Positions 1-64,000 of a stretch of DNA of 64,000 nt are shown here, piece by piece; positions within the stretch are counted from its first letter, which is position 1, and each line of letters opens with the position of its first letter. The DNA comes from Planctomycetota bacterium. Lineage in GTDB: Bacteria > Planctomycetota > Phycisphaerae > UBA1845. The stretch spans positions 27,504 to 91,503 of the forward strand of contig JAJRPG010000058.1 in the NCBI GenBank assembly GCA_024280855.1. The letters run 5' to 3'. Position numbers and translations under genes: made by a program. The notes beneath the pieces were generated by a model. It searched no databases and was not told where the DNA came from. It saw nothing but the letters and a program-made list of their open reading frames with translations.

Positions 1-508
1 AGCCCACCATCGCATAACTCGGCAGCGAAGCGGTTTCAATAGCCAGCGCGATCATCAGCAAGTTACTCGTACTGACCATCAGAGCCATGCCTACGGCGCT
101 ACCAAAGAGTAAGATGAAAAACTCCGGCGCGTTTTCTTCGCTATCACTAGACCCCATCCACCACAAATACGTCACCCCGCCCATAAAGGCCAACAGAATG
201 ATTTGAAACGCAATTGATAGATTGTCCACCAGCAGCAGGCCCGCAGCCGGTAGCGTCGATAGTCCACTGACACCGCCTTCGCTCACTTCACCCGCAACGC
301 GCAAGGCTAGAATGAAGCTAGCTATGATGCCCATGACCGCAACTGCGCCGATGGTCTTAGCTGACCTGCCGACAATAATCGGGCAAGCAACGATAGCTAG
401 CATCGTCAGAATCAGCGCTAAAATTGGCGAAAATAGAAACAGATGCCTCGTGACATCGATCCCGGCCCAGGCGTTAGATTGTGCAAGACACATGGTCACG
501 CTAAGCAT
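1..508 (-). CDS. nuoN: NADH-quinone oxidoreductase subunit N, N-terminal part (gene runs off the left edge)
   Basis: Absent from the ORF track because it is truncated. My reverse-strand translation from ATG at 508 gives MLSVTMCLAQSNAWAGIDV...LLMIALAIETASLPSYAMVG, a polytopic antiporter-like N-terminus. It directly follows nuoM in the operon. Confidence 0.75.
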   Translation of the reverse strand, partial: MLSVTMCLAQSNAWAGIDVTRHLFLFSPILALILTMLAIVACPIIVGRSAKTIGAVAVMGIIASFILALRVAGEVSEGGVSGLSTLPAAGLLLVDNLSIAFQIILLAFMGGVTYLWWMGSSDSEENAPEFFILLFGSAVGMALMVSTSNLLMIALAIETASLPSYAMVG

Positions 509-554
509 ATCCTTCGAGTTATAGTTCCAAACTTATACATAAAATCACCAACCA

Positions 555-2201
555 TTACGGAATCATGCTAATCGCGTTTGTTACATGCGCGAGTACCAGG
601 TCCAATGTCCCGTTGGTAAAATCAAACACTGTTTGCATCGGGAAAATGCCCAACACCAAAGCCAGCAGCGCCATCGGAGCGAGAATCATAATCTCTCGAC
701 CGCTCACATCCGAAAAGCCTGCGTACTCTTCTTTTTCCTTACCAAGATACACGCGGCGAATGAGCCACAATATGTATCCCGCCGTGAGAATTACACTAAA
801 CGCCGCGATAATTGCCAGCGTATAAGCCCAAGGATATTTTGAACCAGCATCAAACGTGCCCAGCAATACCCAAATCTCGCCGATGAACCCGCACATACCA
901 GGAAGACCCAGCGACGCGAAGAAACCAATCGTAGCCATCGTGCCATACTTAGGCATCGTCATCCACAATCCGCCAAAGCGGTTAATCTCTCTATGATGCG
1001 CACGGTCGTAAATCACGCCAACCAAAAAGAAGCACATCGGTGAGCTAATCCCGTGAGCAATCATCTGGAACATCGCACCCTGAAAACCAGCTTTAGTCAT
1101 CACCGCGATACCCAACAGCACAAAACCCATATGAGATATCGAGCTATAAGCCACGAGTTTCTTAAAATCGCTCTGAGCCATCGCACATAACGCGCCGTAA
1201 ATAATGCTCACCACGCCAATCACCGCTAACGTAAACGCCCAAAACTCAGCGCCCGTAGGAAAAATTGGATAGCAAAGTCGAAGGAAACCATAGCCACCCA
1301 TCTTCAGCAGCACGCCAGCCAGGATCATACTAATCGGCGTCGGCGCTTGCACGTGGGCATCAGGAAGCCAGGTATGGAACGGAACAATCGGTAGCTTGAT
1401 CGCAAACCCAATAAACAGGAATGCAAACATCAGCGGTGCGAATTTAATGCTAAGAAATCTCGTGACCGGCGATGAAAAATACGCTTGAATCGTCTCATTG
1501 GTAGCTAGCTCAATAAGGTCGAACGTGCCATGAGTTAGCGTGACGTTTTCTTGATAAGCACTAGCTACTTCGCCACCCGCTTGGGCGATAGCATCGCCGC
1601 TGTAGAAGAACATCGCAACTAACGCGATGAGCATCAGCACCGAACCAGCCAGCGTGAACAAGAAAAACTTAATAGCTGCGTATTCACGACGCTCACCGCC
1701 CCACACACCAATAAGAAAATACATCGGCAGCAGCATGAGTTCCCAGAAGATGTAGAACAGGAAGAAGTCCAGCGAGACGAAGACGCCCAACATGCCGGTT
1801 TCCAGTAACAAGAACAAAATGAAATAGGCCCGTATGCCTTTGCCAATCTTCCATTTCTCCATGTTCCAGCTAGCCCAGCAAGACAGAAAACTTACCAGCG
1901 TCGTCAAAATAATCAGCGGAAAGCCCAGACCATCAATGCCCAGGAAGAATTCTATGTTAATACTATCGGTGGTGATCCAGGGCAGCCGTATCACATGGTG
2001 CAACGCCCCGTATGTACTACCAAACACATCCGCACTCGTACCTGCGTCGCTGCCAAAGTAAATGCTAAACAGCGTCAGCGAAAAGAGGAACGTGACGAGC
2101 GAAGTCAGTACCGCAATGCTGCGGATCATTGGCTTGGGCGCAATCAAACAAAGCAATGCGCCCATCGCAGGAAGAAAAACTATGATCGTTAAAGTGTTCA
2201 T
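555..2201 (-). CDS. nuoM: NADH-quinone oxidoreductase subunit M
   Basis: ORF 555..2261. Antiporter-like motif WLPDAHVQAPTPISMILAGVLLKMGGYG. Preferred start is ATG 2201 (MNTLTIIVFLP...); 2261 is possible. Confidence 0.9.
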   Translation of the reverse strand: MNTLTIIVFLPAMGALLCLIAPKPMIRSIAVLTSLVTFLFSLTLFSIYFGSDAGTSADVFGSTYGALHHVIRLPWITTDSINIEFFLGIDGLGFPLIILTTLVSFLSCWASWNMEKWKIGKGIRAYFILFLLLETGMLGVFVSLDFFLFYIFWELMLLPMYFLIGVWGGERREYAAIKFFLFTLAGSVLMLIALVAMFFYSGDAIAQAGGEVASAYQENVTLTHGTFDLIELATNETIQAYFSSPVTRFLSIKFAPLMFAFLFIGFAIKLPIVPFHTWLPDAHVQAPTPISMILAGVLLKMGGYGFLRLCYPIFPTGAEFWAFTLAVIGVVSIIYGALCAMAQSDFKKLVAYSSISHMGFVLLGIAVMTKAGFQGAMFQMIAHGISSPMCFFLVGVIYDRAHHREINRFGGLWMTMPKYGTMATIGFFASLGLPGMCGFIGEIWVLLGTFDAGSKYPWAYTLAIIAAFSVILTAGYILWLIRRVYLGKEKEEYAGFSDVSGREIMILAPMALLALVLGIFPMQTVFDFTNGTLDLVLAHVTNAISMIP

Positions 2202-2294
2202 CGCAATATCGATTCTATTAAGCGGATCAATGCCACCAGTCACTACGAGCGCCAACCACACATTGGCGCGCTCGCCATTTCATTCTTAACAAAC

Positions 2295-2331
2295 GCGGAT
2301 GACGCCGCAGTTTTACTAACAGGTCATCCGC
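2295..2331 (-). other. intercistronic hairpin between nuoL and nuoM
   Basis: 9-bp stem gcggatgac/gtcatccgc with a 19-nt loop in the 140-nt spacer. Confidence 0.5.
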
Positions 2332-2341
2332 TTACCAAAAA

Positions 2342-4756
2342 CTACGGGGTCAGCATAGCTACCTGTTCCGGTGAACCAACGCCCCAATACAAAAGCATTA
2401 GCACAATGACAACCGTCGCGCCACCTGCTGCGAACAATACATAATTTCTAATACGTCCGGTCTGTGGGCGGCGAACGGCTTCGCCCATGCCGATAGCCGT
2501 CTCCGCTATTCCGTTATAAATACCATCCACGCCGTGCGTATCAATAATCAATCCCATGAACGCAGCCAATCTTTCAGTAAGCTTAGCCAGCGTGTTATAC
2601 GTCATGTCCACGACCCAGGTATCAAAGAACCGCGCGATATGCGCGATGCACAGGCAACCCTTAACCCATACCAAATGGTACAGCTCGTCGATGTAATATT
2701 TGTGATCGAGTATCGTATGTATCTGCTGAATGCCAACCGTATTTTTGATCGCAGACGCAATGCCCAACCCTCTACCATAAATCAAGATAGCGATGACAAA
2801 GCCGACGACAAAAGAGCCGCCCACGCCCGTGATGAGCCAATGGTGAGCAGCCGCAATAGCCGCTGTGTGCAGATGACCATCCGTAGCTAAGACCATCGGC
2901 GCAATCGTCGCAGCCGTGGACGCATCGGAAATCAAATCGCGGAATAGGAAATAACTCGCAAAGCAAGTCCCCACCGCCAAGATAATCAGTGGGAAGTACA
3001 TCATGAAAGATTCATGGGCGTGGTCATGCACATGCTGATCACGAGGCTTACCCATAAAGGTCATCCACCAACAACGCATCATATAAAAAGGTGTGATATA
3101 AGCCGTAAACAAAGCCAGATAAAACATCCACTTCGGCATCGGCGGTACATGAGAGAAAATCCCAGCCCGGCCATGAGCATTGTCCCCATGAGCCGAGGGT
3201 TTCAGCCCGCGCGGACTTTCAGAAGCAGTGTGCGCTTCGCCATGTTGAGGTGCCGCATGACTGTCACCATGCTGCGGATCAGAAGCAAGCAGCATTTGTT
3301 TATGGTTTCCGTTCAGGTTATCCGAAGCATCGTCATCTGAATCAATCGCAGGAACTGACGCAGCATGATGTTCTCCATGCTCCGCTTCATGTCGAGAATA
3401 ATCATTCCAATCAAAAGTCCGCACCCAAGCGACAGCCAGGATTTCATCCTTACTAAAGAAACCGCCCAAGCCAATGTTCGTGCCAGGAATGCCAAATCCA
3501 GAGATTGCTAAAACGCCCACCAAAAAGGTGATCGCAGTCACGGGCATCTTCTTTATCAGCCCGCCCATCTTCCTCATGTCCTGTTCGTGGTGACATCCTT
3601 CGATCACCTGACCAGAGCCAAGGAACATCATCGCCTTAAAGAAAGCATGGGTAATAAGATGAAACAAAGCCGCGATCCACGCGCCGCATCCCAGACCGAA
3701 AATCATATAACCAAGCTGTGATAGCGTTGAATACGCCAAACATTTTTTAATGTCCGTCTGCACCATCGCAATGAGCGCCATGAGCGTCAGCGTAATACAG
3801 CCAATCGCCGCCACAAACATCAACGCTTCCGGCGTCATAAGCCTGAACACACGAGCGACCAGATAAACCCCAGCTGCAACCATCGTCGCCGCGTGGATCA
3901 ACGCACTAACCGGCGTAGGGCCAGCCATCGCGTCAGGAAGCCAAACGTGAAGTGGAAACTGAGCAGATTTTCCCATCGCACCGCAGAACAAGCCGACACC
4001 CATAATCGTAGCTAATGACCAGCCAAACATGGTGAACGTGCTGGCAAATATACCAGTCCCAGCCGCGTATTGCTCCGCAAAGATGCGGGCCGCGTCGTCC
4101 AAATCGAGCGTGCCAAGCTGAAAATAAACCAGCATCAAACCAATAATAAAACCGAAGTCGCCCACACGGTTAGTGATGAACGCTTTCATCTGAGCATATT
4201 GCGGAACCCGCTCGTGGAAGTAGAACCCGATCAGCAGATAACTACACAAGCCCACAAGTTCCCAGAAGATAAACAGGAACAACAAATTGGAACTGAGTAC
4301 GAGTCCCAACATGCTAAAAGCGAATAGCGACAGATAAGCGAAGAAGCGGTGGTACTTACTCTTGCCATCCACCTCATCGCTATGGCCCGACATATAACCA
4401 ACGCTGAAAAAGAAAATCCAAAACGCGATGAACGTGACCATGAAGTACATCGCAATGGTCAGCGAATCGAGTTTGATCCCGACTAGAATGGGAACCGTGC
4501 CTAAATTAGCCCAGTGATATCGGAAGGCCTGCTCGCCCAACATCGCTCGGCTAGCCGCATCCTCACCAAACCACCAGCCCAGAAGCACATAAGACGCCAT
4601 CGCCAACGGTACGCCCATGCCAAGGATAACGCCGACCCAACCCGCCAGCGGCTTACCCAACTTAGGCCCAACGAAAACCAAAAGCCAAAAGCTAATGAAC
4701 GGCGAAAGGACGCCTAAAGCCAACAAAATTTCGTATGTGTGTGAGTTCATAAACAA
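2342..4756 (-). CDS. nuoL: NADH-quinone oxidoreductase subunit L with a His/Asp-rich insertion of about 86 aa
   Basis: 804-aa ORF. Motif WLPDAMAGPTPVSALIHAATMVAAGVYL and a long C-terminal TM/lateral-helix region typical of NuoL. About 190 aa longer than the E. coli protein. Confidence 0.9.
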   Translation of the reverse strand: MFMNSHTYEILLALGVLSPFISFWLLVFVGPKLGKPLAGWVGVILGMGVPLAMASYVLLGWWFGEDAASRAMLGEQAFRYHWANLGTVPILVGIKLDSLTIAMYFMVTFIAFWIFFFSVGYMSGHSDEVDGKSKYHRFFAYLSLFAFSMLGLVLSSNLLFLFIFWELVGLCSYLLIGFYFHERVPQYAQMKAFITNRVGDFGFIIGLMLVYFQLGTLDLDDAARIFAEQYAAGTGIFASTFTMFGWSLATIMGVGLFCGAMGKSAQFPLHVWLPDAMAGPTPVSALIHAATMVAAGVYLVARVFRLMTPEALMFVAAIGCITLTLMALIAMVQTDIKKCLAYSTLSQLGYMIFGLGCGAWIAALFHLITHAFFKAMMFLGSGQVIEGCHHEQDMRKMGGLIKKMPVTAITFLVGVLAISGFGIPGTNIGLGGFFSKDEILAVAWVRTFDWNDYSRHEAEHGEHHAASVPAIDSDDDASDNLNGNHKQMLLASDPQHGDSHAAPQHGEAHTASESPRGLKPSAHGDNAHGRAGIFSHVPPMPKWMFYLALFTAYITPFYMMRCWWMTFMGKPRDQHVHDHAHESFMMYFPLIILAVGTCFASYFLFRDLISDASTAATIAPMVLATDGHLHTAAIAAAHHWLITGVGGSFVVGFVIAILIYGRGLGIASAIKNTVGIQQIHTILDHKYYIDELYHLVWVKGCLCIAHIARFFDTWVVDMTYNTLAKLTERLAAFMGLIIDTHGVDGIYNGIAETAIGMGEAVRRPQTGRIRNYVLFAAGGATVVIVLMLLYWGVGSPEQVAMLTP
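3190..3216 (+). repeat. hairpin repeat family C, degenerate copy inside the nuoL CDS
   Basis: gagccgagggtttcagcccgcgcggac. Compare the copies at 11208 and 18407. Confidence 0.65.
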
Positions 4757-4790
4757 TTTTCAGTTACGCAGTGAACTAGTGTAGCTATTC

Positions 4791-5105
4791 TTAACCCCGC
4801 AATTGCGAGGCGGAGTCTACGTCTACCGTGGAAAGATTCTTATAAACATTAATACAAATACCCACAGCCAATGCCGTTTCCGCCGCAGCTAGGACGATCA
4901 TAAAAAGAGCAACGATCTGCCCGTCCAATCGACCCGGGCCCATATACCGATCAAAAGCTACCAGATTGATGCCCGTACTATTAAGCATCAGCTCCACACC
5001 AATCAAAATACCAATCGCATTACGCTTGGTAGCCGTGGTGAAAATACCGCAACAAAAAAGCACGGCTGAGACAATCAGATAGTGTGTAAGACCAATATGC
5101 TCCAT
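4791..5105 (-). CDS. nuoK: NADH-quinone oxidoreductase subunit K
   Basis: ORF 4791..5141. Start moved to ATG 5105 (MEHIGLTHYLIVSAVLF...), 4 nt after the nuoJ stop. 104 aa with 3 TM helices. Confidence 0.9.
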   Translation of the reverse strand: MEHIGLTHYLIVSAVLFCCGIFTTATKRNAIGILIGVELMLNSTGINLVAFDRYMGPGRLDGQIVALFMIVLAAAETALAVGICINVYKNLSTVDVDSASQLRG

Positions 5106-5109
5106 AGCT

Positions 5110-5733
5110 TTATTTATCCTGTCGCGCAAGATGAGCCGCACCGACCATTACAATCATCAATAGCACCCCAGCCAACTCGAAGGGCACGAGATACGTCGTG
5201 AGCAGCGAATGGCCAAAGTCCGACATCGAAGTCCCAGCTACCACCGCATCCGTCGTAGCCCAATCTGCACGGGTGAGCAATAAACTCAGGCAGACAAACA
5301 ACGTACCGCTAACAACCGTCGCTCCGAGAATTTCAATCTTTCGAGGCTCAAACCTCGCCCAAGGCGATTTGCTCGTGAGCATGACACCGAATACAAGCAG
5401 AATCAGTGTGCCGCCGGCATAAACAATTAGTTGAATAGCCGCGAGAAAGTTCGCTGCGAGCATAAAGTACAACAGCGAAACCGAACCCAACGCACCGAAA
5501 AGCCAAACAGACATGCGCACGATGTTTTTGCTATAACAAACGCCCAACGCTGAAATACAAGCCGCCGCTGCGACAATGTAAAATAGGCCGACTTCCAACC
5601 AACTTCCCGAAGCCGCCGCGTGGGTAACATCAGAATAGCCAGCCACTTCACCAGCCAAGGCCTGCGCGCTAAACGCGACAACACCAAGCGATGCGAGGGC
5701 AATTATATGAAATCGAGATCGAAACATAAACAT
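5110..5733 (-). CDS. nuoJ: NADH-quinone oxidoreductase subunit J
   Basis: ORF 5110..5859. Core reads FYIVAAAACISALGVCYSKNIVRMSVWLFGALGSVSLLYFMLAANFLAAIQLIVYAGG. Preferred start is ATG 5733 (MFMFRSRFHII...), 16 nt after the nuoH stop. Confidence 0.85.
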   Translation of the reverse strand: MFMFRSRFHIIALASLGVVAFSAQALAGEVAGYSDVTHAAASGSWLEVGLFYIVAAAACISALGVCYSKNIVRMSVWLFGALGSVSLLYFMLAANFLAAIQLIVYAGGTLILLVFGVMLTSKSPWARFEPRKIEILGATVVSGTLFVCLSLLLTRADWATTDAVVAGTSMSDFGHSLLTTYLVPFELAGVLLMIVMVGAAHLARQDK

Positions 5734-5749
5734 CCAATGACCTAACAAG

Positions 5750-7432
5750 CTACGACGCTGGAAGCGCATCGACAGCCAGGTTGCCAACCATGCTGCGGCG
5801 ATGATAAAAACCGTAAGCCGCGATAATCGGGAATCCCAACAAGAAAATAAAACCGCCAATGCCCAGCACCCAGTTCACAATATCAGAGAATAAATGCCAG
5901 CCCGCGTGGTCAGAAGTTTGTGCCCACGTCCACAGCGTGACGCCAAAGAGCAGCAACATCGTCAAAGGCAGCAGCACCTGAATACAGGCATATAAAACTT
6001 GGTCAATACGAATACGAGGCAGCGTCCACCGAAGCCAGATTTGTACATATAGCAGGAATAATGCCTTCACAAAAAGCCAAACCGGGCTATTAAACAACAA
6101 ACCATTAATCCCGCGGGCAGCTACATTGTCACCAATCAAATCCGTCAAATGCGCCGACCACGATGCGGGCAACGGCGAATGCCAGCCGCCCAGAAACAAA
6201 ATCACCGCCAACGCACAAACCACGAACATCGCAGCATATTCAGCAAAGAAAAACAGCGACCATCGAAAGCCTGAGTACTCGGTGACAAAGCCCGCCACCA
6301 GTTCGCTCTCCGCTTCAGGAAGATCAAACGGCGCTCGCTTACAACTCGCTAGCGACGCAATGTAATAACAAATGAAAGCCACGAAACAAAATGGGTTCGT
6401 AAAAATCAACCAGCTAAACCAGCCGCCCGATTGGGCATCGGCTATAGTCTGTAAACTCAAAGACCCCACACACACAACAGGAATAATCAAAGCCATCCCC
6501 ATCGGAATTTCATACGATACCATCTGCACCGCTTCTCGCATCGCGCCGTAGATGCTCCACTTATTATTAGAAGCCCAACCAGCCAGGATGACCGCAAGCA
6601 CTTCAACACCCAACATTCCCAAGACAAAAACCAGCGCAACATCTAAGTCGCGGAACACATAGGTCATGCCAAACGGCAAACCAACAAACGCGAGCATCGA
6701 AGGAATAATGGCGAAATAAGGAGCCATGCGATAAAGCTTGCTATCCGCTTCGTCGGGTATCAGGTCTTCTTTAAGCAGAAGTTTGATACCATCCGCAAAA
6801 GACTGCGCCCAGCCATGCCACCCACCCACACGCATCGGACCAAGCCTTGACTGAATTCGCCCCGCAACTTTTCGCTCCCACCAAATCAGATATACCGGGA
6901 TGACATTAAACAATACAACGATCGCATTCAAAGCCGTAATGTCGCGGACCACCGGAAACTGCAAAGGCCATAACGCCAGAACCATCCACGAAGGAAGCCA
7001 GTCAATCGCCGATTGCATTTCCGCCAAAGTTAACGCACCACCGAACCAGGTGAAAACAGCCGGGTCATTAGCCGCATGAGCCACCAAATCCACGCTGATC
7101 CATTCGAACAGCATGTTGACAAACCACAAGCCAAACCCCGCCGATAGAACCGCTCCGATTAAAATCACCAACGCAAACCGAAAGAGCAATCGGCCCACGC
7201 CTCGCCAGGTTTTGATAATGCACGCGACGAGCAGTGATAAAACAGCCGTAACCGCAGGCCCAATGACAAGAACTATCGTACCCAGGGGATGGCCGTCGAG
7301 TAGCGAAGCCGTAACCCAGCTACCAACCCCAGCCATAACAGCCAAAAAGATTGACAGAACCACCGCCCGCGTTGCCACCGCGAAGTGAGGCTTCTCTACA
7401 TCAGGATTCCAGGGAAACGCAAATTGGGTCAC
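5750..7432 (-). CDS. nuoH: NADH-quinone oxidoreductase subunit H with large N- and C-terminal membrane extensions
   Basis: 560-aa ORF. Motifs ERKVAGRIQSRLGPMRVGGWHGWAQSFADGIKL, YSGFRWSLFFFAEY and LPRIRIDQ. Confidence 0.9.
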   Translation of the reverse strand: MTQFAFPWNPDVEKPHFAVATRAVVLSIFLAVMAGVGSWVTASLLDGHPLGTIVLVIGPAVTAVLSLLVACIIKTWRGVGRLLFRFALVILIGAVLSAGFGLWFVNMLFEWISVDLVAHAANDPAVFTWFGGALTLAEMQSAIDWLPSWMVLALWPLQFPVVRDITALNAIVVLFNVIPVYLIWWERKVAGRIQSRLGPMRVGGWHGWAQSFADGIKLLLKEDLIPDEADSKLYRMAPYFAIIPSMLAFVGLPFGMTYVFRDLDVALVFVLGMLGVEVLAVILAGWASNNKWSIYGAMREAVQMVSYEIPMGMALIIPVVCVGSLSLQTIADAQSGGWFSWLIFTNPFCFVAFICYYIASLASCKRAPFDLPEAESELVAGFVTEYSGFRWSLFFFAEYAAMFVVCALAVILFLGGWHSPLPASWSAHLTDLIGDNVAARGINGLLFNSPVWLFVKALFLLYVQIWLRWTLPRIRIDQVLYACIQVLLPLTMLLLFGVTLWTWAQTSDHAGWHLFSDIVNWVLGIGGFIFLLGFPIIAAYGFYHRRSMVGNLAVDALPAS

Positions 7433-7530
7433 GAAGCTGCTACTCCAAGCATCAAGAACGCATGTTGCTCATAAAGAGCAAAATCATAGTTACATCTAAC
7501 CGCGGCGCAAAGAGCGCCACCAACAATTAC

Positions 7531-8730
7531 CTATCTATCAACCTCGCCCATCACCACATCAATACTACCGATGATAGCCGGGATGTCCGCCAATAACACG
7601 TCCCGGCAAACATGGGTCGTGATAGACAAATTACAAAAACTAGGACCACGAGCCTTCACCCGCGCAGGAATCGCAGAGCCATCACCACGTACATAAAAAC
7701 CAAGCTGACCACGTGGATTCTCCACCTCGACATAAACCTCGTCATCGGGGAGTTTGATATTCTTCGTTTTTTTCGCTTCAGTAGGCCCATCAGGCAAACG
7801 GTCCATCGCCTGTCGAAGAATCCGCACCGATTCGGTCATTTCCAAAACGCGAACGTAGTACCGACTCCAACAATCACCGACAACCACGCCTTCGGGCACG
7901 CCATTCACCCCGCCTGGATACGCGATAGGAATATCAAAATCATACGTCTCATACCCATCGTAAGGCTGAGTCTTACGCAAATCCCATCGTAAACCGCTAC
8001 CACGAAGCATGGGACCAGTCGCACCAAACGCCAGGCACTCGTCAATACTCATAATGCCCACGCGAGAAGTACGCTTCACAAAAATCTGATTGAAGCTAAG
8101 CAAGTTGTTATAGTCGTGAATTTTAAGCTCGAAATAATCCAAAAATTCTCGGCAGCGCTCCACCCAGCCATCCGGCAAGTCGTCATGTATCCCGCCGACC
8201 GTGATCGCGCTATACGTTAACCTCGCACCGCACGCAGCCTCGAACATATCCAGAATCATTTCACGCTCACGGAAGCAATACAAAAATGCCGTAAACGCAC
8301 CCATGTCCAAGCCATACGTTCCCAACGAAACAAGATGAGATGCAATACGATTAAGCTCGGCGAAAATGACCCGAATAACCTGGGCACGCTCGGGAACTTC
8401 AATCCCTGCCAAACGCTCCACAGCCAGAGCAAATCCCTGGTTATTATTCATCCCGGCGAGGTAGTCCATGCGATCGGTGTAAGGAATATATTGGTAAGGC
8501 TGAACATTCTCGCCAATCTTCTCGGCGCAGCGATGAAGATAACCAATATGCGGAATAGCTTCGAGTACCATCTCACCGTCGGTACGCAGCACAATACGCA
8601 GCACACCATGCGTCGAGGGGTGTTGAGGCCCCATATTGATTAACATCTCTTCAGTACGAAGGTCGCCCTGCGTGCCGCTGTCATAATCGACCAATAGGTC
8701 AGGTTGGGATTCTAGGACTGTATCACTCAT
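7531..8730 (-). CDS. nuoD: NADH-quinone oxidoreductase subunit D (49-kDa subunit)
   Basis: 399 aa. Contains NMGPQHPSTHGVLR and RVKARGPSFCNL, and ends in VMGEVDR. Confidence 0.95.
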   Translation of the reverse strand: MSDTVLESQPDLLVDYDSGTQGDLRTEEMLINMGPQHPSTHGVLRIVLRTDGEMVLEAIPHIGYLHRCAEKIGENVQPYQYIPYTDRMDYLAGMNNNQGFALAVERLAGIEVPERAQVIRVIFAELNRIASHLVSLGTYGLDMGAFTAFLYCFREREMILDMFEAACGARLTYSAITVGGIHDDLPDGWVERCREFLDYFELKIHDYNNLLSFNQIFVKRTSRVGIMSIDECLAFGATGPMLRGSGLRWDLRKTQPYDGYETYDFDIPIAYPGGVNGVPEGVVVGDCWSRYYVRVLEMTESVRILRQAMDRLPDGPTEAKKTKNIKLPDDEVYVEVENPRGQLGFYVRGDGSAIPARVKARGPSFCNLSITTHVCRDVLLADIPAIIGSIDVVMGEVDR

Positions 8731-8758
8731 CGCGTTGGCGATTCCTGTTTATCAATAA

Positions 8759-9292
8759 CTAGTGTCGTGGGTTCGTCAGTTCAAACTCAGTCGTAGCCGG
8801 GATTCCGTGATATTCCAACGGAAACTCATAATCCTTACGCAACGGATGACCCACCCAGTCGTCCGTACACAGAATCCGTCGCAGGTCAGGATGATCCGAA
8901 AAGTGAATACCCATCAGGTCAAACGCTTCTCGCTCATGCCAATCCGCAGCCGCCCAAACATGAGCCACGGACGGAATGACCGGGGTCGTGCGCTCCGTCA
9001 CTACCCGCACTGCAATCTCAAAAGTTTCCGTAATCAACGCCTCCGCATCATCCGTCGGTACATGCATTAGATCATAAACGCAGGCTAACTTGTCATCAGC
9101 CAATAAATCCAGCGCAGTGATTGACCGCAATAAATTCAGACGAAGTTTCTTGTTTTTCAGCAAAAACATAGCTACGTCAGGCCAGGACTCCGGCTTAATC
9201 GTCACATAAGGATGTCCGCCATCGGTAGACGTACCTTCAACCGCGTCGCCAAATTCACCAGCCAGTAATTTGAAAATATCTTCAGGTGCCAA
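8759..9292 (-). CDS. nuoC: NADH-quinone oxidoreductase subunit C (30-kDa subunit)
   Basis: 177 aa. Contains [26 protein letters not shown]. Confidence 0.9.
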
Positions 9293-9345
9293 AACAATGT
9301 CTCAAAAGTATAAGTATATTCTATCCAAGCAACGCAACGACGTAC

Positions 9346-9864
9346 CTACGCCAACGCCATTTCCTTCGCCTTAGTCATCACACTCTTGGTCCGGCGCTGC
9401 GCACGAATCTTATCCTGTAAACGCATCAGCCCCTCAATGAGTGCTTCCGGCCGCGGCGGGCAACCAGGCACATAAATATCTACTGGAACCACCAGGTCCA
9501 CGCCCTTAACCACATGATAACCATGCTTGAAATAAGGCCCGCCACCAATCGTGCAAGCGCCCATCGCCATAACGAACTTAGGCTCAGGCATTTGGTTATA
9601 CAAACGCTTGAGTCTACTCGCCATTTTATAGGTGACAGTACCCGCGACGATCATCAAATCTGACTGTCGCGGCGAGGCACGAAAAGCACCAGCCCCAAAT
9701 CTATCAAGATCAAATCGAGAAGCGCCCGCAGCCATCATTTCAATCGCGCAGCAAGCAAGCCCAAAAGTCATGGGCCAAATACTATTACTACGACCCCAGT
9801 TGATCGCCCAGTCGAGTGACGTCACGATGACGCCTTCTTCGAATCGATTTTCAATCCAACTCAT
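9346..9864 (-). CDS. nuoB: NADH-quinone oxidoreductase subunit B (PSST, N2 cluster)
   Basis: 172 aa. Contains [10 protein letters not shown] and [11 protein letters not shown]. Confidence 0.95.
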
Positions 9865-9904
9865 AATCTCATTCCATGTAATCGTTTACCGATCACAGCT
9901 ACAA

Positions 9905-10420
9905 CTACGACGACGTAGAAACCACCGCCGGAGTAGCCTCATCTTTAACCAGGGGTTCGTGTTTCTGTCCCGAACTGGAACGAACCCAATTCAAGTAACC
10001 CGACTTCCACTCATAGGCGAACGGAATAGCGATAAGCAGGAAAAACACCAAAAACGCCCAAAACGCCGGCGAACCCATTTCCTTAAACACCACAGCCCAA
10101 GGCCAAAGCAAGGCAATTTCAACATCAAAAACGATAAACACTAAAGCCACCGTATAAAACCGCAGGTCAAATTGCACCCAGCTATTACCAATCGCAGGCT
10201 CACCGCATTCATAAGCCGTGCCTTTTTCAGGATGAAAAAGCTTAGGCCGAGCGATACTACCCACGGTCAATCCGCCAAACACAATGCCAAACCCCGCAGC
10301 TGTAAACATCAAAATGCCTAGCACTAATTCAAGGTTAGAGTTTGTATGCAGCGCCGGGTTAGCCGTCTCCACCGAGGCTAAGAAAGTCGTAGCCAGTGCT
10401 GTCAGTTGATAAGTCATCAT
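9905..10420 (-). CDS. nuoA: NADH-quinone oxidoreductase subunit A
   Basis: 171 aa. Contains YECGEP and FDVEIALLWPWA, with a C-terminal extension. Confidence 0.85.
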   Translation of the reverse strand: MMTYQLTALATTFLASVETANPALHTNSNLELVLGILMFTAAGFGIVFGGLTVGSIARPKLFHPEKGTAYECGEPAIGNSWVQFDLRFYTVALVFIVFDVEIALLWPWAVVFKEMGSPAFWAFLVFFLLIAIPFAYEWKSGYLNWVRSSSGQKHEPLVKDEATPAVVSTSS

Positions 10421-10473
10421 GTTCGTATCTCGTTCACAAGCTGGCGTTTGATCGCCCGAGCAAATACCCTCGG

Positions 10474-11085
10474 CTAGTCCGCAATAGCTTTCACCATCTC
10501 ATCCCGTCGCGCATCATCCTGGCCGGTAAGCTTGTCTTTGGAATGCTTAAAATCCACCCACTCCTGCTTTCGCTCCGCCGCCCACGCCGGCATTTTTTCT
10601 TTTTGCATCCACAAAGGCTGCGGCGTCTGCAAACCTTGCTTCGCCAATTCTGTAAACTCAACAATCATGCTCTCGCGCGTATAGCCCGAATGGTCATGAA
10701 GGTTGCCCATGTGGATACACTCCGTCGGACACGGGTCAATACATAGGGCGCAAAACATACACTTAGAATAGTCAATCGCGTAGCGAGTCATTAACCCACC
10801 ACCCGCAATGCCAGTTGCCTTGTCGAGTTTTCGAGGCCCTGTCTTTTCAATATAAATACAATCGATCGGGCAGGCCTTGGCACAAAGATCGCAGGCGATA
10901 CATTTTTCCGCTTCGTAAAAATGAAAACCACGATATCGAGGCATGAGAGCCGGAGCGACATCGGGATATTGCAGCGTGACCGTCTTGGCAAAACAATACT
11001 TCAACGAGATGCGCATGCCCACAAGAATGGTATAAACCGTGAGCCAAATGTTACGAAAATAATCACGCACTGGACGTTCTTGCAT
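10474..11085 (-). CDS. nuoI: NADH-quinone oxidoreductase subunit I (2x[4Fe-4S]) with a charged C-terminal extension
   Basis: 203 aa. Two ferredoxin motifs, CIACDLCAKACP and CMFCALCIDPCP. Located upstream of nuoA instead of between nuoH and nuoJ. Confidence 0.9.
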   Translation of the reverse strand: MQERPVRDYFRNIWLTVYTILVGMRISLKYCFAKTVTLQYPDVAPALMPRYRGFHFYEAEKCIACDLCAKACPIDCIYIEKTGPRKLDKATGIAGGGLMTRYAIDYSKCMFCALCIDPCPTECIHMGNLHDHSGYTRESMIVEFTELAKQGLQTPQPLWMQKEKMPAWAAERKQEWVDFKHSKDKLTGQDDARRDEMVKAIAD

Positions 11086-11207
11086 GTATACGCTCGCTCA
11101 ACCTTAATATAACCACCACGCCAACCGGCCCATCTAGGCCTTGGGCTGCGAATTCTATAACATTATCCGAACTTGTGTAACCGCTAATGTGAAGCATTTC
11201 TCTTAAT

Positions 11208-11234
11208 GAGCCGCGGGCTTCAGCCCGCGCGGAG
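11208..11234 (+). repeat. hairpin repeat family C
   Basis: gagccgcgggcttcagcccgcgcggag. Stem CCGCGGGC/GCCCGCGG, loop TTCA. Confidence 0.75.
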
Positions 11235-11286
11235 TTGCAAGCGGAGAGAGGCTGGAGCGTGGCGATAACAGCACTCGTCACAAACC

Positions 11287-12537
11287 TCATCGAGATTCAA
11301 TTAGCCACAACCGCAACATATTAAGCACAGCCTTGCACGACCGATCCCGAACCTCTTCCCGCGTGAGGTGATCTCCCAGTACAAGACGCCTAACGTCCGT
11401 CGTACCCTCTCGCGCCAGCCCCACATAGACCAGCCCGACCGGCTTATCCGGCGGCTGCCCTCCCCCCGGACCAGCGATCCCCGTCGTGCTAATCGAAATG
11501 TCACAGCCCGACACCTCCCGACAGCCCTCAGCCATGGCTCTAGCCACGGATTCGCTTACGGCCCCGTCTCGTTCGATCAAGTCATCAGGAACTCCCAAAC
11601 GAGCGGTTTTTGTTGAATTGTGATATAAAATAAACCCTTCCTTGAAATATCCGCTGCTGCCAGGCACGTCCGTCAGTCGCTTAGCCACCGACCCGCCCGT
11701 GCAAGACTCAGCCGTGGCTACGGTCAGCCCGCGTTCGAGGAGCATCTGACCGACGACGCTAGCTAGCGAGTCTTCGTCCTCGCCAAATACGGCTTTGCCG
11801 AGTCGCGTTTTGACTTCAGAAACGTCGTTTTTGAGCAAAATTTGAGCATCAGCGTCATTTTTACCTCTTGCTACGATGCGGATGCTGATGACGCCGTCGG
11901 CGGCCGAGGTGCCGACCGATGGGTTTCGGCCTGGCTCCATCAAATTACCCAATGTGTCACCGATTCTGGCTTCGCTCATGCCGTAGACTAATAAGCGAGA
12001 CTTTATTGTTCGAGCGCCATCTGAAAGTTTGCGGACAAGCGGCTCGATGGACTGCTCGTACATAGCCTTCATTTCACTGGGGACGCCTGGAAGGAGAAAA
12101 AAGTGTCCTGATTGGCTGGAATGGACGATTCCTGGAGCGGTTCCGCGCGGGTTGGGGATTATTTCACAGTTTTTTGGCCGCTTGGCTTGGCACAAGTTGG
12201 AATCTGGCATTGGGCGCTGTAAACGAATAAAAAAAGATTCTAGTTGTTTAAATGCTAAATCGTCTATTTCAAGAGGCTCTTTAAGGGCGATAGCTAGGGC
12301 TTCGCGGGATAGGTCGTCCGGTGTTGGGCCAAGTCCGCCGGTGGTTATGACTATATTGGCTTCGGTCATAGCCCGCTGAAACGATTCGGCAATTTGGGTT
12401 ACATCATCCGAAACTGTTATATGAGATAGGATTCGCAGGCCGAGGTCGGTCAGCCGTTCGGATAGCCAATGGGCGTTGGTGTCGAGACATTGGCCAGTGG
12501 TAAGTTCCGTGCCGATGCTAATAATGATGGCGTTCAT
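11287..12537 (-). CDS. cinA: CinA-like protein (MoCF-type N-domain plus PncC-like NMN deamidase domain)
   Basis: ORF 11287..12603. Start moved to ATG 12537 (MNAIIISIGTELTTGQ...). C-terminal domain contains ATAESCTGG. Confidence 0.85.
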   Translation of the reverse strand: MNAIIISIGTELTTGQCLDTNAHWLSERLTDLGLRILSHITVSDDVTQIAESFQRAMTEANIVITTGGLGPTPDDLSREALAIALKEPLEIDDLAFKQLESFFIRLQRPMPDSNLCQAKRPKNCEIIPNPRGTAPGIVHSSQSGHFFLLPGVPSEMKAMYEQSIEPLVRKLSDGARTIKSRLLVYGMSEARIGDTLGNLMEPGRNPSVGTSAADGVISIRIVARGKNDADAQILLKNDVSEVKTRLGKAVFGEDEDSLASVVGQMLLERGLTVATAESCTGGSVAKRLTDVPGSSGYFKEGFILYHNSTKTARLGVPDDLIERDGAVSESVARAMAEGCREVSGCDISISTTGIAGPGGGQPPDKPVGLVYVGLAREGTTDVRRLVLGDHLTREEVRDRSCKAVLNMLRLWLIESR

Positions 12538-12611
12538 AGTTGATAAGAGTATCAGTAGCTGGCGAAAGCATAAAGCACCAGATAGTTTAATGTAGTTAGG
12601 CAACGAATCAT

Positions 12612-13619
12612 ATGAAGAAATCTGCGACGGTGAAATCTCGAAAAACGGTCCGCCTACTCATGACCTGTATTGGCAGGCGGGTAGAGCTTTTGAATGCCTT
12701 TCGGCGGGCGGCTGAGATGCTCGGGATTAAATTGGAAATTCACGGCGCGGACCTCAACAAGATGTCGCCAGCTATCAACCTGGTGGACAAGGCCCATTTT
12801 GTAGATCGCATTTCGTCGGGGAAATATATCAAGCAGCTTCTTAGCGTGGTGCGTAAAAACAAAATTGATTTATTGATTCCTCTGATTGATACCGAGCTTG
12901 CGCTGCTGGCCGATGCGACGTCACAATTTGAAAAAGCTGGATGCTTAGCTTTGGTTTCTTCGCCGGGTGTGATTGAAACGTGTAGCGATAAGCTTGCGAC
13001 GTTTCGTGCGTTGTCCGATGCGGGGATTGATACGCCAGTGACATGGACGTGGCGTGAGGCACTGAAATTAAAGAAGCACAAGTTTCCTATGTTTCTCAAG
13101 CCGCGGGCGGGTAGTGCGGGGATGGGGAATTATAAAATTAGTACGCTGGCAGAGCTGAAGACTTTTGGTAAGCGCGTGCCCGATGCGATTGTGCAGGAGT
13201 TTGCCGATGGTGACGAATATACGCTTGATGTTTATACAGGCTTTGATGGTAAGCCGCGATGCGCGGTACCGCGAAAACGTCTTGAAGTTCGCACCGGCGA
13301 AGTAAGTAAAGCTGTGATCGTTAAAGATGAGAAGATCATGGCTGTCGGCCTGCGGGTGGCTGAAGTTTTGGGAGAGTGTCGCGGTGTTGTCACCGTACAA
13401 TTGATGCGGAATAAGCGAGGGCGGATTCGGGTGATCGAAATAAATCCACGGTTTGGCGGGGGAGCGCCGTTGGCGATTCACGCGGGGGCCGATTTCCCGA
13501 AGTGGATTTTGATGTCAGTATGCGGGAAGAAGCCGCGGATTTGTAAGACTTGTTTTCGAGATGATGTAGCTATGCTTCGTTATGATGAGTCGGTTTTTGT
13601 GAGTAATGCTAGTCGATAA
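12612..13619 (+). CDS. ATP-grasp domain protein (carbamoyl-phosphate-synthase-like fold, substrate unknown)
   Basis: 335 aa. Contains FLKPRAGSAGMG and IEINPRFGGG. Confidence 0.7.
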   Translation: MKKSATVKSRKTVRLLMTCIGRRVELLNAFRRAAEMLGIKLEIHGADLNKMSPAINLVDKAHFVDRISSGKYIKQLLSVVRKNKIDLLIPLIDTELALLADATSQFEKAGCLALVSSPGVIETCSDKLATFRALSDAGIDTPVTWTWREALKLKKHKFPMFLKPRAGSAGMGNYKISTLAELKTFGKRVPDAIVQEFADGDEYTLDVYTGFDGKPRCAVPRKRLEVRTGEVSKAVIVKDEKIMAVGLRVAEVLGECRGVVTVQLMRNKRGRIRVIEINPRFGGGAPLAIHAGADFPKWILMSVCGKKPRICKTCFRDDVAMLRYDESVFVSNASR

Positions 13620-13953
13620 AAAGTTGATGATTTTGATAAACTTTAAACCATGGATGATCTGGACAATTTTAGGCATTTGTCTGTTATCTTTATGCGTTGG
13701 CCTCGCTTTTATGTTTATTGCTATTTTTGATCACTCCATTACAGACGATTTGTTTAAGAAGGTAGGGCTAATAGCGGCATTACCGTGGTTATTCCTAGTT
13801 GCGTGGGTGCAAGGCCGTGGTCTCTTTGGGGGAGAAAAGCATGTCGTGTTGGCATCACGAAAAGCGCGCATTCTAATCTGGTGTCTTGTTGGATTAATGG
13901 TTTGCGGAGCTGCGCTTGTGGTAGTGTGGGTGTTGGGGCTGGAGAAACAATGA
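13606..13953 (+). CDS. small hypothetical membrane protein
   Basis: 115-aa ORF with 3 hydrophobic segments that overlaps the ATP-grasp stop. Start uncertain (13606, 13627 or 13654). Confidence 0.4.
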   Translation: MLVDKKLMILINFKPWMIWTILGICLLSLCVGLAFMFIAIFDHSITDDLFKKVGLIAALPWLFLVAWVQGRGLFGGEKHVVLASRKARILIWCLVGLMVCGAALVVVWVLGLEKQ

Positions 13954-13980
13954 GACATAGAGTTGAGTTGCAAAAATTAT

Positions 13981-13997
13981 GACACGGGCAAGTCCCA
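13981..13997 (+). repeat. short repeat E
   Basis: gacacgggcaagtccca. Compare 15246 (gacacgggtaagtcccg) and 45172 (gacacgggt). Confidence 0.45.
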
Positions 13998-14022
13998 CTG
14001 CCCCCTTTATTTATGCGAAAAA

Positions 14023-14065
14023 TCCTTCCCCCACCCTTTGCCGGTAGGCAAACAATGGGGCACCC
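14023..14065 (+). repeat. hairpin repeat family A, copy 1
   Basis: tccttcccccaccctttgccggtaggcaaacaatggggcaccc. Outer stem CCCCA/TGGGG, inner stem TTTGCC/GGCAAA, loop GGTA. Confidence 0.8.
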
Positions 14066-14239
14066 GATACGCAAAACAAATTGATGTTTTGTTGGCGCCC
14101 GCGTCAGGCAATAGCCTGAAAATTATTAAGAATAAAGATGTCGTGTAGTGCGCGACTTACGTCGTGACGGCACCATGGGTGGGTGCGTTCGGCGATTGAA
14201 TGCTATAGGACAGTCGTGTGGGTACGAGTGAGGTTCGGT

Positions 14240-15226
14240 ATGAAAAAAATGTTAGCTTCCGATATGTCTAGTTCTGGACACGCAAGATTGCGTGGAGGGG
14301 TCGTCGCATTGCTTGTGGTGGCTATCACCAGCGCTCATTGGTGGACGCCTCAAGGGCAGGACTATCTTCACGCGATCCACATATCACTGCGGAAACTCTA
14401 TGTTGTCCCGGTCGTGCTAGCGGCGATTTGGTTCAACCTGCGTGCGGCTTTGCTGACTGCCGGAGCCGTGACGCTCCTTTATGCACCCCATGTGATCTGG
14501 CAATGGAGTGGTCAACGCGCAGAGAACATCAACCAAGTTGGTGAAATTGTCACTATCTGGGTGACCGCCGTAATCGCTGGAGTTTTTGTGGACGCAGAGA
14601 AAGGCGCGCTCCGAGGCCTTGCTGACGCATACGAAGGGGTTGTGATGGCGCTGGTTGCGGCTTTGGATATGCGTGAACACGATACAGAACTTCACTCGCT
14701 TCGGGTCCGAGCTTATACACTGAGGCTGGCAGATGAACTTAACGTTGAGCCTGAACAGCGTCGCATCTTTGCGCTTGGGGCTTTGTTGCATGATATAGGA
14801 AAGATCGGCGTACCCGATGCGATTCTTCTCAAGCGAGGCAGTTTGACGGATAGCGAATGGGAGTGCATCCGAAAGCACCCGGCGTTGGGACGAAAAATAC
14901 TCGAACCTGTTCGGTTTTTGGATGCAGCTAGAGAAATCGTATACGCCCATCACGAGAAGTTCGATGGCTCGGGTTACCCCCTGGGGCTATCCGAAATGAG
15001 CATACCGCGCGGTGCGCGGATATTTGCGGTAGCGGATGTGTTCGACGCACTGACGTCTGCCCGGCCATATAAAGACGCCATGACCTACGACGAGGCACGA
15101 CGAGAAATAGAAAACAGCAGGGTGTCACATTTTGACCCCGAAGTTGTTGATGCTTTCCTGCGTGTTGCCCCGAATGAATGGGACACGATACGCAACGAAA
15201 TAGAGAGCGAAGAAAGAGCTAGCTAG
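14240..15226 (+). CDS. HD-GYP domain protein with N-terminal membrane domain (c-di-GMP phosphodiesterase family)
   Basis: Contains HDIGKIGVPDAILLKRGSLT and HHEKFDGSGYPLGL. ATG 14240 is preceded by GAGG. Confidence 0.85.
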   Translation: MKKMLASDMSSSGHARLRGGVVALLVVAITSAHWWTPQGQDYLHAIHISLRKLYVVPVVLAAIWFNLRAALLTAGAVTLLYAPHVIWQWSGQRAENINQVGEIVTIWVTAVIAGVFVDAEKGALRGLADAYEGVVMALVAALDMREHDTELHSLRVRAYTLRLADELNVEPEQRRIFALGALLHDIGKIGVPDAILLKRGSLTDSEWECIRKHPALGRKILEPVRFLDAAREIVYAHHEKFDGSGYPLGLSEMSIPRGARIFAVADVFDALTSARPYKDAMTYDEARREIENSRVSHFDPEVVDAFLRVAPNEWDTIRNEIESEERAS

Positions 15227-15245
15227 CCTAGCCTACAATAATTAG

Positions 15246-15262
15246 GACACGGGTAAGTCCCG
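15246..15262 (+). repeat. short repeat E
   Basis: gacacgggtaagtcccg, 20 nt after the HD-GYP stop. Followed by two atgccaccc motifs (15294, 15314). Confidence 0.45.
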
Positions 15263-15351
15263 ATTCCAATTGGCATTGGAGTCTGGACGTACCCATGCCA
15301 CCCCGGAGGTGATCATGCCACCCGGATGGCACATTATATTTTGGATATGAA

Positions 15352-16032
15352 ATGACTAAGATACAAGCGGTTATTTTTGATATGGACGATACGCTCTTTC
15401 CTGAGCGGCAGTTTGCGTTTAGTGGGTTTTTAGCCGTGGCTGAGGCTTTTCAGTCGCAGCTTGGCGATGTGCTAACCGCAACGAGTAAGATGTGTGCGAT
15501 GTTTGATACGCCAGATCGCCGTCGGGTGTTTAATTCTATATTAGAGCATTGCGGGCAATCAGAGGATCAAGATACGATTGAGAAGATGGTGGCTACTTAT
15601 CGTGGTCATGTGCCTAAAATAAATTTGTTTGAAGATGCGAATCGTGCGCTGGATCGGCTGAAGGGGAAGTTTAAGTTGGGCGTGATTACGGATGGCCCAT
15701 TGACGATGCAGCAGGGGAAGGTTGAGGCGCTGGGGCTGCGCGACATGGTGGACGAAGTTATCTTGACGGCTGAGCTTGGCGAGGGGCTTGGTAAGCCGCA
15801 TCCGAAAGCGTTTGAGTTGATGGCTGAGCGTCTTGGGGTTGGGCATGAAGCCTGCGTTTATGTGGCTGATAATGCGTCGAAAGATTTTGTTGGCCCTAAT
15901 GGGTTAGGGTGGACGACGGTGCAGATTGTTCGCGCGGGCGGGATTTATGCAGAAGTTAAGACGGCTAAGGATGGGGCGGCTGGGCAGGTTATTGGTTCGC
16001 TCGATGAGTTTATGAAGGATGTTGAGGGGTAG
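15352..16032 (+). CDS. HAD-superfamily hydrolase
   Basis: 226 aa. Contains DMDDTLF (DxDxT), GVITDG, GKPHP and VADNASKD. Confidence 0.8.
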   Translation: MTKIQAVIFDMDDTLFPERQFAFSGFLAVAEAFQSQLGDVLTATSKMCAMFDTPDRRRVFNSILEHCGQSEDQDTIEKMVATYRGHVPKINLFEDANRALDRLKGKFKLGVITDGPLTMQQGKVEALGLRDMVDEVILTAELGEGLGKPHPKAFELMAERLGVGHEACVYVADNASKDFVGPNGLGWTTVQIVRAGGIYAEVKTAKDGAAGQVIGSLDEFMKDVEG

Positions 16033-16153
16033 GTTGTTGGTGAGTGGAGATTATTATTACGAGATTAAGTAATGCGTATCATCGACCCCCTTATGTCTAT
16101 GTCCAAACAGAAGGACATGGGCAATACGGCATATCTAGGAGGATGGCAGAATT

Positions 16154-16945
16154 ATGATAAATGAGATAGCAATCGATAGCTTTAACCAATTGCTAGTGTG
16201 GTCACGTAGATGCCGCGAAACTTTTGGAGAAATATGGTTCCGCGGTCATTCAGATAATACATGGAAGCTTGCCCCCTCCGTATTTAGGAAACATCTAGAT
16301 CACCAATATGAATTTAATCTAGCACAGAATTTTATGCTGCAATCACCCGCCCGGTGTTCGGATACTCCAAACCTGGGTCGTTATGATCTTTGGTTGTCGT
16401 TGATGCGTCATAGTGGTCTTCATACGCGATTATTGGATTGGTCAGAGTCGCTATTGGTCGCATGTTTTTTCGCTGTTGGCACAAGTAATATCGAACGTGA
16501 TGGCGGTATTTGGATGGTTTGTCCTACAATTCTTAATCAAAATACTGACAATACGAACGGCATACATATGCTGTATGCAATACGTGATAGTAAATGTGTA
16601 AAAAATGCTTTTGTGCGACGCGTTCAATCAGCCGACCAGATAGTCGCAGCGATTCCTACTGAAGTGTCAGTGCACATGATGATGCAGTCTTCACGGTTTA
16701 CAGTACACAACTCGCACAAACCACTTGAGGAATACTCCAGTGGTGAGCAGTTTCTCCAAAAGGCTGTAATTGCGCCGGAAGTGAAACAAGAAATTGCAGT
16801 ACACTTAGATATTATGGGAGTTAAGCTCTCGACTTTGTTTCCTACACTAGATGCTCTTGCTTTTGATTGCAATCAAGATGGGGATCGTGCAATGCTGGAT
16901 AAAGAAAAAATTGACGCTGAAGGCGGTAAAGGCCCCTTCAATTAA
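16154..16945 (+). CDS. FRG-domain protein
   Basis: 263 aa. IWFRGHSDNTWKLAPSVFR and HSGLHTRLLDWSESLLVACFFA match my memory of the FRG domain. AGGAGG RBS. AT-rich relative to its neighbours by eye. Confidence 0.6.
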   Translation: MINEIAIDSFNQLLVWSRRCRETFGEIWFRGHSDNTWKLAPSVFRKHLDHQYEFNLAQNFMLQSPARCSDTPNLGRYDLWLSLMRHSGLHTRLLDWSESLLVACFFAVGTSNIERDGGIWMVCPTILNQNTDNTNGIHMLYAIRDSKCVKNAFVRRVQSADQIVAAIPTEVSVHMMMQSSRFTVHNSHKPLEEYSSGEQFLQKAVIAPEVKQEIAVHLDIMGVKLSTLFPTLDALAFDCNQDGDRAMLDKEKIDAEGGKGPFN

Positions 16946-16980
16946 GGTGTCCTGACTCATTAGCCGTGCCTCCCTGGCTA

Positions 16981-17005
16981 GATTTCCGCCTGCGCGGGAA
17001 TGACA
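16981..17005 (+). repeat. family F short form
   Basis: gatttccgcctgcgcgggaatgaca. This is the outer arms of the 30374 copy without the inner hairpin. Confidence 0.55.
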
Positions 17006-17021
17006 GATGGTGGCGCTTTAT

Positions 17022-18236
17022 TTACTGCGCTACGTTTGTTTGTCTTACGCTAATAATGTGGTCGTTAGCCTGTCGCACGATGTCGATTGTGGCTTGGTCT
17101 ATGGGGGATTCTAGTTTTATTTGTGCGGTGGCTGAGTGCCCGCCTTTGCAGATTACGTTGTCCATTTCTTCTACGTTGATGTTGGCTTCGCTAATGACTC
17201 GTAATACGCTCGACAATACGCCTGGCTTGTTGAGGTGTCTTACGCGAAGGGAGCAGCCTCCTGTGCGTGGCCGGCGGAGGTTGACGCAGTTCAAGACGTT
17301 TCCGGTTTCACTGAATACGCGCACAATGCGCACGGCTTCGTCGGCTATGGCTTCCTGGGCTTGTTCGGTCGATGCGCCGATGTGGTGCGTGCCGTAGACG
17401 ACGCCGTCAGCTTTAATGATAGGGCACGAAAATTCGGCTTGGCCTGTGGTGGGTTCGTTGGGGTAAACGTCCAAGCCTACGCGCAGCCCTTGCTCTTTGA
17501 TAGCTGTAGCCACGGCTTCGTAGTCAACCACATCGGCCCGTGCGGTGTTGATGAGATAGCTGCCGGGCTTCATAGCTGACAAGACCTTGGCATTCACTAG
17601 CCCTTTGGTTTCTGGAGAGACGGCTATGTGTACGGACAACACGTCGCACTGCTTGGCTACGTCGATAGGGGATTCGGCTTGGGTGATGTTTAATTCCTGT
17701 GCTTGCTCAGGGGTTAGCGATCGACTCCACGCGACAACGGGCATACCAAAAGCTTGAGCGCGTCGAATCACGGCTAGGCCAATTTGACCTAAGCCGAGAA
17801 TGCCAAGGGTGCGACCTTTTAACCCGCGGGCCTGGCCATATTCTTTTTTGTTCCAAACGCCCGCGCGAAGGTCGATGACGTTATCAACGAGTCTGCGGTC
17901 GAGGGCGAGGATGAGTGCAAAGGTGAGTTCGGCTACAGCGACGGCGTTTTTGCCGGGGCAATTAGCTATCATGACGCTATGTTGAGAGGCGGCTTCGACG
18001 TCGATGGTGTTGTAGCCTGCGCCTGCTCGGACGATGAGGGCGAGGGAGTCGGCTGCGTCGATGACATCTTTGGGGACTTTGGTGCTGCGGACGATGAGGA
18101 CGGCGCACTGCGTTTTGATGACAGCGTCGCGCAGGGTGTCGCCTTGGAGGGTTGGGTCGATAGTGACTTCGCATCCCATGTCGCGGAGCGTGGCGAGTCC
18201 AGACGCTTGAAATTTGTCGGCTAATAGAACCTTCAT
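17022..18236 (-). CDS. serA: D-3-phosphoglycerate dehydrogenase with C-terminal ACT-like domain
   Basis: 404 aa. Contains GILGLGQIGLAVIRRA (NAD site) and the 2-hydroxyacid dehydrogenase catalytic region. Confidence 0.85.
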   Translation of the reverse strand: MKVLLADKFQASGLATLRDMGCEVTIDPTLQGDTLRDAVIKTQCAVLIVRSTKVPKDVIDAADSLALIVRAGAGYNTIDVEAASQHSVMIANCPGKNAVAVAELTFALILALDRRLVDNVIDLRAGVWNKKEYGQARGLKGRTLGILGLGQIGLAVIRRAQAFGMPVVAWSRSLTPEQAQELNITQAESPIDVAKQCDVLSVHIAVSPETKGLVNAKVLSAMKPGSYLINTARADVVDYEAVATAIKEQGLRVGLDVYPNEPTTGQAEFSCPIIKADGVVYGTHHIGASTEQAQEAIADEAVRIVRVFSETGNVLNCVNLRRPRTGGCSLRVRHLNKPGVLSSVLRVISEANINVEEMDNVICKGGHSATAQIKLESPIDQATIDIVRQANDHIISVRQTNVAQ

Positions 18237-18406
18237 GATTTACACCTGAGAATGTCGGTTTCTAAGTTCAATATCAAAAAAAAGCTACATTTTGCATACC
18301 AAAACTATTATAGTGACTCGACAGGGTGGAAGCGTCAACAGTAAAAGGTTATACAATGAGTGGTTTTTATTTTTTATTGGCCATCCCGACCGTAGAACTT
18401 TTGTGC

Positions 18407-18433
18407 GTCCGCGCGGGCTGAAGCCCGCGGCTC
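18407..18433 (-). repeat. hairpin repeat family C (inverted copy)
   Basis: The plus strand reads gtccgcgcgggctgaagcccgcggctc, followed by gttttt, 12 nt before the ATG at 18446. Confidence 0.75.
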
Positions 18434-18445
18434 GTTTTTGAAATT

Positions 18446-19690
18446 ATGAAGCGTTCATCTTGGACATCTATGCTTGGCCCGGGGATTCTTGTCGCAGCGA
18501 CGGGAATCGGCGCGGGCGATTTGCTGACGGCTAGCTTGGGCGGGTCGGTGGTTGGTTTGTCGATTTTGTGGGCGGCGGGTGTGGGGGCGTTGCTAAAATG
18601 GTTTCTCAACGAAGGCGTGGCTCGATGGCAGATGGCTACGGGGACCACGCTGCTGGAAGGGTGGGTTGATAAGCTTGGCCGATGGATTCGCTGGGTTTTT
18701 CTTACCTACCTTTTGTTGTGGTCATTGTTCACCGGCGGGGCGTTGTTGAATGCTTGCGGGGTCGCGGGGACTGGTATTTTTCCGATTACCAGCGATTTGA
18801 AAACGTCCAAAATTATCTGGGGGATTGTTCATTCGTTTGTGGGGTTGGGATTGGTGTTAGCCGGCGGGTTCAAGCTTTTTGAAAAGCTCATGGCTGTGTG
18901 CATTGGGTTTATGTGCGTGACCGTTATCTCGGCTGCCATTTTAGTTAAGCCGGACTGGTCGGCTGTGCTAGCTGGGATTTTTACGCCAACTTTGCCGGCG
19001 CATGATAAGACCTGGGTGCTTGGAATTCTCGGCGGTGTCGGTGGGACAGCTACGCTTTTATCTTATGGCTATTGGATAAGGGAGAAGGGACGAGCCGGGG
19101 TGGAAGGCATTCGCATGTGCCGTCTCGACTTAGCCTTTGGTTATACGATGACTGCGCTGTTTGGCATTTCGATGATTATCATTGGTTCGACGGTTTCGCT
19201 TTCGGGGAAGGGGCCTAGCGTGGCGATAACGTTGGCGGACAGGCTCGCGGAATCGATGGGGCCTATGGGGCGATGGGTTTTTCTTGTTGGATTTTGGGGT
19301 GCAGTTTTTTCGAGCCTGCTTGGCGTGTGGCAGAGTGTGCCGTATTTGTTTGCCGATTTTTTGTCGTTGCAAAAGCGTCGAGAAGCGAAGGCGGAAGTAG
19401 TTGAGGACTTGGCTACGACGACTGGCTATCGAGTGTACATGTTTGCCTTGGCTATTGTTCCTATCCCGCTGCTGTGGGGTTCGGTGGAGTGGGCGCAGAA
19501 ATCTTATGCGGTGTTGGGTTCACTATTTATGCCGCTGCTCGCGCTGACGTTATTGTTGATGAACAACCGCACGGCTTGGGTCGGTAGAGAGTTTCGTAAC
19601 GGTTGGCTGACGAATTTGGTGCTCGTTGCAACGCTGGTTTTCTTTGCCTATATCGCGGGTGATACTGTTTATGCGAAGTTGTTTTTGTAG
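18446..19690 (+). CDS. Nramp-fold (COG1914-like) transporter with non-canonical metal-site motifs
   Basis: 414 aa, about 11 TM helices. LGPGILVAATGIGAGDLLTAS aligns to the Nramp TM1 region LGPG...DPGN. Confidence 0.65.
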   Translation: MKRSSWTSMLGPGILVAATGIGAGDLLTASLGGSVVGLSILWAAGVGALLKWFLNEGVARWQMATGTTLLEGWVDKLGRWIRWVFLTYLLLWSLFTGGALLNACGVAGTGIFPITSDLKTSKIIWGIVHSFVGLGLVLAGGFKLFEKLMAVCIGFMCVTVISAAILVKPDWSAVLAGIFTPTLPAHDKTWVLGILGGVGGTATLLSYGYWIREKGRAGVEGIRMCRLDLAFGYTMTALFGISMIIIGSTVSLSGKGPSVAITLADRLAESMGPMGRWVFLVGFWGAVFSSLLGVWQSVPYLFADFLSLQKRREAKAEVVEDLATTTGYRVYMFALAIVPIPLLWGSVEWAQKSYAVLGSLFMPLLALTLLLMNNRTAWVGREFRNGWLTNLVLVATLVFFAYIAGDTVYAKLFL

Positions 19691-19816
19691 GGCGGGTCGT
19701 GGGCCTGCCTGAACTATTTCGCTGCGAATTATAGGTGATTGCGATGATTGGTGTTCGAGTTGAACATGAAGTCTTATTTGTTGGCGGAGGTGGATTGAGT
19801 GTCGATGGTTGAGGCA

Positions 19817-19850
19817 GGTCAACCTTTCGCTAGTAAGCGAAAGAACGACC
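19817..19850 (+). repeat. hairpin repeat family A, divergent copy
   Basis: ggtcaacctttcgctagtaagcgaaagaacgacc. Outer stem GGTC/GACC, inner stem CTTTCGCT/AGCGAAAG, loop AGTA, with the same AC/AA internal loop position. Confidence 0.6.
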
Positions 19851-20019
19851 GTGCCCTACCGTGGACCGTACTCTACGTTGTTGGCGAAAGCTTTTACGCG
19901 AAGCTGTTTTGAGCGAGGCAGAAGCTGCTGTGATTGTCAGCGGTGGAAAAATTGTTGATAATGCAAGAGATTGGCTAATGGCGGAACTATAGACTCAGAG
20001 GAATATCGGAGAGAATGGC

Positions 20020-21147
20020 ATGATTTATCTTGACTACAACGCATCAACCCCTGTGGCCCCGGCTGTGCGCGAGGCGATGTGGCCATTTCTCGGCGAATTT
20101 TTTGGTAACGCTTCCAGCGATCATCCTCTAGGCCGAAAAGTCAGTGAAGCTGTGGCGAACGCCCGCAAGCAAGTGGCGGGTTTGCTTGGGGCTAAGCCTG
20201 AGGAAATTCTTTTTACGTCCGGTGGAACGGAATCTAACAATTATGTGATTAAGGGCGTGGCTCGAAAGTTAAGTGATCGTGGTAAGCACATCATTACGTC
20301 GTCTATCGAACATCCGGCTGTTGTTAATCCATGTAAATCGCTTGAAAGCGAAGGCTTTGAAACGACCTATGTGCCCGTTGATAAGTACGGTTTGATCGAT
20401 GTTCAGGAAGTCATTAACGCCGTGCAGCCTGACACGATTCTCATTTCGATTATGCACGCCAATAATGAGGTTGGCACGATTCAGCCTATCTCGGAAATTT
20501 CTGAGATTGCGCGGGAAGGTGGCATATGGATGCACACGGACTCGGCTCAGACTTGCGGGAAGCTTTCGACGGATGTTAATGAACTCGGTGTAGATTTTTT
20601 GTCTATCGCAGGCCATAAGGTCTATGCGCCGCAGGGGATCGGTGCTTTGTATATTCGAGAAGGTATTAACCTTGAGCCTTTGCATCATGGAGCCGGGCAT
20701 GAGAGTGGTCGTCGCGCGGGTACGGAAGCTGTCCCGGCTATTGTCGGGTTGGGAAAGGCGGCAGAGTTAGCGAAGGCTCATGTGGGTGACACGTCAACGG
20801 CAATGTTGCGGGATCGACTTTGGGAGGGGATTAGTCAGCAGCTTGGTGATGACGCTGTGTTGCTGGGGCATCCCACGAAGCGGCTGCCTAATACGTTAGC
20901 CGTTGGGTTTCGAAATAGGATAGGCGCAGATATTTTATTGGCCTGTCCAGAATTATGTGCCAGCACCGGGGCTGCTTGTCACGCGGCTCATCGAAAGCGT
21001 TCTGAGGTATTAGCTCAGATGAATGTGCCTGAAGATGTTGCGTTTGGTGCTGTGCGATTTAGCCTGGGGCATCCAACGACGCAGGAAGAAATCGACCAGG
21101 CTATTGAGATTATTACGAAGGCTGTGAGTCAGTGTCCGGTCGCGTAA
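20020..21147 (+). CDS. cysteine desulfurase (NifS/IscS-like class V aminotransferase)
   Basis: 375 aa. Contains SGGTESNN, HTDSAQ and SIAGHKVYAPQGIGALYIR (PLP lysine). Confidence 0.85.
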   Translation: MIYLDYNASTPVAPAVREAMWPFLGEFFGNASSDHPLGRKVSEAVANARKQVAGLLGAKPEEILFTSGGTESNNYVIKGVARKLSDRGKHIITSSIEHPAVVNPCKSLESEGFETTYVPVDKYGLIDVQEVINAVQPDTILISIMHANNEVGTIQPISEISEIAREGGIWMHTDSAQTCGKLSTDVNELGVDFLSIAGHKVYAPQGIGALYIREGINLEPLHHGAGHESGRRAGTEAVPAIVGLGKAAELAKAHVGDTSTAMLRDRLWEGISQQLGDDAVLLGHPTKRLPNTLAVGFRNRIGADILLACPELCASTGAACHAAHRKRSEVLAQMNVPEDVAFGAVRFSLGHPTTQEEIDQAIEIITKAVSQCPVA

Positions 21148-21184
21148 TGGCCAATTTACAATTTTTTGTTGCAGAAATGATATC

Positions 21185-22327
21185 ATGGCAATGCCTCCGA
21201 AACTTCCTGTAACACTAACTGAACTTCGAGGCAAAATCGATGCTGTGGACCGGCAGATTATTGAGTTGCTAGCCGCGCGTAATGACATTGTCACCGATAT
21301 TGCCCAGTGCAAAAGAGGTGATCGTACCCCGATTCGGGATCCCCAACGAGAGCGCCAGCTCATCAGCGATCGACGTGATTGGGCGGCCAAGAAAAACCTA
21401 TCCGGAGATTTTCTGGAAAGTTTGTACCGTCTCATTTTGTGGGGCAGTCGAGATCGACAAGCGTCACTCAAAGCTGAACTTCCGCTGACGACTGAGCCTC
21501 GCAAAGTGGCAATTGTAGGAGGCTGTGGGGCTATGGGGGCTTGCCTAGCTAGATTGTTTGGTGATCTGGGCCACGAGGTTTTGATTGCTGACGTAGATAC
21601 GGCACTAACTCCCGCTCAAGCTGCCGCCTCAGCCGACGTAGTTATTATCAGTGTACCCATTGAATCTACCGTACAGGTCATTCACGAACTAGGCCCGCTT
21701 GTTCCAGAGTCATCGCTGCTTATGGATGTTACGTCTATCAAGGCCAAGCCCGTCGAGGCTATGCTAAGTGCGACAAAAGCTTCTGTAGTTGGCACGCACC
21801 CCTTGTTTGGTCCTGCAGTACATTCCTTACAGGGACAGCGGTTTGTGTTAACGAAAGGGCGTGGTGATAAGTGGTTGTCTTGGCTTGAGACTATGCTACA
21901 TGCTCGCGGCTTGGTGACGATTACAGCTTCGCCCCGTCAGCACGACGAAGCCATGGCTATCGTGCAGGTGCTTATGCACTTTTCTACAGAAGTGATGGGT
22001 ATGACGCTGGGTGCATTGGATGTATCCATAGAAGAGACACTCACGTTTACTTCTCCGATTTACATGATGGAAATGCTTATGACCGGCCGACACTTCGCGC
22101 AGTCTCCGCGATTGTATAGTGCGATTCAGATGAACAACGATCTCACGCCAAAGATTGCTCAGGCATTTATAAATTCAGCCAAGCAACTCGCTGATGTCGT
22201 GACTCGTAAAGACGCAGCTGCATTCGAGGGTTTATTTGAAAAAGTCAAACAAAACTTTGGCTCATTCACACAGGATGCACTTGAGCAATCAAGCTTTTTG
22301 ATTGATCGAATGGTTGAAAGAACTTAA
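21185..22327 (+). CDS. tyrA: bifunctional chorismate mutase / prephenate dehydrogenase
   Basis: 380 aa. N-terminal CM helix region LRGKIDAVDRQIIELLAARNDIV, followed by VAIVGGCGAMGACLARLF. Confidence 0.85.
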   Translation: MAMPPKLPVTLTELRGKIDAVDRQIIELLAARNDIVTDIAQCKRGDRTPIRDPQRERQLISDRRDWAAKKNLSGDFLESLYRLILWGSRDRQASLKAELPLTTEPRKVAIVGGCGAMGACLARLFGDLGHEVLIADVDTALTPAQAAASADVVIISVPIESTVQVIHELGPLVPESSLLMDVTSIKAKPVEAMLSATKASVVGTHPLFGPAVHSLQGQRFVLTKGRGDKWLSWLETMLHARGLVTITASPRQHDEAMAIVQVLMHFSTEVMGMTLGALDVSIEETLTFTSPIYMMEMLMTGRHFAQSPRLYSAIQMNNDLTPKIAQAFINSAKQLADVVTRKDAAAFEGLFEKVKQNFGSFTQDALEQSSFLIDRMVERT

Positions 22328-22366
22328 GCGATACGTCTGTTGTTCCGGACTGTTTTTTTTCGGCGC

Positions 22367-22409
22367 GGGTGCCCCATTGTTTGCCTACTGGCAAAGGGTG
22401 GGGGACGGA
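22367..22409 (-). repeat. hairpin repeat family A, copy 2 (inverted)
   Basis: The reverse complement reads tccgtcccccaccctttgccagtaggcaaacaatggggcaccc. Confidence 0.8.
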
Positions 22410-22506
22410 TTGAATTAATGAGAAGTAGAGAAAGCCATGCCGGATCATCAATCGTCTACAGCTATTGGTCATCTACAAAAAGTTTGAAGGTTGATTGAAC
22501 ATCTAG

Positions 22507-22549
22507 TCCTTCCCCCACCCTTCGGGAGTACCCGAAGAATGGGGCACCC
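22507..22549 (+). repeat. hairpin repeat family A, copy 3
   Basis: tccttcccccacccttcgggagtacccgaagaatggggcaccc. Inner stem CTTCGGG/CCCGAAG, loop AGTA. Confidence 0.85.
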
Positions 22550-22554
22550 GAATG

Positions 22555-22598
22555 AAAAAAGCGCCGTGGCCTCTCAATAATCAGAGAAGCCACGACGC
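22555..22598 (-). terminator. intrinsic terminator of the lipoprotein gene
   Basis: 15-bp stem with 2 mismatches (gcgccgtggcctctc...gagaagccacgacgc, 22561-22598). On the minus strand it is followed by TTTTTT (22555-22560), about 40 nt after the stop. Confidence 0.7.
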
Positions 22599-22636
22599 TG
22601 TAATCGTAAAAGCTATGTCTTATCTATCCTGGAGTG

Positions 22637-23242
22637 TTACTGAATCCGACGACCCAGGAAGTTGATGCTCAGGTTTTGGTTGCCTTCTGGAATGTCTAGC
22701 AGAGTGACTGTCGAGACGAAGTCAAATGTGCCTGTCATTACATCAGAATCGTTTGCGTCAAAAGTTCCTGTAGCGGTGGCGGTGGCGGTGGCTGCTTCCA
22801 GGCCAACGGCAAAAACGGAGATGTCCGCAGCCAGGGTGAAACCTGTGGCGTCAGATGTTTGTGCGCCAAATGTAGCTGCGGCATATTGTAAGCCGGCTTG
22901 TGCGGTATCATGTCGCGCGCCATCGAAAAGGATGGTGCTCCCGAAAATTTCTGCACCTAGTGTGTTGTCGTTGAATTCTGATAATTCGCCGTTTGGACCG
23001 AAAGTGACAACCACAAATGGGACGCCTTGGCCATTGACTGATGTGGTGTAAAATTCCCATGTGCTGTCAGCCAAGGAGATGACACCGCTGCCAAGAGTAG
23101 CTGTGGTTTCAGTGCCATCGGGTAGCAATACCGTGACTTCTTCGGCTAGGCCATTGTTAGCTGGCCCGCCACAACCATTGGCGACAACAATGGTTAAACC
23201 CATAACGCCTACAACCAGCGTGCGAAACATTCTATGCGACAT
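22637..23242 (-). CDS. hypothetical lipoprotein
   Basis: 201 aa. Signal peptide with lipobox-like Cys (MSHRMFRTLVVGVMGLTIVVANGC). No recognisable domain. Confidence 0.5.
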   Translation of the reverse strand: MSHRMFRTLVVGVMGLTIVVANGCGGPANNGLAEEVTVLLPDGTETTATLGSGVISLADSTWEFYTTSVNGQGVPFVVVTFGPNGELSEFNDNTLGAEIFGSTILFDGARHDTAQAGLQYAAATFGAQTSDATGFTLAADISVFAVGLEAATATATATGTFDANDSDVMTGTFDFVSTVTLLDIPEGNQNLSINFLGRRIQ

Positions 23243-23456
23243 AACTTTTGACTCCCTGTAAACCCTTGCGAATATAATTTGTCTTCCTCAACGTTAATGT
23301 TCTCTTAACCATCGGAAAATGTGCGCACGAATTTACTTGTTTCCTCGTTTGTTTATAGACCGAAATGTCTTTTTGCATACATGGACCTTTCGCAAAGTGA
23401 CAGGAGATTGTCACTTTTAGGTGGAAGCCCTGCGCCGATAAATCGTGAAAAACACG

Positions 23457-24680
23457 TTATGGGGCAAGTGTCGAATAATCAACGCTTGCCGGGTCATGAA
23501 TCACTGGCAAATTAAGACGTGCGGTTTCGATGTACTTATTGGCCGTGCCGGTGTTGAACATCACTACGCGGTCAGTGCGGGTTATCTGACCATTTGTGAT
23601 AAGCTTTTCTATGGCTAGTACGCACGCCGCCGCTTCGGGGCAGACCGATATCCCTTCCATCGCCGTTGCCCGATACATCGTAGATATGATTTTCTCCTCT
23701 GCGGCAGACACCGCCCATCCGCCACTTTCGCGGATAGCATCGAGAATCATAAAATCACCGACCGCAGCAGGGACGCGTAAGCCGCTCGCGCAGGTGTGTG
23801 CGCCTTCCCAGGGTGTAGCAAATCGCTCGTTTGCTTCAAACGCTTTGACGATGGGAGCGCAGCCATCACTTTGTACGCTGACCATTTTGGGCATATTGTC
23901 GGACGTTAGCCAGCCAAGTTCGCGCAATTCGTGAAACGCTTTCCACATACCAATCAGGCCTGTACCACCGCCGGTGGGATATACGATGACATCAGGTAAT
24001 TGCCAGTTGAACTGTTCGGCTAGTTCCAGCCCCATCGTTTTTTTGCCTTCAATTCGATAGGGTTCTTTTAGTGTTGAGAAGTCAAACCATTTCATTTCGT
24101 CGATGCCTTGTCGTACGATTTTTCCGCAGTCTGTTATGAGACCTTCAACGAGGAACACCTTGGCGCCAGCCATGACGCATTCCATTTGGTTAATGACGGG
24201 CGTATCGCGGGGCATGAATATATACGCTTCCATGCCCGCCCGTGCGGCATAGGCAGCCATGGCTCCGCCAGCGTTTCCTGCCGTGGGGATGGCGACCCGT
24301 TTGATACCAAAATGATTGGCCATCGTAACTGCCATAGCCAAGCCGCGACTTTTGAATGAGCCGGTGGGAAGTTGGGATTCATCTTTGATCCAAAATTGGT
24401 CCAGTCCGAGAGATTGGCCAAGATTGCTGGCGGGGATTAGGGGACTCATGCCCTCGCCTAGGGAAATCGGCGTTTCGTCCGTTGGCAGGGGCAGTAATTC
24501 TCGATATCGCCAAAGGGTAGGCTCCCTGGAGGCTAACTTTTCGGGCGAAAGCACGCGTGCTATTGCTGGCAGGTCGTAGCGTACCCATAGGGGGCGGTCT
24601 TTATGGAGCGTTTGGATGGTGTCCGCTGGCAGGGAAGTGCCGTCGATAGCTGATTCCAGGTGAGTGACAAAGCATGACAT
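23457..24680 (-). CDS. thrC: threonine synthase
   Basis: 407 aa. Contains WRYRELLPL and the PLP-lysine motif SFKSRG. Confidence 0.85.
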   Translation of the reverse strand: MSCFVTHLESAIDGTSLPADTIQTLHKDRPLWVRYDLPAIARVLSPEKLASREPTLWRYRELLPLPTDETPISLGEGMSPLIPASNLGQSLGLDQFWIKDESQLPTGSFKSRGLAMAVTMANHFGIKRVAIPTAGNAGGAMAAYAARAGMEAYIFMPRDTPVINQMECVMAGAKVFLVEGLITDCGKIVRQGIDEMKWFDFSTLKEPYRIEGKKTMGLELAEQFNWQLPDVIVYPTGGGTGLIGMWKAFHELRELGWLTSDNMPKMVSVQSDGCAPIVKAFEANERFATPWEGAHTCASGLRVPAAVGDFMILDAIRESGGWAVSAAEEKIISTMYRATAMEGISVCPEAAACVLAIEKLITNGQITRTDRVVMFNTGTANKYIETARLNLPVIHDPASVDYSTLAP

Positions 24681-24960
24681 GATTCATTCCCTTATATAAA
24701 TATCCCAGATTAACGGGCCTGCGTAAGGTCTACAGCTGCGATTCTCGCTAATTCGTACCGCTTTCAGCCGTTTGAGGCAAGAAGGCGGATTTAGGTAGCG
24801 CTATGATGGAGTGTAGTTAAATGGTAAAAAATACAGCTAGTACGGATTGCATGAAGAAATCACATTTAGGATGAGGCGAATCACTCTGTGCGGGCGATTA
24901 CGCTAGGCGCTGAAAAAGTCCGATATGCTTATAATGGCTTGGTGGCTTTGAACTAGGCGT

Positions 24961-25002
24961 CCGTCCCCCATTTTTCGGGAGTACCCGAAGAATGGCGCAT
25001 CC
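24961..25002 (+). repeat. hairpin repeat family A, degenerate copy 4
   Basis: ccgtcccccatttttcgggagtacccgaagaatggcgcatcc. Confidence 0.7.
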
Positions 25003-25193
25003 AAACTTGGACGTGTATTCTGGCCGGCTGGATTGACAGGATGGACCTGTGGTTCAACAATACCGCCGCTTAGTGGGTAATACCTGAGTTCGTCGCGACT
25101 AAGAATTGTTGGGCGATGTGGAGCCGAGACGTTAATTATTCGGAAGTGTTCACTGGACATCACGGTCAACTTATACTGACACTAGCTTGGTGA

Positions 25194-26660
25194 ATGAATC
25201 GACTCGCAGGAATGCTTGAGCAACTCATGAATTCAAACATGCTTCGACATATTATTAATTCAATTATAGCCGTCGTGATATTGTTGGCTGGCGGAGCTGT
25301 TGCGATGAGGCTCGTAGCTACGAAGCCTGCGGCGGCTTCTTATGACAGCTCGTTTTCGGCGATGCCTGAGGTGGCGGTCATGGCTGCGACTCGTCGGTCG
25401 TTGGCTGCGCCGATAGTTGGGTATGGCAATGTTCGCCCGAAGAACCAAATCAATATCATTCCTGAAGTGAATGGTAAGCTGACCAAAGCTCATAAAAACT
25501 TAGCCCAGGGAAATATCATTCCTGAGGGCGAATTACTTTTTGAGATTGACGACACGGTCTATAAAGCGCGTAAGCATCAAGCGCAGGCGGAAGTGCGATC
25601 GTTGGAGGCCGCTTTGCAGCTTCACGATCAGGAATTGCGAAATCTCAACGAGCGGTTGGCTAATGTCGAGGCGATGGTTGAGATTGATTTTCGCGACTAC
25701 AAAACGTCCAAGAAATTATACGAAGACGATAAGGTGGGGACGCCGCGCGATGTTGACATGGTGCATCAAAAATATCTTCGTCAGCAAGACGCACTAGTCA
25801 GTATCAAAAATAGTGTGGCTATGATTCCTCTATTGAAGCTAGAGTCTCATGCTCAGTTAGATGCGGCGAAGGCGAGGCTCGAACAGGCGTTGCACGATTT
25901 GGAGAATACGAAAATTTTCTGCCCGTTCCGCGCTCGAGTGGAGTCTGTGATTGCTCAGGAATCACAAGTGGTCACGGCTCATTTTTCCATAGCGACGTTG
26001 ACTGATTTGGAAGCTTTTGAGATTTCGGTGAGTGTTGATCCTCGTGATCTTCCGTGGTTGGACGAATCGATTCAGCCTGCTGCGCTGGCGCTTACTGATG
26101 AGCCTACGGGGCCTCCTGTGGATATTCGCTGGTCTTCGCCGAACAAGAAGTTTACATGGCAAGGTCAGGTCTCCCGCTTTGAACGCATGGACGAAACGAC
26201 GCGCACGGCTCGGTTGGTGGTTGAGGTGCGTGATATTGATATGAAAGCGACCATCGGCGTGGGGGATGACCATAGGCCTTCGCTTTCGATTGGGATGTAT
26301 TGTCGCGCTGAGTTGCCGGCGGCTGAGTTGTCCGAAGCTGTGTTGGTTCCGCGCCATGCGATTTACGATAATCGTTTCGTGTATGTGGTTGAGACAGAGG
26401 GCGATTCAAAGATTGGCACGCTCGCGCGTCGTCAGATTTCATTGTTGCGAACGATTGGTGATGATGTTCTTGTCGATCATCTTGGTCGAGGTGATAGCGA
26501 CATTTGTGAATTATTGCCAAGCGATTTGGTCGTGACTTCACCGCTGATGCGTCCTATCTTGGGCATGAAGGTATCACTGCGGAAAAATACGTTAGCCAAG
26601 GCTGGTACGAAAACTCCGGTACTTGTCCAGCGCGTACGGCTCGTATCTCATACCGACTAA
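25194..26660 (+). CDS. RND efflux periplasmic adaptor (MFP/HlyD family)
   Basis: 488 aa. N-terminal TM helix, long coiled-coil hairpin and beta-barrel region. Confidence 0.75.
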   Translation: MNRLAGMLEQLMNSNMLRHIINSIIAVVILLAGGAVAMRLVATKPAAASYDSSFSAMPEVAVMAATRRSLAAPIVGYGNVRPKNQINIIPEVNGKLTKAHKNLAQGNIIPEGELLFEIDDTVYKARKHQAQAEVRSLEAALQLHDQELRNLNERLANVEAMVEIDFRDYKTSKKLYEDDKVGTPRDVDMVHQKYLRQQDALVSIKNSVAMIPLLKLESHAQLDAAKARLEQALHDLENTKIFCPFRARVESVIAQESQVVTAHFSIATLTDLEAFEISVSVDPRDLPWLDESIQPAALALTDEPTGPPVDIRWSSPNKKFTWQGQVSRFERMDETTRTARLVVEVRDIDMKATIGVGDDHRPSLSIGMYCRAELPAAELSEAVLVPRHAIYDNRFVYVVETEGDSKIGTLARRQISLLRTIGDDVLVDHLGRGDSDICELLPSDLVVTSPLMRPILGMKVSLRKNTLAKAGTKTPVLVQRVRLVSHTD

Positions 26661-26676
26661 CATTCTTTCGTAGTTC

Positions 26677-27924
26677 TCAAACCACCGCCTCAATCAGATC
26701 GCAAGTTGTTTCTAGTGGTTTGGCTTGATGTAATAGTTTAGCGTATTGATGACATTTGTTTGACACTTCTTTGTTCTCTAATAGTCCAGCAAGTTTCTTG
26801 GCTATCGCTTGAGCGCGAAAGTGTTTGGGTAGAATGGTGTCAGCTATGCCCATACGTTTAAGTCTGTAGGCGTTGTCGGGTTGGTCCCAGGCGAGGGGCA
26901 TGATTAGTTGTGGGATGCGGGCGACCATAGCCTGGGATAATGTGCCGATGCCGCCGTGGTGAACGATGGCTGAGCATCGCGGTAATAATTGGCTGAAGGG
27001 CACATATTTGAAATGGCGCACCGTTTCGGGCAATTGATCGGGAACCTGATCTTCAAACCGTGTCAGCAAAATGCCTCGTCGGCCTAGCGTTTGGCAGGCT
27101 TTTACTGCTTCAGCGAAAAAGCTTCGGGCGTGCATCATGCCGCTACCGGGAGTAAAAGCGATGGGTGCGTCTGTGCCGGCTAGGAATGATTCGATGTGCG
27201 GTTCGAGTTTCTGGTCTTGATTGTGTTCATCGAAGAGGGGGAACCCGGCGTGGCGGAGATGTTGGGGCCAATCTGGTTGTTGGGGTGCGTACCAATCGGG
27301 AAATAACGCGATGATGCGCTGCGGCGATAGCCACCATTCGTGCATCATGCGGTTGATGGGTGGTAGATTGAAAGTGGCTCGATAAGCGTTTATTTTTTTC
27401 ACGATGAAGATGCGATCGAGAAAAACGTCGAGGCTTCGCAAGATTGCGCGATTCACGAATGGTGGAACCCAGCTGGGGATGGGCGGCGCTCCCGCGACGA
27501 CGGGCATGGCGTAGGCGCTGCGCAGGATGGCTGGTTGTAATACGATTGTCACCAGGGGGATGTTGTGGGTTTCGTGGGCGATGCGGGCGCCGAGCGTTGC
27601 ACCGGAGGCGATGATGACGGTGTTCCCCGGTTTGTGTCGTTCGATGATGGCTTCGTATTGCGTGGGCATGGAGCGGGCCATCCATCTGCCTAGCGATCGC
27701 GCACCGGGGATTCCTTTCCAGATGTCGGGGTTAGCCATCTCGTCAAAAAATTCTTTTTCGGTGCCGATGGGGGTAAAATCAAAGCCGTGCTTTTCTGCGT
27801 GACGGGCGAAATGGGCATTGGTCATGAGTGTGACGTGATGGCCTTTGGCGCGGAGCATGATGCCAATGGCGACGAATGGGTGGACGTCGCCTTCGGTGCC
27901 GTGTGTCACAAGAATACAGTTCAC
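26677..27924 (-). CDS. GT1-family glycosyltransferase, RhlB-like
   Basis: 415 aa with a GTG start. Contains GDVHPF, LGARIAHE, LFPDWYAPQQPDWPQHLRHAGFPLFD and HHGGIGT. Confidence 0.75.
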   Translation of the reverse strand: MNCILVTHGTEGDVHPFVAIGIMLRAKGHHVTLMTNAHFARHAEKHGFDFTPIGTEKEFFDEMANPDIWKGIPGARSLGRWMARSMPTQYEAIIERHKPGNTVIIASGATLGARIAHETHNIPLVTIVLQPAILRSAYAMPVVAGAPPIPSWVPPFVNRAILRSLDVFLDRIFIVKKINAYRATFNLPPINRMMHEWWLSPQRIIALFPDWYAPQQPDWPQHLRHAGFPLFDEHNQDQKLEPHIESFLAGTDAPIAFTPGSGMMHARSFFAEAVKACQTLGRRGILLTRFEDQVPDQLPETVRHFKYVPFSQLLPRCSAIVHHGGIGTLSQAMVARIPQLIMPLAWDQPDNAYRLKRMGIADTILPKHFRAQAIAKKLAGLLENKEVSNKCHQYAKLLHQAKPLETTCDLIEAVV

Positions 27925-28056
27925 GCGAGTTCCTCATAGAGGCTTATGGCTTCGCGGGTTGATTGTGTTCGCACCATCTAGCCACGAGATTATTAGCGTA
28001 ACAAAGTAATCACGACGCGCCTACATTGGTAATTGGGTGACGTGTTATTGACTGTC

Positions 28057-28095
28057 CGTGCCCACCCTTCGGGAGTACCTGAAGAATGGGGGAGC
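28057..28095 (+). repeat. hairpin repeat family A, copy 5
   Basis: cgtgcccacccttcgggagtacctgaagaatgggggagc. The inner stem has one G:T(U) wobble. Confidence 0.75.
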
Positions 28096-28096
28096 C

Positions 28097-28134
28097 ATGC
28101 CATCAGAGCCGTACGGCGCAAGCCTGCGGACATG
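28097..28134 (+). repeat. hairpin repeat family B (GCAA loop), copy 1
   Basis: atgccatcagagccgtacggcgcaagcctgcggacatg. Abuts family A copy 5. Confidence 0.75.
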
Positions 28135-28170
28135 TCTTGTGCCTGTTGGCGTGTAAAATAGTTTATTCAC

Positions 28171-28261
28171 GCGCCAGGTGCGGGAATAGGAATGCCACCA
28201 GGCTCGCGCCAGGTGCTCTGGTAAAAATGCCACCAGGCTCGCGCCGGGTGCTCTGATGGCG
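28171..28261. repeat. 35-bp tandem repeat, about 2.5 units (family D)
   Basis: gcgccaggtgc occurs at 28171, 28206 and 28241. atgccaccaggctc occurs at 28192 and 28227. Each unit can form CACCAGGC-tcgc-GCCAGGTG. Confidence 0.8.
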
Positions 28262-28334
28262 TTAGTCCGCTTCCTCACGGGCGCGGTTCTGGTTTGTGGC
28301 TTATCAGGCGCAATTTTGTTATGATTCGCCACTG

Positions 28335-29549
28335 ATGTCATCAGCAGGACCACTTAACATCATTGTGTTCACGGATACTTTTTTTGAAGTCAATGGTATC
28401 GGTTCGTATTATCGAATGCTTTTGAGCTGGGCGAATCGCACGGAAGGGGTTCGCATCAAAATCATTTGCCCGGTTAGGGATGATTTGGACAATGTTGAGG
28501 TGTCTGAGGATGTCATTCCTGTCAGGGGATTTTTGCAGCGGCCTAATCCTTTTTATAAAGACCTTATTATGGGTTTTTTCCCGGTTAAGAAATTGAAACG
28601 AATCGTGGATGAGATTCCTTCGCCGAAGGTTGTTCACATCGCGACATCAGCTTCGATGGGTTGGTGTGCGGCGAAGGTGGCTAGGGATTTGAAAATACCT
28701 GCGGTGGGATACTATCACACTGATTTACAAGAGTATGGTCGCGTTTATGGCGAGCGATGGTTTGGGCGGCTGGGTGGTCGTCTTTGTCGTTATGGGGCGA
28801 AGTGGCTTGATCGATTTGCCTATGGTAGCTGTGCGTCGATGTGCGTGCCAAGTTTGACGGCGAAGGATACGGTAGGTGGTTTTTTTCGAGGCCCGATTGA
28901 GCTGATTGCTAATCCTGTTGACGTTCAAGGCTTTTGTCCGGGGGAAACCAGGGACGGGTCGTTTAGAAAAAAATATGCCCAAGATGGCCGGGTTTTGGTC
29001 GTGGCTGTGGGGCGGGTGGCCAAAGAGAAAAATTTGGACTTGGTCTGCAAGCTGCTTGGTGATGATGAGCGGATTAAACTTGTTTTTGTGGGTGACGGGC
29101 CATATGCGGCTACCCTTCGTCAGAAGTGGGGGGCTTGTGTGACGGGCTTTTTGCATAAGCAGGAATTGCTGGATGCGTATCAGCAGGCTGATGTTTTTGT
29201 TCAGCTTTCAACGAGCGAAACTTTTGGCTTGTCGCTGGTAGAAGCGCTGGCTAGTGGTCTTCCAGCTTTCGCGCTGCGTTCGCAGGGGTTTGTAAGTACG
29301 ATTGAGCCTGGTCGTGGGGTTGATTTGCTTGAGGAGTCAGACCTTGAGACATTGGCTGACCGGTGCGTGGCGTTGGTGAATGATAAGGCGGAATATCAGC
29401 GGCGGTCTCGTCAGGTTCGTGAGCTTGTTATGCGTATTAGCACGGAAGTTATTTTTCCCGCGTTGCAATCGATTCATGAATTATTATTGCCAAGTGACAC
29501 GATAGAATCGGCGGTCTGCCGTTCTAAAGAAGCTGCTTCTGTAAACTAA
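28335..29549 (+). CDS. GT4-family glycosyltransferase
   Basis: ORF starts at GTG 28296; ATG 28335 preferred. Contains VGRVAKEKN and SETFGLSLVEALASGLP. Confidence 0.8.
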   Translation: MSSAGPLNIIVFTDTFFEVNGIGSYYRMLLSWANRTEGVRIKIICPVRDDLDNVEVSEDVIPVRGFLQRPNPFYKDLIMGFFPVKKLKRIVDEIPSPKVVHIATSASMGWCAAKVARDLKIPAVGYYHTDLQEYGRVYGERWFGRLGGRLCRYGAKWLDRFAYGSCASMCVPSLTAKDTVGGFFRGPIELIANPVDVQGFCPGETRDGSFRKKYAQDGRVLVVAVGRVAKEKNLDLVCKLLGDDERIKLVFVGDGPYAATLRQKWGACVTGFLHKQELLDAYQQADVFVQLSTSETFGLSLVEALASGLPAFALRSQGFVSTIEPGRGVDLLEESDLETLADRCVALVNDKAEYQRRSRQVRELVMRISTEVIFPALQSIHELLLPSDTIESAVCRSKEAASVN

Positions 29550-29565
29550 GCCGGTCTCATCGAAC

Positions 29566-30240
29566 ATGACTAATCGCTCATACATCATGCACAAATTATA
29601 CGCTGGCGGAGTCAGGCTGTATCAGCGGTTGTTCATTGAAACGAAAATTTGGGGGCGAGATAAAATTCCGCCCGGTCCAAAAATTTATGCGGTGAATCAT
29701 ATCAGTTCGCATGACGGATTTTGGCTTGCGCCGTTGTTTACCGAGCCGGTGCATTACATCATTGGGCCTGGTTATCAGTCGTGGCTTGGGACGAAATTTC
29801 TTGATGCGATGGAGTCGATAAACGCTTTTGTTCCAGACGCCAGGGATATGGTCGACCAGGCAGCGGACTATCTGAATAAAGGTGAGCCTGTGGTCATTGC
29901 GCCGGAAGGTGATATTCAGGAGACGTTTTCGCTGGGTCGGTTTATGCCGGGGGTCGCGCGAATTTATATGGCGTCCGGGGTTCCAATTGTTCCGATTGCG
30001 ATGCTTACGCCGCGACGAAATTTGAGAGAAAATGTTAAGAAGCGGCAGGTGATTGATGGCCATGTGTTTCGGATGGTTAATTTATTGCGCGGCCCTTTTT
30101 GTTTTAATATCGGTGAGGCCTGGTCGCCTGGTTATGAAGGATTGAGCGAGGCTAAGCAGGTGGTGCGCATTACGCGCGAATTGCGCGAGCGGATGGAGTC
30201 GCTGGTGGAAGATATGCGTATTAATAAGTTCTGGATGTAA
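29566..30240 (+). CDS. PlsC-family (lysophospholipid-type) acyltransferase
   Basis: 224 aa. HX4D motif NHISSHD, and IAPEG. Confidence 0.75.
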   Translation: MTNRSYIMHKLYAGGVRLYQRLFIETKIWGRDKIPPGPKIYAVNHISSHDGFWLAPLFTEPVHYIIGPGYQSWLGTKFLDAMESINAFVPDARDMVDQAADYLNKGEPVVIAPEGDIQETFSLGRFMPGVARIYMASGVPIVPIAMLTPRRNLRENVKKRQVIDGHVFRMVNLLRGPFCFNIGEAWSPGYEGLSEAKQVVRITRELRERMESLVEDMRINKFWM

Positions 30241-30373
30241 TTTTTATCTAATTGTTGAAAAGGTGCTGATTAGAGCATGTGGTGAGGTGTTGTGTGTTTT
30301 CTGGTTGCTTATCTAGTTGGCATTGTTGACACCTTGATAGTGGCAAGGACACTACGCGACGTGTGGTGTCACT

Positions 30374-30411
30374 GGATTCCCGCTCCCGATGTACTTCGGG
30401 ACGGGAATGAC
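30374..30411 (+). repeat. hairpin repeat family F (GGATTCCCGC...CGGGAATGAC type)
   Basis: ggattcccgctcccgatgtacttcgggacgggaatgac. Nested stems around an ATGTACTT loop. Confidence 0.7.
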
Positions 30412-30460
30412 GGGTTGGCGCGGGGATGGCGTGCGTTAATCGCGGCGGAGTGTTTCTGAT

Positions 30461-33400
30461 ATGAAGCCTAAAGAAAGCGGCGGGATTATTGGCGCGATCG
30501 TGCGCAACCCGGTGATGGCTAATCTTATCGCCATTGGCATCCTCGTCGGTGGGGTGGTAGCTGCGCGTCAGCTACCACGAGAAACATTTCCCGATACTAA
30601 CGTCGATCATATTCTGATTACGGTTCCCTACTTAGGTGCTACGCCTGAAGACATTGAGCAGAGTATTTGCATCAAGATTGAGCAGGCGATTCAGGGTGTG
30701 CCCGGTATTTGGGAACTGACTTCGATTTCACGAGAAAATGTAGGGCTTGTGGTCGCGGCGGTGGATACGGATATTTCGCCCACGGCTGATGTGTTGCAGC
30801 AGATTCGTAATAAGGTTGATGCGATTACTACGTTCCCGCCCGATGCCGAAAGGCCGGTGGCGATTGAAGTAGTGATTCGAAGTGTGGTCATCAACATTGG
30901 CATTAGCGGTGATGTGCCTGAGCATACTTTTAAGCACATTGCTCAGCAGATTCATGACGACTTAGTGGCGAATCCCAACATCTCGCAGGTTAGTATCGCT
31001 GGTGTGCGCGATTATGAAGTAGCTATCAAACTTTCTGAGGAAGGGCTGCAGCGGTATGGGCTGACGTTTCAACATGTGATTGAAGCTATCAAGGCTAGTA
31101 GTTTGGATTTGCCTGCTGGTACGGTGCGCACGCAACAAGAAGAGATTAATGTGCGCACGCTTGGCCAGCGATATAACGCTGCTGATTTTTCAGACTTGGT
31201 CGTTATCGCGAAGTCTGATGGCGCGGTAGTGAGATTAGGGCAAATAGCACAGGTACATGACTCGTTTGAGGATGTGCCTCTTTATGGAAGGGTTGACGGG
31301 CAAGCTGGTGCGATGATTACGGTTTCCAAGACGGGGCCTGAAGACATCAGCGAGATTGCTGAGATTGTGCGAAATTATGTCGCCTCTGCGCAGCGCGATT
31401 TGCCAGATGGTATTCACCTAACGACGTGGGCTGATGCGTCGCGCGATGTTGATGGCCGCTTGAAGATGCTTCTTAAAAATGGCATGACGGGCATGGTGCT
31501 TGTGGTGTTTGCGCTGCTTTTGTTTATGGACTTGCGGTCCACGATTGCGGTGGCGCTGGGGATTCCTGTGGCGTTCGCCGGTGCGGTTGCGGTGTTGGGT
31601 GTGACGGATAGTACCATCAATATGATTAGCCTGTTGGGGCTATTGATGGCGACGGGGATTGTGGTGGATGATGCGATTGTAATTGCTGAGGCTGTGCGCA
31701 AACAGTCTCGCGATGGTCTTGCACCTTTAGATGCTGCGGTGGCAGGGACTCGGCGGGTGGCTTTGCCTGTGCTATTGTCTTCGCTGACGACTATTGTGGC
31801 GTTTATTCCGATCATGTTTGTTAAAGGCGTGATGGGAAAGTTTATTTATGTGTTGCCGGTCGTTGTGATTGCGACGATTGTTGCTTCGGCGATTGAAGCG
31901 TTCGCCATTTTGCCGGCTCACTTAGCTGAGTGGGTGAGCGAGAATAAAGCTGACAAAAAGAATTGGCGAACTCGAACGCGGGCTAAGCTGGACCAATTTA
32001 TTGAAATGGTTGTCACGAAGTATTACCGTCCGGTCGTGCGGTGGTCGTTGGCCCATCGGGGTTTGGTCTTGGCTACGGTTGGTGCGTGTGTGCTAATATC
32101 CGTTGGGTTGGTGTTGGGTGGCCGCACGCCGTTTGTGCTGTTTCCCAAGGTGAATGGTAATACGCTCAAGGCGCGGGTTAAATTTCCAGAGGGTACGCCG
32201 ATTGCGACGACAGAAGCTGCGGTGCTTCGATTGGAAACGGCTGCTCGAATGCTAAATAGTGATCCGTTATTAACGACGGGTAAGCCTGGGCCTTTGGTTC
32301 AGCATATTTATTCGGCAGTTGGTGAATGGGCGGAGTTTGTGCCCGACCGAGGCAGCGCTTACGGCGAGACTTATATTGAATTGATGGCTGCGGAAGATCG
32401 TGATATTGACCTGGCGGTTGTGATAGAAAGATGGCGGGAAGCCGTGGGGGAGATTCACGATACGGAAATTTTTACGATCACGCGACAAGCGCTAGGCCCT
32501 ACAGAAAAACCGTTGGAGATTCGGCTGCTTGGTGACGACTTGCCACAATTACGACAGGCTGCGGATGCTGTGGAGGCTAAGTTAGCTTCGTATGAAGGGG
32601 TGTTTGATATTTCTGACGACCTTAATCCGGGTAAGCGTGAGCTTCAGGTTCGTCTTAAACCTAACGCGGGCAACTTGGGGCTTACGGTGGCGGAGGTCGC
32701 TGGGCAGTTGCGGCAAGGTTTGTTGGGGGCGGACGCGGTTCATTTGCAACGGGGTAAGGATGAGGTTGATGTTGTCGTTAGTTATGGCGTGGACGATAGT
32801 CGTAGCATTGGTGCGATAGAGAAGATGCGTCTGCGGACTAGCGGGGGTGTCGAGATTCCTTTTAGCGAAGTACTTGATACGAAGATGGTGCGTGGTTATT
32901 CGTCCATTGGTCGGCAAGATGGCCGACGTCGGATTCGCATTCAAGCTGATGTAGACGAACGCCACGCCAATGCAGAACAAATTGTACAGACTATAGCCAA
33001 GACGTTTTTACCAGACATCACACGAAAATTTCCTGGCGTTACGTTTCTCATCGATGGACAGCGAGCGCGGATTGAAGAGTCGATGGGTAGTTTATTGTAC
33101 GGCATGATTATCGCGATTGCGGTGATGTATGCACTGCTGGGTTTGCCTTTGCGGTCTTACATTCAGCCGTTGATTATTTTGGCAGCGGTTCCGCTGGGCG
33201 TGGTCGGCGCGATCGTTGGGCATCTGGTCATGGGTGCGGACATTACTTTGATGAGTGTGTTTGGTATGGTGGCACTAGCTGGGATTGTGGTCAACGATTC
33301 GTTGGTTTTACTTGATCGCATTAACGGTAATATATCAGAGGGTGTCGGGGTGCGCGACGCGGTAGCGCGGGCAGGAGAGGAACGATTCCGAGCTGTGGTG

Positions 33401-33664
33401 CTGACGTCGCTGACGACTGTGGTGGGTCTATTGCCATTGCTTTTTGAAACCAGCTCGCAGGCTCAAGCGCTTATTCCCTTGACGATTTCAATGGTGTTTG
33501 GGCTGATGTTTGCGACTGTTCTTACGCTCATTGTTGTACCTGTCATGTTTATCGCGGCGAATGATCTAAAACGATTGGCTCATTGGTTAAGGCGAGGCGG
33601 GGCGTTGCCTTCGCCGGAACGTGTTGAACAAGCAGCCCAGGAGGCCGTCGGCGCTGTGGCGTAG
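30461..33664 (+). CDS. RND efflux transporter permease (AcrB family)
   Basis: 1067 aa, 12-TM architecture with two large periplasmic loops. Confidence 0.9.
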   Translation: MKPKESGGIIGAIVRNPVMANLIAIGILVGGVVAARQLPRETFPDTNVDHILITVPYLGATPEDIEQSICIKIEQAIQGVPGIWELTSISRENVGLVVAAVDTDISPTADVLQQIRNKVDAITTFPPDAERPVAIEVVIRSVVINIGISGDVPEHTFKHIAQQIHDDLVANPNISQVSIAGVRDYEVAIKLSEEGLQRYGLTFQHVIEAIKASSLDLPAGTVRTQQEEINVRTLGQRYNAADFSDLVVIAKSDGAVVRLGQIAQVHDSFEDVPLYGRVDGQAGAMITVSKTGPEDISEIAEIVRNYVASAQRDLPDGIHLTTWADASRDVDGRLKMLLKNGMTGMVLVVFALLLFMDLRSTIAVALGIPVAFAGAVAVLGVTDSTINMISLLGLLMATGIVVDDAIVIAEAVRKQSRDGLAPLDAAVAGTRRVALPVLLSSLTTIVAFIPIMFVKGVMGKFIYVLPVVVIATIVASAIEAFAILPAHLAEWVSENKADKKNWRTRTRAKLDQFIEMVVTKYYRPVVRWSLAHRGLVLATVGACVLISVGLVLGGRTPFVLFPKVNGNTLKARVKFPEGTPIATTEAAVLRLETAARMLNSDPLLTTGKPGPLVQHIYSAVGEWAEFVPDRGSAYGETYIELMAAEDRDIDLAVVIERWREAVGEIHDTEIFTITRQALGPTEKPLEIRLLGDDLPQLRQAADAVEAKLASYEGVFDISDDLNPGKRELQVRLKPNAGNLGLTVAEVAGQLRQGLLGADAVHLQRGKDEVDVVVSYGVDDSRSIGAIEKMRLRTSGGVEIPFSEVLDTKMVRGYSSIGRQDGRRRIRIQADVDERHANAEQIVQTIAKTFLPDITRKFPGVTFLIDGQRARIEESMGSLLYGMIIAIAVMYALLGLPLRSYIQPLIILAAVPLGVVGAIVGHLVMGADITLMSVFGMVALAGIVVNDSLVLLDRINGNISEGVGVRDAVARAGEERFRAVVLTSLTTVVGLLPLLFETSSQAQALIPLTISMVFGLMFATVLTLIVVPVMFIAANDLKRLAHWLRRGGALPSPERVEQAAQEAVGAVA

Positions 33665-33700
33665 ATAGCTGATGAATGAATGAGATTGTCAGGAGGCGAT

Positions 33701-35311
33701 ATGAATAGCCGAAATGATTTTTGTATCGAAAAAAGTGTGCGTTGTCATGTAAAACTCTTCGGCCTACGTGCTGGTTCGGTTTTCGTGTGTGGGCTGATAT
33801 TATTTTCTGGTTGCCGTGTACCGCTCACGAAGTTGGAGTCAATCGTTCAACGTCATCGTGAAGCGATGGCTGAGTTGCCGCCCGAAGATTCTATTCGCAT
33901 TGATGCTTATGGTACGCCGGTACCTATGGATTACGCCAAGCGTATGTTGCCGGAAGGTGAGCTGACGATTGAAGATGCGCGAGGCATAGCTGTGCGGGCC
34001 AATCCTGACATTCACACGGTGCAAGCTCGTTTGGAGGCTGCGGCTGCGAGAATTGAGGAAGCGCGGGCACAGTTTTTTCCACAGATATTTTTTGCTCATA
34101 ACACCACGCGCGTTTTTCAAAGGCCCTCCAATGGCTTAAGTTTTGAATCGTTGATCTCACCCAACGCGGTGGCGACGCCCGCACCACAGGGTACAAACTT
34201 TCTCACCGAAACGTTACGAAATTTGGTTTTGGGTAGTGATGTGAATAAGCCAAATCGTAGCGCATTCAGCGAACATACAACAGGTTTGTCGCTTAGTTGG
34301 ACGGTTTTTGATGGCTATATTCGAGATGCGCAGTTGCGCGCGGCTAAGTATGTTCATCGGGCATCAGCGATGGCGCTGGCAGACATGCAGCGGATTGTCG
34401 TGCAAGCGGTGGATACAGCCTACTTTAGAGTTCAGTTAGCTGAGGAGCAGTTGCGCATTTCTAAGGCTGACGAAACATTTAGTCAGGAGCAGCTTCAGGA
34501 GACGCAGAAACTCGAAACGGCTGGTCGGGCAACCTTGTCTGATGTCAACAACTTTCGTGTGCGTATGTTAGTCGCCAAGGCTAACGTGACGGCTGCGATG
34601 GGTAATCGTGAAATTGGCCGGGTCGCGCTCGCGGAGCTGATGGGATTAGATGGCGTGGATTTGCCTGTAGCGTTAGAACTTTCGCCGTTACAAACGGAAA
34701 CGCCTGAGGCGATGGCTAAGCCTTTGGTTTCGCAATGTATTCAGGATGCATTGACGAACCGGCCTGACACTGCACAGTTAAAGCATTTGGTTCATAGCCG
34801 GGAGGCGCAGGTTCGGGCTGCGAAAGGGTTGGCTTACCCGCTGGTAGCTGCTACGGGTTCGTGGGGATTTAACGACAACACGAATATCCGTTACAGCAAT
34901 GAAGACCAGACCTCGGCTGCGATTATCGCTGTTCGTTGGGCACTTTATACGGGTGGGGCTATTGAAGCGCGCGTGCGAGAGACTGAAGCTCAATTAGATG
35001 AAGCCGAAGCGCGAGAGAGGCGTATAGTGCTTGCGGTTCAATCAGAGGTTAAGCAGGCGGTGATTGCGCTGACGGATGCGCAGGCGCAAATCGTACTGCG
35101 CCGCGAGGCTTTGGAAACATCTTTCGAAAACAGGCGCATTGTGCAAGCGGCGTATTTAGGTGGGAAGCAGCCTTTGACAAGACTCAATGAGACGCAGCGG
35201 GATTATATTGCTGCGGATGCGAACCTGGCTCGGGCGCGAATTCGCCTTCGTCAGGCGTGGAGTGAGCTGGATGCGGCGACGGCTACTCAAATAATTAGCG
35301 AAGAGAATTAG
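33701..35311 (+). CDS. TolC-like outer membrane efflux protein
   Basis: ORF starts at 33680. ATG 33701 is preceded by AGGAGG. Duplicated OEP repeats with coiled coils. Confidence 0.8.
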   Translation: MNSRNDFCIEKSVRCHVKLFGLRAGSVFVCGLILFSGCRVPLTKLESIVQRHREAMAELPPEDSIRIDAYGTPVPMDYAKRMLPEGELTIEDARGIAVRANPDIHTVQARLEAAAARIEEARAQFFPQIFFAHNTTRVFQRPSNGLSFESLISPNAVATPAPQGTNFLTETLRNLVLGSDVNKPNRSAFSEHTTGLSLSWTVFDGYIRDAQLRAAKYVHRASAMALADMQRIVVQAVDTAYFRVQLAEEQLRISKADETFSQEQLQETQKLETAGRATLSDVNNFRVRMLVAKANVTAAMGNREIGRVALAELMGLDGVDLPVALELSPLQTETPEAMAKPLVSQCIQDALTNRPDTAQLKHLVHSREAQVRAAKGLAYPLVAATGSWGFNDNTNIRYSNEDQTSAAIIAVRWALYTGGAIEARVRETEAQLDEAEARERRIVLAVQSEVKQAVIALTDAQAQIVLRREALETSFENRRIVQAAYLGGKQPLTRLNETQRDYIAADANLARARIRLRQAWSELDAATATQIISEEN

Positions 35312-35442
35312 AATTTTGTTCGTGACGATTAGCATGTTGAGAATCTGGAATGGGCACTATGATTGTTAGTACGTTTGTAACGATCAAAAGACCGCTGATA
35401 TTACATAAAGAATAACTTAACCCTCGCCACACGAATGCTTGG

Positions 35443-35480
35443 ATGCCGTCAGAGCCGCACGGCGCAAGCCTGCGGACATG
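35443..35480 (+). repeat. hairpin repeat family B, copy 2
   Basis: atgccgtcagagccgcacggcgcaagcctgcggacatg. Structure is CCGCA-c-GGC-GCAA-GCC-TGCGG. Confidence 0.75.
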
Positions 35481-35562
35481 CTTACATGAACCGTGAGCCA
35501 CGACGATGTTTCTGGACAGCCACCAAGCTTGTGTGTGTGCTTATCAGATGGCATCAGTAAAA

Positions 35563-35592
35563 CGTGCCCGCAGGCTTGCGCCTCTGATGGCG
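35563..35592 (-). repeat. hairpin repeat family B, truncated inverted copy
   Basis: The plus strand reads cgtgcccgcaggcttgcgcctctgatggcg, which is the reverse complement of gccatcagaggcgcaagcctgcgggcacg. Confidence 0.65.
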
Positions 35593-35635
35593 TCCTTCCC
35601 CCACCCTTCGGGAGTACCCGAAGAATGGGGCATCC
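35593..35635 (+). repeat. hairpin repeat family A, copy 6
   Basis: tccttcccccacccttcgggagtacccgaagaatggggcatcc. Confidence 0.85.
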
Positions 35636-35646
35636 GAAGCGCGGGG

Positions 35647-37473
35647 CTATTCTACCGTCACGCTCTTGGCTAGGTTTCTTGGTTTATCAACATTGCATCC
35701 TCGAATGACGGCTGCGTGATAGGCGATTAGTTGAAGTGGTATCACGGTGAGCAGCGGTTGCAATGGTTCGAGGGTGTCGGGTACATATAGCACATGGTCA
35801 GCTAAGTCTTGAATGTCTTTGTCACCTTCCGTAGCTATGGCGATGACGCTTCCGCCTCGGGCACGCACTTCGGAAATGTTGCTGAGAATTTTATCATATT
35901 GCGAGCCAGTGGTGGCGATACAGACTACGGGCATGCCATCGGTAATCAAAGCGAGTGGCCCATGTTTCATCTCGGCGGCTGGTAGACCTTCTGCGTGAAT
36001 GTAACTAATTTCTTTGAGCTTAAGCGCACCTTCTAACGCGACCGGATAGTTATATCCTCTACCCAGGTATAGCCAATTTTCGCGGCTGGCATATTCGCGT
36101 GCTACTTTTTCGGCGGTGTCGGCATGTCCTAAAGTAGTGCGAATCTGGTCAGGAATAGCTGACAATGCTTTCATAAATTGCATGGCTGCGGATGGAGAAA
36201 GATGTTTGCGCCTTCCAAGAAAGCACGAGATGAGTGCCAACACGGCGACCTGGCCTGTGAACGCTTTGGTGCTAGCTACGCCAATTTCCGGGCCTACATG
36301 CAAATAGACGCCTGCGTCTGTTTCTCGTGGGATGGTAGCTCCTACGACGTTTACCACGCCAATCACGAGCGCTCCGCGCTGCTTCGCTTCTCGTATCGCA
36401 GCTTGGGTGTCGGCTGTTTCACCACTTTGCGAGACGGCGATAACGACGGTTCCTTCGTCGATGATTGGATTTCGATAGCGAAATTCGCTGGCATATTCTG
36501 TTTCGGTGGGGACGCGCAGCAATTCTTCAAACAAGTATTCGCCGACCAGTCCTGCATGCCAAGCCGTTCCGCAGGCGGTGATGATAATTCGTTTCGCTTG
36601 GGTGAGTTCTCGGGCGCAGTCTGCTAAGCCGCCAAGATGTATCACGCCTTCTTTAAGATCGATTCGGCCGCGTAAACAGTTTTCCAATGCTTCAGGTTGT
36701 TCGTAGATTTCCTTGAGCATGAAGTGTTCGTAGCCAGCTAATTCGATCTGGTCGAGCGTCCATTCAACCTCTTCAGTTTCCTTCGCGACGGGAACGGCAT
36801 CCAAAGTTGTAATTCTTAAACTGTCGGGCGTAATGCGTGCTATCTCGTTGTCACCGATGTAAACAACCTGAGTTGTATGGGCTAGAATAGCTGCGGCGTC
36901 CGAAGCTAAAATGTGTTCGCCTTGTCCAACGCCAACGATCAACGGGCTACCTTTTCGAGCGGCGATAATGAGGTCTGGTTCGTCGGCGCAAACGACAGCC
37001 ATGCCGTACGTTCCGGAGACTTCGCGCAGCGCGAGACGCACCGCTTGTTCCAAATCACCTTCATATAGTTGGGCAATAAGCTGAACGAGGACTTCGGTAT
37101 CGGTCTCGCTGGTAAAGATCACGCCTTTTTGTTCGAGATAGGTGCGCAGTGTGCGATTGTTTTCGATGATGCCGTTGTGGATGATGGCGAATTTTCCGCT
37201 GGAGTCCGCATGTGGGTGCGCGTTGACGTTGGTTGGTGCGCCATGCGTCGCCCAGCGTGTGTGGCCTATGCCGTGCGTTTGGGGGTGGGCGTCGTAGTCG
37301 AGGGTTCCTTCGAGGACGGATAATCGACCGGCAGCTTTGAGAACAGTAACCTCGCTCGGCTGAACCAAGGCGACGCCCGTTGAGTCGTAGCCTCGATATT
37401 CAAGTCTCCGCAGACCGTCGATGAGAATCGGCAGCGCGGGCTTTCGGCCAACATATCCAATGATCCCACACAT
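35647..37473 (-). CDS. glmS: glutamine--fructose-6-phosphate aminotransferase
   Basis: 608 aa. N-terminal MCGIIGYVG, two SIS domains, ends in KSVTVE. Confidence 0.97.
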   Translation of the reverse strand: MCGIIGYVGRKPALPILIDGLRRLEYRGYDSTGVALVQPSEVTVLKAAGRLSVLEGTLDYDAHPQTHGIGHTRWATHGAPTNVNAHPHADSSGKFAIIHNGIIENNRTLRTYLEQKGVIFTSETDTEVLVQLIAQLYEGDLEQAVRLALREVSGTYGMAVVCADEPDLIIAARKGSPLIVGVGQGEHILASDAAAILAHTTQVVYIGDNEIARITPDSLRITTLDAVPVAKETEEVEWTLDQIELAGYEHFMLKEIYEQPEALENCLRGRIDLKEGVIHLGGLADCARELTQAKRIIITACGTAWHAGLVGEYLFEELLRVPTETEYASEFRYRNPIIDEGTVVIAVSQSGETADTQAAIREAKQRGALVIGVVNVVGATIPRETDAGVYLHVGPEIGVASTKAFTGQVAVLALISCFLGRRKHLSPSAAMQFMKALSAIPDQIRTTLGHADTAEKVAREYASRENWLYLGRGYNYPVALEGALKLKEISYIHAEGLPAAEMKHGPLALITDGMPVVCIATTGSQYDKILSNISEVRARGGSVIAIATEGDKDIQDLADHVLYVPDTLEPLQPLLTVIPLQLIAYHAAVIRGCNVDKPRNLAKSVTVE

Positions 37474-37512
37474 AGGCTTTCACGCCTCCTTAGCGTTTTA
37501 CATGCTGTGTAT

Positions 37513-37543
37513 CGAATGTCAGTATGTTACACCTGACGATTCG
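37513..37543 (-). other. strong hairpin in the glmS leader
   Basis: cgaatgtcag-tatgttacac-ctgac(g)attcg, a 10-bp stem with one bulge, 40-70 nt upstream of the glmS ATG. Confidence 0.5.
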
Positions 37544-37688
37544 TCGTAATTAGCCGGGGTTCATGCAGGGCGTTAAGCCTGATAGCTAAAGCCCCGCAGA
37601 CAGCGTAACCGCTCCCGACTACCCTATTATCGGCACAGTAAGCAAAAATGGCAAAGAAACCGTATCATTTGATGATTTCATTTGTGGG

Positions 37689-39101
37689 GTGAAAATCTCC
37701 CTGGCGGGGGACGAAAACGTGTTTCCCAGCTATAATCAACCCATTCGGGAGTATGAAGTGGACTTATTCGCAGCGCAGAAAAAGCAGCATCGGTCGCAGG
37801 TAGAGCCATTGGCTGCAAGAATGCGGCCTCGAACCCTGGAAGAATTCCTCGGTCAGGAGGACTTTCTGGGCGAGGGCAAGCTTTTGCGGCGAATGCTCGA
37901 GGCTGACCGACTCTCTAGCGCCCTGTTTTATGGCCCGGCCGGAACGGGGAAAACGACGCTTGCGACGGTCATCGCCGCGCGGACTTCGGCACATTTTGAT
38001 CAGGTCAATGCGGCTGCGGTTGGGGTTAAGGAAGTTCGCGTCATTCTCGAAAGCGCGCGTCAGCGGCTGGAGGTTTCCGGGCAGCGGACCATTTTCTTTG
38101 TGGACGAATTACACCGATTTAGCAAATCGCAGCAGGATGTGCTTCTGGGTGACGTGGAAAACGGCACGGTAATTCTCATCGGAGCTACGACGGAAAATCC
38201 GTTTTTTGCGATCAACACACCGCTGATTTCGCGTAGTCAGATTTTTCAATTTCAGCCTTTGTCGCCTGAAAATCTTAAGAAGCTTATGCACCGAGCGATC
38301 AAAGACCCGGAGCGAGGGCTGGGAAAGCATCGCATTACCTTGACCGAAGAAGCCGCAGACCACTTGGCGAAAATTTGTGACGGCGACGCACGTCGTGCGC
38401 TGACGGCGCTGGAAATAGCCGTGCTTTCGCAGGTTACTTCTGCTGAGGGCGCGTGTGAGGGTGGGTGTGATGTGGTGGTTGATTTAGCCGTGGCTGCGGA
38501 ATCTATTCAGAGGAAGGCGATTACCTACGACGCGGATGGTGATGTTCATTACGATTCGATAAGTGCGATGATAAAGTCCATACGCGGTAGTGACCCGGAC
38601 GCGGCGGTCTACTGGTTAGCCCGGATGTTGGAAGGTGGAGAAGACCCACGTTTTTTAGCTCGACGAATTGTCATCAGTGCCTCTGAAGATATTGGAAACG
38701 CTGACCCGCGTGGTCTAATTTTGGCTCAGTCAGCGGCTGCGGCGACGCTGGTGGTGGGGATGCCGGAGTGTCAATTGATCTTAGCTCAGGCGGTGATTTA
38801 CCTGGCGTGTGCGCCTAAGTCTAATGCCAGTGCGAAAGCTATTTGGGGGGCGGCTGATGATGTTCGTCATGGTCGGACGATCCCCGTCCCCAAGCATCTG
38901 AAGTCGGCCAAATATAAAAGTGCGGAAAAACTTGGTTCTGGTGTTGGATACCAGTACCCCCATGATGCACAAGACGGTATAGTGAGGCAAGATTATCTTG
39001 GTGTGGATAAGGCTTATTACTTACCGACGGATCGTGGTTGGGAGGCTCATGCCAAGGCGTATTTGGAACAGGTTCGGCGGATACAAGCCGATGAGCAGTA
39101 G
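37689..39101 (+). CDS. rarA: replication-associated recombination protein A (AAA+ ATPase)
   Basis: 470 aa with a GTG start. Contains PLAARMRPRTLEEFLGQ and the Walker A motif GPAGTGKTT, plus an MgsA C-terminal domain. Confidence 0.9.
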   Translation: MKISLAGDENVFPSYNQPIREYEVDLFAAQKKQHRSQVEPLAARMRPRTLEEFLGQEDFLGEGKLLRRMLEADRLSSALFYGPAGTGKTTLATVIAARTSAHFDQVNAAAVGVKEVRVILESARQRLEVSGQRTIFFVDELHRFSKSQQDVLLGDVENGTVILIGATTENPFFAINTPLISRSQIFQFQPLSPENLKKLMHRAIKDPERGLGKHRITLTEEAADHLAKICDGDARRALTALEIAVLSQVTSAEGACEGGCDVVVDLAVAAESIQRKAITYDADGDVHYDSISAMIKSIRGSDPDAAVYWLARMLEGGEDPRFLARRIVISASEDIGNADPRGLILAQSAAAATLVVGMPECQLILAQAVIYLACAPKSNASAKAIWGAADDVRHGRTIPVPKHLKSAKYKSAEKLGSGVGYQYPHDAQDGIVRQDYLGVDKAYYLPTDRGWEAHAKAYLEQVRRIQADEQ

Positions 39102-39216
39102 CGGAAACGTAGTCAGCATCGTCTAGCGAATTGGCCTTGGGCATCATCGTGCGTAGCCCGCGATGGTCAATGGTTAGGCGTTATGGTGTCACTACGTTTT
39201 CAGTGCCGGGTAGGCA

Positions 39217-39786
39217 GTGAAAAAAGAATTACGACAAAGATTTAAGAAACTCCTCGCTGATATGCCAGACGAGACGCGCAGTGCCAGTTCGCTGCGTACT
39301 TGTCAGAGGCTATTTGAGCAGCCTGAGTATATCAAAGCTGAGGTGATTATGGTTTACCTGTCACTGCCGACGGAGCCTGATACATCTGCGTTGGTGCTGC
39401 GTGCATGGCAGGACCGCAAGAGAGTCTTAGCGCCGAAAGTTAGTTGGAATCAGCGACGCATGATTCCGATGGAGATTCGTTCACTTACGGATGACCTCAC
39501 CGTGACACCGATGGGCATCCGTGAGCCGGTGGCTGGCATTCCTTTTCCCATTTCGCTTATTGATCTAGTGATTGTTCCGGGCGTGGCGTTTGACGAGGAT
39601 GGTAATCGCTTGGGCCGAGGTCGCGGTTTTTATGATCGGTTCCTTTCTCACGCGGAGTTTGAGGGTACGGCTTGTGCGTTTGCCCTTGATGTGCAGATGT
39701 CATCCACAGCTATTCCGATGGGGCCTTTGGATAGGCCTGTGGACATGCTGGTTACTGATGAAGCCGTCCGCCATTTCAAATCTTGA
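39217..39786 (+). CDS. 5-formyltetrahydrofolate cyclo-ligase
   Basis: 189 aa with a GTG start. Contains VIVPGVAFDEDGNRLGRGRGFYDRFL. Confidence 0.8.
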   Translation: MKKELRQRFKKLLADMPDETRSASSLRTCQRLFEQPEYIKAEVIMVYLSLPTEPDTSALVLRAWQDRKRVLAPKVSWNQRRMIPMEIRSLTDDLTVTPMGIREPVAGIPFPISLIDLVIVPGVAFDEDGNRLGRGRGFYDRFLSHAEFEGTACAFALDVQMSSTAIPMGPLDRPVDMLVTDEAVRHFKS

Positions 39787-40107
39787 TTCGTGACTCACTT
39801 TACATTTTGCATATTTATTCCTGAAAAATAAAAAATTTCATATTTTTCTTCCGTCATTCATGCGCGGCTGGTGTTATAGGAGTAGACAGGTGTTGATCGC
39901 GTTGTCATAAGACGAGGCGGGTCGTCATCTATCTACAGATCGCAGGTTCAAAGGGCCGCAGACTATGACATTGCGGGGGTGAGGTCGTCGTCTGCGGCAG
40001 CCTGTGCGCTATTGCGCTGACAAGTAAATTTTGAGTCGTAGAATAGCAGGGAATTAGTGCGCCGATTCCGCGCGCATTTTGTAGGCCTTGGGGGCTGTAA
40101 GGGTGAG

Positions 40108-40129
40108 GTGAAGTCAGGGGTGACTTCAC
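40108..40129 (+). other. hairpin in the leader of the propeller gene
   Basis: gtgaagtca-gggg-tgacttcac, a 9-bp perfect stem 48 nt upstream of ATG 40177. Confidence 0.5.
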
Positions 40130-40176
40130 GAGTGTTGGAGATATGTCTAATTCCATTTGAGAAAAGGGATTCGAGA

Positions 40177-43100
40177 ATGTGTAAATATAAATCGATGATA
40201 GCGATAGCAGCAGTTGTGGTACTAATTGCTTCAACCACCATTTCTAAGGCTCAATGTATTGAAAACCAGAAGCTGGCTTCTCCTTCTGGTACGAGCGGGC
40301 CCGACGGGTTTGGCAATGCCGTTTCAATAAGTGGTGATACGGCCGTGGTGGCTGCGTATGGGCGAGATTGCGATGCGCTCACTGCCTGCGGGGCGGTATT
40401 CGTTTATAGATTTGACGGCGATTCCTGGATAGAAAAGCAGCAGTTGACCGCTTCCGAACCTGGCCAGTTCTTTGGCTTCGGTAAATCTGTGTCGGTGGAC
40501 GGAGATACGATTGTCGTGGGGGCGGCGTATGCTGATTGTGAGTCTGGTCGCACTTGCGGGGCCGCGTATGTATTTCGATTCAATGGGACAAGATGGGTCG
40601 AACAGCAAAAGCTGGTCGCGTCCGACGCCGAGGAAGGTGACACATTTGGAAACGTGGTTTCTGTGTATGGTGATATAGCTGTCGTAGGTGCTATGAGAGA
40701 TGATGACAGCACCGGGGCGGCGTATGTGTTCCGTTTTAATGGGGCTACTTGGGTAGAGCAACAAAAGCTGACTGCTAGTGATGCACGGTCTCAAGGTAGG
40801 TTTGGTGTTTCTGTATCAGCCAGCAATGAAACTATTTTGGTTGGGGCTTATAGAATGAGAGGCTTTACGGATGATGGCTATATAAAAAATAATGGGGCAG
40901 CATACGTTTTTCGCATCAACGGGACTGAGTGGATTGAGGAACAGATATTGATTGCCAATGATACTGTACCTAGTGTGCGTTTGGGTGAAGAATTCGGCTG
41001 GTCTGTTTCCCTAAGTGGCGACAAGGCTATGGTGTCGACGCGTCGGCACACTTGTTCGACAGGCCAATCTTGTGGATCGGTATACGTATTTCGATACGAC
41101 GGATCCAGTTGGGTAGATGAGCAAAAGCTGACGGCTACAATCACGGATGATATTGGTCGGTTCGGTAATTCTGTCTCATTGCTTGGAAACACCGCCATAG
41201 TTGGAGCAGTGGGTGCTTATTGCGAATCAGGCCACTCTTGCGGCGCAGCCTATGTGTATCGATTTGATGGCATCTGTTGGACCGAGCAACGTAGACTCAA
41301 TGCCTCCGATGCAAACATGGGGGATAATTTTGGTATTGCTGTAGCGGTATACTATGGAACGGTTCTGGTGGGAGCATTCAATGGTCACTGCCTTGGGGGG
41401 AGTTGTGGGTCGGCGTATGTGTTCGATATTACACCTGGTTCTCCGTGCTTTGATTGCGACGGCGACGGTATTCTGGATGTCCTTGAGATTGATTGCAACG
41501 GAAACAACCAAGCGGATTCGTGCGATATTTCTAAAGGTGAGAGTGCGGATTGCAATGACAACGGCGTGCCAGACGAGTGCGAGGTGATCGCCCGAGGGCA
41601 GTTTGAACTAGGTAACTCCCCTAGAAAGTTGTCGATGGATGGCGATGTTGTGGCTGTCTGCTCAAGTGGAGAGGATGAAAACGGTAATTTCCGAAATGAA
41701 ACATATGTGTTTCAATCTACAGACACGGAATGGGGATTAGATCAGATATTGTTTGCCCCGGATGGCATTACTAACGATCGTTTTTGTGAATCTATAGCCA
41801 CGCATGGAAATCGTATTATTGTTGGTGCTCCGGGCACTTATGCGTCCGATTTATCCGATGGTTCGGCCTATATTTTTGAGAAAAATAGTCACGGTTGGTC
41901 ACAGCGGGCGAAGCTCACCCTGCCGGAAGGCGAAATTTGTGAAGACTTTGGCTATACTGTTGCGCTGTCAGGAGGCTTGGCTTTTGTTTCTGCTGTTAAA
42001 TATAACAAGGCTCCGTTTCATGCTGTGTATACATATCGTTTAGTGGGAGAAACATGGGAATTTGAATCAAAACTTACTAGCCCAAATGAAAACATTTACC
42101 TGTCATATGGTCAATCATTGTCGACTAATGGTGATACATTAGTAGTTGGAGCACCAAATATTTGGGGGATAGGGGAGGGCGCTATATATGTCTATAAGCG
42201 AATTGACGGGCAGTGGATTCAGCAAGCGGAATTCACCGGAGGTAATATTTTTCACGGGCAATTTGGCCTTTCCGTTTTTATTAAAGAAGATGTAATTGTT
42301 GTAGGGGACCCGACTAATGCAGCACTTCGAATTGGTAATGCGGGACATGTGTACCGACTACAAAATAGTGAATGGGTATTGGAAGCTGTGTTAAAGGCAT
42401 CGCGATCTTCGGGGATTAATCGATTAGGTCGTTCGATAGCGATGGATGGAGATCGGATTTTGCTCAAAGGAGTTGTTTGGTCTGGTCCAAAGAGTGGCGA
42501 AGCAGTTGTTGTTTTTCATCGCCAGGGAGACAAATGGATTGAAGAGCAAATTCTATTCGCGCCCGCGGGGGATACTGTGGCGTATTTCACCGACGCGATT
42601 GGAATTAGTGGACAAACTGCATTTATAGGTGGCAGTGTAGGTTTACAGGGACAAACCCACGGCGTGCTTTATTCGTATGGCCTTAGCGGGCCGGACTGCA
42701 ACGATAATGGCGTGTTGGATTCTTGCGATGTCACTGCTGGAACATCTCAGGACTGCACGTCTAATGGCTTTCTCGATGAATGCGAGGCCGATTGCAATGA
42801 TAACGGCGTAGCTGACTCATGTGACATTGAAGATGGCGTCGAGCTGGACTGCAACAACAACCGCGTCCCCGACGGGTGCGATATAAAGCAGCATGAAAGC
42901 CAAGATTGCAATGATAATCATGTGCCGGACGAATGCGAGTCGGACGGTGATCATGATGGCTCTCCCGGCGATTGCGATCAGTGCCCAGATTCTGACACTT
43001 CTGAAACTGTCGTCGTAAATAGTTGTGACAGCGGCGTAGCTAATGTCTTCCTTGAAGATGGTTGTAACATGATGGACAAGCTTAGTGAGTGCAGTGATAA

Positions 43101-43260
43101 GGCTGGTCGTCATGGAAATTTCGTGAGCTGTATAACAAAACTCACCAAACGATGGCGTAAGCACGGATTGCTAACAGAAAAAGAGGCGGCCCGAATCGTG
43201 CGCTGTGCGGCTCAGGATAATAAAGGTGAACGCAGAAGAAACATGAGTGGTCGGCGGTAG
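40177..43260 (+). CDS. secreted double FG-GAP-like beta-propeller protein with Cys-rich DCNDNG modules
   Basis: Start moved to ATG 40177 (MCKYKSMIAIAAVVVLIASTTISKAQC signal peptide). Two sets of about 7 repeats of the form FGxSVSxxGDTxVVGA...GAAYVFRxxGxxWxEQQKL. Confidence 0.7.
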   Translation: MCKYKSMIAIAAVVVLIASTTISKAQCIENQKLASPSGTSGPDGFGNAVSISGDTAVVAAYGRDCDALTACGAVFVYRFDGDSWIEKQQLTASEPGQFFGFGKSVSVDGDTIVVGAAYADCESGRTCGAAYVFRFNGTRWVEQQKLVASDAEEGDTFGNVVSVYGDIAVVGAMRDDDSTGAAYVFRFNGATWVEQQKLTASDARSQGRFGVSVSASNETILVGAYRMRGFTDDGYIKNNGAAYVFRINGTEWIEEQILIANDTVPSVRLGEEFGWSVSLSGDKAMVSTRRHTCSTGQSCGSVYVFRYDGSSWVDEQKLTATITDDIGRFGNSVSLLGNTAIVGAVGAYCESGHSCGAAYVYRFDGICWTEQRRLNASDANMGDNFGIAVAVYYGTVLVGAFNGHCLGGSCGSAYVFDITPGSPCFDCDGDGILDVLEIDCNGNNQADSCDISKGESADCNDNGVPDECEVIARGQFELGNSPRKLSMDGDVVAVCSSGEDENGNFRNETYVFQSTDTEWGLDQILFAPDGITNDRFCESIATHGNRIIVGAPGTYASDLSDGSAYIFEKNSHGWSQRAKLTLPEGEICEDFGYTVALSGGLAFVSAVKYNKAPFHAVYTYRLVGETWEFESKLTSPNENIYLSYGQSLSTNGDTLVVGAPNIWGIGEGAIYVYKRIDGQWIQQAEFTGGNIFHGQFGLSVFIKEDVIVVGDPTNAALRIGNAGHVYRLQNSEWVLEAVLKASRSSGINRLGRSIAMDGDRILLKGVVWSGPKSGEAVVVFHRQGDKWIEEQILFAPAGDTVAYFTDAIGISGQTAFIGGSVGLQGQTHGVLYSYGLSGPDCNDNGVLDSCDVTAGTSQDCTSNGFLDECEADCNDNGVADSCDIEDGVELDCNNNRVPDGCDIKQHESQDCNDNHVPDECESDGDHDGSPGDCDQCPDSDTSETVVVNSCDSGVANVFLEDGCNMMDKLSECSDKAGRHGNFVSCITKLTKRWRKHGLLTEKEAARIVRCAAQDNKGERRRNMSGRR

Positions 43261-43291
43261 GTTATTGGGCTGAGTATGTAGGATTATCGCT

Positions 43292-44473
43292 ATGAAAAGC
43301 AGCATGAATTTGTCTCTATGCGTGGTTGTGGTGTGTGGCGCGGCGAATGCCGGCAGAACTTCGGCCTGCCCCGTTGACTTAAGCTCGGCCTGCCTTGATC
43401 TCATCGACGCGCGTTTTCGCTATCTTGCTAAACCTGATTGGGAGGTTTCAAGGCTGCAAATGCGGGAAATAGTAGACGTCTGTTTAGTCGGCGACAAAAT
43501 GGTTTGGAAGAAATTACGTGAGACACTTACAAACGATATACTGGATCACAAAATTTGGAACGACAGCATGCGTATCGCGTGTGTTATCGCCGACGAGGAA
43601 ATCGCAAGTGATCTCATTGGCATTATGCTCGGTTGGCTAGCCGAAGCGGAGAAGCTAGCCAGACTAACACCGCCGGCTGATCGTACATGGGCAGGTTCAC
43701 TACAAAAACATGCATACCGTTTGAGTATAGTGGGTAATCTAGCCATCGATGAGCTCGGCCAACTTCAGGCTGTTATGACTGATTGCGAACCAGCTTTCAC
43801 GCTTACAAAAGCAATCTGCGCAGGTGAAGCCATGAATATACGCCGCCGCTTTCGTTGGTGGGACGTTCTCGACGCATGTCATGGGCCTAAGATTCAGCGC
43901 CAGGCATTTGCGCTGTCCATGCTCAACGTTTATGGAAATCTTCTTCACCATCCGCCAGTAATAAGTTTAGACGATCCCAAATTTCGCGAGGATCTACGTG
44001 AACTGTTTCAAGATACTGTCCGCGGTCGCGATAATACAGACGGTTTGTTTGCTGGCGTCGCAGCGACGCTTGCTCATCTAGGTGATAAAGAAATTTTGAA
44101 TGATCTTAACGCGCTTCGTAGACCGTTTAAGGATAATCCTACGATGCGCATGTTCCTCAAACACAGTATCCAGAAGATTGAGATGCAGCATCCTCCTAAG
44201 AAAATTTTAGAATATATTGCCTCTGATGAAGATCCCTATGTCGATGTGCGCGTGTGGGCGATCGAACGGGCCGTGGAATTAGGATTGCCCAAAAGCGAAA
44301 TTCGAGATTCTATACTAGCCCGTGCGCATCACTGTAAGACTCTAGGGCGCGGGCGTCGTCCAAACATACGGCCTGAAATGGTCCATCTGCGGAGACTCGG
44401 GATTTCTTTAGGCGTTCTAAAAGCTCACGATCTACCATTGGAGGATGTTCCACCGAGTCGTGCAGTAGATTAG
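43292..44473 (+). CDS. hypothetical secreted alpha-helical (HEAT-like) protein
   Basis: 393 aa. N-terminal signal-like segment. No motif recognised. Lies 31 nt downstream of the propeller gene. Confidence 0.5.
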   Translation: MKSSMNLSLCVVVVCGAANAGRTSACPVDLSSACLDLIDARFRYLAKPDWEVSRLQMREIVDVCLVGDKMVWKKLRETLTNDILDHKIWNDSMRIACVIADEEIASDLIGIMLGWLAEAEKLARLTPPADRTWAGSLQKHAYRLSIVGNLAIDELGQLQAVMTDCEPAFTLTKAICAGEAMNIRRRFRWWDVLDACHGPKIQRQAFALSMLNVYGNLLHHPPVISLDDPKFREDLRELFQDTVRGRDNTDGLFAGVAATLAHLGDKEILNDLNALRRPFKDNPTMRMFLKHSIQKIEMQHPPKKILEYIASDEDPYVDVRVWAIERAVELGLPKSEIRDSILARAHHCKTLGRGRRPNIRPEMVHLRRLGISLGVLKAHDLPLEDVPPSRAVD

Positions 44474-44531
44474 GTCATGGTGGACTTTTAACTTTGATTT
44501 TAACTGTACCGAGGTTGGTTGAGGCTTGCCA

Positions 44532-45011
44532 TTATTTCTTAATCGCCACAGGGCAATCGGTCGCGCACTCCCAACATAATCCGGTTAGCTGCAAGCGATG
44601 GCCGGTGACGTGGAAGCGGTTTTCGCTGGCGAGTTGTTTGCGTAGCTCGATGACTTTATCCGACGAGAATTCTACAATGCGCCCGCAGCGATTACATACC
44701 ATGTGGTCGTGTGGGTCTTGGCCATAGACGAATTCGTAGTGCGTTTGTTTCACGTCGAAGCGGACGGCTTTGAGGATACCGCAATCGACGAGAATGGGTA
44801 GCGTGCGGTAGACCGTAGCTTTTCCCACCGAGATGCTATTTTCACGCAACCGGTAGAGCAGTTGCTCGGCTTCAAAGTGTTCGCCCATCTCTAGTACGAT
44901 GTCCAGGATGTGTCGGCGGGCCTGCGTGTATTTGATGCCATTGTGGTGCAGGTAATTGCGGAATACGTCTTTTAGTTCCGAGGGCTGGGATGATTTGTTG
45001 TTTTGCGTCAT
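44532..45011 (-). CDS. fur: Fur-family transcriptional regulator
   Basis: 159 aa. Contains HHDHMVCNRCGRIVEF and a C-terminal CxxC. Confidence 0.85.
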   Translation of the reverse strand: MTQNNKSSQPSELKDVFRNYLHHNGIKYTQARRHILDIVLEMGEHFEAEQLLYRLRENSISVGKATVYRTLPILVDCGILKAVRFDVKQTHYEFVYGQDPHDHMVCNRCGRIVEFSSDKVIELRKQLASENRFHVTGHRLQLTGLCWECATDCPVAIKK

Positions 45012-45123
45012 GGGGCCTCGGGTTCCTGATTTCTGGCGTAGCTAACAGATGCTCCCGCGCACTTAGGGTTACATTATCTAGGGCGAATCCAGAGTCAGCA
45101 AGGTACGCCCTCGTTTTTGTTTT

Positions 45124-45140
45124 GAAATCATTATGCAATA
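45124..45140. promoter_or_regulatory. candidate Fur box in the fur / ferredoxin divergent region
   Basis: gaaatcattatgcaata contains AATCATTAT, identical to 9 nt of the E. coli Fur consensus GATAATGATAATCATTATC. Confidence 0.4.
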
Positions 45141-45176
45141 GCTGCCCATTAAATAGCAAAAGACACGGGTTCCGAT

Positions 45177-45200
45177 GTACTTCGGAACCCATGCCACCCG
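45177..45200 (+). repeat. hairpin repeat family F core
   Basis: gggttccgatgtacttcggaaccc, an 8-bp stem with the same ATGTACTT loop. Followed by catgccaccc. Confidence 0.65.
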
Positions 45201-45293
45201 GCCGCCATTTCCGCGCAGATGGGAATGACTGAGCGACATCATCGACCCTTGTACTGTGATCGTCTATGATTGAGACACATAGGAATACGAAAT

Positions 45294-45917
45294 ATGACCA
45301 GTGAACAAGATCGACATCCTGACCGGCGAAGTTTTTTTCGTGAGGCATTTTCCAGGGCGGTGGGGTCCGCTGCGGATTATGTTACTAAACGATTCGATGA
45401 TGTTGCGCCATCAAAGCCTGCTAGGCCAGCGCCGACCTGGCTTCGTCCACCAGGGGCTGTGGATGAGGCGACGTTTAGCGATTTGTGTCATCGCTGCGGG
45501 AAATGTATTGAGGTCTGCCCCGCGTCGTGTCTTGTCATATTGCCCGCGAGCTATGGTGAATTAGCTGGTACGCCGGCTATTGATCCTGATATTTCGGCGT
45601 GCGTGATTTGCGATGGATTGCAGTGTACCCATGTTTGTCCCACCGGAGCGTTGACGCCGGTTTTGCAGCCGAGCGAAATGGCGATGGGCGTAGCTGAGGT
45701 GTATGAGCCTGTGTGCGTGCGGAGTCGTGGTGAGACGTGTACAGAATGCGTGGATCGATGTCCGTTGGGATCGGATGCGATTTACTTTGTGGGTGATGGG
45801 CCGCCGACGGTGCAGGTGGATGGCTGCGTGGGGTGCGGTTTGTGTCAGCGATATTGCCCGACACAGCCTAAGGCGATTACGATTAAGCCGACGGAAGTTG
45901 TTGGCGGGGTTCGCTGA
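45294..45917 (+). CDS. NapF-like multi-[4Fe-4S] ferredoxin-type protein
   Basis: ORF starts at TTG 45270; ATG 45294 preferred. RRSFFREAF Tat-like motif and four Cys clusters (CHRCGKCIEVCP, CVICDGLQCTHVCP, CTECVDRCP, CVGCGLCQRYCP). Confidence 0.7.
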   Translation: MTSEQDRHPDRRSFFREAFSRAVGSAADYVTKRFDDVAPSKPARPAPTWLRPPGAVDEATFSDLCHRCGKCIEVCPASCLVILPASYGELAGTPAIDPDISACVICDGLQCTHVCPTGALTPVLQPSEMAMGVAEVYEPVCVRSRGETCTECVDRCPLGSDAIYFVGDGPPTVQVDGCVGCGLCQRYCPTQPKAITIKPTEVVGGVR

Positions 45918-45964
45918 CAGTAATTTGGCACCGATTTGAGGAATTCGTAGGAGGCAGTGGACTG

Positions 45965-47383
45965 ATGAAGATGATCGCTCGACAGAAACTTTGGCTCACG
46001 ATTGTTGTAGTGACGAATCTGGTTCTCTGGATTGTGCCAAGCGACGTCGTCGAGCAGATTGTGCGTGATCGGCCTACGCTGTTGGGGCGATATTCGAGGA
46101 CGCACTTCTATTGGATCATCGGGATGGCTATGTTTTCCGTGGTGACGCTGTATATCGATTGGTCGATCGGCGCGGAGTACAAGCGGCGATGGTTTCGGGT
46201 ATTAGCGAGTTTGATGATTCTGACTCCGTCCATGTTGTTTGTGGATTTCATGTTACGCACGCCACAGACTGGGCACTATATTAAGGACGAACTAGCTTAC
46301 CATCGTCAGCCTAATATCAGTGTGTCTGTTGAGTTTGAAGATCGTCCTAAAGCGGCGCTGACGTATCCGAATGCGCCGCAGGGGTATGCTTCTATCCCGT
46401 GTACATTAACAACAGACACGCGGGGCTATCGAAACACTACCGATTTGGATCAGTATGATGTGATTGCATTGGGCGATTCGTTTGCGGAAGGTTCGGGCGT
46501 TTCCGACGAGCATCCCTGGCCCGTTCGGTTGGCTGAGAAGACGGGGCTTTCGGTCTATAATCTTGGCATGTCGGGCTATGATCCGTTGCACTATCTGGCG
46601 TCTTTGAAACGATACGGTAAAGACCTTAAGCCGGAATATGTAGTCTGTATGGTCTACGAAGGTAACGACTTTCGGTCGGCTAAGACGGACCGTAAACGGA
46701 TGAAGCCTTCGATTTCGAAACGTGTCGAGGCGTATTTTAAGCAGTCACCTTTAAGGCGGGCTATTGATGGTTTGCTAATCGGTACGTTCGGGTCGGTAGG
46801 CTCTAGTGCCTCTGTGAATGGTATTGATGTGATCGATTGGCTGCCGCTTCGTATTCCGGCTGGGGAAATCGGTAAGGCCTATGCGTTTGCGCCCAAGCAA
46901 TTACGGGATTTATATGAGAGTCGTGAGGCGTTTGAGGTGGATAAGCATTGGCTAAACCCGCGTGGCCAGATTTTACAAATTAATACATTGTGTCAGGAAA
47001 TTGGCGCGAAACTGATTGTAGTTTTTGCCCCAACGAAAGCTCATGTTATGCTTCCGCTAGTCGGGAATAATTTGCCTGCGGAAAAGGTTAGAGCTTTTAC
47101 AAGCATGAGTGTGAAGAAAGAATTGCCGCGTTCGGATGTGTTGCTTAGAAATATATTGGCTCGTACAGAGTCGCGTGAAAAAGTTATGGGTGATTTTTGT
47201 CGTAGTGAATCCATCGATTTTATAGGGTTAACAGCTTACTTGCGGCAAACGACACTTGAAGGAATACAAGTTTACTTTACTTACGACCAACATTGGACGC
47301 CGGTTGGACACATTGAAGCCGCCGGTGCCATAGCGATGTCGTTTGAGAAAAATGAAATTGCACAACTAAACATTTCTAATTAG
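45965..47383 (+). CDS. membrane-anchored SGNH/DHHW-type (AlgJ/AlgX-N-like) putative O-acetyltransferase
   Basis: 472 aa. N-terminal TM helices, then GDSFAEG, EGNDF and YDQHWT. AGGAGG RBS. Confidence 0.5.
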   Translation: MKMIARQKLWLTIVVVTNLVLWIVPSDVVEQIVRDRPTLLGRYSRTHFYWIIGMAMFSVVTLYIDWSIGAEYKRRWFRVLASLMILTPSMLFVDFMLRTPQTGHYIKDELAYHRQPNISVSVEFEDRPKAALTYPNAPQGYASIPCTLTTDTRGYRNTTDLDQYDVIALGDSFAEGSGVSDEHPWPVRLAEKTGLSVYNLGMSGYDPLHYLASLKRYGKDLKPEYVVCMVYEGNDFRSAKTDRKRMKPSISKRVEAYFKQSPLRRAIDGLLIGTFGSVGSSASVNGIDVIDWLPLRIPAGEIGKAYAFAPKQLRDLYESREAFEVDKHWLNPRGQILQINTLCQEIGAKLIVVFAPTKAHVMLPLVGNNLPAEKVRAFTSMSVKKELPRSDVLLRNILARTESREKVMGDFCRSESIDFIGLTAYLRQTTLEGIQVYFTYDQHWTPVGHIEAAGAIAMSFEKNEIAQLNISN

Positions 47384-47766
47384 CAGCGCAGGCAGATGTT
47401 ATCATATTGAGAGGATAATTTGTGTCACATTCAGGGCACTGGGCGATATTTCCTAGGGGTATGCCCTTTGTTGGGGCGATGGGGGATTTTGTCAATCTGA
47501 CTAATTTTCAAAGCCGTTTTCGCTGAGTGCCAAACAGTCTGTCACCGTACAAGAAATTCTTCTAAACATTACTCACACTGCGAAGCGGCACTTGACGAAA
47601 ACAAATATATGTACACATTGGGTTGTATATTTGATGCAGCAGGAGAACTGATACGTTCGCGTCAGTTTCTCTGTTAAGTAGTACATGTTTTGTCATTTTG
47701 GGGGGCGTAACGATTACACGTTGCCATACGCCTGTGTCTAGCTTAAACGTGTTGATTGAGAATTAA

Positions 47767-48462
47767 ATGTGCATGTCAAATCAACCTACAAGGGTTTTGA
47801 TCATTGATGATCATCCATTGATCCGTGAATCGCTCGCGCACTTGTTGGGGCAGCATTCTGATTTTGAAGTTGTTGCCTCTCTTGATAGAGCTGACGAGGT
47901 TTGCGCCGTTGTTAGGGAAAAGCTGATTGATCTAGTCATTTGTGATTTGATTATGCCAGGTACGGATAGCTTTCAAGCTATGCGTATGGTTAGGAAGAGC
48001 GAACCGCACGTTAAAATTGCTTTCTTTTCGGCATATTCGCGCGACAAGCAAATTGATCAAGCCTTGTCAGTTGGCGCTCTCGGTTTCATTAGTAAGAGTG
48101 AGAATCCACAGTCGTTGATTGAAGGATTGAGGCGGATTGTATCGGGGCATACTTATTTTTCTCCAGAAATACGCGAAAGGGTTCTTTCGTATGAGTCAAG
48201 CTCGCGGGCGGGGACGTCGTCTTCGTTGCTGTCACAACTGACGAAACGTGAGTTGGAAATTCTTTCATATGTAGCTAGAGGCATGCCAAATTGCGAGATC
48301 GCATCGGTGAGTCACATTAGCCCTAAGACGGTGGAGAATCATTGTACGAGTATCATGCGCAAGCTGAATATTCACTATCGTGCGGAGCTGGCGCTATACG
48401 GCGCCCGTGAGGGTTTGGGGGCGGGGGAATTGGGGCTATCCCAAACTGACCTTATTGATTGA
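47767..48462 (+). CDS. NarL/LuxR-family response regulator
   Basis: 231 aa. REC domain (VLIIDDHPLIRE) plus a LuxR HTH (LTKRELEILSYVARGMPNCEIA). Confidence 0.85.
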   Translation: MCMSNQPTRVLIIDDHPLIRESLAHLLGQHSDFEVVASLDRADEVCAVVREKLIDLVICDLIMPGTDSFQAMRMVRKSEPHVKIAFFSAYSRDKQIDQALSVGALGFISKSENPQSLIEGLRRIVSGHTYFSPEIRERVLSYESSSRAGTSSSLLSQLTKRELEILSYVARGMPNCEIASVSHISPKTVENHCTSIMRKLNIHYRAELALYGAREGLGAGELGLSQTDLID

Positions 48463-48731
48463 TGGTTATAGATTGTCCGCGCCTTTTCATGTCGTAGTTT
48501 TGTAGCAAACGAAATTAGTCGTCACTCCAATCGAGCAAGAAATACGCAGAAAAACGTGATTAAATAACCAAAACCTCTCATATTCAAGTGGTTGTTCAAT
48601 TTCTGCCTCGAAACCAGCTAAGTCTTCTCAAACTTGTTCAAGATTTTGCGAGCAATAATTCAGCGGTTTTGCTACAATATGTGCTATGTCTGCGGGGCGT
48701 AGAGGGCAAGAATTAGAAGGGAGCGGGGGGC

Positions 48732-49694
48732 GTGCGTTTATCCTGGAATAATTATCATCTATATGTTGTCGTTGCAGTACTCATTGTTGCGGAAGCTGGT
48801 GTATGCTTAGCCGGTGACTCGTTGACGCTTGAGCTTGTACCAATTTCTGCCAGCTCAGGCGCTGCGGCGATTTCTGGGAATAGTATCACCGTGAATAACG
48901 GCGGCATTACGATAGAGTTGGCACTTTATGTTTCTGGTTGGGGTGCAGTGGGTGATGGTAATGTGATAAATGTTACGGCGAAGGTGGATGGATTCAGCTA
49001 TTGTGGCGGTGCTGGCCAGCCTATTGCACCTCTTGGATATCCAGCGAATCCGTTACGAGACTGCGCGATGAATGCGGGGTTGGGATGTCCATCGGATGGC
49101 GATATGTGTGACTTAGGGGCGTTTTTGCCGGACAAAACGTGTTCGATAAATCAACGGGTTTGTTCGGTCTCGCTGCCGTGTGATAGTGCTACCGAAGGCG
49201 TTTGTGTTGATAATCCTGATTTTATTTTTTCGGGTATGAACCCAACAACAGCTCTTCAGTACGGTGGATTGGATTACATTTTTTCAACGTTTATCTCAAG
49301 GGTGGATGGGCCGATTGATGTTGGGCAGTCGGCGCTATTTGGTACACTCATAATCAGCGTTCCTTTGGATGCTGACGGTACATATTCTATCGATTTTGAC
49401 ACGGGAATTGATAATGCACCTTTCTCATCATTGACGGGTATCTTTGATGGTCTGTTTGTGTTTCATCCATTTGAAATGATTATTCCTGCGAAAATTATAG
49501 TTGGGGTGGCGACGGGCGGTAACGGCGATTTTAATGGTGATCGGCGTGTCGATTTGTTAGATGCGCAACGTTTTCAGCGGTGCTACACTTCGTCGGATGT
49601 CAATTTTGAATCGGGGTGTCAAGCAGGTGACATTGACAATGATGGCGATATTGATTTGGGTGACTACGTCGAATTTGTTGAGCTGATTCAATAA
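48732..49694 (+). CDS. secreted protein with possible cohesin-like body and dockerin-like EF-hand tail
   Basis: 320 aa. GTG start after a GGGAG RBS, then a signal peptide. C-terminus reads DFNGDRRVDLLD...GDIDNDGDIDLGD. Confidence 0.5.
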   Translation: MRLSWNNYHLYVVVAVLIVAEAGVCLAGDSLTLELVPISASSGAAAISGNSITVNNGGITIELALYVSGWGAVGDGNVINVTAKVDGFSYCGGAGQPIAPLGYPANPLRDCAMNAGLGCPSDGDMCDLGAFLPDKTCSINQRVCSVSLPCDSATEGVCVDNPDFIFSGMNPTTALQYGGLDYIFSTFISRVDGPIDVGQSALFGTLIISVPLDADGTYSIDFDTGIDNAPFSSLTGIFDGLFVFHPFEMIIPAKIIVGVATGGNGDFNGDRRVDLLDAQRFQRCYTSSDVNFESGCQAGDIDNDGDIDLGDYVEFVELIQ

Positions 49695-49732
49695 AGCTAT
49701 AAATGCAAGTTGCGCGGGCTAATTGGCGTGCG

Positions 49733-51337
49733 CTATGGTCCGGTTATTAGTGGTCGGAATATGCCAAAATCTTCCAGTGTGATCGTATCTGATTCGTCTA
49801 AATCGAAAATACAAAGACAATTTGTTGACGGTGGGTTGTCACTCATGCAGGTGTAGAATTTGGCTACGTCGTTGAGGTCTATCAACGTGTCATTGTTAAA
49901 ATCGCCTGGCGTAAGTGGTAAGAATTCATAGGCTCCGAGATCGACATTGTTGCCGAGTATGCGTGGCTGAGTATTTAGGGCCAATTCGTTTGGCAGGGCG
50001 ATGAAGGCGGGGTTGCCGGTATCGATGGCTGGCGAATTACAGGCTACTTGGTAATTGTTATCATCAAAAGTCATCGGGTCGTCGTCTGGTCCATCTGCGT
50101 CAAGGAATTGTGGGTCTATGTCGAGGTTGCCTACGCCGCCTACGAACCCGCCTTGCACGATGGTGTAATTGACGACCGGATTATTCGTGCCTCCGAAGGC
50201 ATTGGTTAGATTATCCCAAAATATACTGTTTTCGATGGTCGATTGGCTGGCATCTTCGTCTATCACGGAGCCGAAATCTGCTGTATTTCCTACAAAGGTG
50301 CTATTTGTGATTTGCGGCATACTATTTACGAAGTTCATGATGGCGCCGCCGATGCGTCGAGCGGAGTTGCCCACGAAAAGGCAACTACGCACGGTAGGGT
50401 TACAGGACATATCGTTGGCTATAGCACCTCCCTCACTTGCGCGGTTTTCCCTGAAAATGCAGTTGGTAATCGTTGGCGAGCAGTCGCCAAGATTTGCGAT
50501 ACCGCCCCCGGAAGAGGCTCCTACATTTTGCTCGAATAAACAATTTGTAAATGTAGGGCTGCTGAAATTTTCATTGCACACCGCGCCGCCAAAATTTCCG
50601 GGGTTATCGAAAAAGATACAATCTCGTATAATCGGGCTGGCTTCATAGTTGTACATGCCTGCACCATCGTTAGAGCTATTGCCTTGGAACAGGCAGCCAG
50701 TGATAATCGGTTGACTACCCGTATCGTTACACATGCCCCCTCCGCGAACGCCCGAGTTGTTGCGTAGTTCACAGTTTGTAATGGTGGGGCTTGCGTTTCG
50801 ATTGAAGATGCCGCCTCCGAAAGTAGAGGCGATATTGCCAATGAAAATACAGTTTAATACCGTGGGCGAGCTGCCAATGTTTAACATACCGCCGCCGGAT
50901 AATCCAACGGATACATCTCCAGTCCCGCCGGTGATGGTGAAGCCATCTAATATGGTCGCAGCCGTTTCTGAAGTGACGCATTTGACCACGCTGTCCATGA
51001 GTCCAGTCGCGTCGATGGTGGTTACATCTTTTCCATCGGCGCTGCGAAGGGTGATTGGTTTTCCGAGAAAATTGATTTTCTCCGGGTAAGTCCCGGCTGC
51101 GACGATTATTTCATCGCCAGCGATGGCGTCGTCAATGGCAGATTGGATGGTTGGGTATGATGCCGAGGGGACTTGAAGCGTGGCGGCGGACGCCGCAGCT
51201 GTTAATAGTAGGGTTAGCCATACTGTGCAAAGCTGGCTGGTAGATATTATTCGCCGGTTGGACAAATCTTCGCGCAACTCACCCTTGGGTTGTCGTAGTG
51301 AGTAACTACCTCGTTTTGGATTACAGAATATTACCAT
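49733..51337 (-). CDS. right-handed beta-helix protein with PMP-like GGxIxN repeats and dockerin-like tail
   Basis: 534 aa. Repeats GGGIFN, GGGMCN, GAGMYN, GGAVCN, GGGIAN, GGAIAN and GGAIMN. C-terminus reads GDFNNDTLIDLND...FDLDESDTITLED. Confidence 0.6.
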   Translation of the reverse strand: MVIFCNPKRGSYSLRQPKGELREDLSNRRIISTSQLCTVWLTLLLTAAASAATLQVPSASYPTIQSAIDDAIAGDEIIVAAGTYPEKINFLGKPITLRSADGKDVTTIDATGLMDSVVKCVTSETAATILDGFTITGGTGDVSVGLSGGGMLNIGSSPTVLNCIFIGNIASTFGGGIFNRNASPTITNCELRNNSGVRGGGMCNDTGSQPIITGCLFQGNSSNDGAGMYNYEASPIIRDCIFFDNPGNFGGAVCNENFSSPTFTNCLFEQNVGASSGGGIANLGDCSPTITNCIFRENRASEGGAIANDMSCNPTVRSCLFVGNSARRIGGAIMNFVNSMPQITNSTFVGNTADFGSVIDEDASQSTIENSIFWDNLTNAFGGTNNPVVNYTIVQGGFVGGVGNLDIDPQFLDADGPDDDPMTFDDNNYQVACNSPAIDTGNPAFIALPNELALNTQPRILGNNVDLGAYEFLPLTPGDFNNDTLIDLNDVAKFYTCMSDNPPSTNCLCIFDLDESDTITLEDFGIFRPLITGP

Positions 51338-51375
51338 TCGTTTATTACGCCTGCCTCGATAACTCTTACGTTACC

Positions 51376-51393
51376 GCACAATGTTTATTGTGC
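51376..51393. promoter_or_regulatory. perfect 7-4-7 palindrome upstream of the beta-helix gene
   Basis: gcacaat-gttt-attgtgc, 39 nt upstream of the ATG at 51337. Confidence 0.4.
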
Positions 51394-51441
51394 CCCCCGC
51401 GAGGTCTTGTTACAAGCGGTTATGAAAACGCTTGTCGATAG

Positions 51442-51470
51442 ATTGTTTACTTGTTAATCAAGAAAGTCAA
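51442..51470 (-). promoter_or_regulatory. candidate sigma-70 promoter of the beta-helix gene
   Basis: The minus strand reads TTGACT-17 nt-AACAAT. Confidence 0.3.
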
Positions 51471-51595
51471 TGCAACAGTTTTATGTTACCGGGCTTGTCA
51501 TGTCATGAGTGTGGTTCATATGCTTAGCTTGCGTCTGGATATTATTGGCCTTGTGCAGTGTCTGGCTCGGTTTCCAGGGGTAATTTATTGGTGAA

Positions 51596-52978
51596 TTACT
51601 CCGCAAGGGGTATCTGGATGCGTAGGGTGGCTCCTTGGTTGGGGGAGGCGTCAACTAAAATTTCACCGCCATGAGACACGACTGCGTCTTTCACTACGGA
51701 TAGTCCGATGCCGGTTCCGGTGGTCGTGGTGGTGAAGAATAAGTCGAACACTTGTTTATGGACGTGTTGATCGATCCCTGGGCCTGTGTCTGCGATGACG
51801 ACTTCGACGCCTAGTGGTCGATGATCGTTTATGATGAAAGTGACATTTACGACGCATCCTTCATGAGTGTGTTCGGCTGCGTTGGAGAAAATTTCTATAA
51901 ACGCTCTGACCATACGCTCGCGGTCGCCACGGACCATGAGTGGTTTATCGGGGGAGGCTATTTTGACGGTGATGTTTGCGACTTTGAGTACTTCGTATAT
52001 TTCGTTATAGGCTTGGGTGATGGCTTCGGGGAAATCGTAGGTGTGGATGACATCGCTAGCGCCGCGAGCGAAGTCGAGCAATCGTGTCAGGCGGTGGTTT
52101 AACCTGCGACATTCTTCGACTATGTCGGTGAGTCTGGGCGTTATGTCGTCTTTGGTTTTTTGCATCGAGAGGCCTAGTTGAGCGGAAGTCATGATGGCTG
52201 CGAGGGGGTTGCGTATGCCGTGGGCTACGCCGGTGCATAATTGTCCAACCGTGGCGAGCCTTTCGTGGCGCGCAGATTGAGCGGTGCGTTGGTCGGCCAT
52301 CATCAAATCGTGCATAGTATGAAGCTTTCGGCCATACCAAAATACGCCCAGCAGTATGACGATGACCACGAGCAATAGGGATGATTGTACGTTGCCGTAG
52401 AATGCGAGGCGGAGTCCATATTCAGCTAAGATGCTATCGATTCTCATCAGCGCATGCTGTTCTATTTCAGTCAGGCTGGTAAGCGCTTCGGCTAGGTGAT
52501 TGTCCATTGAAGCCATGGTGGCTGCGGCGTGTGCTTGTGCGATGACCGTATTTTTGGTGCGCGTAAGCAATAATTCGGAAAAAACTTTTTGAGCTTGTTC
52601 TGATAGGTCAGTAATGAACTTTTGCGTTTCGGTCAGGTCGATGCCGGTACTTTGTGCCGTGCGCATGAGAGAGGGAAGTCGATCCCGCGCCAGTTCAAAT
52701 CGCTGAATTTCTACTTCGGCCTGCTGAGAAGCAAACACGTCGTTACCGGGTGCATTAAGATCGACGACGCCTAATCTAAGGGCGGCGACACTTCGTAATT
52801 GGGCGTGTATTTTCCCAAACTTGCGCAGGGCAAGGTCGTAGGAGTTGAGCGTTTGGTCGTGAAGGAGAAGGCTGGCGAAGATGACCAGCAAGTCAAACGC
52901 GGCGAGGATGAAATAGTAATGATACCATTTCCAGCGAATGTTTCGTGTTGTGCTGGCCTTCATGTCAGGGCTGGTCAC
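51596..52978 (-). CDS. sensor histidine kinase
   Basis: 460 aa. TM helices, H-box HGIRNPLAAI, and an HATPase region with the G-box GTGIGL. Confidence 0.85.
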   Translation of the reverse strand: MTSPDMKASTTRNIRWKWYHYYFILAAFDLLVIFASLLLHDQTLNSYDLALRKFGKIHAQLRSVAALRLGVVDLNAPGNDVFASQQAEVEIQRFELARDRLPSLMRTAQSTGIDLTETQKFITDLSEQAQKVFSELLLTRTKNTVIAQAHAAATMASMDNHLAEALTSLTEIEQHALMRIDSILAEYGLRLAFYGNVQSSLLLVVIVILLGVFWYGRKLHTMHDLMMADQRTAQSARHERLATVGQLCTGVAHGIRNPLAAIMTSAQLGLSMQKTKDDITPRLTDIVEECRRLNHRLTRLLDFARGASDVIHTYDFPEAITQAYNEIYEVLKVANITVKIASPDKPLMVRGDRERMVRAFIEIFSNAAEHTHEGCVVNVTFIINDHRPLGVEVVIADTGPGIDQHVHKQVFDLFFTTTTTGTGIGLSVVKDAVVSHGGEILVDASPNQGATLRIQIPLAE

Positions 52979-53251
52979 TGGCGATCTCCCGATGATGATG
53001 CGCGGTGCATCCTGCGAAGTTCTGTTTGGACGATGTCGCTTATGATTGTATCATATCTCCCCAGGCTCGTTGTTAGTACGACTGAAAATATTTGCCGCGC
53101 AAGTAAATAACGTATTTCGACTATTGGCTGATCGTTCTGTAACGATCTGAAACGGGTCTTTCTTGAGAGGTTTCCTTGAGATCATGACGCAAAAGTAACG
53201 ATAACACGATATAATACAGGAAAGCAGGGTGAGAGTAGAGGCGCAGACGCT

Positions 53252-54682
53252 ATGGCTACTATTTTAATTATTGAGGATGAAGAGGTTCTTGCACGGAACA
53301 TGCGAGATTCACTTGCCTTGGCGGGGCATGTGGCTATGTGCGTGGGGACTGGTGAGGAAGGGGTTGCTCTGGTGGAGGCCGATCCGCCGGACGTGGTGAT
53401 AGTAGATTATCGATTGCCAGGGATAAATGGATTGGAAGTCCTTACGGCTATTCGTAAATCCGTTCCGCGAACCAGGTCGATTATGGTGACGGCGCATGGT
53501 GACGTGACTATGGCAGTGCAAGCGATGAAGGCAGGGGCTGCGGAGTTTTTGCCTAAGCCCCTCGACTTAGATACGTTGCATCTCATCGTCGATCGAGTCG
53601 TCAGTCAGCAACATGTGGCTGATGATCTAAATTATTTTCGTACTAGAGATTTAGAACAGGTACAGAGTGAGCCTATTATTGGTGAATCGTCTGTGATGCT
53701 AAAAGTTAAGGAGCGGATTATACGCCTGACGAGTACGTCTGCTTTGTCAGTGGAGAATCCGCCAACGATATTGATAACTGGTGAGACGGGGACGGGGAAG
53801 GGTCTCATAGCCCGAGCGATTCACTATAACGGGCCGCGTCGGGAAGGTAAGTTTATTCATGTGAACTGCACAGCCATTGCCGACCACTTGGCTGAGTCGG
53901 AGTTTTTCGGGCACGTGAAAGGTGCGTTTACGGACGCGCGAAAAGAAAAACGAGGCCTGTTCGAGTTGGCTGATAAGGGCACGATATTTCTCGATGAAAT
54001 TGGCCATATGCCGATGTCGCTGCAATCCAAGTTGCTTGGGGTTCTCGAAGAACGCACGATTCGGCCGGTAGGCGGTACGCGCGATCGCCACCTGGATGTG
54101 CATGTCATGGCTGCGACGAATCGAGTTATGGAGGAGGCTATTGAGTCCGGTAGTTTTCGCCAGGATTTGTTTCATCGTTTGCAGGTCTTGCGAATAGAAA
54201 TTCCTCCCTTGCGCGAACGAGATAACGATATCGAAATGTTAGCACGACATTTTTTGCAGCATTGTTCGCAGCGATATGGGCTGAATATCCACGATTTCAG
54301 TGCGCCGGCTATGGAAGCTCTGTTGGCCCACGATTGGCCTGGAAACGTGCGAGAACTTCAACACGCTATCGAAAGTGCCGCGCTGATCTCTGATTCGCGC
54401 GAGTTGATGCTGGAGCATTTTTCATGGCCTAGCACGCCGTCGTCTGGCGGTGTGACGGTTGCGTGTCAGCCTCAGGAGCAGACTATTACGATCGACTTTG
54501 CGAATTCGCCGCCGCTGTTGAGTGAAGTGGAGTATAAAATTATTCGGGCGGCCCTCGATTATGCCAATCATAATTTGAGCCGTGCGTCTCGTTTGCTGGG
54601 CATTTCTCGCGATGCTATTCGGTATCGGCTTGAACGATATGAAAAGGAATCCTCGAACGCGCCGCCGCTTGAAGATGAATAG
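53252..54682 (+). CDS. sigma-54-dependent response regulator (NtrC family)
   Basis: 476 aa. REC domain, then an AAA+ domain (GETGTGKG, ESEFFGH, GAFTDA), then a C-terminal HTH. Confidence 0.9.
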   Translation: MATILIIEDEEVLARNMRDSLALAGHVAMCVGTGEEGVALVEADPPDVVIVDYRLPGINGLEVLTAIRKSVPRTRSIMVTAHGDVTMAVQAMKAGAAEFLPKPLDLDTLHLIVDRVVSQQHVADDLNYFRTRDLEQVQSEPIIGESSVMLKVKERIIRLTSTSALSVENPPTILITGETGTGKGLIARAIHYNGPRREGKFIHVNCTAIADHLAESEFFGHVKGAFTDARKEKRGLFELADKGTIFLDEIGHMPMSLQSKLLGVLEERTIRPVGGTRDRHLDVHVMAATNRVMEEAIESGSFRQDLFHRLQVLRIEIPPLRERDNDIEMLARHFLQHCSQRYGLNIHDFSAPAMEALLAHDWPGNVRELQHAIESAALISDSRELMLEHFSWPSTPSSGGVTVACQPQEQTITIDFANSPPLLSEVEYKIIRAALDYANHNLSRASRLLGISRDAIRYRLERYEKESSNAPPLEDE

Positions 54683-54690
54683 AATTTATT

Positions 54691-56040
54691 CTAATCAATA
54701 TAGCCCAGGTCTCGGAGTCGTTGAACAATGTCGTTGTTGACTGTTACTTGAATAGGCTTGTTCTGGTCGTATTGAGGCGTACATGCCGACCACCAATCAT
54801 CTAGTTTTTTAATCATTTCGTGTAATTTGGGTTGAGCATTGGTTTGGTCAGCTAGGTTGGTGGCACCTTGGGGGTCGATGTTTAGATTGAAAAGTTTTAT
54901 CGATTCAGGTGATTGTTGCGCAAGAAGCGTCGCCCGTGGTGAGCTGTTGATATTTTCGTGTTCATCTGCGGTTAGCTGATAACTCCGGACGATTTTCCAT
55001 TCTTTATCCCAGAGCGATTGCTCATATCGCCGGCCTACTAATAGCTCTGCGCATACTGGTTCGCGCGGTGGAGATTGTTGGAACAAATTTCCCCGTGACC
55101 AAGGGCAGGCGACGTCAGCTATGTCGAGCAAGGTGGGTGTGAGTTCGGCTAGGCTTACAGGTTGCGAAATTTGATTCCCCATGTTGTGTTGCGGTGAGGA
55201 TATGACAAGCGGGACGTGCGTGAGAACTTGACTAAGGTCTTGTCCATGGCCTATGGACCCATGCTCGTTGAGTTCTTCGCCGTGGTCTGCGGTGACGACG
55301 ATGGTGGCTTCGTCGAGCATGCCGACTTCGTCAAGCATCGCGCGTACCAGCTTAATTTTCCCATCGAGGCGTCGAATCGCGCCGTCGTACATATCAACCA
55401 TATCCGTAAGTTCGCTGGCTGATAATACTTTGCCTCCTTTTGTCATTTCTCGCCGCAGTTTTCCATAGTCCTTCGCGCTAAAGTCGCGATAGCAGTTCGT
55501 GTCGCGGTCGCCGCCGAACTGTTTCATGTGGCGTCGGCGCGGGCGATAAGGCCAATGGGCTTCAAGGAAATGCAAATAAGCGAACGTGGGGCGATTTGAC
55601 TCTGTCTTTAGCCAAGCCTCGAATTGGGCAAGTAGCTTGTCTACCTTGCCGCCGTTTGGAACGTAGGTGTCGAACCCGCGATTGATATTGGTGTATTCGC
55701 CTAGTTGGGCGTTGTTGAGAAAAGCGCCGCAGCGCCAACCTGCGTTGGTCAGTGCTTCGGCGAGCGTGGGGGTGGATGTCATCAGCGCATCTGTTTTAGT
55801 GTCGATATCGTTGCGGCGACTTTTCACGCCTTTGAACACGCCATGCGCAGAAGGATAGAGTCCGGTGAGTAGAGACGAGACCGAAGGTTTAGTCCACGAC
55901 GAGGGGCTATAGGCGTGCGTCCATCGCGTGCCATGTTTAGCTAAGGCGTCTATGGTTGGTGTCGTGGGCCTGGCATATCCGTAGGCGCTGACGTGGTCCG
56001 CACGAACACAATCCAATACGATAAGTATAATGCTACGCAA
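54691..56040 (-). CDS. sulfatase-fold (alkaline phosphatase superfamily) enzyme with Thr at the nucleophile position
   Basis: 449 aa with a TTG start. Contains LDCVRADH. SSWTKPSVSSLLTG aligns to the sulfatase signature CxPSRxxLLTG. Confidence 0.75.
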   Translation of the reverse strand: MRSIILIVLDCVRADHVSAYGYARPTTPTIDALAKHGTRWTHAYSPSSWTKPSVSSLLTGLYPSAHGVFKGVKSRRNDIDTKTDALMTSTPTLAEALTNAGWRCGAFLNNAQLGEYTNINRGFDTYVPNGGKVDKLLAQFEAWLKTESNRPTFAYLHFLEAHWPYRPRRRHMKQFGGDRDTNCYRDFSAKDYGKLRREMTKGGKVLSASELTDMVDMYDGAIRRLDGKIKLVRAMLDEVGMLDEATIVVTADHGEELNEHGSIGHGQDLSQVLTHVPLVISSPQHNMGNQISQPVSLAELTPTLLDIADVACPWSRGNLFQQSPPREPVCAELLVGRRYEQSLWDKEWKIVRSYQLTADEHENINSSPRATLLAQQSPESIKLFNLNIDPQGATNLADQTNAQPKLHEMIKKLDDWWSACTPQYDQNKPIQVTVNNDIVQRLRDLGYID

Positions 56041-56051
56041 TGGCTAATCCT

Positions 56052-57449
56052 CTATATATTTTTTGGTACACAAGATGATGAACATTTCTGAATCGCTAGT
56101 TGTATCAATTGTGTAGGAGATTCTACGAGTGCGCTGGCGTCTAATATCGCGCTGGCTAGGGTCCAGAGATGTTGGATGGTGTGCGTGCGCTCGCCTCGAA
56201 CGGCATGAATGCAGCATAATCGAGCCAGTGCGCAGGATAAATAAAAGGCAAGGCGCGATACATTGATTGTGCCTCCGTGTTTGATGTAAGACGCGACAAA
56301 GCTTTCGGCGATGTCGCTGGTTTGTTGACTATCGAAATTTTGTTGAGCGTTGTCCAGCAGCAGATGGGCTAGGAATGTAGCTAGGTCAACTTCGCGCTGG
56401 GCGGTGCATATCGTATCGAGGTCTAATAGCCAAGTTGTTTTTTCGTGCTGTAATAGTTGGGCGTGATAGAAATCTCGGTGGACCATGACGAGGTCATCTG
56501 AAGCATGACGGTTAGCCTGGTCACTTAGCCTTTCGATGATCGTTGATAATGTGCTTTGCTCAAGCGATTTACATATAAGCGTTAGAACATCAGGCCAGCG
56601 AGTGAGCGTTCCGAGTTCATCGGCTATTGAGTGGGTGGTATTTGTGGTTTTGGGGTCGCAAGCATGTAAGCAGGCGAGCACTTTAGCTGCCAGAGCGACG
56701 CCGTCTTGCTGATAAGATAATGGCTGGGCGTCGCCGTGAACACGGGATGTGACGATCAAGCGTTTTGTATGATCGATAGCTAGGGTCGTTGTTAGCATGA
56801 TTGTGTCTTGACTAAGTTGTTGTAGTTGTTGATGAAGTTGAGACAGAGATTCGAGGTCATAGCCTTTGGGCAGTCGGTGGAATGCCTTCACCATGACACC
56901 TGCATGGTTGGTGTGATTGTCTTGCGTTACTTGCACAATACAGCGTTTCTGCACGCGATATCCTTTAAGCGATAGTTGTAATTGATCTGGAGAATAGTCT
57001 GCAAGTATCGGTGTTTCTGCAGGACTGTCGATGGATGAGAGTAGATTGGCTAGTTCTTGGTGATCGAAAAGTTCTGCGGCGCAGCGTATGCGTTTGTCGC
57101 GGTCGGGTGAGCAGACCCAGAGGTCTTGAGAATCGTGGCGAAGTCTTACGCCTAGAAGGGCGTCTCCGAAAACTTTAGCCTTGTGACGCGACGTTTTCCA
57201 ACGAGGTTGACTTCGCCAGCCGCCTTGCAGGGTGACTTCGCGCGGGGTGGTTTTCGTATTGAGTGTGATCAATAGTTCAAAAGAAATTTCTTTTCGACGA
57301 GAAGGCCAAAGTCGGCGCAATTTCAGGTGTGAGAGCGAAGTGTCTGCAGGCCATTGCACGGATGTTGAAAGCCAATCATGCAACACGTCGAGCGGCTGAG
57401 CGAGCGGGCAAGATTCATTTGAAATGATGTCACTAAGCTTTTGTGTCAT
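56052..57449 (-). CDS. kinase-like protein C (APH/WaaP-like fold)
   Basis: ORF 56052..57473; ATG 57449 preferred. Contains VHRDFYHAQLL, LLDLDT and DLATFLAHLLL. Confidence 0.65.
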   Translation of the reverse strand: MTQKLSDIISNESCPLAQPLDVLHDWLSTSVQWPADTSLSHLKLRRLWPSRRKEISFELLITLNTKTTPREVTLQGGWRSQPRWKTSRHKAKVFGDALLGVRLRHDSQDLWVCSPDRDKRIRCAAELFDHQELANLLSSIDSPAETPILADYSPDQLQLSLKGYRVQKRCIVQVTQDNHTNHAGVMVKAFHRLPKGYDLESLSQLHQQLQQLSQDTIMLTTTLAIDHTKRLIVTSRVHGDAQPLSYQQDGVALAAKVLACLHACDPKTTNTTHSIADELGTLTRWPDVLTLICKSLEQSTLSTIIERLSDQANRHASDDLVMVHRDFYHAQLLQHEKTTWLLDLDTICTAQREVDLATFLAHLLLDNAQQNFDSQQTSDIAESFVASYIKHGGTINVSRLAFYLSCALARLCCIHAVRGERTHTIQHLWTLASAILDASALVESPTQLIQLAIQKCSSSCVPKNI

Positions 57450-57453
57450 CGGA

Positions 57454-58134
57454 TTATGGATTGCATTTAGCACAAGGGGCTAACCCTTCTTTGAATGCTT
57501 TACCCGTGCTTTTGAAGACGACCTTACGTTCCGGTTTAATTTTGTCGCATTCTTCACATTGAGGTCGATGGAAATTTCCGTATTTGCGATCAGCGATGTA
57601 TTGGCTTTCTCGTGAGGATTTATGAGATTTCCAAAGACCTCGTCGGTAAAGGCGGGCTTCTTCCTGTGCGGCGAGTAGTCGTTTTTTGAATCTGTGGTTT
57701 TCGTCCGTGAGTCTGACGTAAGCTAGGCCTTCCTTGATGAGCGTTTCGTTGACGAATGTGCTATCTACAAAAACGTATACCAACATGCGGCCTTTGGCGT
57801 CATACTTTTTTTTACCAAACCGCAGTCGAAGCCTTTTACCCTTCACTAATTCATTGTTACGTTTTAGCGATGTTTCAAATAGGGGATGGTTTCTTAATGG
57901 AGCACGCATGCCAGTGTAGATGATGTAATCGTCATCTTTTTCGCCGTCTGTATCGATTTGGACTTTGACGCCACTGATGGCGTATTCCGCTTCCACATAA
58001 AGCGCACGATGCGGGTCGCGTTTGTTGGCGATGGGTTGCGTAGGCCAAAAGGCAAAGGCCAACGCTGTCACGGCTAGGGCTGCAATGATGGCGGAGTAAA
58101 GCCATCGACGTTCAGCAAAGTAGTCTAAAGACAT
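57454..58134 (-). CDS. membrane-anchored SNase-fold protein (catalytic residues not conserved) with C-terminal Zn-ribbon (Ada-like)
   Basis: 226 aa. DAKGRMLVYVFVDSTFVNETLIKEGLAYV aligns to the S. aureus nuclease segment [29 protein letters not shown]. C-terminus has CEEC...CAKC. Confidence 0.7.
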   Translation of the reverse strand: MSLDYFAERRWLYSAIIAALAVTALAFAFWPTQPIANKRDPHRALYVEAEYAISGVKVQIDTDGEKDDDYIIYTGMRAPLRNHPLFETSLKRNNELVKGKRLRLRFGKKKYDAKGRMLVYVFVDSTFVNETLIKEGLAYVRLTDENHRFKKRLLAAQEEARLYRRGLWKSHKSSRESQYIADRKYGNFHRPQCEECDKIKPERKVVFKSTGKAFKEGLAPCAKCNP

Positions 58135-58140
58135 GAGTGA

Positions 58141-58836
58141 CTATTTTCCTGCCCGGTTAAATTCGTCCCAAATATCTTCAATAATATCATTATCTTCGGG
58201 CTGAAAAGGATGCGTTAGTTCGTTATCAACCAGGTAATCCTTGTCACGCACAAACTGTACATGTCCGTCAAGATAAGCGACGTTTACACCGTTTTTATGG
58301 CCACTTTTAATGACTTTGGGAAGATGGAATACGTCTGCCAGGATGGCTGGATTTCTTGTTAATTGTGACAGCTTCTTGCCAGTTAGGTGATAACGACGAC
58401 CGTAGGCCGCGCGTGTATCGAGCAGCGGGACAACCGGCCAGGGATTTTCCGGGGTCGATAAGCTATGGTAAGGGTCGGTTTGCCTTGGGCAAAACAGTGG
58501 GGCGATGGTATCTAACGATACGCCGTCTCCCAACAACGCGCCGAAGTTACTATTCAAATCTCTACCGTCGTAGATCAGATAATTATATTGCCAAGCGCCG
58601 TCATCAGGCTCATTATTTAAGGGGGGGAAGCGTTCATTGTCGTGCAAGTATACGAACAGCGAAAGATGTAACGATCTGAGGTGCGTCATGCACAGGGTAT
58701 CGCGTGCTTGTAACCTGGCACGATGCATGGAAGGTAATAGAATACCCATCAACGCGGAGATGATGGAAATCACAATGAGTAACTCCAGCAGTGTAAAGCC
58801 GGAACGCTTTTTATGAGCTGTTGGGATCATGGTCAT
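58141..58836 (-). CDS. prepilin-type N-terminal cleavage/methylation domain protein (DUF1559-like)
   Basis: 231 aa. Contains GFTLLELLIVISIISALMGILLPS, and the C-terminal motif NVAYLDGHVQFV. Confidence 0.8.
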   Translation of the reverse strand: MTMIPTAHKKRSGFTLLELLIVISIISALMGILLPSMHRARLQARDTLCMTHLRSLHLSLFVYLHDNERFPPLNNEPDDGAWQYNYLIYDGRDLNSNFGALLGDGVSLDTIAPLFCPRQTDPYHSLSTPENPWPVVPLLDTRAAYGRRYHLTGKKLSQLTRNPAILADVFHLPKVIKSGHKNGVNVAYLDGHVQFVRDKDYLVDNELTHPFQPEDNDIIEDIWDEFNRAGK

Positions 58837-60236
58837 TTCATCTCCCGGGTATATTTCGCAGTTTTTCCATGCCGCGAATCCAGGTCATTGTCATTTATCG
58901 TCAACATGCTATGTGGGTCTGATAGTAAATGTTTAGCCGTATCCCACAACTGCGCTGCGATACGCCCGCCATTGTGTCGTAGCGAATGGACCATGCCAAT
59001 CCGTATTAGCGATGAGCCAAGATAATAGGTAAGTGCGTGTTGACGGCATGTGCCTCCCTGGTCCATGTATGCTCGAATAAATGATTGGCAATGGGTCGGC
59101 CAAGTGTCTGCCGCTGATGATTTATTCGCAATAATTTCAAGTAATAAATGCGCCAAAAAGTTTCCGATGTCAACGCATCGGTGTCCCCGAGCGACGGTAT
59201 CCAAATCCAGGATGGTTATGCGTTCGCCATCCATGAGCAGCTGCGCAGGATAATAATCTCGATGAAGCGTAGCCAGGGCGTCGTCGTCAATGTGCGTAGA
59301 TGCTTCGTGCAGCATGGTGGATAGCGAGTCCAGTAATGAATGATGCTGTGGCGCAATCGTATTCATTAAAGTTGTCCAACGTTTGACGACGTGCCATTCG
59401 TTTTCGTGAGTAAAAGTTTTCAAGTCGTCGAGTTCGATATTGTGAAACGTAGCTAAGGCTTTGGCTACAAGCTCTAATTGTGCTGCGAAATTGGGGTTGT
59501 CCAAGGAAATCTTTTGGCCGGAAGTCCAGCCAAATTGAGCCATGCGAAGTTGGGCATCGTACCGAATAGGATCAGGTACGCGCACCAGGCCATGCGTCAT
59601 CATGTGCAGCTGATCGGATATTTTTCCATGTCGCCGGATAAGCTTATACCCGCGATCGTCGCGATACATTTTACAAAATAAATTTTCCGTTTCTCCGTCT
59701 TTTTGAACTAGGGAGCAATGAAGTGCGGCTCGTCGACCGGCACGATATCCCATCAGTTGGCAGGTTGCCTGAGGCGAAAATTGCTCGTTTCCATTTGTAT
59801 TATTTGCTGCATGTATGTTGCGTGCGAGCAGCGGGGCATCGTTAAGACACACGTCAAGCTGGTCCAGTACCGCGTCACAATCCGGCGAGTGGACAGTTAA
59901 GTGCCAATCCGAAACGTATACTGAGACACCCCATAACACCTGGCCGTTAATCGTTGGCTTGTCGTTTGCTGGTTTACAAAACTGAGGCGAAACGCCTTCG
60001 GGCAATGCGTGACCGTACAAGGAGAATCGCTGGCCTTGGTCCAGGCAGAATGACCATTCGATTGAAAAGGTCTCATCACGTCCAGGCCAATACCGCTCGA
60101 CGCGCAGGTCTGAAGGTTGTCCGAGTGTTTTCCAGGAAGAAAAAACATGGTCACGAAGTATCCCCATCGCCACCTGCCCATCGAGCAGTTGCTGCAATCG
60201 CAGGCTATTAGAGGTGTTGGTGGCATCGGTCTTCAT
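58833..60236 (-). CDS. kinase-like protein B (APH/WaaP-like fold)
   Basis: 467 aa. Contains LHRDYYPAQLL, ILDLDT and DIGNFLAHLLL. Confidence 0.65.
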   Translation of the reverse strand: MKTDATNTSNSLRLQQLLDGQVAMGILRDHVFSSWKTLGQPSDLRVERYWPGRDETFSIEWSFCLDQGQRFSLYGHALPEGVSPQFCKPANDKPTINGQVLWGVSVYVSDWHLTVHSPDCDAVLDQLDVCLNDAPLLARNIHAANNTNGNEQFSPQATCQLMGYRAGRRAALHCSLVQKDGETENLFCKMYRDDRGYKLIRRHGKISDQLHMMTHGLVRVPDPIRYDAQLRMAQFGWTSGQKISLDNPNFAAQLELVAKALATFHNIELDDLKTFTHENEWHVVKRWTTLMNTIAPQHHSLLDSLSTMLHEASTHIDDDALATLHRDYYPAQLLMDGERITILDLDTVARGHRCVDIGNFLAHLLLEIIANKSSAADTWPTHCQSFIRAYMDQGGTCRQHALTYYLGSSLIRIGMVHSLRHNGGRIAAQLWDTAKHLLSDPHSMLTINDNDLDSRHGKTAKYTREMK

Positions 60237-60244
60237 GTTTTAAT

Positions 60245-61600
60245 TCAACTATCGTTCAAATCATCCTTGGCTAATTGAATACACCGGTCTGCTAAAACTT
60301 TCCACCCGGGACGCAGGTGTCGCATCATGCCGCGTGATAAATCTAACTTGGAGAGCGCGGCGTAACATCCCAATCGTTGGCGGTCTATTGGCTCATCTGT
60401 TATTTTTTCCCAGCTCGTTAGAAAAGTTTCTCGCCAGTGCGTCGCATCGCAGAGTTTGACATTAAGTTCCGGACGATGTCCTAGCATAAGAAGCTGGGAC
60501 GAAAAATTGGCTACGTCGAGGAGCGGGTGGCCGATAGCCATCCTTTCGAGATCGAATAATGCGTAACGATCTCGTTTGATGGACAATTGATTCCAATGGA
60601 AATCATTGTGGATCGTAGCTACGTCTTTTGATTCCGAAAGTTGTTGAAAACTATTTGTCCACAGAGTTTTTATCGAAGCTAGCGCATCTTTTTGGGCCGG
60701 GTGCGCGGTTGACAGGTCTGTACAAGCTGATTCGATGCGTTTGATGAAATCATCTGGGGTGACACGGTCGAGACCTTCGAATTTATAATGATGCAGGGCG
60801 TGTAAGCGCTTGGCTATGCCGTGCAGAATTTCTTCGCAGCCTTGGTCATTGATGGCTTCGATGACCTGGTGTCCTCGAATCCATTCGACGCCGAGCAAAC
60901 CCTTGTCGATGGAAGCGCCAACGACAGCGGGAACCTGAAAGCTGGACTCAGGATTCGTGGATAGCTTGGCCAACGCTCGATGTCGGTGTGTCAATTTTTC
61001 GATGGACTCAGGCGAGGCTGAGCGTATCGCGATACGTTGTTTGTTACTGCCTCGATGGTCTGACCAGCCATCAAGCTCGGCGCGTAATCGGACGATCCAC
61101 TTTTGTTCGGGGACGTAGCGCACGAGCAGTCGCTGTAGCGTGTCGATTTTTACGGTGGCTTGAATACCTGAAGCACGAAGCCAATTTTGCCAAACCTCAA
61201 CACACGATTCACGGCCCGCGAAATTGCGCACGCCTCGCAAACGGCGATCGTTGGGGAACTGATACGCTTCGACATCCTGCCCGCCGACATGGATAATTTC
61301 TCCACGCCGCGAGGCTGATTCTCTTGCAGGGGCGAACAAGTAAACTAACTGACCAGTGGGCCAATATCGGTTAGCTGGGGTGTTGGGGTCTGAAAGTAAA
61401 GCATAAACAACTTTGACGTATCGGTTGGGGTGATAAAGTGTTTCAATGCGCTTAGCTGCACACCAGTCATGCTTCTCGCCTTCATCTCGACCGCGAACAA
61501 GTTGTGAACGGCAGGCGTCAAGCACGGCTTGTTCATCTAGCAGCGACGGCAGCGATGTCACTACATGGTCCGCAGGATATTCGTGAGGGGCGATTAGCAC
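60245..61600 (-). CDS. kinase-like protein A (APH/WaaP-like fold)
   Basis: 451 aa. GTG start overlaps the ABC gene stop. Contains IHNDFHWNQL, LFDLER and DVANFSSQLLM. Confidence 0.65.
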   Translation of the reverse strand: MLIAPHEYPADHVVTSLPSLLDEQAVLDACRSQLVRGRDEGEKHDWCAAKRIETLYHPNRYVKVVYALLSDPNTPANRYWPTGQLVYLFAPARESASRRGEIIHVGGQDVEAYQFPNDRRLRGVRNFAGRESCVEVWQNWLRASGIQATVKIDTLQRLLVRYVPEQKWIVRLRAELDGWSDHRGSNKQRIAIRSASPESIEKLTHRHRALAKLSTNPESSFQVPAVVGASIDKGLLGVEWIRGHQVIEAINDQGCEEILHGIAKRLHALHHYKFEGLDRVTPDDFIKRIESACTDLSTAHPAQKDALASIKTLWTNSFQQLSESKDVATIHNDFHWNQLSIKRDRYALFDLERMAIGHPLLDVANFSSQLLMLGHRPELNVKLCDATHWRETFLTSWEKITDEPIDRQRLGCYAALSKLDLSRGMMRHLRPGWKVLADRCIQLAKDDLNDS

Positions 61601-63453
61601 TTGAGTTGCTCCTCGCTTGTCGTCCCCGTTGCGGGTTTATCATGGCTGCCGATTAATCGAGCATACTCGCCGCCAAGTTTTAGCAGTTCGTCGTGTGTAC
61701 CATTTTCGCAAATTTGTCCTTCTCGAAAAACGGCTATGCGATCGAATCGCTGCATCTCATGGAAATGATGGCATATAACAATGGTGGTGCGTGGCGTAGA
61801 TGATGACATCCATATATTTTCCACCTCGCGATGAGAAAGCGGGTCTAAGCCGGTCGCTGGTTCGTCCAGAAGTAAAATTGCGGGGTTCATCATCAGTGCG
61901 CGGGCCAGGGCAATTCTTTGTCGCTGACCACCAGAAAGTGTACACCCCGCCTGACCGAGCATGGTCTCGTAGCGGTCGGGTAATTCACGGATAAAATCGT
62001 GTGCGCCGACAGCCTTAGCCGCGGTGCGTACTTCTTTATTCTTGGCGTTAGGTACGCCGAACGCGATATTGTCGTGTATAGATAGGCCAAACAAGACAGT
62101 GTCTTGATGAACCCATCCGATGCTTCGACGCAGTGATGCGAGTGTCGCTAGCCTAATATCTGCATCGTCAATTTTGAGACAGCCCTCTGTGGGATCGAAA
62201 AATCGTAACAGTAGCTTCGCCAGCGTACTCTTCCCTGCGCCGTTGTGTCCGACAACAGCTACGCGCTCTCCGGCTTTGATATGTAGCGATATATTATCAA
62301 GGGCTTTTGTCCCGTCAGCGTAGGCGTAGGTCACGTTGTCAATGGCTATGTCGCCGCGCACATTTTCAATCGGCTTACTATCCTCATTATCGCACACCTC
62401 TGCTTCCATCGCAAAAATTTCTGCGACGCGCTCTCCGCAAGAGGTTGACTTAGCAAGTTGTCCAGCCACCTTGGCAAATCGCCGCATGGGTTTTTGTAGT
62501 GCACGCAGGTATGATAAGAACACGAGTAAATCGCCCGCGGTCATCGTTTCTTTAAGCACGGCTCGGACGCCTAAATATAGGATAGCGCAAGTCGAAATCG
62601 CTGAGGCGATGGTGATCGAGCGAAATAGTTTAGATTGTAATCGGGTCGTAATGACGCCAGCTCGTACGGAGCTGCGATTTTCTCGGGAAAAGCGTTTCTG
62701 TTCAATTTCCTGGCGATTGAAAGCTTGAATCGTGGGTAAAGAGCCTAGGGCGTCGTGGGCAATGCTCGCGACCAGGCTTTCTTTTTCTCGCTGGCTTTTA
62801 GTGGCTTTGCGAATTTGACGGGAGATGCGATATCCTAGCCAAACGGTGAACGGAATGGTGGCGATACCTACTAACCCTAGTACAGGGTTAAGCCAAAGCA
62901 TCGCAGCCATCATAGCTACTACCGTTAGGGTTGCCTGAGTCGTGGTGATGACGGCATTGATGAGCATTTGCCGGAGCATTTGGATGTCGCCAGTGAGCCT
63001 CATAAGTAGATCACCCGTGCGGCGGCGCTCCAGCAGTTGAGGCGGCAGAGATTGTAAATGGGCGAAAAGATCGCGGCGTAAGTTTCCGACGATGCGCTGG
63101 CCTGTTTGTGCCAAGTTTACGTCACGAATATGAGAGAAAAATCCCTCCAGTATCGCGACCACAATGATACCTGCGCACACCCAGCCAAGTATTGATTCTG
63201 GGGAAGAAGCTATGCTCGACAAAAATTGGCCTAGTCTGCTGTTCGACATTTTGCTGGTTAGCACGAAGTCGAAGATGATTTTAATGGGCCAGGGGGCGAG
63301 CAGTTGCATCGTGACCGCCCCGAACGCAGCTGCGAGTACGCCGACTAATGTTGGCCGATACGGACGAACGTACTGCGCGAAACGGATCCACACGGCGCCA
63401 GCAGCGCCCAGGTCGAGTTTTCCGCGAGCTGTTTTGATGAACCAACCTTTCAT
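61594..63453 (-). CDS. ABC exporter, fused TMD-NBD (MsbA-like type I exporter)
   Basis: 619 aa. Six TM helices, Walker A GHNGAGKST, signature LSGGQRQR, Walker B ILLLDEP. Confidence 0.9.
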   Translation of the reverse strand: MKGWFIKTARGKLDLGAAGAVWIRFAQYVRPYRPTLVGVLAAAFGAVTMQLLAPWPIKIIFDFVLTSKMSNSRLGQFLSSIASSPESILGWVCAGIIVVAILEGFFSHIRDVNLAQTGQRIVGNLRRDLFAHLQSLPPQLLERRRTGDLLMRLTGDIQMLRQMLINAVITTTQATLTVVAMMAAMLWLNPVLGLVGIATIPFTVWLGYRISRQIRKATKSQREKESLVASIAHDALGSLPTIQAFNRQEIEQKRFSRENRSSVRAGVITTRLQSKLFRSITIASAISTCAILYLGVRAVLKETMTAGDLLVFLSYLRALQKPMRRFAKVAGQLAKSTSCGERVAEIFAMEAEVCDNEDSKPIENVRGDIAIDNVTYAYADGTKALDNISLHIKAGERVAVVGHNGAGKSTLAKLLLRFFDPTEGCLKIDDADIRLATLASLRRSIGWVHQDTVLFGLSIHDNIAFGVPNAKNKEVRTAAKAVGAHDFIRELPDRYETMLGQAGCTLSGGQRQRIALARALMMNPAILLLDEPATGLDPLSHREVENIWMSSSTPRTTIVICHHFHEMQRFDRIAVFREGQICENGTHDELLKLGGEYARLIGSHDKPATGTTSEEQLKC

Positions 63454-64000
63454 CCAAGACCCTCCGTCGAGAGGCTATCACAGGGCGGGACAGATGCGTC
63501 GAGAACGGTTGTAGTGGCTTGGGCAGTGGAGATGTCACTGGGGCTTTCGCATAGCAGGTTGCGAAGCCGGGCCACATTCTTGTCTACGCTAAACCGTTCT
63601 CGCACGCGACCCTGTCCGCCTGAGGAGAGGGACTCTGCAAGTTGAGGATCAACTAAAGTTTTTTCAATGGCGCTAGCTAAGCCCTGGACATCACCAGGTT
63701 CGATCAATAGGCCGCTGATGCCATCTTCAATAATTTCGGGGATACCGCTGAGCATGGTGCTAACCGTTGGGCATCCGCAGGCTAATGATTCCAGTAGGAC
63801 GGTGGGTAGGGCGTCAACGTTTCCATCTTTAGCGCGCACACAAGGCAGGGCGAAGCATGAGGCTTGTTGCATCTTTTTGCGCACGTCGTTTTGCTCCAGA
63901 GCGCCGATGAGTTTGACCACGTTCTTCAAGCCCAAATCTTTAATAGCCCGTTGCAGCGTGCGTTGCTCTCGGCCTTCACCAGCGATTTCGCACTGTAATT
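63450..64000 (-). CDS. GT4-family glycosyltransferase, C-terminal part (gene continues beyond the right edge)
   Basis: My translation stays open up to position 64000 (..LQCEIAGEGREQRTLQRAIKDLGLKNVVKLIGAL..). Contains FALPC...LESLACGCPTVST, the EX7E-type region. Confidence 0.75.
   Translation of the reverse strand, partial: LQCEIAGEGREQRTLQRAIKDLGLKNVVKLIGALEQNDVRKKMQQASCFALPCVRAKDGNVDALPTVLLESLACGCPTVSTMLSGIPEIIEDGISGLLIEPGDVQGLASAIEKTLVDPQLAESLSSGGQGRVRERFSVDKNVARLRNLLCESPSDISTAQATTTVLDASVPPCDSLSTEGLG

Follow-up and report, generated by a model that had tools for sequence, protein, structure and literature searches.

Six of the seven hairpins that an earlier note had united in a single family within the window, by which is meant the whole 64-kb stretch of DNA analyzed here, are probably small mobile palindromic repeats of the REP/BIME type (REP, repetitive extragenic palindrome), carried by a Phycisphaerae lineage, and not a new regulatory RNA. 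All seven sequences were found with the coordinates, stems and loops that had been assigned to them, but only six are related to one another. A covariance model (R1) detects exactly six members in the window, with scores of 49-74 bits, and the pattern CCCCA-N9-RGTA-N9-TGGGG, with at most one mismatch allowed, matches the window 6 times compared to an expected count of 0.04. The six copies occupy the following positions, with R1 scores in brackets:

14023-14065, plus strand: singleton with the B-type inner stem CTTTGCC GGTA GGCAAAC (65.3 bits)
22367-22549, no single strand: inverted heterotypic doublet, composed of a B-type copy at 22367-22409 on the minus strand (69.7 bits), a 97-nt spacer and an A-type copy at 22507-22549 on the plus strand (74.3 bits)
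24961-25002, plus strand: A-type singleton in a divergent intergenic region (55.3 bits)
28057-28095, plus strand: degenerate A-type copy between divergent genes, with a G.T wobble and a damaged outer stem (49.1 bits)
35593-35635, plus strand: A-type singleton (72.4 bits)

The copies are two-tier hairpins, each ~43 nt long, and the strand with the best fold reads 5'-(C)GGGTG-CCCCA-TT-[7-bp inner stem]-TACT-[complement]-GG-TGGGG-GA(C/A)GGA. At its ends an element has TCCGTC/TCCTTC when read on one strand and (C)GGGTG when read on the other, the flanks TCCGTCCCCCACC...AATGGGGCACCC that enclose the variable inner stem are very constant, and a GT[AG]G tetranucleotide beside the hairpin foot is absent from the six-copy family. 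As had been reported, four copies in the window carry the inner stem CTTCGGG/CCCGAAG and two carry (C)TTTGCC/GGCAAA, and the 28057 copy does contain a G:T wobble; the 24961 copy has a closed junction (TT/AA) and one outer-stem mismatch. Two other structural claims hold only in part. The 2x2 internal loop (CC/AA) exists on the strand that was first read, but on the complementary strand the same junction consists of two G.T(U) wobbles and the helix is therefore continuous over 14 bp, while the AGTA loop is conserved in the window clade but not family-wide, since CGTA, GGTA, TTGG, TGAT, CGAA and TGCG also occur. Among 58 copies, the unpaired 5' tag on the strand first read is (TC)CGTC in 33, CTTC in 17 and CATC in 5. 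The junction has C.A in 48-56 of the 58, a count which arises largely by construction, because 44 of the 58 copies came from a search pattern that fixes those very junction bases. Mismatches provide a hint as to the strand: read on the GGGTG strand, 9 are G.T versus 3 of the reverse kind.

The contention that it is pairing rather than sequence that is conserved was borne out in a set of 49 copies drawn from six related MAGs as well as the window. In this set 97.1% of cells are paired and 6 of the 7 inner-stem pairs have changed on both sides; when the partners are slid by one column, pairing drops to about 55%, and none of 500 shuffles reached the observed covariation score. In the family about ten distinct inner stems are known, each of them fully paired. 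A structural constraint on the hairpins is thus confirmed. Of the two possibilities that had been offered for the object of this constraint, an RNA element or a recognition hairpin in single-stranded DNA, the latter fits best. The stems would covary since a copy is propagated or retained only if its hairpin stays intact. Sub-types with different stems coexist.

The family extends well beyond the window. A scan with R1, of the kind that the earlier note had proposed, yields, besides the six window members, 65 matches in 296 kb of related loci, and at least six Planctomycetota/Phycisphaerae MAGs contain the family, as do a few metagenome contigs, although the number of exact-pattern copies is low and variable (1-16 per MAG). 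We found no earlier description in the literature of this family in Phycisphaerae, and the suggested comparison with Rfam (release 15) produced no match, either for the 64-kb window at the gathering score or for the doublet region at E <= 1. The usual arrangement is the inverted doublet: 16 sites have one, the spacers measure about 16-97 nt, and every one of the 16 is heterotypic, combining two different stem types. The window doublet has its GGGTGCCCC ends on the outside and its TCCGTCC/TCCTTCC ends on the inside, and in Dive96_bin2.90 the entire doublet of ~150 nt, including its spacer, is repeated at 8 sites. The single strand of the doublet is predicted to fold as a four-way junction (z-scores -5.9 to -9). 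No target-site duplication is present at the ends of the five doublets inspected, and this absence is the result that insertion of the HUH type would give. The usual mobile unit would then be an inverted doublet of an A-type with a B-type copy, comparable to the BIME of E. coli or to a REPIN, and the mixed doublet may be favoured because a long perfect palindrome is thereby avoided. Single copies of about 45 nt also occur.

Comparison of orthologous sites in two relatives, whose closeness can be gauged by TyrA identity (91% for OFTM182 and 80% for Dive96_bin2.90), reveals both filled and empty sites. The whole 22367-22549 unit of ~205 nt is missing from the orthologous site of OFTM182, the 24961 copy is an insert of ~47 nt relative to the orthologous sites of both genomes, and an R1 scan of the syntenic Dive96_bin2.90 locus L057 detected no copy anywhere. 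These presence and absence patterns suggest that the copies are mobile, with precise deletion in both relatives as a possible alternative to insertion; within short spans of evolution, intergenic copies would be inserted and lost. One observation at orthologous sites counts against the REP-type reading, because pure selfish turnover does not predict it: the 14023 copy is held in one gene gap across three genomes. The corresponding gap contains a degenerate B-type copy in OFTM182 (L055 1466-1521, 38 bits) and, in Dive96_bin2.90, a B-type copy (L041 6650-6694) that is 93% identical while the flanking genes are 72-78% identical.

The intergenic placing of the copies was upheld, in that no copy runs into a gene encoding a Pfam domain and three overlap only unsupported ORFs of 88-106 aa. 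At the 28 sites where the gene gap is unambiguous, 11 gaps are convergent, 13 tandem and 4 divergent, and orientation relative to transcription is mixed (4 versus 5 in tandem gaps). The 35593 copy lies beyond the end of the minus-strand gene 35647-37473, at a distance of 12 nt from its stop codon. Sites past the 3' ends of genes and past terminators appear to be preferred, frequently with GTAG-tagged REPs next to them.

The REP-type reading rests on the combination of inverted doublets, mosaic clusters with GTAG REPs, presence/absence polymorphism, mixed orientation and terminator-distal position, all of which are REP hallmarks. With the REP, REPIN and BIME elements that are associated with RAYTs (TnpA-REP; E. 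coli Y, Z1 and Z2; Pseudomonas REPINs), the family has in common a short imperfect palindrome that is extragenic and multicopy, inverted pairs, stem-differing sub-types combined as heterodimers, mosaic clusters, no target-site duplication, insertion polymorphism and RAYT genes in the host lineage. It differs from them in having no 5' GT[AG]G tag, in flanking none of the four RAYT genes seen, in its two-tier stem with a G.T-wobble junction, and in its host, which belongs to the Planctomycetota (class Phycisphaerae). The earlier note had argued that these hairpins are more than an ordinary REP, but this is unsupported, because REP families can hold sub-types that differ in their stems as well as inverted heterodimers of them, so that both features belong to the textbook description of REPs and BIMEs (PMC3733652; PMC6006769); the Y, Z1 and Z2 REPs of E. 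coli are a precedent for such stem sub-types (PMC6006769), and REP families without a dedicated transposase are also precedented (PMC3733652, PMC6006769). The superfamily of CGTC-tagged REPs described by Di Nocera et al. in 2013 (PMC3733652) has tag variants TGTC and CCTC, a stem of 8-9 bp starting with A:T pairs, a loop of 4-5 nt and the tail CCA. The present family shares with it a 4-nt loop, a short C-rich unpaired tail, head-to-head dimers in which the tagged ends face each other, frequent heterodimers and the lack of a dedicated transposase. The differences are that its tags include CTTC and CATC besides CGTC in place of the published variants, that its stem of 5 + 7 bp with a 2-nt junction starts with four C:G pairs, that its tail is CACCC, and that Planctomycetota are not among the phyla listed for CGTC repeats (PMC3733652).

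The seventh hairpin, at 19817, was tried as a member of the family and rejected, since R1 fits its inner hairpin alone (13.7 bits, E = 0.11). It belongs instead to a sister family, G2, and has an inverted partner nearby, with the GTAG ends of the two pointing outward:

19687-19709, plus strand: short GTAG REP (GTAGGGCGGGTCGTGGGCCTGCC)
19813-19859, minus strand: GTAG-tagged REP of family G2, reading GTAG GGCACGGTC GTT CTTTCGCT TACT AGCGAAAG GTT GACCTGCC

The 19813-19859 element is identical in OFTM182. G2 and the six-copy family share a two-tier plan consisting of an unpaired purine-rich tag, an outer stem, a G.T junction and an inner stem, and in the window clade both families have the TACT loop. 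They differ in their junctions (GTT/GTT in G2 versus TT/GG), their inner stems (CTTTCGCC in G2 versus CTTTGCC or CTTCGGG) and the G2 outer stem (GGCAGGTC/GACCTGCC) and tag (GTAG), and R1 scores of G2 are only about 11-14 bits. G2 REPs occur no more than a few hundred nt away from roughly half the A/B sites in Dive96_bin2.90, an estimate made by reading and not a statistic; in loci that were not picked for REPs the density of G2 is about one copy per 20 kb (L057).

The two families also differ in their relation to RAYT genes, since G2 flanks such genes on both sides at two loci, L079 and L080, in two related genomes, while the six-copy family flanks none. The search for RAYTs that had been recommended found them in relatives, namely two in Dive96_bin2.90 and others in Dive96_bin1.127 and GCA_024275565.1, but none inside the 64-kb window. 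In about 0.6 Mb of related DNA, in which each genome is seen in part, it is GTAG REPs from other families that border the four RAYT loci (L005, L077, L079 and L080), no RAYT or other transposase gene flanked by the six-copy family was found, and the nearest approach to that family at a RAYT is a weak variant at L079 3641-3687 (13.6 bits, E = 0.048). The earlier note had named a known REP or MITE, mobilized by a resident RAYT and giving no transcript-level signal, as one outcome that would speak against its view; the copies are indeed REP-like and RAYTs exist in relatives, but a cognate RAYT was not found. The GT[AG]G tag defines RAYT substrates, and its absence from the six-copy family counts against the REP-type reading, as does the failure to find a transposase gene with this family at its flanks. 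Propagation would presumably use a hairpin-recognizing enzyme of the HUH/Y1 type that acts on single-stranded DNA, for which the most likely candidate would be one of the resident RAYTs, working in trans on hairpins that lack GTAG. Because G2 shares the two-tier, G.T-junction architecture, a more specific proposal is that the A/B doublet is an orphan REPIN off the GTAG rule, copied in trans by the RAYT of G2, with the stem mixing seen in all 16 doublets and the junction fold both required. This proposal is doubtful as it stands; under it, stem mixing and the four-way junction may be needs of the copying reaction or of a host junction function. If it is true, the doublet is a natural test case for what a RAYT reads in its substrate, and could explain the persistence of REP families that lack a transposase, the CGTC REPs being an example.

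The REP-type reading must be weighed against explanations in which mobility is not the reason for the hairpins, or in which the mobile unit is of another kind. E. coli REPs stabilize upstream mRNA, and by this precedent the hairpins could be mainly cis-acting RNA (3'-end stabilizers, terminators or processing sites) which is kept for its effect on neighbouring transcripts, with spread being secondary. Such a role is favoured by the enrichment of sites behind gene 3' ends (11 convergent and 13 tandem gaps versus 4 divergent), by the covariation of the pairing, by the retention of the 14023 copy in three genomes, and by 6 of 7 singletons in convergent gaps, where by reading it is the transcript of the nearer gene that shows the continuous-helix (G.U) form. 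It is nevertheless unlikely, given the mixed orientation in tandem gaps, the position of two window copies in divergent promoter regions, the absence of the elements at the same genes in close relatives and the failure to match Rfam even at E <= 1. The run of T (U in the transcript) that directly follows the G+C-rich hairpin of an intrinsic (Rho-independent) terminator is absent after the hairpin on either strand, and both convergent genes at the window doublet possess their own canonical terminator-like hairpin and T-run closer in (22335-22350 on the plus strand and 22599-22560 on the minus strand), which places the doublet beyond the terminator-like hairpins that bracket it. On the REP-type reading, mRNA ends would be affected only secondarily.

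Less probable still is that the elements are maintained not for mobility but because a chromosomal protein binds them as double-stranded or cruciform DNA: gyrase or IHF binds BIMEs, and the constant flanks and the predicted four-way-junction geometry of the doublet are consistent with such a site, but no binding protein has been identified, the copies per genome are few and variable, and close relatives do without the elements at the same sites. It is highly improbable that the ~150-nt doublet is a MITE of a DDE transposon with the terminal inverted repeats GGGTGCCCCAT...ATGGGGCACCC, of which single hairpins would be decayed halves. The ends of the doublet are perfect inverted repeats of 11-12 nt, the unit is multicopy with its spacer in Dive96_bin2.90, and the window doublet is present as one insert; against this, target-site duplications are absent at all five doublets inspected, the 24961 singleton is by itself a clean insert, no recurrent transposase ORF lies near the elements in about 0.36 Mb, and each half is a covarying hairpin, which the terminal repeats of a MITE need not be.

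What was suspected to be a new structured RNA is accordingly filed under palindromic repeats of the REP/BIME type, to which the analysis adds a Phycisphaerae family that has no GTAG tag and flanks no RAYT beside a RAYT and GTAG-REP system of the same architecture, clear filled and empty sites among close relatives, and a strict doublet rule by which two different stem types are combined. G2, with its RAYT, and the A/B elements, without one, provide a usable comparison for the study of substrate recognition by RAYTs. Annotators of planctomycete MAGs should not take hairpins of this kind for regulatory RNAs; the hairpins probably contribute to contig breaks too. Further hairpin modules directly adjoin two of the window copies: one at 28097-28134 (repeat families D2, D15 and I2) follows the 28057 copy, and one at 35559-35592 on the minus strand (I21) precedes the 35593 copy.

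All seven hairpin sequences described in the earlier note are present at their positions and read as described there, but only six of them (at 14023, 22367, which is inverted, 22507, 24961, 28057 and 35593) form one family, which is here called the A/B family after its two main stem types. A covariance model of this family built from 49 copies, R1, recovers these same six sites at 49-74 bits when the window is searched with filters off, with the rest of the window at noise level; the 19817 copy is matched in its inner hairpin only (13.7 bits, E = 0.11). The pattern of outer stem and RGTA loop occurs at six sites in the window compared to 0.04 expected from shuffles, and the principal neighbour genes, which have Pfam domains, overlap none of the copies. 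The proposed architecture itself is strand-dependent: the CC/AA internal loop is found on the strand originally read, but on the complement it is replaced by two G.U wobbles in a helix that is unbroken over 14 bp, and for the 22507 copy the complementary strand folds at -27.5 kcal/mol versus -21.0 kcal/mol. Most copies have an NGTA loop, and others have TTGG, TGAT, CGAA or TGCG.

The proposal that pairing is maintained while the stem sequence changes is confirmed. In the 49-copy alignment standard pairs occupy 97.1% of pair cells, two-sided changes are found in six of the seven inner-stem pairs, and the covariation score is reached by none of 500 shuffles; when the partners are slid by one column, pairing drops to about 55%. 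The outer stem is fixed by the search pattern and is uninformative on covariation either way. Among the inner stems that pair fully are CTTCGGG/CCCGAAG (A-type), CTTTGCC/GGCAAAG (B-type), CTTCGCC/GGCGAAG, CTCTTCG/CGAAGAG, CTTTTCG/CGAAAAG, CTACGGG/CCCGTAG, CTTTTCC/GGAAAAG, CTTTGGG/CCCAAAG and CATCCGC/GTGGATG, a diversity which is the result of several independent compensatory events rather than of a single split inherited by many copies. The covariation shows that the hairpin is the thing recognised or retained.

When one genome per species was scanned for TCCCCCACC-N18-AATGGGGCA, with the 18 inner bases free, 53 loci were returned, 42 of them in six Planctomycetota/Phycisphaerae MAGs (OFTM182, OFTM243, OFTM250, Dive96_bin2.90, Dive96_bin1.127 and B3T1B8). 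In all 42 the free bases fold into a hairpin; the other 11 belong to unrelated taxa, lack a hairpin and equal the number expected by chance. JGI metagenomes contributed a few additional copies, and viral contigs gave no match to the family pattern and hence no sign of phage origin. Contigs of Dive96_bin2.90 and Dive96_bin1.127 are syntenic with the window at 66-78% nucleotide identity, and the TyrA protein of the window shares 91% identity with its OFTM182 counterpart and 80% with the one in Dive96_bin2.90, which places the window in a Phycisphaerae genome close to OFTM182.

Between these relatives the elements come and go, and a single copy is all that R1 recovers from the 21-kb syntenic loci of OFTM182 and Dive96_bin2.90. 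The 22367/22507 pair, or doublet, appears in the alignment with OFTM182 as a single insert of about 205 nt, with TyrA on one side and the convergent gene's terminator on the other; as to Dive96_bin2.90, the evidence for this site is that its syntenic locus holds no copy by R1. The 24961 copy is an insert of about 47 nt in the alignments with both relatives. The gene gap at 14023 holds a B-type copy in all three genomes; the window copy and that of Dive96_bin2.90 share 93% identity, and the OFTM182 copy is degenerate. No homology was found between the small ORFs beside the copies in the window and OFTM182, so strict positional orthology of this copy is putative. The surrounding interval, 13606-15226, is a variable islet around the REP copy. 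It carries an HD-domain (HD_5) gene and a 115-aa ORF that no Pfam model matches; Dive96_bin2.90 (locus L041) has neither of them between its orthologues of the flanking genes, and OFTM182 (locus L055) has other small ORFs at this position.

Across 296 kb of related loci R1 detects 65 A/B copies. Many stand in inverted pairs with their GGGTGCCCC ends outward, and each of 16 doublets out of 16, that of the window included, joins an A-type stem to a different stem. In Dive96_bin2.90 the entire doublet of about 150 nt recurs with its 47-nt spacer at eight sites and in both orientations. Folded as a single strand, whether DNA or RNA, the doublets adopt a four-way junction composed of a terminal helix, the A hairpin, an inner helix and the B hairpin, with z-scores of -5.9 to -9. 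A target-site duplication was looked for at the doublet ends and none is visible.

At the doublet of the window, the terminators of the two neighbouring genes are as follows.

Terminators at the convergent pair formed by TyrA and a 201-aa ORF
22335-22350, + strand: canonical terminator-like hairpin with T-run
22560-22599, - strand: canonical terminator-like hairpin with T-run and a 16-bp stem, conserved in OFTM182

The doublet lies between the two, each of which is closer to its gene, and the 14023 copy too has a terminator-like hairpin in front of it. The canonical terminators at this gene pair indicate that the lineage uses ordinary intrinsic terminators, and no T-run follows the A/B elements themselves. 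The reading of the hairpins as RNA elements is weakened by the location of elements beyond terminators, and further by the occurrence of some copies in divergent promoter regions, by close relatives that lack the elements, and by the absence of any Rfam match, either for the whole window at the gathering score or for the doublet at E <= 1. Mixed orientation also counts against it: there is no convincing bias relative to transcription (about 10 versus 6), and the direction with respect to the nearer transcript varies. By crude ORF-based gene calls, which leave 18 sites in high-GC loci ambiguous, the 28 sites with unambiguous neighbours comprise 11 convergent, 13 tandem and 4 divergent gaps.

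The excluded 19817 hairpin provides a link to REP-associated tyrosine transposases (RAYTs). Read on the other strand it is GTAG-GGCACGGTC-GTT-CTTTCGCT-TACT-AGCGAAAG-GTT-GACCTGCC, a member (19813-19859) of a GTAG-tagged sister REP family, G2; it has a short partner, GTAGGGCGGGTCGTGGGCCTGCC, at 19687, and OFTM182 has kept the two of them. The Dive96_bin2.90 loci contain at least 12 copies of G2. In Dive96_bin2.90 (L079) and GCA_024275565.1 (L080) a RAYT gene has G2 elements on either side of it, which is a classical REPtron. RAYT homologues are widespread in Phycisphaerae. The earlier note had raised a resident RAYT as a possible mobiliser, and RAYT genes do exist in related genomes, but the A/B family flanks none of the four examined (L005, L077, L079 and L080); what comes closest is a weak variant at 3641-3687 of L079 (E = 0.048). 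The L005 RAYT (E = 2.7e-37 to E. coli RayT) has the flanking REP GTAGGGCGGGCAyTGCCCGCC, which in a search of the window and all loci is confined to the surroundings of that gene, and the L077 RAYT carries its own GTAG REP, GTAGGTCGGGCAcTGCCCGAC, on its flanks. When the ORFs of about 0.6 Mb were all searched by phmmer with E. coli RayT as the query, only RAYTs already described here were returned, and none adjoining the A/B family; an IS200 TnpA query gave no match, which is a weak test. All-against-all BLASTP of the ORFs of the 42 loci for recurrent neighbours yielded no transposase, only housekeeping genes and spurious ORFs across repeats. A RAYT candidate in the 690 bp between two doublets of L024 was rejected, as this interval encodes a 170-aa membrane-like protein.

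The two families are nevertheless built alike. Compared on the strand of the G.T junction, G2 and A/B elements share an unpaired tag, an outer stem, a junction and an inner stem CTTYSSS, together with a TACT loop in the window clade. Mismatches in A/B stems tend in the same direction, with nine G.T on the GGGTG strand against three of the reverse kind. Roughly half of the A/B sites in Dive96_bin2.90, as estimated by eye, lie no more than a few hundred nt from a G2 REP. Because of this shared architecture and clustering, we infer that the A/B family would be mobilised in trans by a resident RAYT. At 4783-4890 of L080, where the RAYT reading frame has just ended, a complete G2 REP is preceded by a tandem pair of truncated G2 heads (GTAGGGCAGGTCGTYCTTTCGCAAAT), which may have been left by repeated rounds of cleavage and rejoining at this REPtron.

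The features of the A/B hairpins add up to a family of the REP/BIME type, since the elements are palindromic, extragenic and multicopy, form inverted heterodimers and mosaic clusters, show insertion polymorphism without duplication, and occur in a lineage that has RAYTs. The suggestion that they represent more than a REP is not supported: stem sub-types and heterodimers have been described for many REP families, and families without a dedicated transposase, the CGTC-tagged REPs, are known (PMC3733652; PMC6006769), so that covariation is to be expected for such elements.

Several other repeats accompany the family.

Further repeats and a repeat-rich ORF in the window
28097-28134 (+), 35443-35480 (+) and 35559-35592 (-): third hairpin repeat, ATGCCATCAGAGCCGYACGGCGCAAGCCTGCGGACATG, with an internal GGC-GCAA-GCC hairpin
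3188-3225, 11205-11239 and 18398-18436 (-): fourth hairpin repeat, GAGCCGCGGGCTTCAGCCCGCGCGGA
40042-43257 (+): large repeat-rich ORF; at 40394-41305 it has six repeats with a period of 156-180 nt

The third repeat, which directly adjoins two of the REP-like copies and is also found in the RAYT-2 flanks of L079 and beside doublets in L016, L024 and L042, looks like another module of the same REP mosaic. A T-run follows the fourth repeat at 18412-18429, a copy with a terminator-like score, and a variant, GAGCCGCGTGGCTTTAGCCCACGCGG, whose stem is altered yet paired, adjoins the doublet of L046. In Dive96_bin2.90 a further hairpin, CATCGACTCCCCCAGGTCC-AAAAAGAA-GGACCTGGGACAC, is interspersed among doublets and G2 REPs (L042, 4505-4552 and 4730-4775; L079, 3560-3590). 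Near the 28057 copy, the divergent gap that precedes the GT4 gene contains a tandem pair of 35-nt units with 80% identity (CGCGCCAGGTGC...ATGCCACCAGGCT; 28170-28239). The large ORF also contains six repeats of about 36 nt (41548-42939) encoding D-C-N-D-N-G-V-P-D-E-C-E-like motifs, and its product, rich in repeats, is probably secreted or located on the surface.

Follow-up and report, generated by a model that had tools for sequence, protein, structure and literature searches.

The window analysed here, a 64,000-nucleotide (64-kb) stretch from the genome of an uncultured member of the Phycisphaerae (Planctomycetota), contains a tripartite efflux locus in which genes for two glycosyltransferases and an acyltransferase lie between the adaptor gene and the pump genes. 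This arrangement raises the question of whether the enzymes and the pump serve a common pathway and, if so, which type of product they make and export. ORF checks and domain searches confirmed all six ORFs of the predicted layout, none of them broken, together with their spacing. The gene of the periplasmic adaptor of the RND pump (MFP; 25194-26660, forward strand, 488 aa; TIGR01730, PF13437) converges with that of an RhlB-family glycosyltransferase on the reverse strand (GT1; 26677-27924, GTG start, 415 aa; PF03033, PF06722 and PF00201), their stop codons being 16 nt apart. Divergent from GT1, and again on the forward strand, are the genes of a retaining glycosyltransferase (GT4; 28335-29549, 404 aa; PF13439, PF00534 and PF13692) and, after a gap of 16 nt, of a PlsC/LPLAT-superfamily acyltransferase (AT; 29566-30240, 224 aa; PF01553). 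The RND inner-membrane permease gene (30461-33664, forward strand, 1067 aa; PF00873) starts 3.8 kb beyond the end of the MFP gene and is followed on the same strand by that of a TolC-like outer-membrane factor (OMF; 33680-35311, 543 aa; two PF02321 repeats, TIGR01844). The OMF gene had been recognized correctly, but its start had not: position 33701 is an internal Met, and the ORF begins at the ATG at 33680, 15 nt past the RND stop codon. For GT4, seven homologues have N-termini that favour the ATG at 28335, as predicted, though the longest ORF begins with a GTG at 28296.

The intergenic region between the divergent GT1 and GT4 genes (27925-28334) contains a 35-bp tandem repeat of 2.3 copies (28170-28251; TRF score 108, with agreement from a second repeat search), and the repeat motif has no other occurrence across the window. 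An 85% relative (L001) lacks a counterpart of the segment spanning roughly 28024-28290, and no remnant of a PF00198 gene, which another relative (L003) carries at this position, was found in the region. It is likely a shared control region for the two genes. The 220-nt spacer between AT and RND (30241-30460, from ORF coordinates) gave no Rfam family match and no consensus promoter or terminator call; it may contain an internal promoter.

The resemblance of GT1 to RhlB, on which the original prediction was built, proved well founded. A BLASTP comparison with the validated RhlB of Pseudomonas aeruginosa PAO1 (query verified as UniProt Q9HYD1, rhamnosyltransferase 1 chain B) yielded 35% identity over 418 aa at full length (E 6e-77, 233 bits), and the alignment contains every motif named in the original prediction (LGARIAHE; SPQ..LFP.W.AP.Q.DWPQ.L...GFPLFD; H.GGIG). 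In a neighbour-joining (NJ) tree, RhlB nests inside the GT1 family (28/30 bootstraps), and the window protein falls into a monophyletic subclade (30/30 bootstraps) in which every member adjoins an AT plus an RND gene. This pump-associated subclade is distinct from RhlB, to which it shows 34-40% identity. Across 28 homologues, G9, G12, D13, P16 and the HHGGxG and DQ motifs (H322-G327, D347, Q348) are invariant or near-invariant, and no membrane segment is predicted. Judged by its sequence, GT1 is a true RhlB homologue. Among solved structures, its best match is GtfD, at just 65 bits.

For GT4, the translation shows the EX7E motif, and no membrane segment is predicted. Its top NCBIfam models are lipid glycosyltransferases, GlcNAc-PG synthase (92.8 vs a cut-off of 480) and MGlcDAG synthase (78.5 vs 400), and its PDB sequence matches include PimB'. 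The AT scores 53.6 bits against PF01553 and is soluble or peripheral; the HX4D motif foreseen for it is present (H45, D50) and, like the PEG motif (113-115), is invariant in 26 homologues. It does not qualify as a bona fide PlsC, as its TIGR00530 score of 28.8 falls short of the cut-off of 102.95, and it belongs to a narrow family with 33 matches in 5.8 billion proteins. As for the pump, the MFP exceeds the TIGR01730 (RND_mfp) cut-off (112 bits vs 94.9) and has a single hydrophobic segment at about residue 14, an N-terminal membrane anchor. The permease matches PF00873 over its full length (545.7 bits), with RND_permease_2 as its best NCBIfam model (472.7 vs a cut-off of 1250), a profile that marks it as HAE1-like but divergent, and the OMF scores 174.6 bits with PF02321 and 148 bits with TIGR01844.

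Related genomes show that AT, glycosyltransferases and pump are co-localized non-randomly and that this association resists rearrangement. In a comparison of 37 non-redundant AT loci with 78 control loci, an RND gene was found in 10/37 AT loci vs 2/78 controls (p 1.8e-4), an orthologous RND gene in 9/37 vs 0/78 (p 1.8e-5) and an MFP gene in 7/37 vs 0/78 (p 2.3e-4), and 19 of the 37 AT loci have a glycosyltransferase nearby (RhlB-like GT1, GT4 or PF13528). Homologues of AT with 44-52% identity have orthologous pump genes (RND, OMF or MFP) together with GT4 or GT1 as neighbours, and the gene order takes at least nine different forms, among them GT4-AT-AT-RND-OMF (L086); OMF-RND, AT-AT-AT, GT4 (L089); GT1-AT-PF00198-MFP-RND (L088); GT1-PF00198, AT-RND-OMF (L096); GT1(/GT4), AT-MFP-RND-OMF (L104, L146); and OMF-RND-MFP, AT, GT1 (L097). 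Because it recurs in such independent arrangements, the association exceeds what chance would produce. The AT is the element that stays constant in this family of loci; relatives have one to three paralogues of it at each locus. It is adjoined by GT4 orthologues (48-54% identity) in L084, L086, L089, L091, L095 and L146, and by RND orthologues (46-60%) in L086, L089, L095, L096, L097, L098, L104 and L146, while in L103 the neighbour of AT is just an RND fragment of 91 aa (58% identity, covering 7% of the query). MFP orthologues (55-79%) adjoin AT, GT4 or RND in L003, L084, L091, L097, L104 and L146, with a partial match beside AT in L117 (48% identity over 57% of the query), and OMF orthologues (46-50%) come after the RND gene in L086, L089, L096, L097, L104 and L146. 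Genes for further lipid enzymes also recur at these loci, coding for a fatty-acid desaturase, a PF00198 acyltransferase, a hydrolase of the lipase/LCAT-like type, a methyltransferase and a sulfotransferase. Only the window and L003, a close relative, show the wedged layout in which GT1 is convergent, and L001 has lost the adjacent MFP gene. A pump contiguous in relatives with the glycosyltransferase cassette elsewhere, which the original prediction had named as counter-evidence, was mostly not observed: where MFP-RND-OMF is contiguous (L097, L104, L146), AT and glycosyltransferases are directly alongside.

Since the glycosyltransferase, AT and pump genes are kept together in many orders, they probably make and export an acylated glycolipid. 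With a probability of roughly 55%, the locus is the compact form of a Phycisphaerae locus, specific to this lineage, for lipid glycosylation and export; in what is probably an uncharacterized synthesis and export system, both the product and the pump's part in it are inferred. In the proposed mechanism, the three cytoplasmic enzymes, devoid of membrane segments, would work at the inner face of the cytoplasmic membrane. The retaining GT4 would use a UDP-sugar to place a hexose or HexNAc on a lipid acceptor, the PlsC-like AT would draw on an acyl thioester to attach an ester-linked acyl chain, either to the sugar or to a hydroxy-acyl group as for OlsA in ornithine lipid synthesis, and the inverting RhlB-family GT1 would place a further sugar on a free hydroxyl. 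After it has reached the periplasmic face, this amphiphilic, acylated glycolipid would enter the pump formed by membrane-anchored MFP, RND permease and TolC-like channel, which would carry it to the outer membrane, to the cell surface or into the medium. The sequences themselves show the domain identities, the intact catalytic motifs, the RhlB homology and the co-localization; the acceptor lipid, the sugars, the order of steps, the identity of the pump substrate with the enzymes' product and the final destination are inferences. This reading is favoured by the RhlB homology and the monophyletic pump-associated subclade of GT1, the conserved motifs of GT1 and AT, the EX7E motif and lipid-enzyme models of GT4, the lipid enzymes among the recurrent neighbours and the enrichment of RND and MFP genes near AT. 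It also has a precedent, since efflux genes occur in known clusters for glycolipid surfactants, namely the Burkholderia rhl clusters and the variovoracin cluster. Against it stand the scores of GT4 and AT, far below the cut-offs of characterized lipid-enzyme models, and the finding of no flippase, sugar-nucleotide or lipid-scaffold genes in the window. Moreover, 78 distant GT1 homologues (38-45% identity) share no conserved neighbour, and 5 of the 11 AT loci with long flanks have no RND gene.

The notion of a dedicated exporter, also part of the original prediction, turned out to be too strong, and the findings that weaken it also count against the favoured reading. Four RND orthologues (55-60% identity), sampled for long contigs alone and regardless of context, all lack AT, GT4 and GT1 within 10 kb, and in the genome CP070744.1 a distance of 2.3 Mb separates an MFP-GT4-AT cassette from the nearest RND orthologue, which is accompanied by an MFP of its own. 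It is conceivable, if rather unlikely, that the product is a structural, strain-variable glycolipid of the surface or outer membrane instead of a secreted surfactant, and that this RND clade exports envelope lipids generally in Phycisphaerae, other lipids included; the enzymology would be the same, with product destination and pump specificity differing. Consistent with such a role, close relatives (YidC 75-87%, RND 84-87% identity) keep AT and pump and swap or duplicate the glycosyltransferases, as surface-glycan loci do (GT4 with an RhlB-clade GT1; a distant GT1 with a desaturase; a PF13528 glycosyltransferase with three tandem GT1 genes), and cassette-free RND orthologues are divergent from an OlsF-like bifunctional acyltransferase (PF19576, PF01553 and PF13444; L172) or adjacent to MlaDEF and a GDSL lipase (L174). 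However, such lipid-related neighbours occur at just two of the four RND loci in this small sample (none at L171 and L173), and RND pumps of the HAE1 type are not known to carry out anterograde lipid transport in diderm bacteria, where established precedents are limited to HpnN and MmpL-type transporters. The same cassette-free loci would also fit an ordinary multidrug or solvent pump, next to which GT1, GT4 and AT, serving unrelated envelope biosynthesis, lie by synteny inherited within a single lineage. The MFP gene is a transcription unit apart from the pump genes, the window flanks consist of housekeeping genes, and the neighbours of GT1 homologues are not fixed in other phyla. Such a coincidence is nevertheless improbable, given that the link outlasts many rearrangements and strand changes at merely 44-52% AT identity, that the enrichment over controls is strong (p 1e-4 to 1e-5), and that in L084 and L091 the MFP adjoins GT4-AT although the RND gene is elsewhere.

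Two further explanations take their cue from GT1, and both appear very improbable. In the classical rhamnolipid pathway, GT1 would rhamnosylate HAA supplied by an RhlA encoded elsewhere, and the pump would export mono-rhamnolipid. The full-length RhlB homology agrees with this, as does the name 'rhamnosyltransferase subunit B' that JGI gives to many homologues, and rhlA and rhlB are not adjacent in Serratia and Dickeya either. Yet a rhamnolipid product is unlikely because the HAA synthase RhlA is absent: as originally noted, the window has no rhlA-like gene, and a search of the window and of 170 loci surrounding homologues of GT1 and AT found no RhlA homologue (E<0.6); rml genes and an RhlC-type GT2 are likewise missing from the 64 kb. 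In addition, the Pantoea RhlB homologue uses a hexose, that of variovoracin a different acceptor, and substrate specificity is not transferable at 35% identity. Of the originally proposed glycolipid cassette with an exporter, the RhlB-like nature of GT1 and the non-random linkage in several orders are supported; nothing points to a rhamnolipid. Modification and efflux of a xenobiotic or antibiotic, with GT1 inactivating a toxin like a macrolide or rifamycin glycosyltransferase, AT modifying it further and the RND pump expelling the conjugate, would accord with the position of GT1 beside an efflux pump, its NCBIfam matches to MGT, Rgt and OleI-type enzymes and the OleD/OleI and Gtf enzymes among its PDB matches. 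These NCBIfam matches, however, are partial (59.8-84 bits vs cut-offs of 260-800) and mostly confined to the C-terminal donor-binding domain, the likeness to RhlB is far stronger and full length, and the genes found alongside in relatives code for lipid enzymes rather than for resistance.

Compared with known systems, the acylated-glycolipid locus proposed here combines features of several. PimA/PimB' with PatA and MGlcDAG synthase act in membrane glycolipid synthesis, and here too an acyltransferase gene directly follows that of a retaining GT4; the window AT, however, is of the PlsC-like PF01553 type, in contrast to the PF03279 of PatA/LpxL-type enzymes, and GT4 lies far under the equivalog cut-offs of known lipid glycosyltransferases. 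Mycobacterial MmpL-linked loci for GPL, PGL and sulfolipid contain GT1 rhamnosyltransferases, acyltransferases, methyltransferases and an RND-superfamily exporter. They share with the window locus the clustering of cytoplasmic glycosyltransferases and acyltransferases with an RND-superfamily lipid exporter, and relatives of the window locus also encode a methyltransferase along with an acyltransferase of the CAT fold (PF00198); unlike the mycobacterial loci, the window locus has no PKS or NRPS lipid scaffold genes, and its pump is an HAE1-like RND with MFP and TolC-like channel, of the Gram-negative envelope type, instead of MmpL. With P. aeruginosa RhlB, GT1 shares the GT-B GT1 fold, signature motifs and family placement, but not an RhlA partner encoded nearby. 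The variovoracin cluster carries the efflux gene RlpF, and the rhl clusters of Burkholderia thailandensis and B. pseudomallei contain rhlA-rhlB-rhlC with genes for an EmrB-type MFS transporter, an EmrA-type MFP and a NodT-type OMF (PMC2804600). The window locus, from a different phylum, has an RND permease in place of the MFS transporter, and GT4 with a PlsC-like acyltransferase instead of RhlA and RhlC. It is comparable to these Burkholderia clusters in that an RhlB-family GT1 is grouped with genes for a tripartite, outer-membrane-spanning efflux system, the presumed glycolipid exporter.

The six genes are best read as a locus in which GT4, the acyltransferase AT and GT1 synthesize an acylated glycolipid that is exported by an MFP-RND-OMF pump, a reading to which a probability of roughly 0.55 is assigned. 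All six open reading frames lie where the original prediction had placed them, and their domain identities are backed throughout by Pfam and NCBIfam. The adaptor gene MFP (25194-26660, plus strand) scores 112 bits with TIGR01730 against a cut-off of 94.9, and the assignment of GT1 (26677-27924, minus strand) is confirmed by both collections. GT4 (28296/28335-29549, plus strand) carries PF13439/PF00534, and the N-termini of its homologues favor the originally proposed ATG at 28335. The PlsC-like AT (29566-30240, plus strand) matches PF01553 with 53.6 bits, the permease gene RND (30461-33664, plus strand) matches PF00873 end to end with 545.7 bits across 1021 profile positions, and OMF (33680-35311, plus strand), encoding a TolC-like channel, contains two OEP repeats of PF02321. 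The predicted geometry also holds, with GT4 and AT 16 nt apart and GT1 and MFP convergent, their stop codons being separated by 16 nt. The tripartite set is complete and each component is full length, but it does not form one contiguous operon, as a 3.8-kb insert including an opposite-strand gene divides MFP from RND. On profile scores, the pump belongs to a divergent, uncharacterized RND clade that reaches no cut-off of a characterized multidrug subfamily (best NCBIfam model RND_permease_2, 472.7 bits against 1250; MdtC, 304.7 bits against 1774).

Membrane segments are predicted in none of GT1, GT4 and AT, and MFP has a single N-terminal anchor. In the proposed mechanism, cytoplasmic GT4, AT and GT1 would assemble the acylated glycolipid at the inner face of the membrane; a flipping step would be needed before export, for which no candidate is found in the window; and the glycolipid would then pass outward by way of the anchored MFP, RND permease and TolC-like channel. 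We infer the acceptor, the sugars, the order of the steps, the identity of the pump substrate with the enzymes' product and the destination of that product. The locus is flanked by housekeeping genes, namely the nuo operon, cinA, serA, a serC-like aminotransferase gene, tyrA and thrC on the 5' side and glmS and rarA on the 3' side. The closest relatives place the host in Phycisphaerae (Planctomycetota). The glmS gene (35647-37473, minus strand), whose product catalyzes the first step toward UDP-GlcNAc, converges with OMF and keeps this position in the loci of the two closest GT1 relatives (L001 and L003), not in remoter ones; it is probably an instance of housekeeping synteny rather than a cluster member.

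Homology between GT1 and RhlB, the first rhamnosyltransferase of rhamnolipid synthesis, is demonstrated by BLASTP against the Pseudomonas aeruginosa protein (Q9HYD1, "Rhamnosyltransferase chain B"; sequence confirmed by exact look-up), with 35% identity over 418 aa, 233 bits and an E-value of 6e-77. The three RhlB motif blocks named in the original prediction are all found in this alignment. Among GT1 enzymes of solved structure, the best match is GtfD with only 65 bits, as against 233 bits for RhlB. A neighbor-joining tree was built from 93 members of the family, with distant GT1 paralogues as the root; 28 of 30 bootstraps place RhlB within the family of the window's GT1. GT1 therefore groups apart from unrelated GT1 subfamilies and is RhlB-like. 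Its catalytic motifs, the N-terminal GxxGD..P and the C-terminal donor-binding HHGGxGT...DQ, are intact; all 28 homologues compared have G9, G12, D13, P16, H323, G324, G325, G327, D347 and Q348, and conservation of H322 and T328 is 90% or higher. At 35% identity, substrate specificity cannot be carried over from RhlB to GT1. A Pantoea RhlB homologue uses a hexose, and variovoracin RlpC takes an acylated dipeptide as acceptor.

The best two NCBIfam models for GT4 are those of lipid glycosyltransferases, GlcNAc-PG synthase (92.8 bits, cut-off 480) and MGlcDAG synthase (78.5 bits, cut-off 400), though both scores lie below the equivalog cut-offs; its PDB sequence matches are the generic GT4 enzymes BshA and PimB'. 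AT belongs to a narrow family, with 33 matches in 5.8 billion proteins. Its catalytic HX4D motif (H45, D50) and block III (P113-E114-G115) are invariant among 26 homologues. With TIGR00530 (1-acylglycerol-3-phosphate acyltransferase) it scores 28.8 bits, below the cut-off of 102.95 and thus short of equivalence, and the sole match in the PDB sequence search is Thermotoga maritima PlsC (E 2e-4).

Gene neighborhoods were compared from both ends of the cassette. Among 80 genome loci with GT1 homologues (from Planctomycetota, Gemmatimonadota, Acidobacteriota, Verrucomicrobiota and Chloroflexota), the arrangement of the window is shared only by the two closest GT1 relatives. L001 (85% identity) retains OMF-RND-AT-GT4 and the divergent GT1 and has lost the adjacent MFP; L003 (70%) has the full set and an extra PF00198 (CAT-fold) acyltransferase gene between GT4 and GT1, of which no degraded remnant is found at the corresponding place in the window. 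In the remaining 78 loci, at 38-45% identity, neither pump genes nor GT4 or AT lie close by (control count: RND 2 of 78, orthologous RND none of 78), and no neighbor gene of any sort is conserved. Since GT1 has no conserved neighbors beyond its two closest relatives, it is unsuitable as an anchor, and AT is suitable.

The AT survey comprises 37 non-redundant loci, many only a few kb long, and was set against the 78 GT1-anchored loci as controls. An RND gene is present in 10 of the 37 (p = 1.8e-4 against the controls), an orthologous RND in 9 (p = 1.8e-5) and MFP in 7, compared with none of the 78 (p = 2.3e-4); a glycosyltransferase (RhlB-like GT1, GT4 or PF13528) occurs in 19 of 37. Gene order in the loci set out here, whose AT homologues are 44-52% identical, varies widely (slashes separate gene blocks): an unknown 585-aa membrane protein-GT4-AT-AT-RND-OMF in L086; OMF-RND/AT-AT-AT/GT4 in L089; GT1-AT-PF00198-MFP-RND-methyltransferase, followed by a second GT1-AT pair, in L088; GT1-PF00198/AT-RND-OMF in L096; OMF-RND-MFP/AT/GT1-desaturase in L097; GT1/methyltransferase...AT-MFP-RND-OMF in L104; GT4-GT1/AT-MFP-RND...OMF in L146; MFP/unknown membrane protein/GT4-AT in L084; and MFP-GT4...AT in L091. 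MFP, RND and OMF are contiguous in the relatives L097, L104 and L146. The pump proteins of these loci are orthologues of those in the window (RND 46-60%, MFP 55-58% and OMF 46-50% identical), and in 30 of 30 bootstraps a single clade unites all GT1s beside AT and RND whose identity to that of the window is 50% or more. The neighborhood of AT, glycosyltransferase and pump is non-random, and an association that survives many rearrangements speaks more strongly for functional coupling than a fixed order of genes would. In 8 other loci of the 37 (L092, L093, L101, L106, L107, L113, L114 and L121), a sulfotransferase gene (PF13469) lies directly upstream of AT, often accompanied by genes for a TMEM260-like (GT-C-type) membrane protein and a heparinase II/III-like protein; this context may represent a sulfated variant of the pathway.

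Glycosyltransferase content varies even among close relatives. L097, L128 and L146 share a Metallophos-YidC-lipase-like flank, with YidC 75-87% and RND 84-87% identical, and at the same chromosomal position they carry different glycosyltransferase sets: GT4 and an RhlB-clade GT1 in L146; a fatty-acid desaturase and a GT1 that shares only about 35% identity with the L146 enzyme in L097; and, in L128, a PF13528 glycosyltransferase and a desaturase together with a tandem array of three GT1 paralogues whose mutual identity is 77-83%. AT is kept in all three but is 56-75% identical, diverging faster than the flanks. A conserved polytopic membrane protein of 570-650 aa with at least seven hydrophobic segments and no Pfam match adjoins GT4 in three relatives (L084:6462-8417, minus strand; L086:6011-7816, plus strand; L089:13605-15566, plus strand) and is a candidate for a flippase or an enzyme of GT-C type. 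A search of the window for the accessory genes of related loci turned up none of them, whether for the desaturase, the lipase-like hydrolase, the methyltransferase, the 600-aa polytopic membrane protein, the sulfotransferase or the PF13528 glycosyltransferase; the window therefore holds a minimal version of the locus. A bolder and doubtful extension is that AT and the MFP/RND/OMF clade form the fixed core of a hypervariable Phycisphaerae surface-glycolipid locus in which glycosyltransferases are swapped and duplicated, with the RND clade exporting glycolipids, perhaps also aminolipids, to the outer membrane. Its functional analogues would be the O-antigen and capsule loci; to our knowledge, lipid trafficking is not an established role of HAE1-type tripartite pumps.

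The original prediction of a dedicated exporter is not established, because RND orthologues also occur without the cassette: AT, GT4 and GT1 are absent within 10 kb of RND at all four orthologue loci (L171-L174; 55-60% identity) picked solely for long contigs, and in CP070744.1, a complete genome, 2.3 Mb separate the MFP-GT4-AT cassette (L084) from the nearest RND orthologue (L174, with its own MFP). The pump clade is thus broader than the cassette. At L172, RND is divergent from the gene for an OlsF-like bifunctional acyltransferase (PF19576, PF01553 and PF13444; L172:7654-9378, minus strand), and at L174 it lies beside genes for MlaD/MlaE/MlaF, an ABC_trans_aux protein and a GDSL lipase (L174:13230-17734); L171 and L173 have no lipid-related genes beside RND. 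The lipid genes at L172 and L174 may hint at a role of the clade in envelope-lipid handling. The explanation that ranks first among the rivals, considered unlikely, is that the product is a structural surface glycolipid and the RND clade a general lipid exporter. Coincidental adjacency of pump and GT/AT genes, ranked second and held to be rather improbable, is favored by the four cassette-free loci and opposed by the non-random association around AT.

Glycosylation of xenobiotics followed by efflux, listed third, is regarded as very unlikely. A classical rhamnolipid pathway, listed fourth, is given similarly scant credence. The RhlB kinship of GT1 speaks for it; against it stand a second glycosyltransferase that is a GT4 and not an RhlC-type GT2, no rml-type domains among the open reading frames of the 64-kb window, and, in tblastn searches with a validated RhlA sequence, no match to this HAA synthase below E 0.6 across the window and 170 related loci, which upholds the original statement that the window lacks an rhlA-like gene. 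Many GT1 homologues in Planctomycetota and other phyla bear the JGI label 'rhamnosyltransferase subunit B', which is over-specific because RhlA is absent from every GT1 or AT locus fetched (L001-L170); other homologues are labeled as YjiC-type flavonoid glycosyltransferases.

Several other features of the window were recorded. The intergenic region between the divergent GT1 and GT4 (27925-28334) contains a 35-bp tandem repeat of 2.3 copies (28170-28251; consensus CGCGCCAGGTGCGCGAATAAAAATGCCACCAGGCT), which sits in a stretch of about 200 nt without counterpart in L001, has no second occurrence within the window and could serve as an operator or result from a small insertion. An Rfam scan of the window gave zero matches, and a scan for consensus promoters and terminators found fewer sites than in shuffled sequence. 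The GC skew of GT1 was rejected as a mark of recent inversion or transfer, other minus-strand genes of the same 52-kb stretch being alike. The skew jumps from about -0.16 to +0.25 near position 12600, at the junction of cinA (11287-12603, minus strand) and an ATP-grasp gene (12612-13619, plus strand); leftward genes are all on the minus strand, and rightward the skew is positive over the remaining 52 kb regardless of gene strand. This switch resembles the replication-origin or rearrangement type, yet just 8 nt separate the two genes, and dnaA is absent from the vicinity. Farther right lies a minus-strand run (56052-63453) with genes for three APH-family phosphotransferase-like paralogues (473, 467 and 451 aa), an SNase-domain protein, an N_methyl type IV pilin-like protein and a fused ABC exporter (619 aa).

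The lipids and natural products of Planctomycetota, and of Phycisphaerae especially, have received little attention, and the locus offers a specific starting point, open to testing, in the search for new glycolipids. By itself the label "RhlB-like" is ordinary, and coupling to the pump is putative. If the acylated-glycolipid reading is true, the combination of a narrow acyltransferase family, variable glycosyltransferases and an RND pump would define a mineable glycolipid cluster family, a possible source of new biosurfactants or surface glycolipids and an example of glycolipid export linked to a tripartite RND pump. RhlB-family enzymes would also be widespread beyond Proteobacteria and work without RhlA, and their rhamnosyltransferase annotation would for that reason, too, be over-specific.

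A search of one literature library found no description of this locus and no paper tying Planctomycetota to RhlB-type enzymes or glycolipid clusters. Mycobacterial MmpL-linked glycolipid loci follow a similar logic. The nearest precedent for efflux genes clustered with RhlB-family glycolipid genes is the Burkholderia rhl cluster, in which rhlABC are accompanied by EmrB/EmrA/NodT-type efflux genes proposed to export rhamnolipids (PMC2804600). In contrast to that cluster, the locus described here has an RND-type tripartite pump and no RhlA or RhlC, combines its RhlB-like enzyme with GT4 and a PlsC-like acyltransferase, resides in a planctomycete host and is marked by modular glycosyltransferase turnover.
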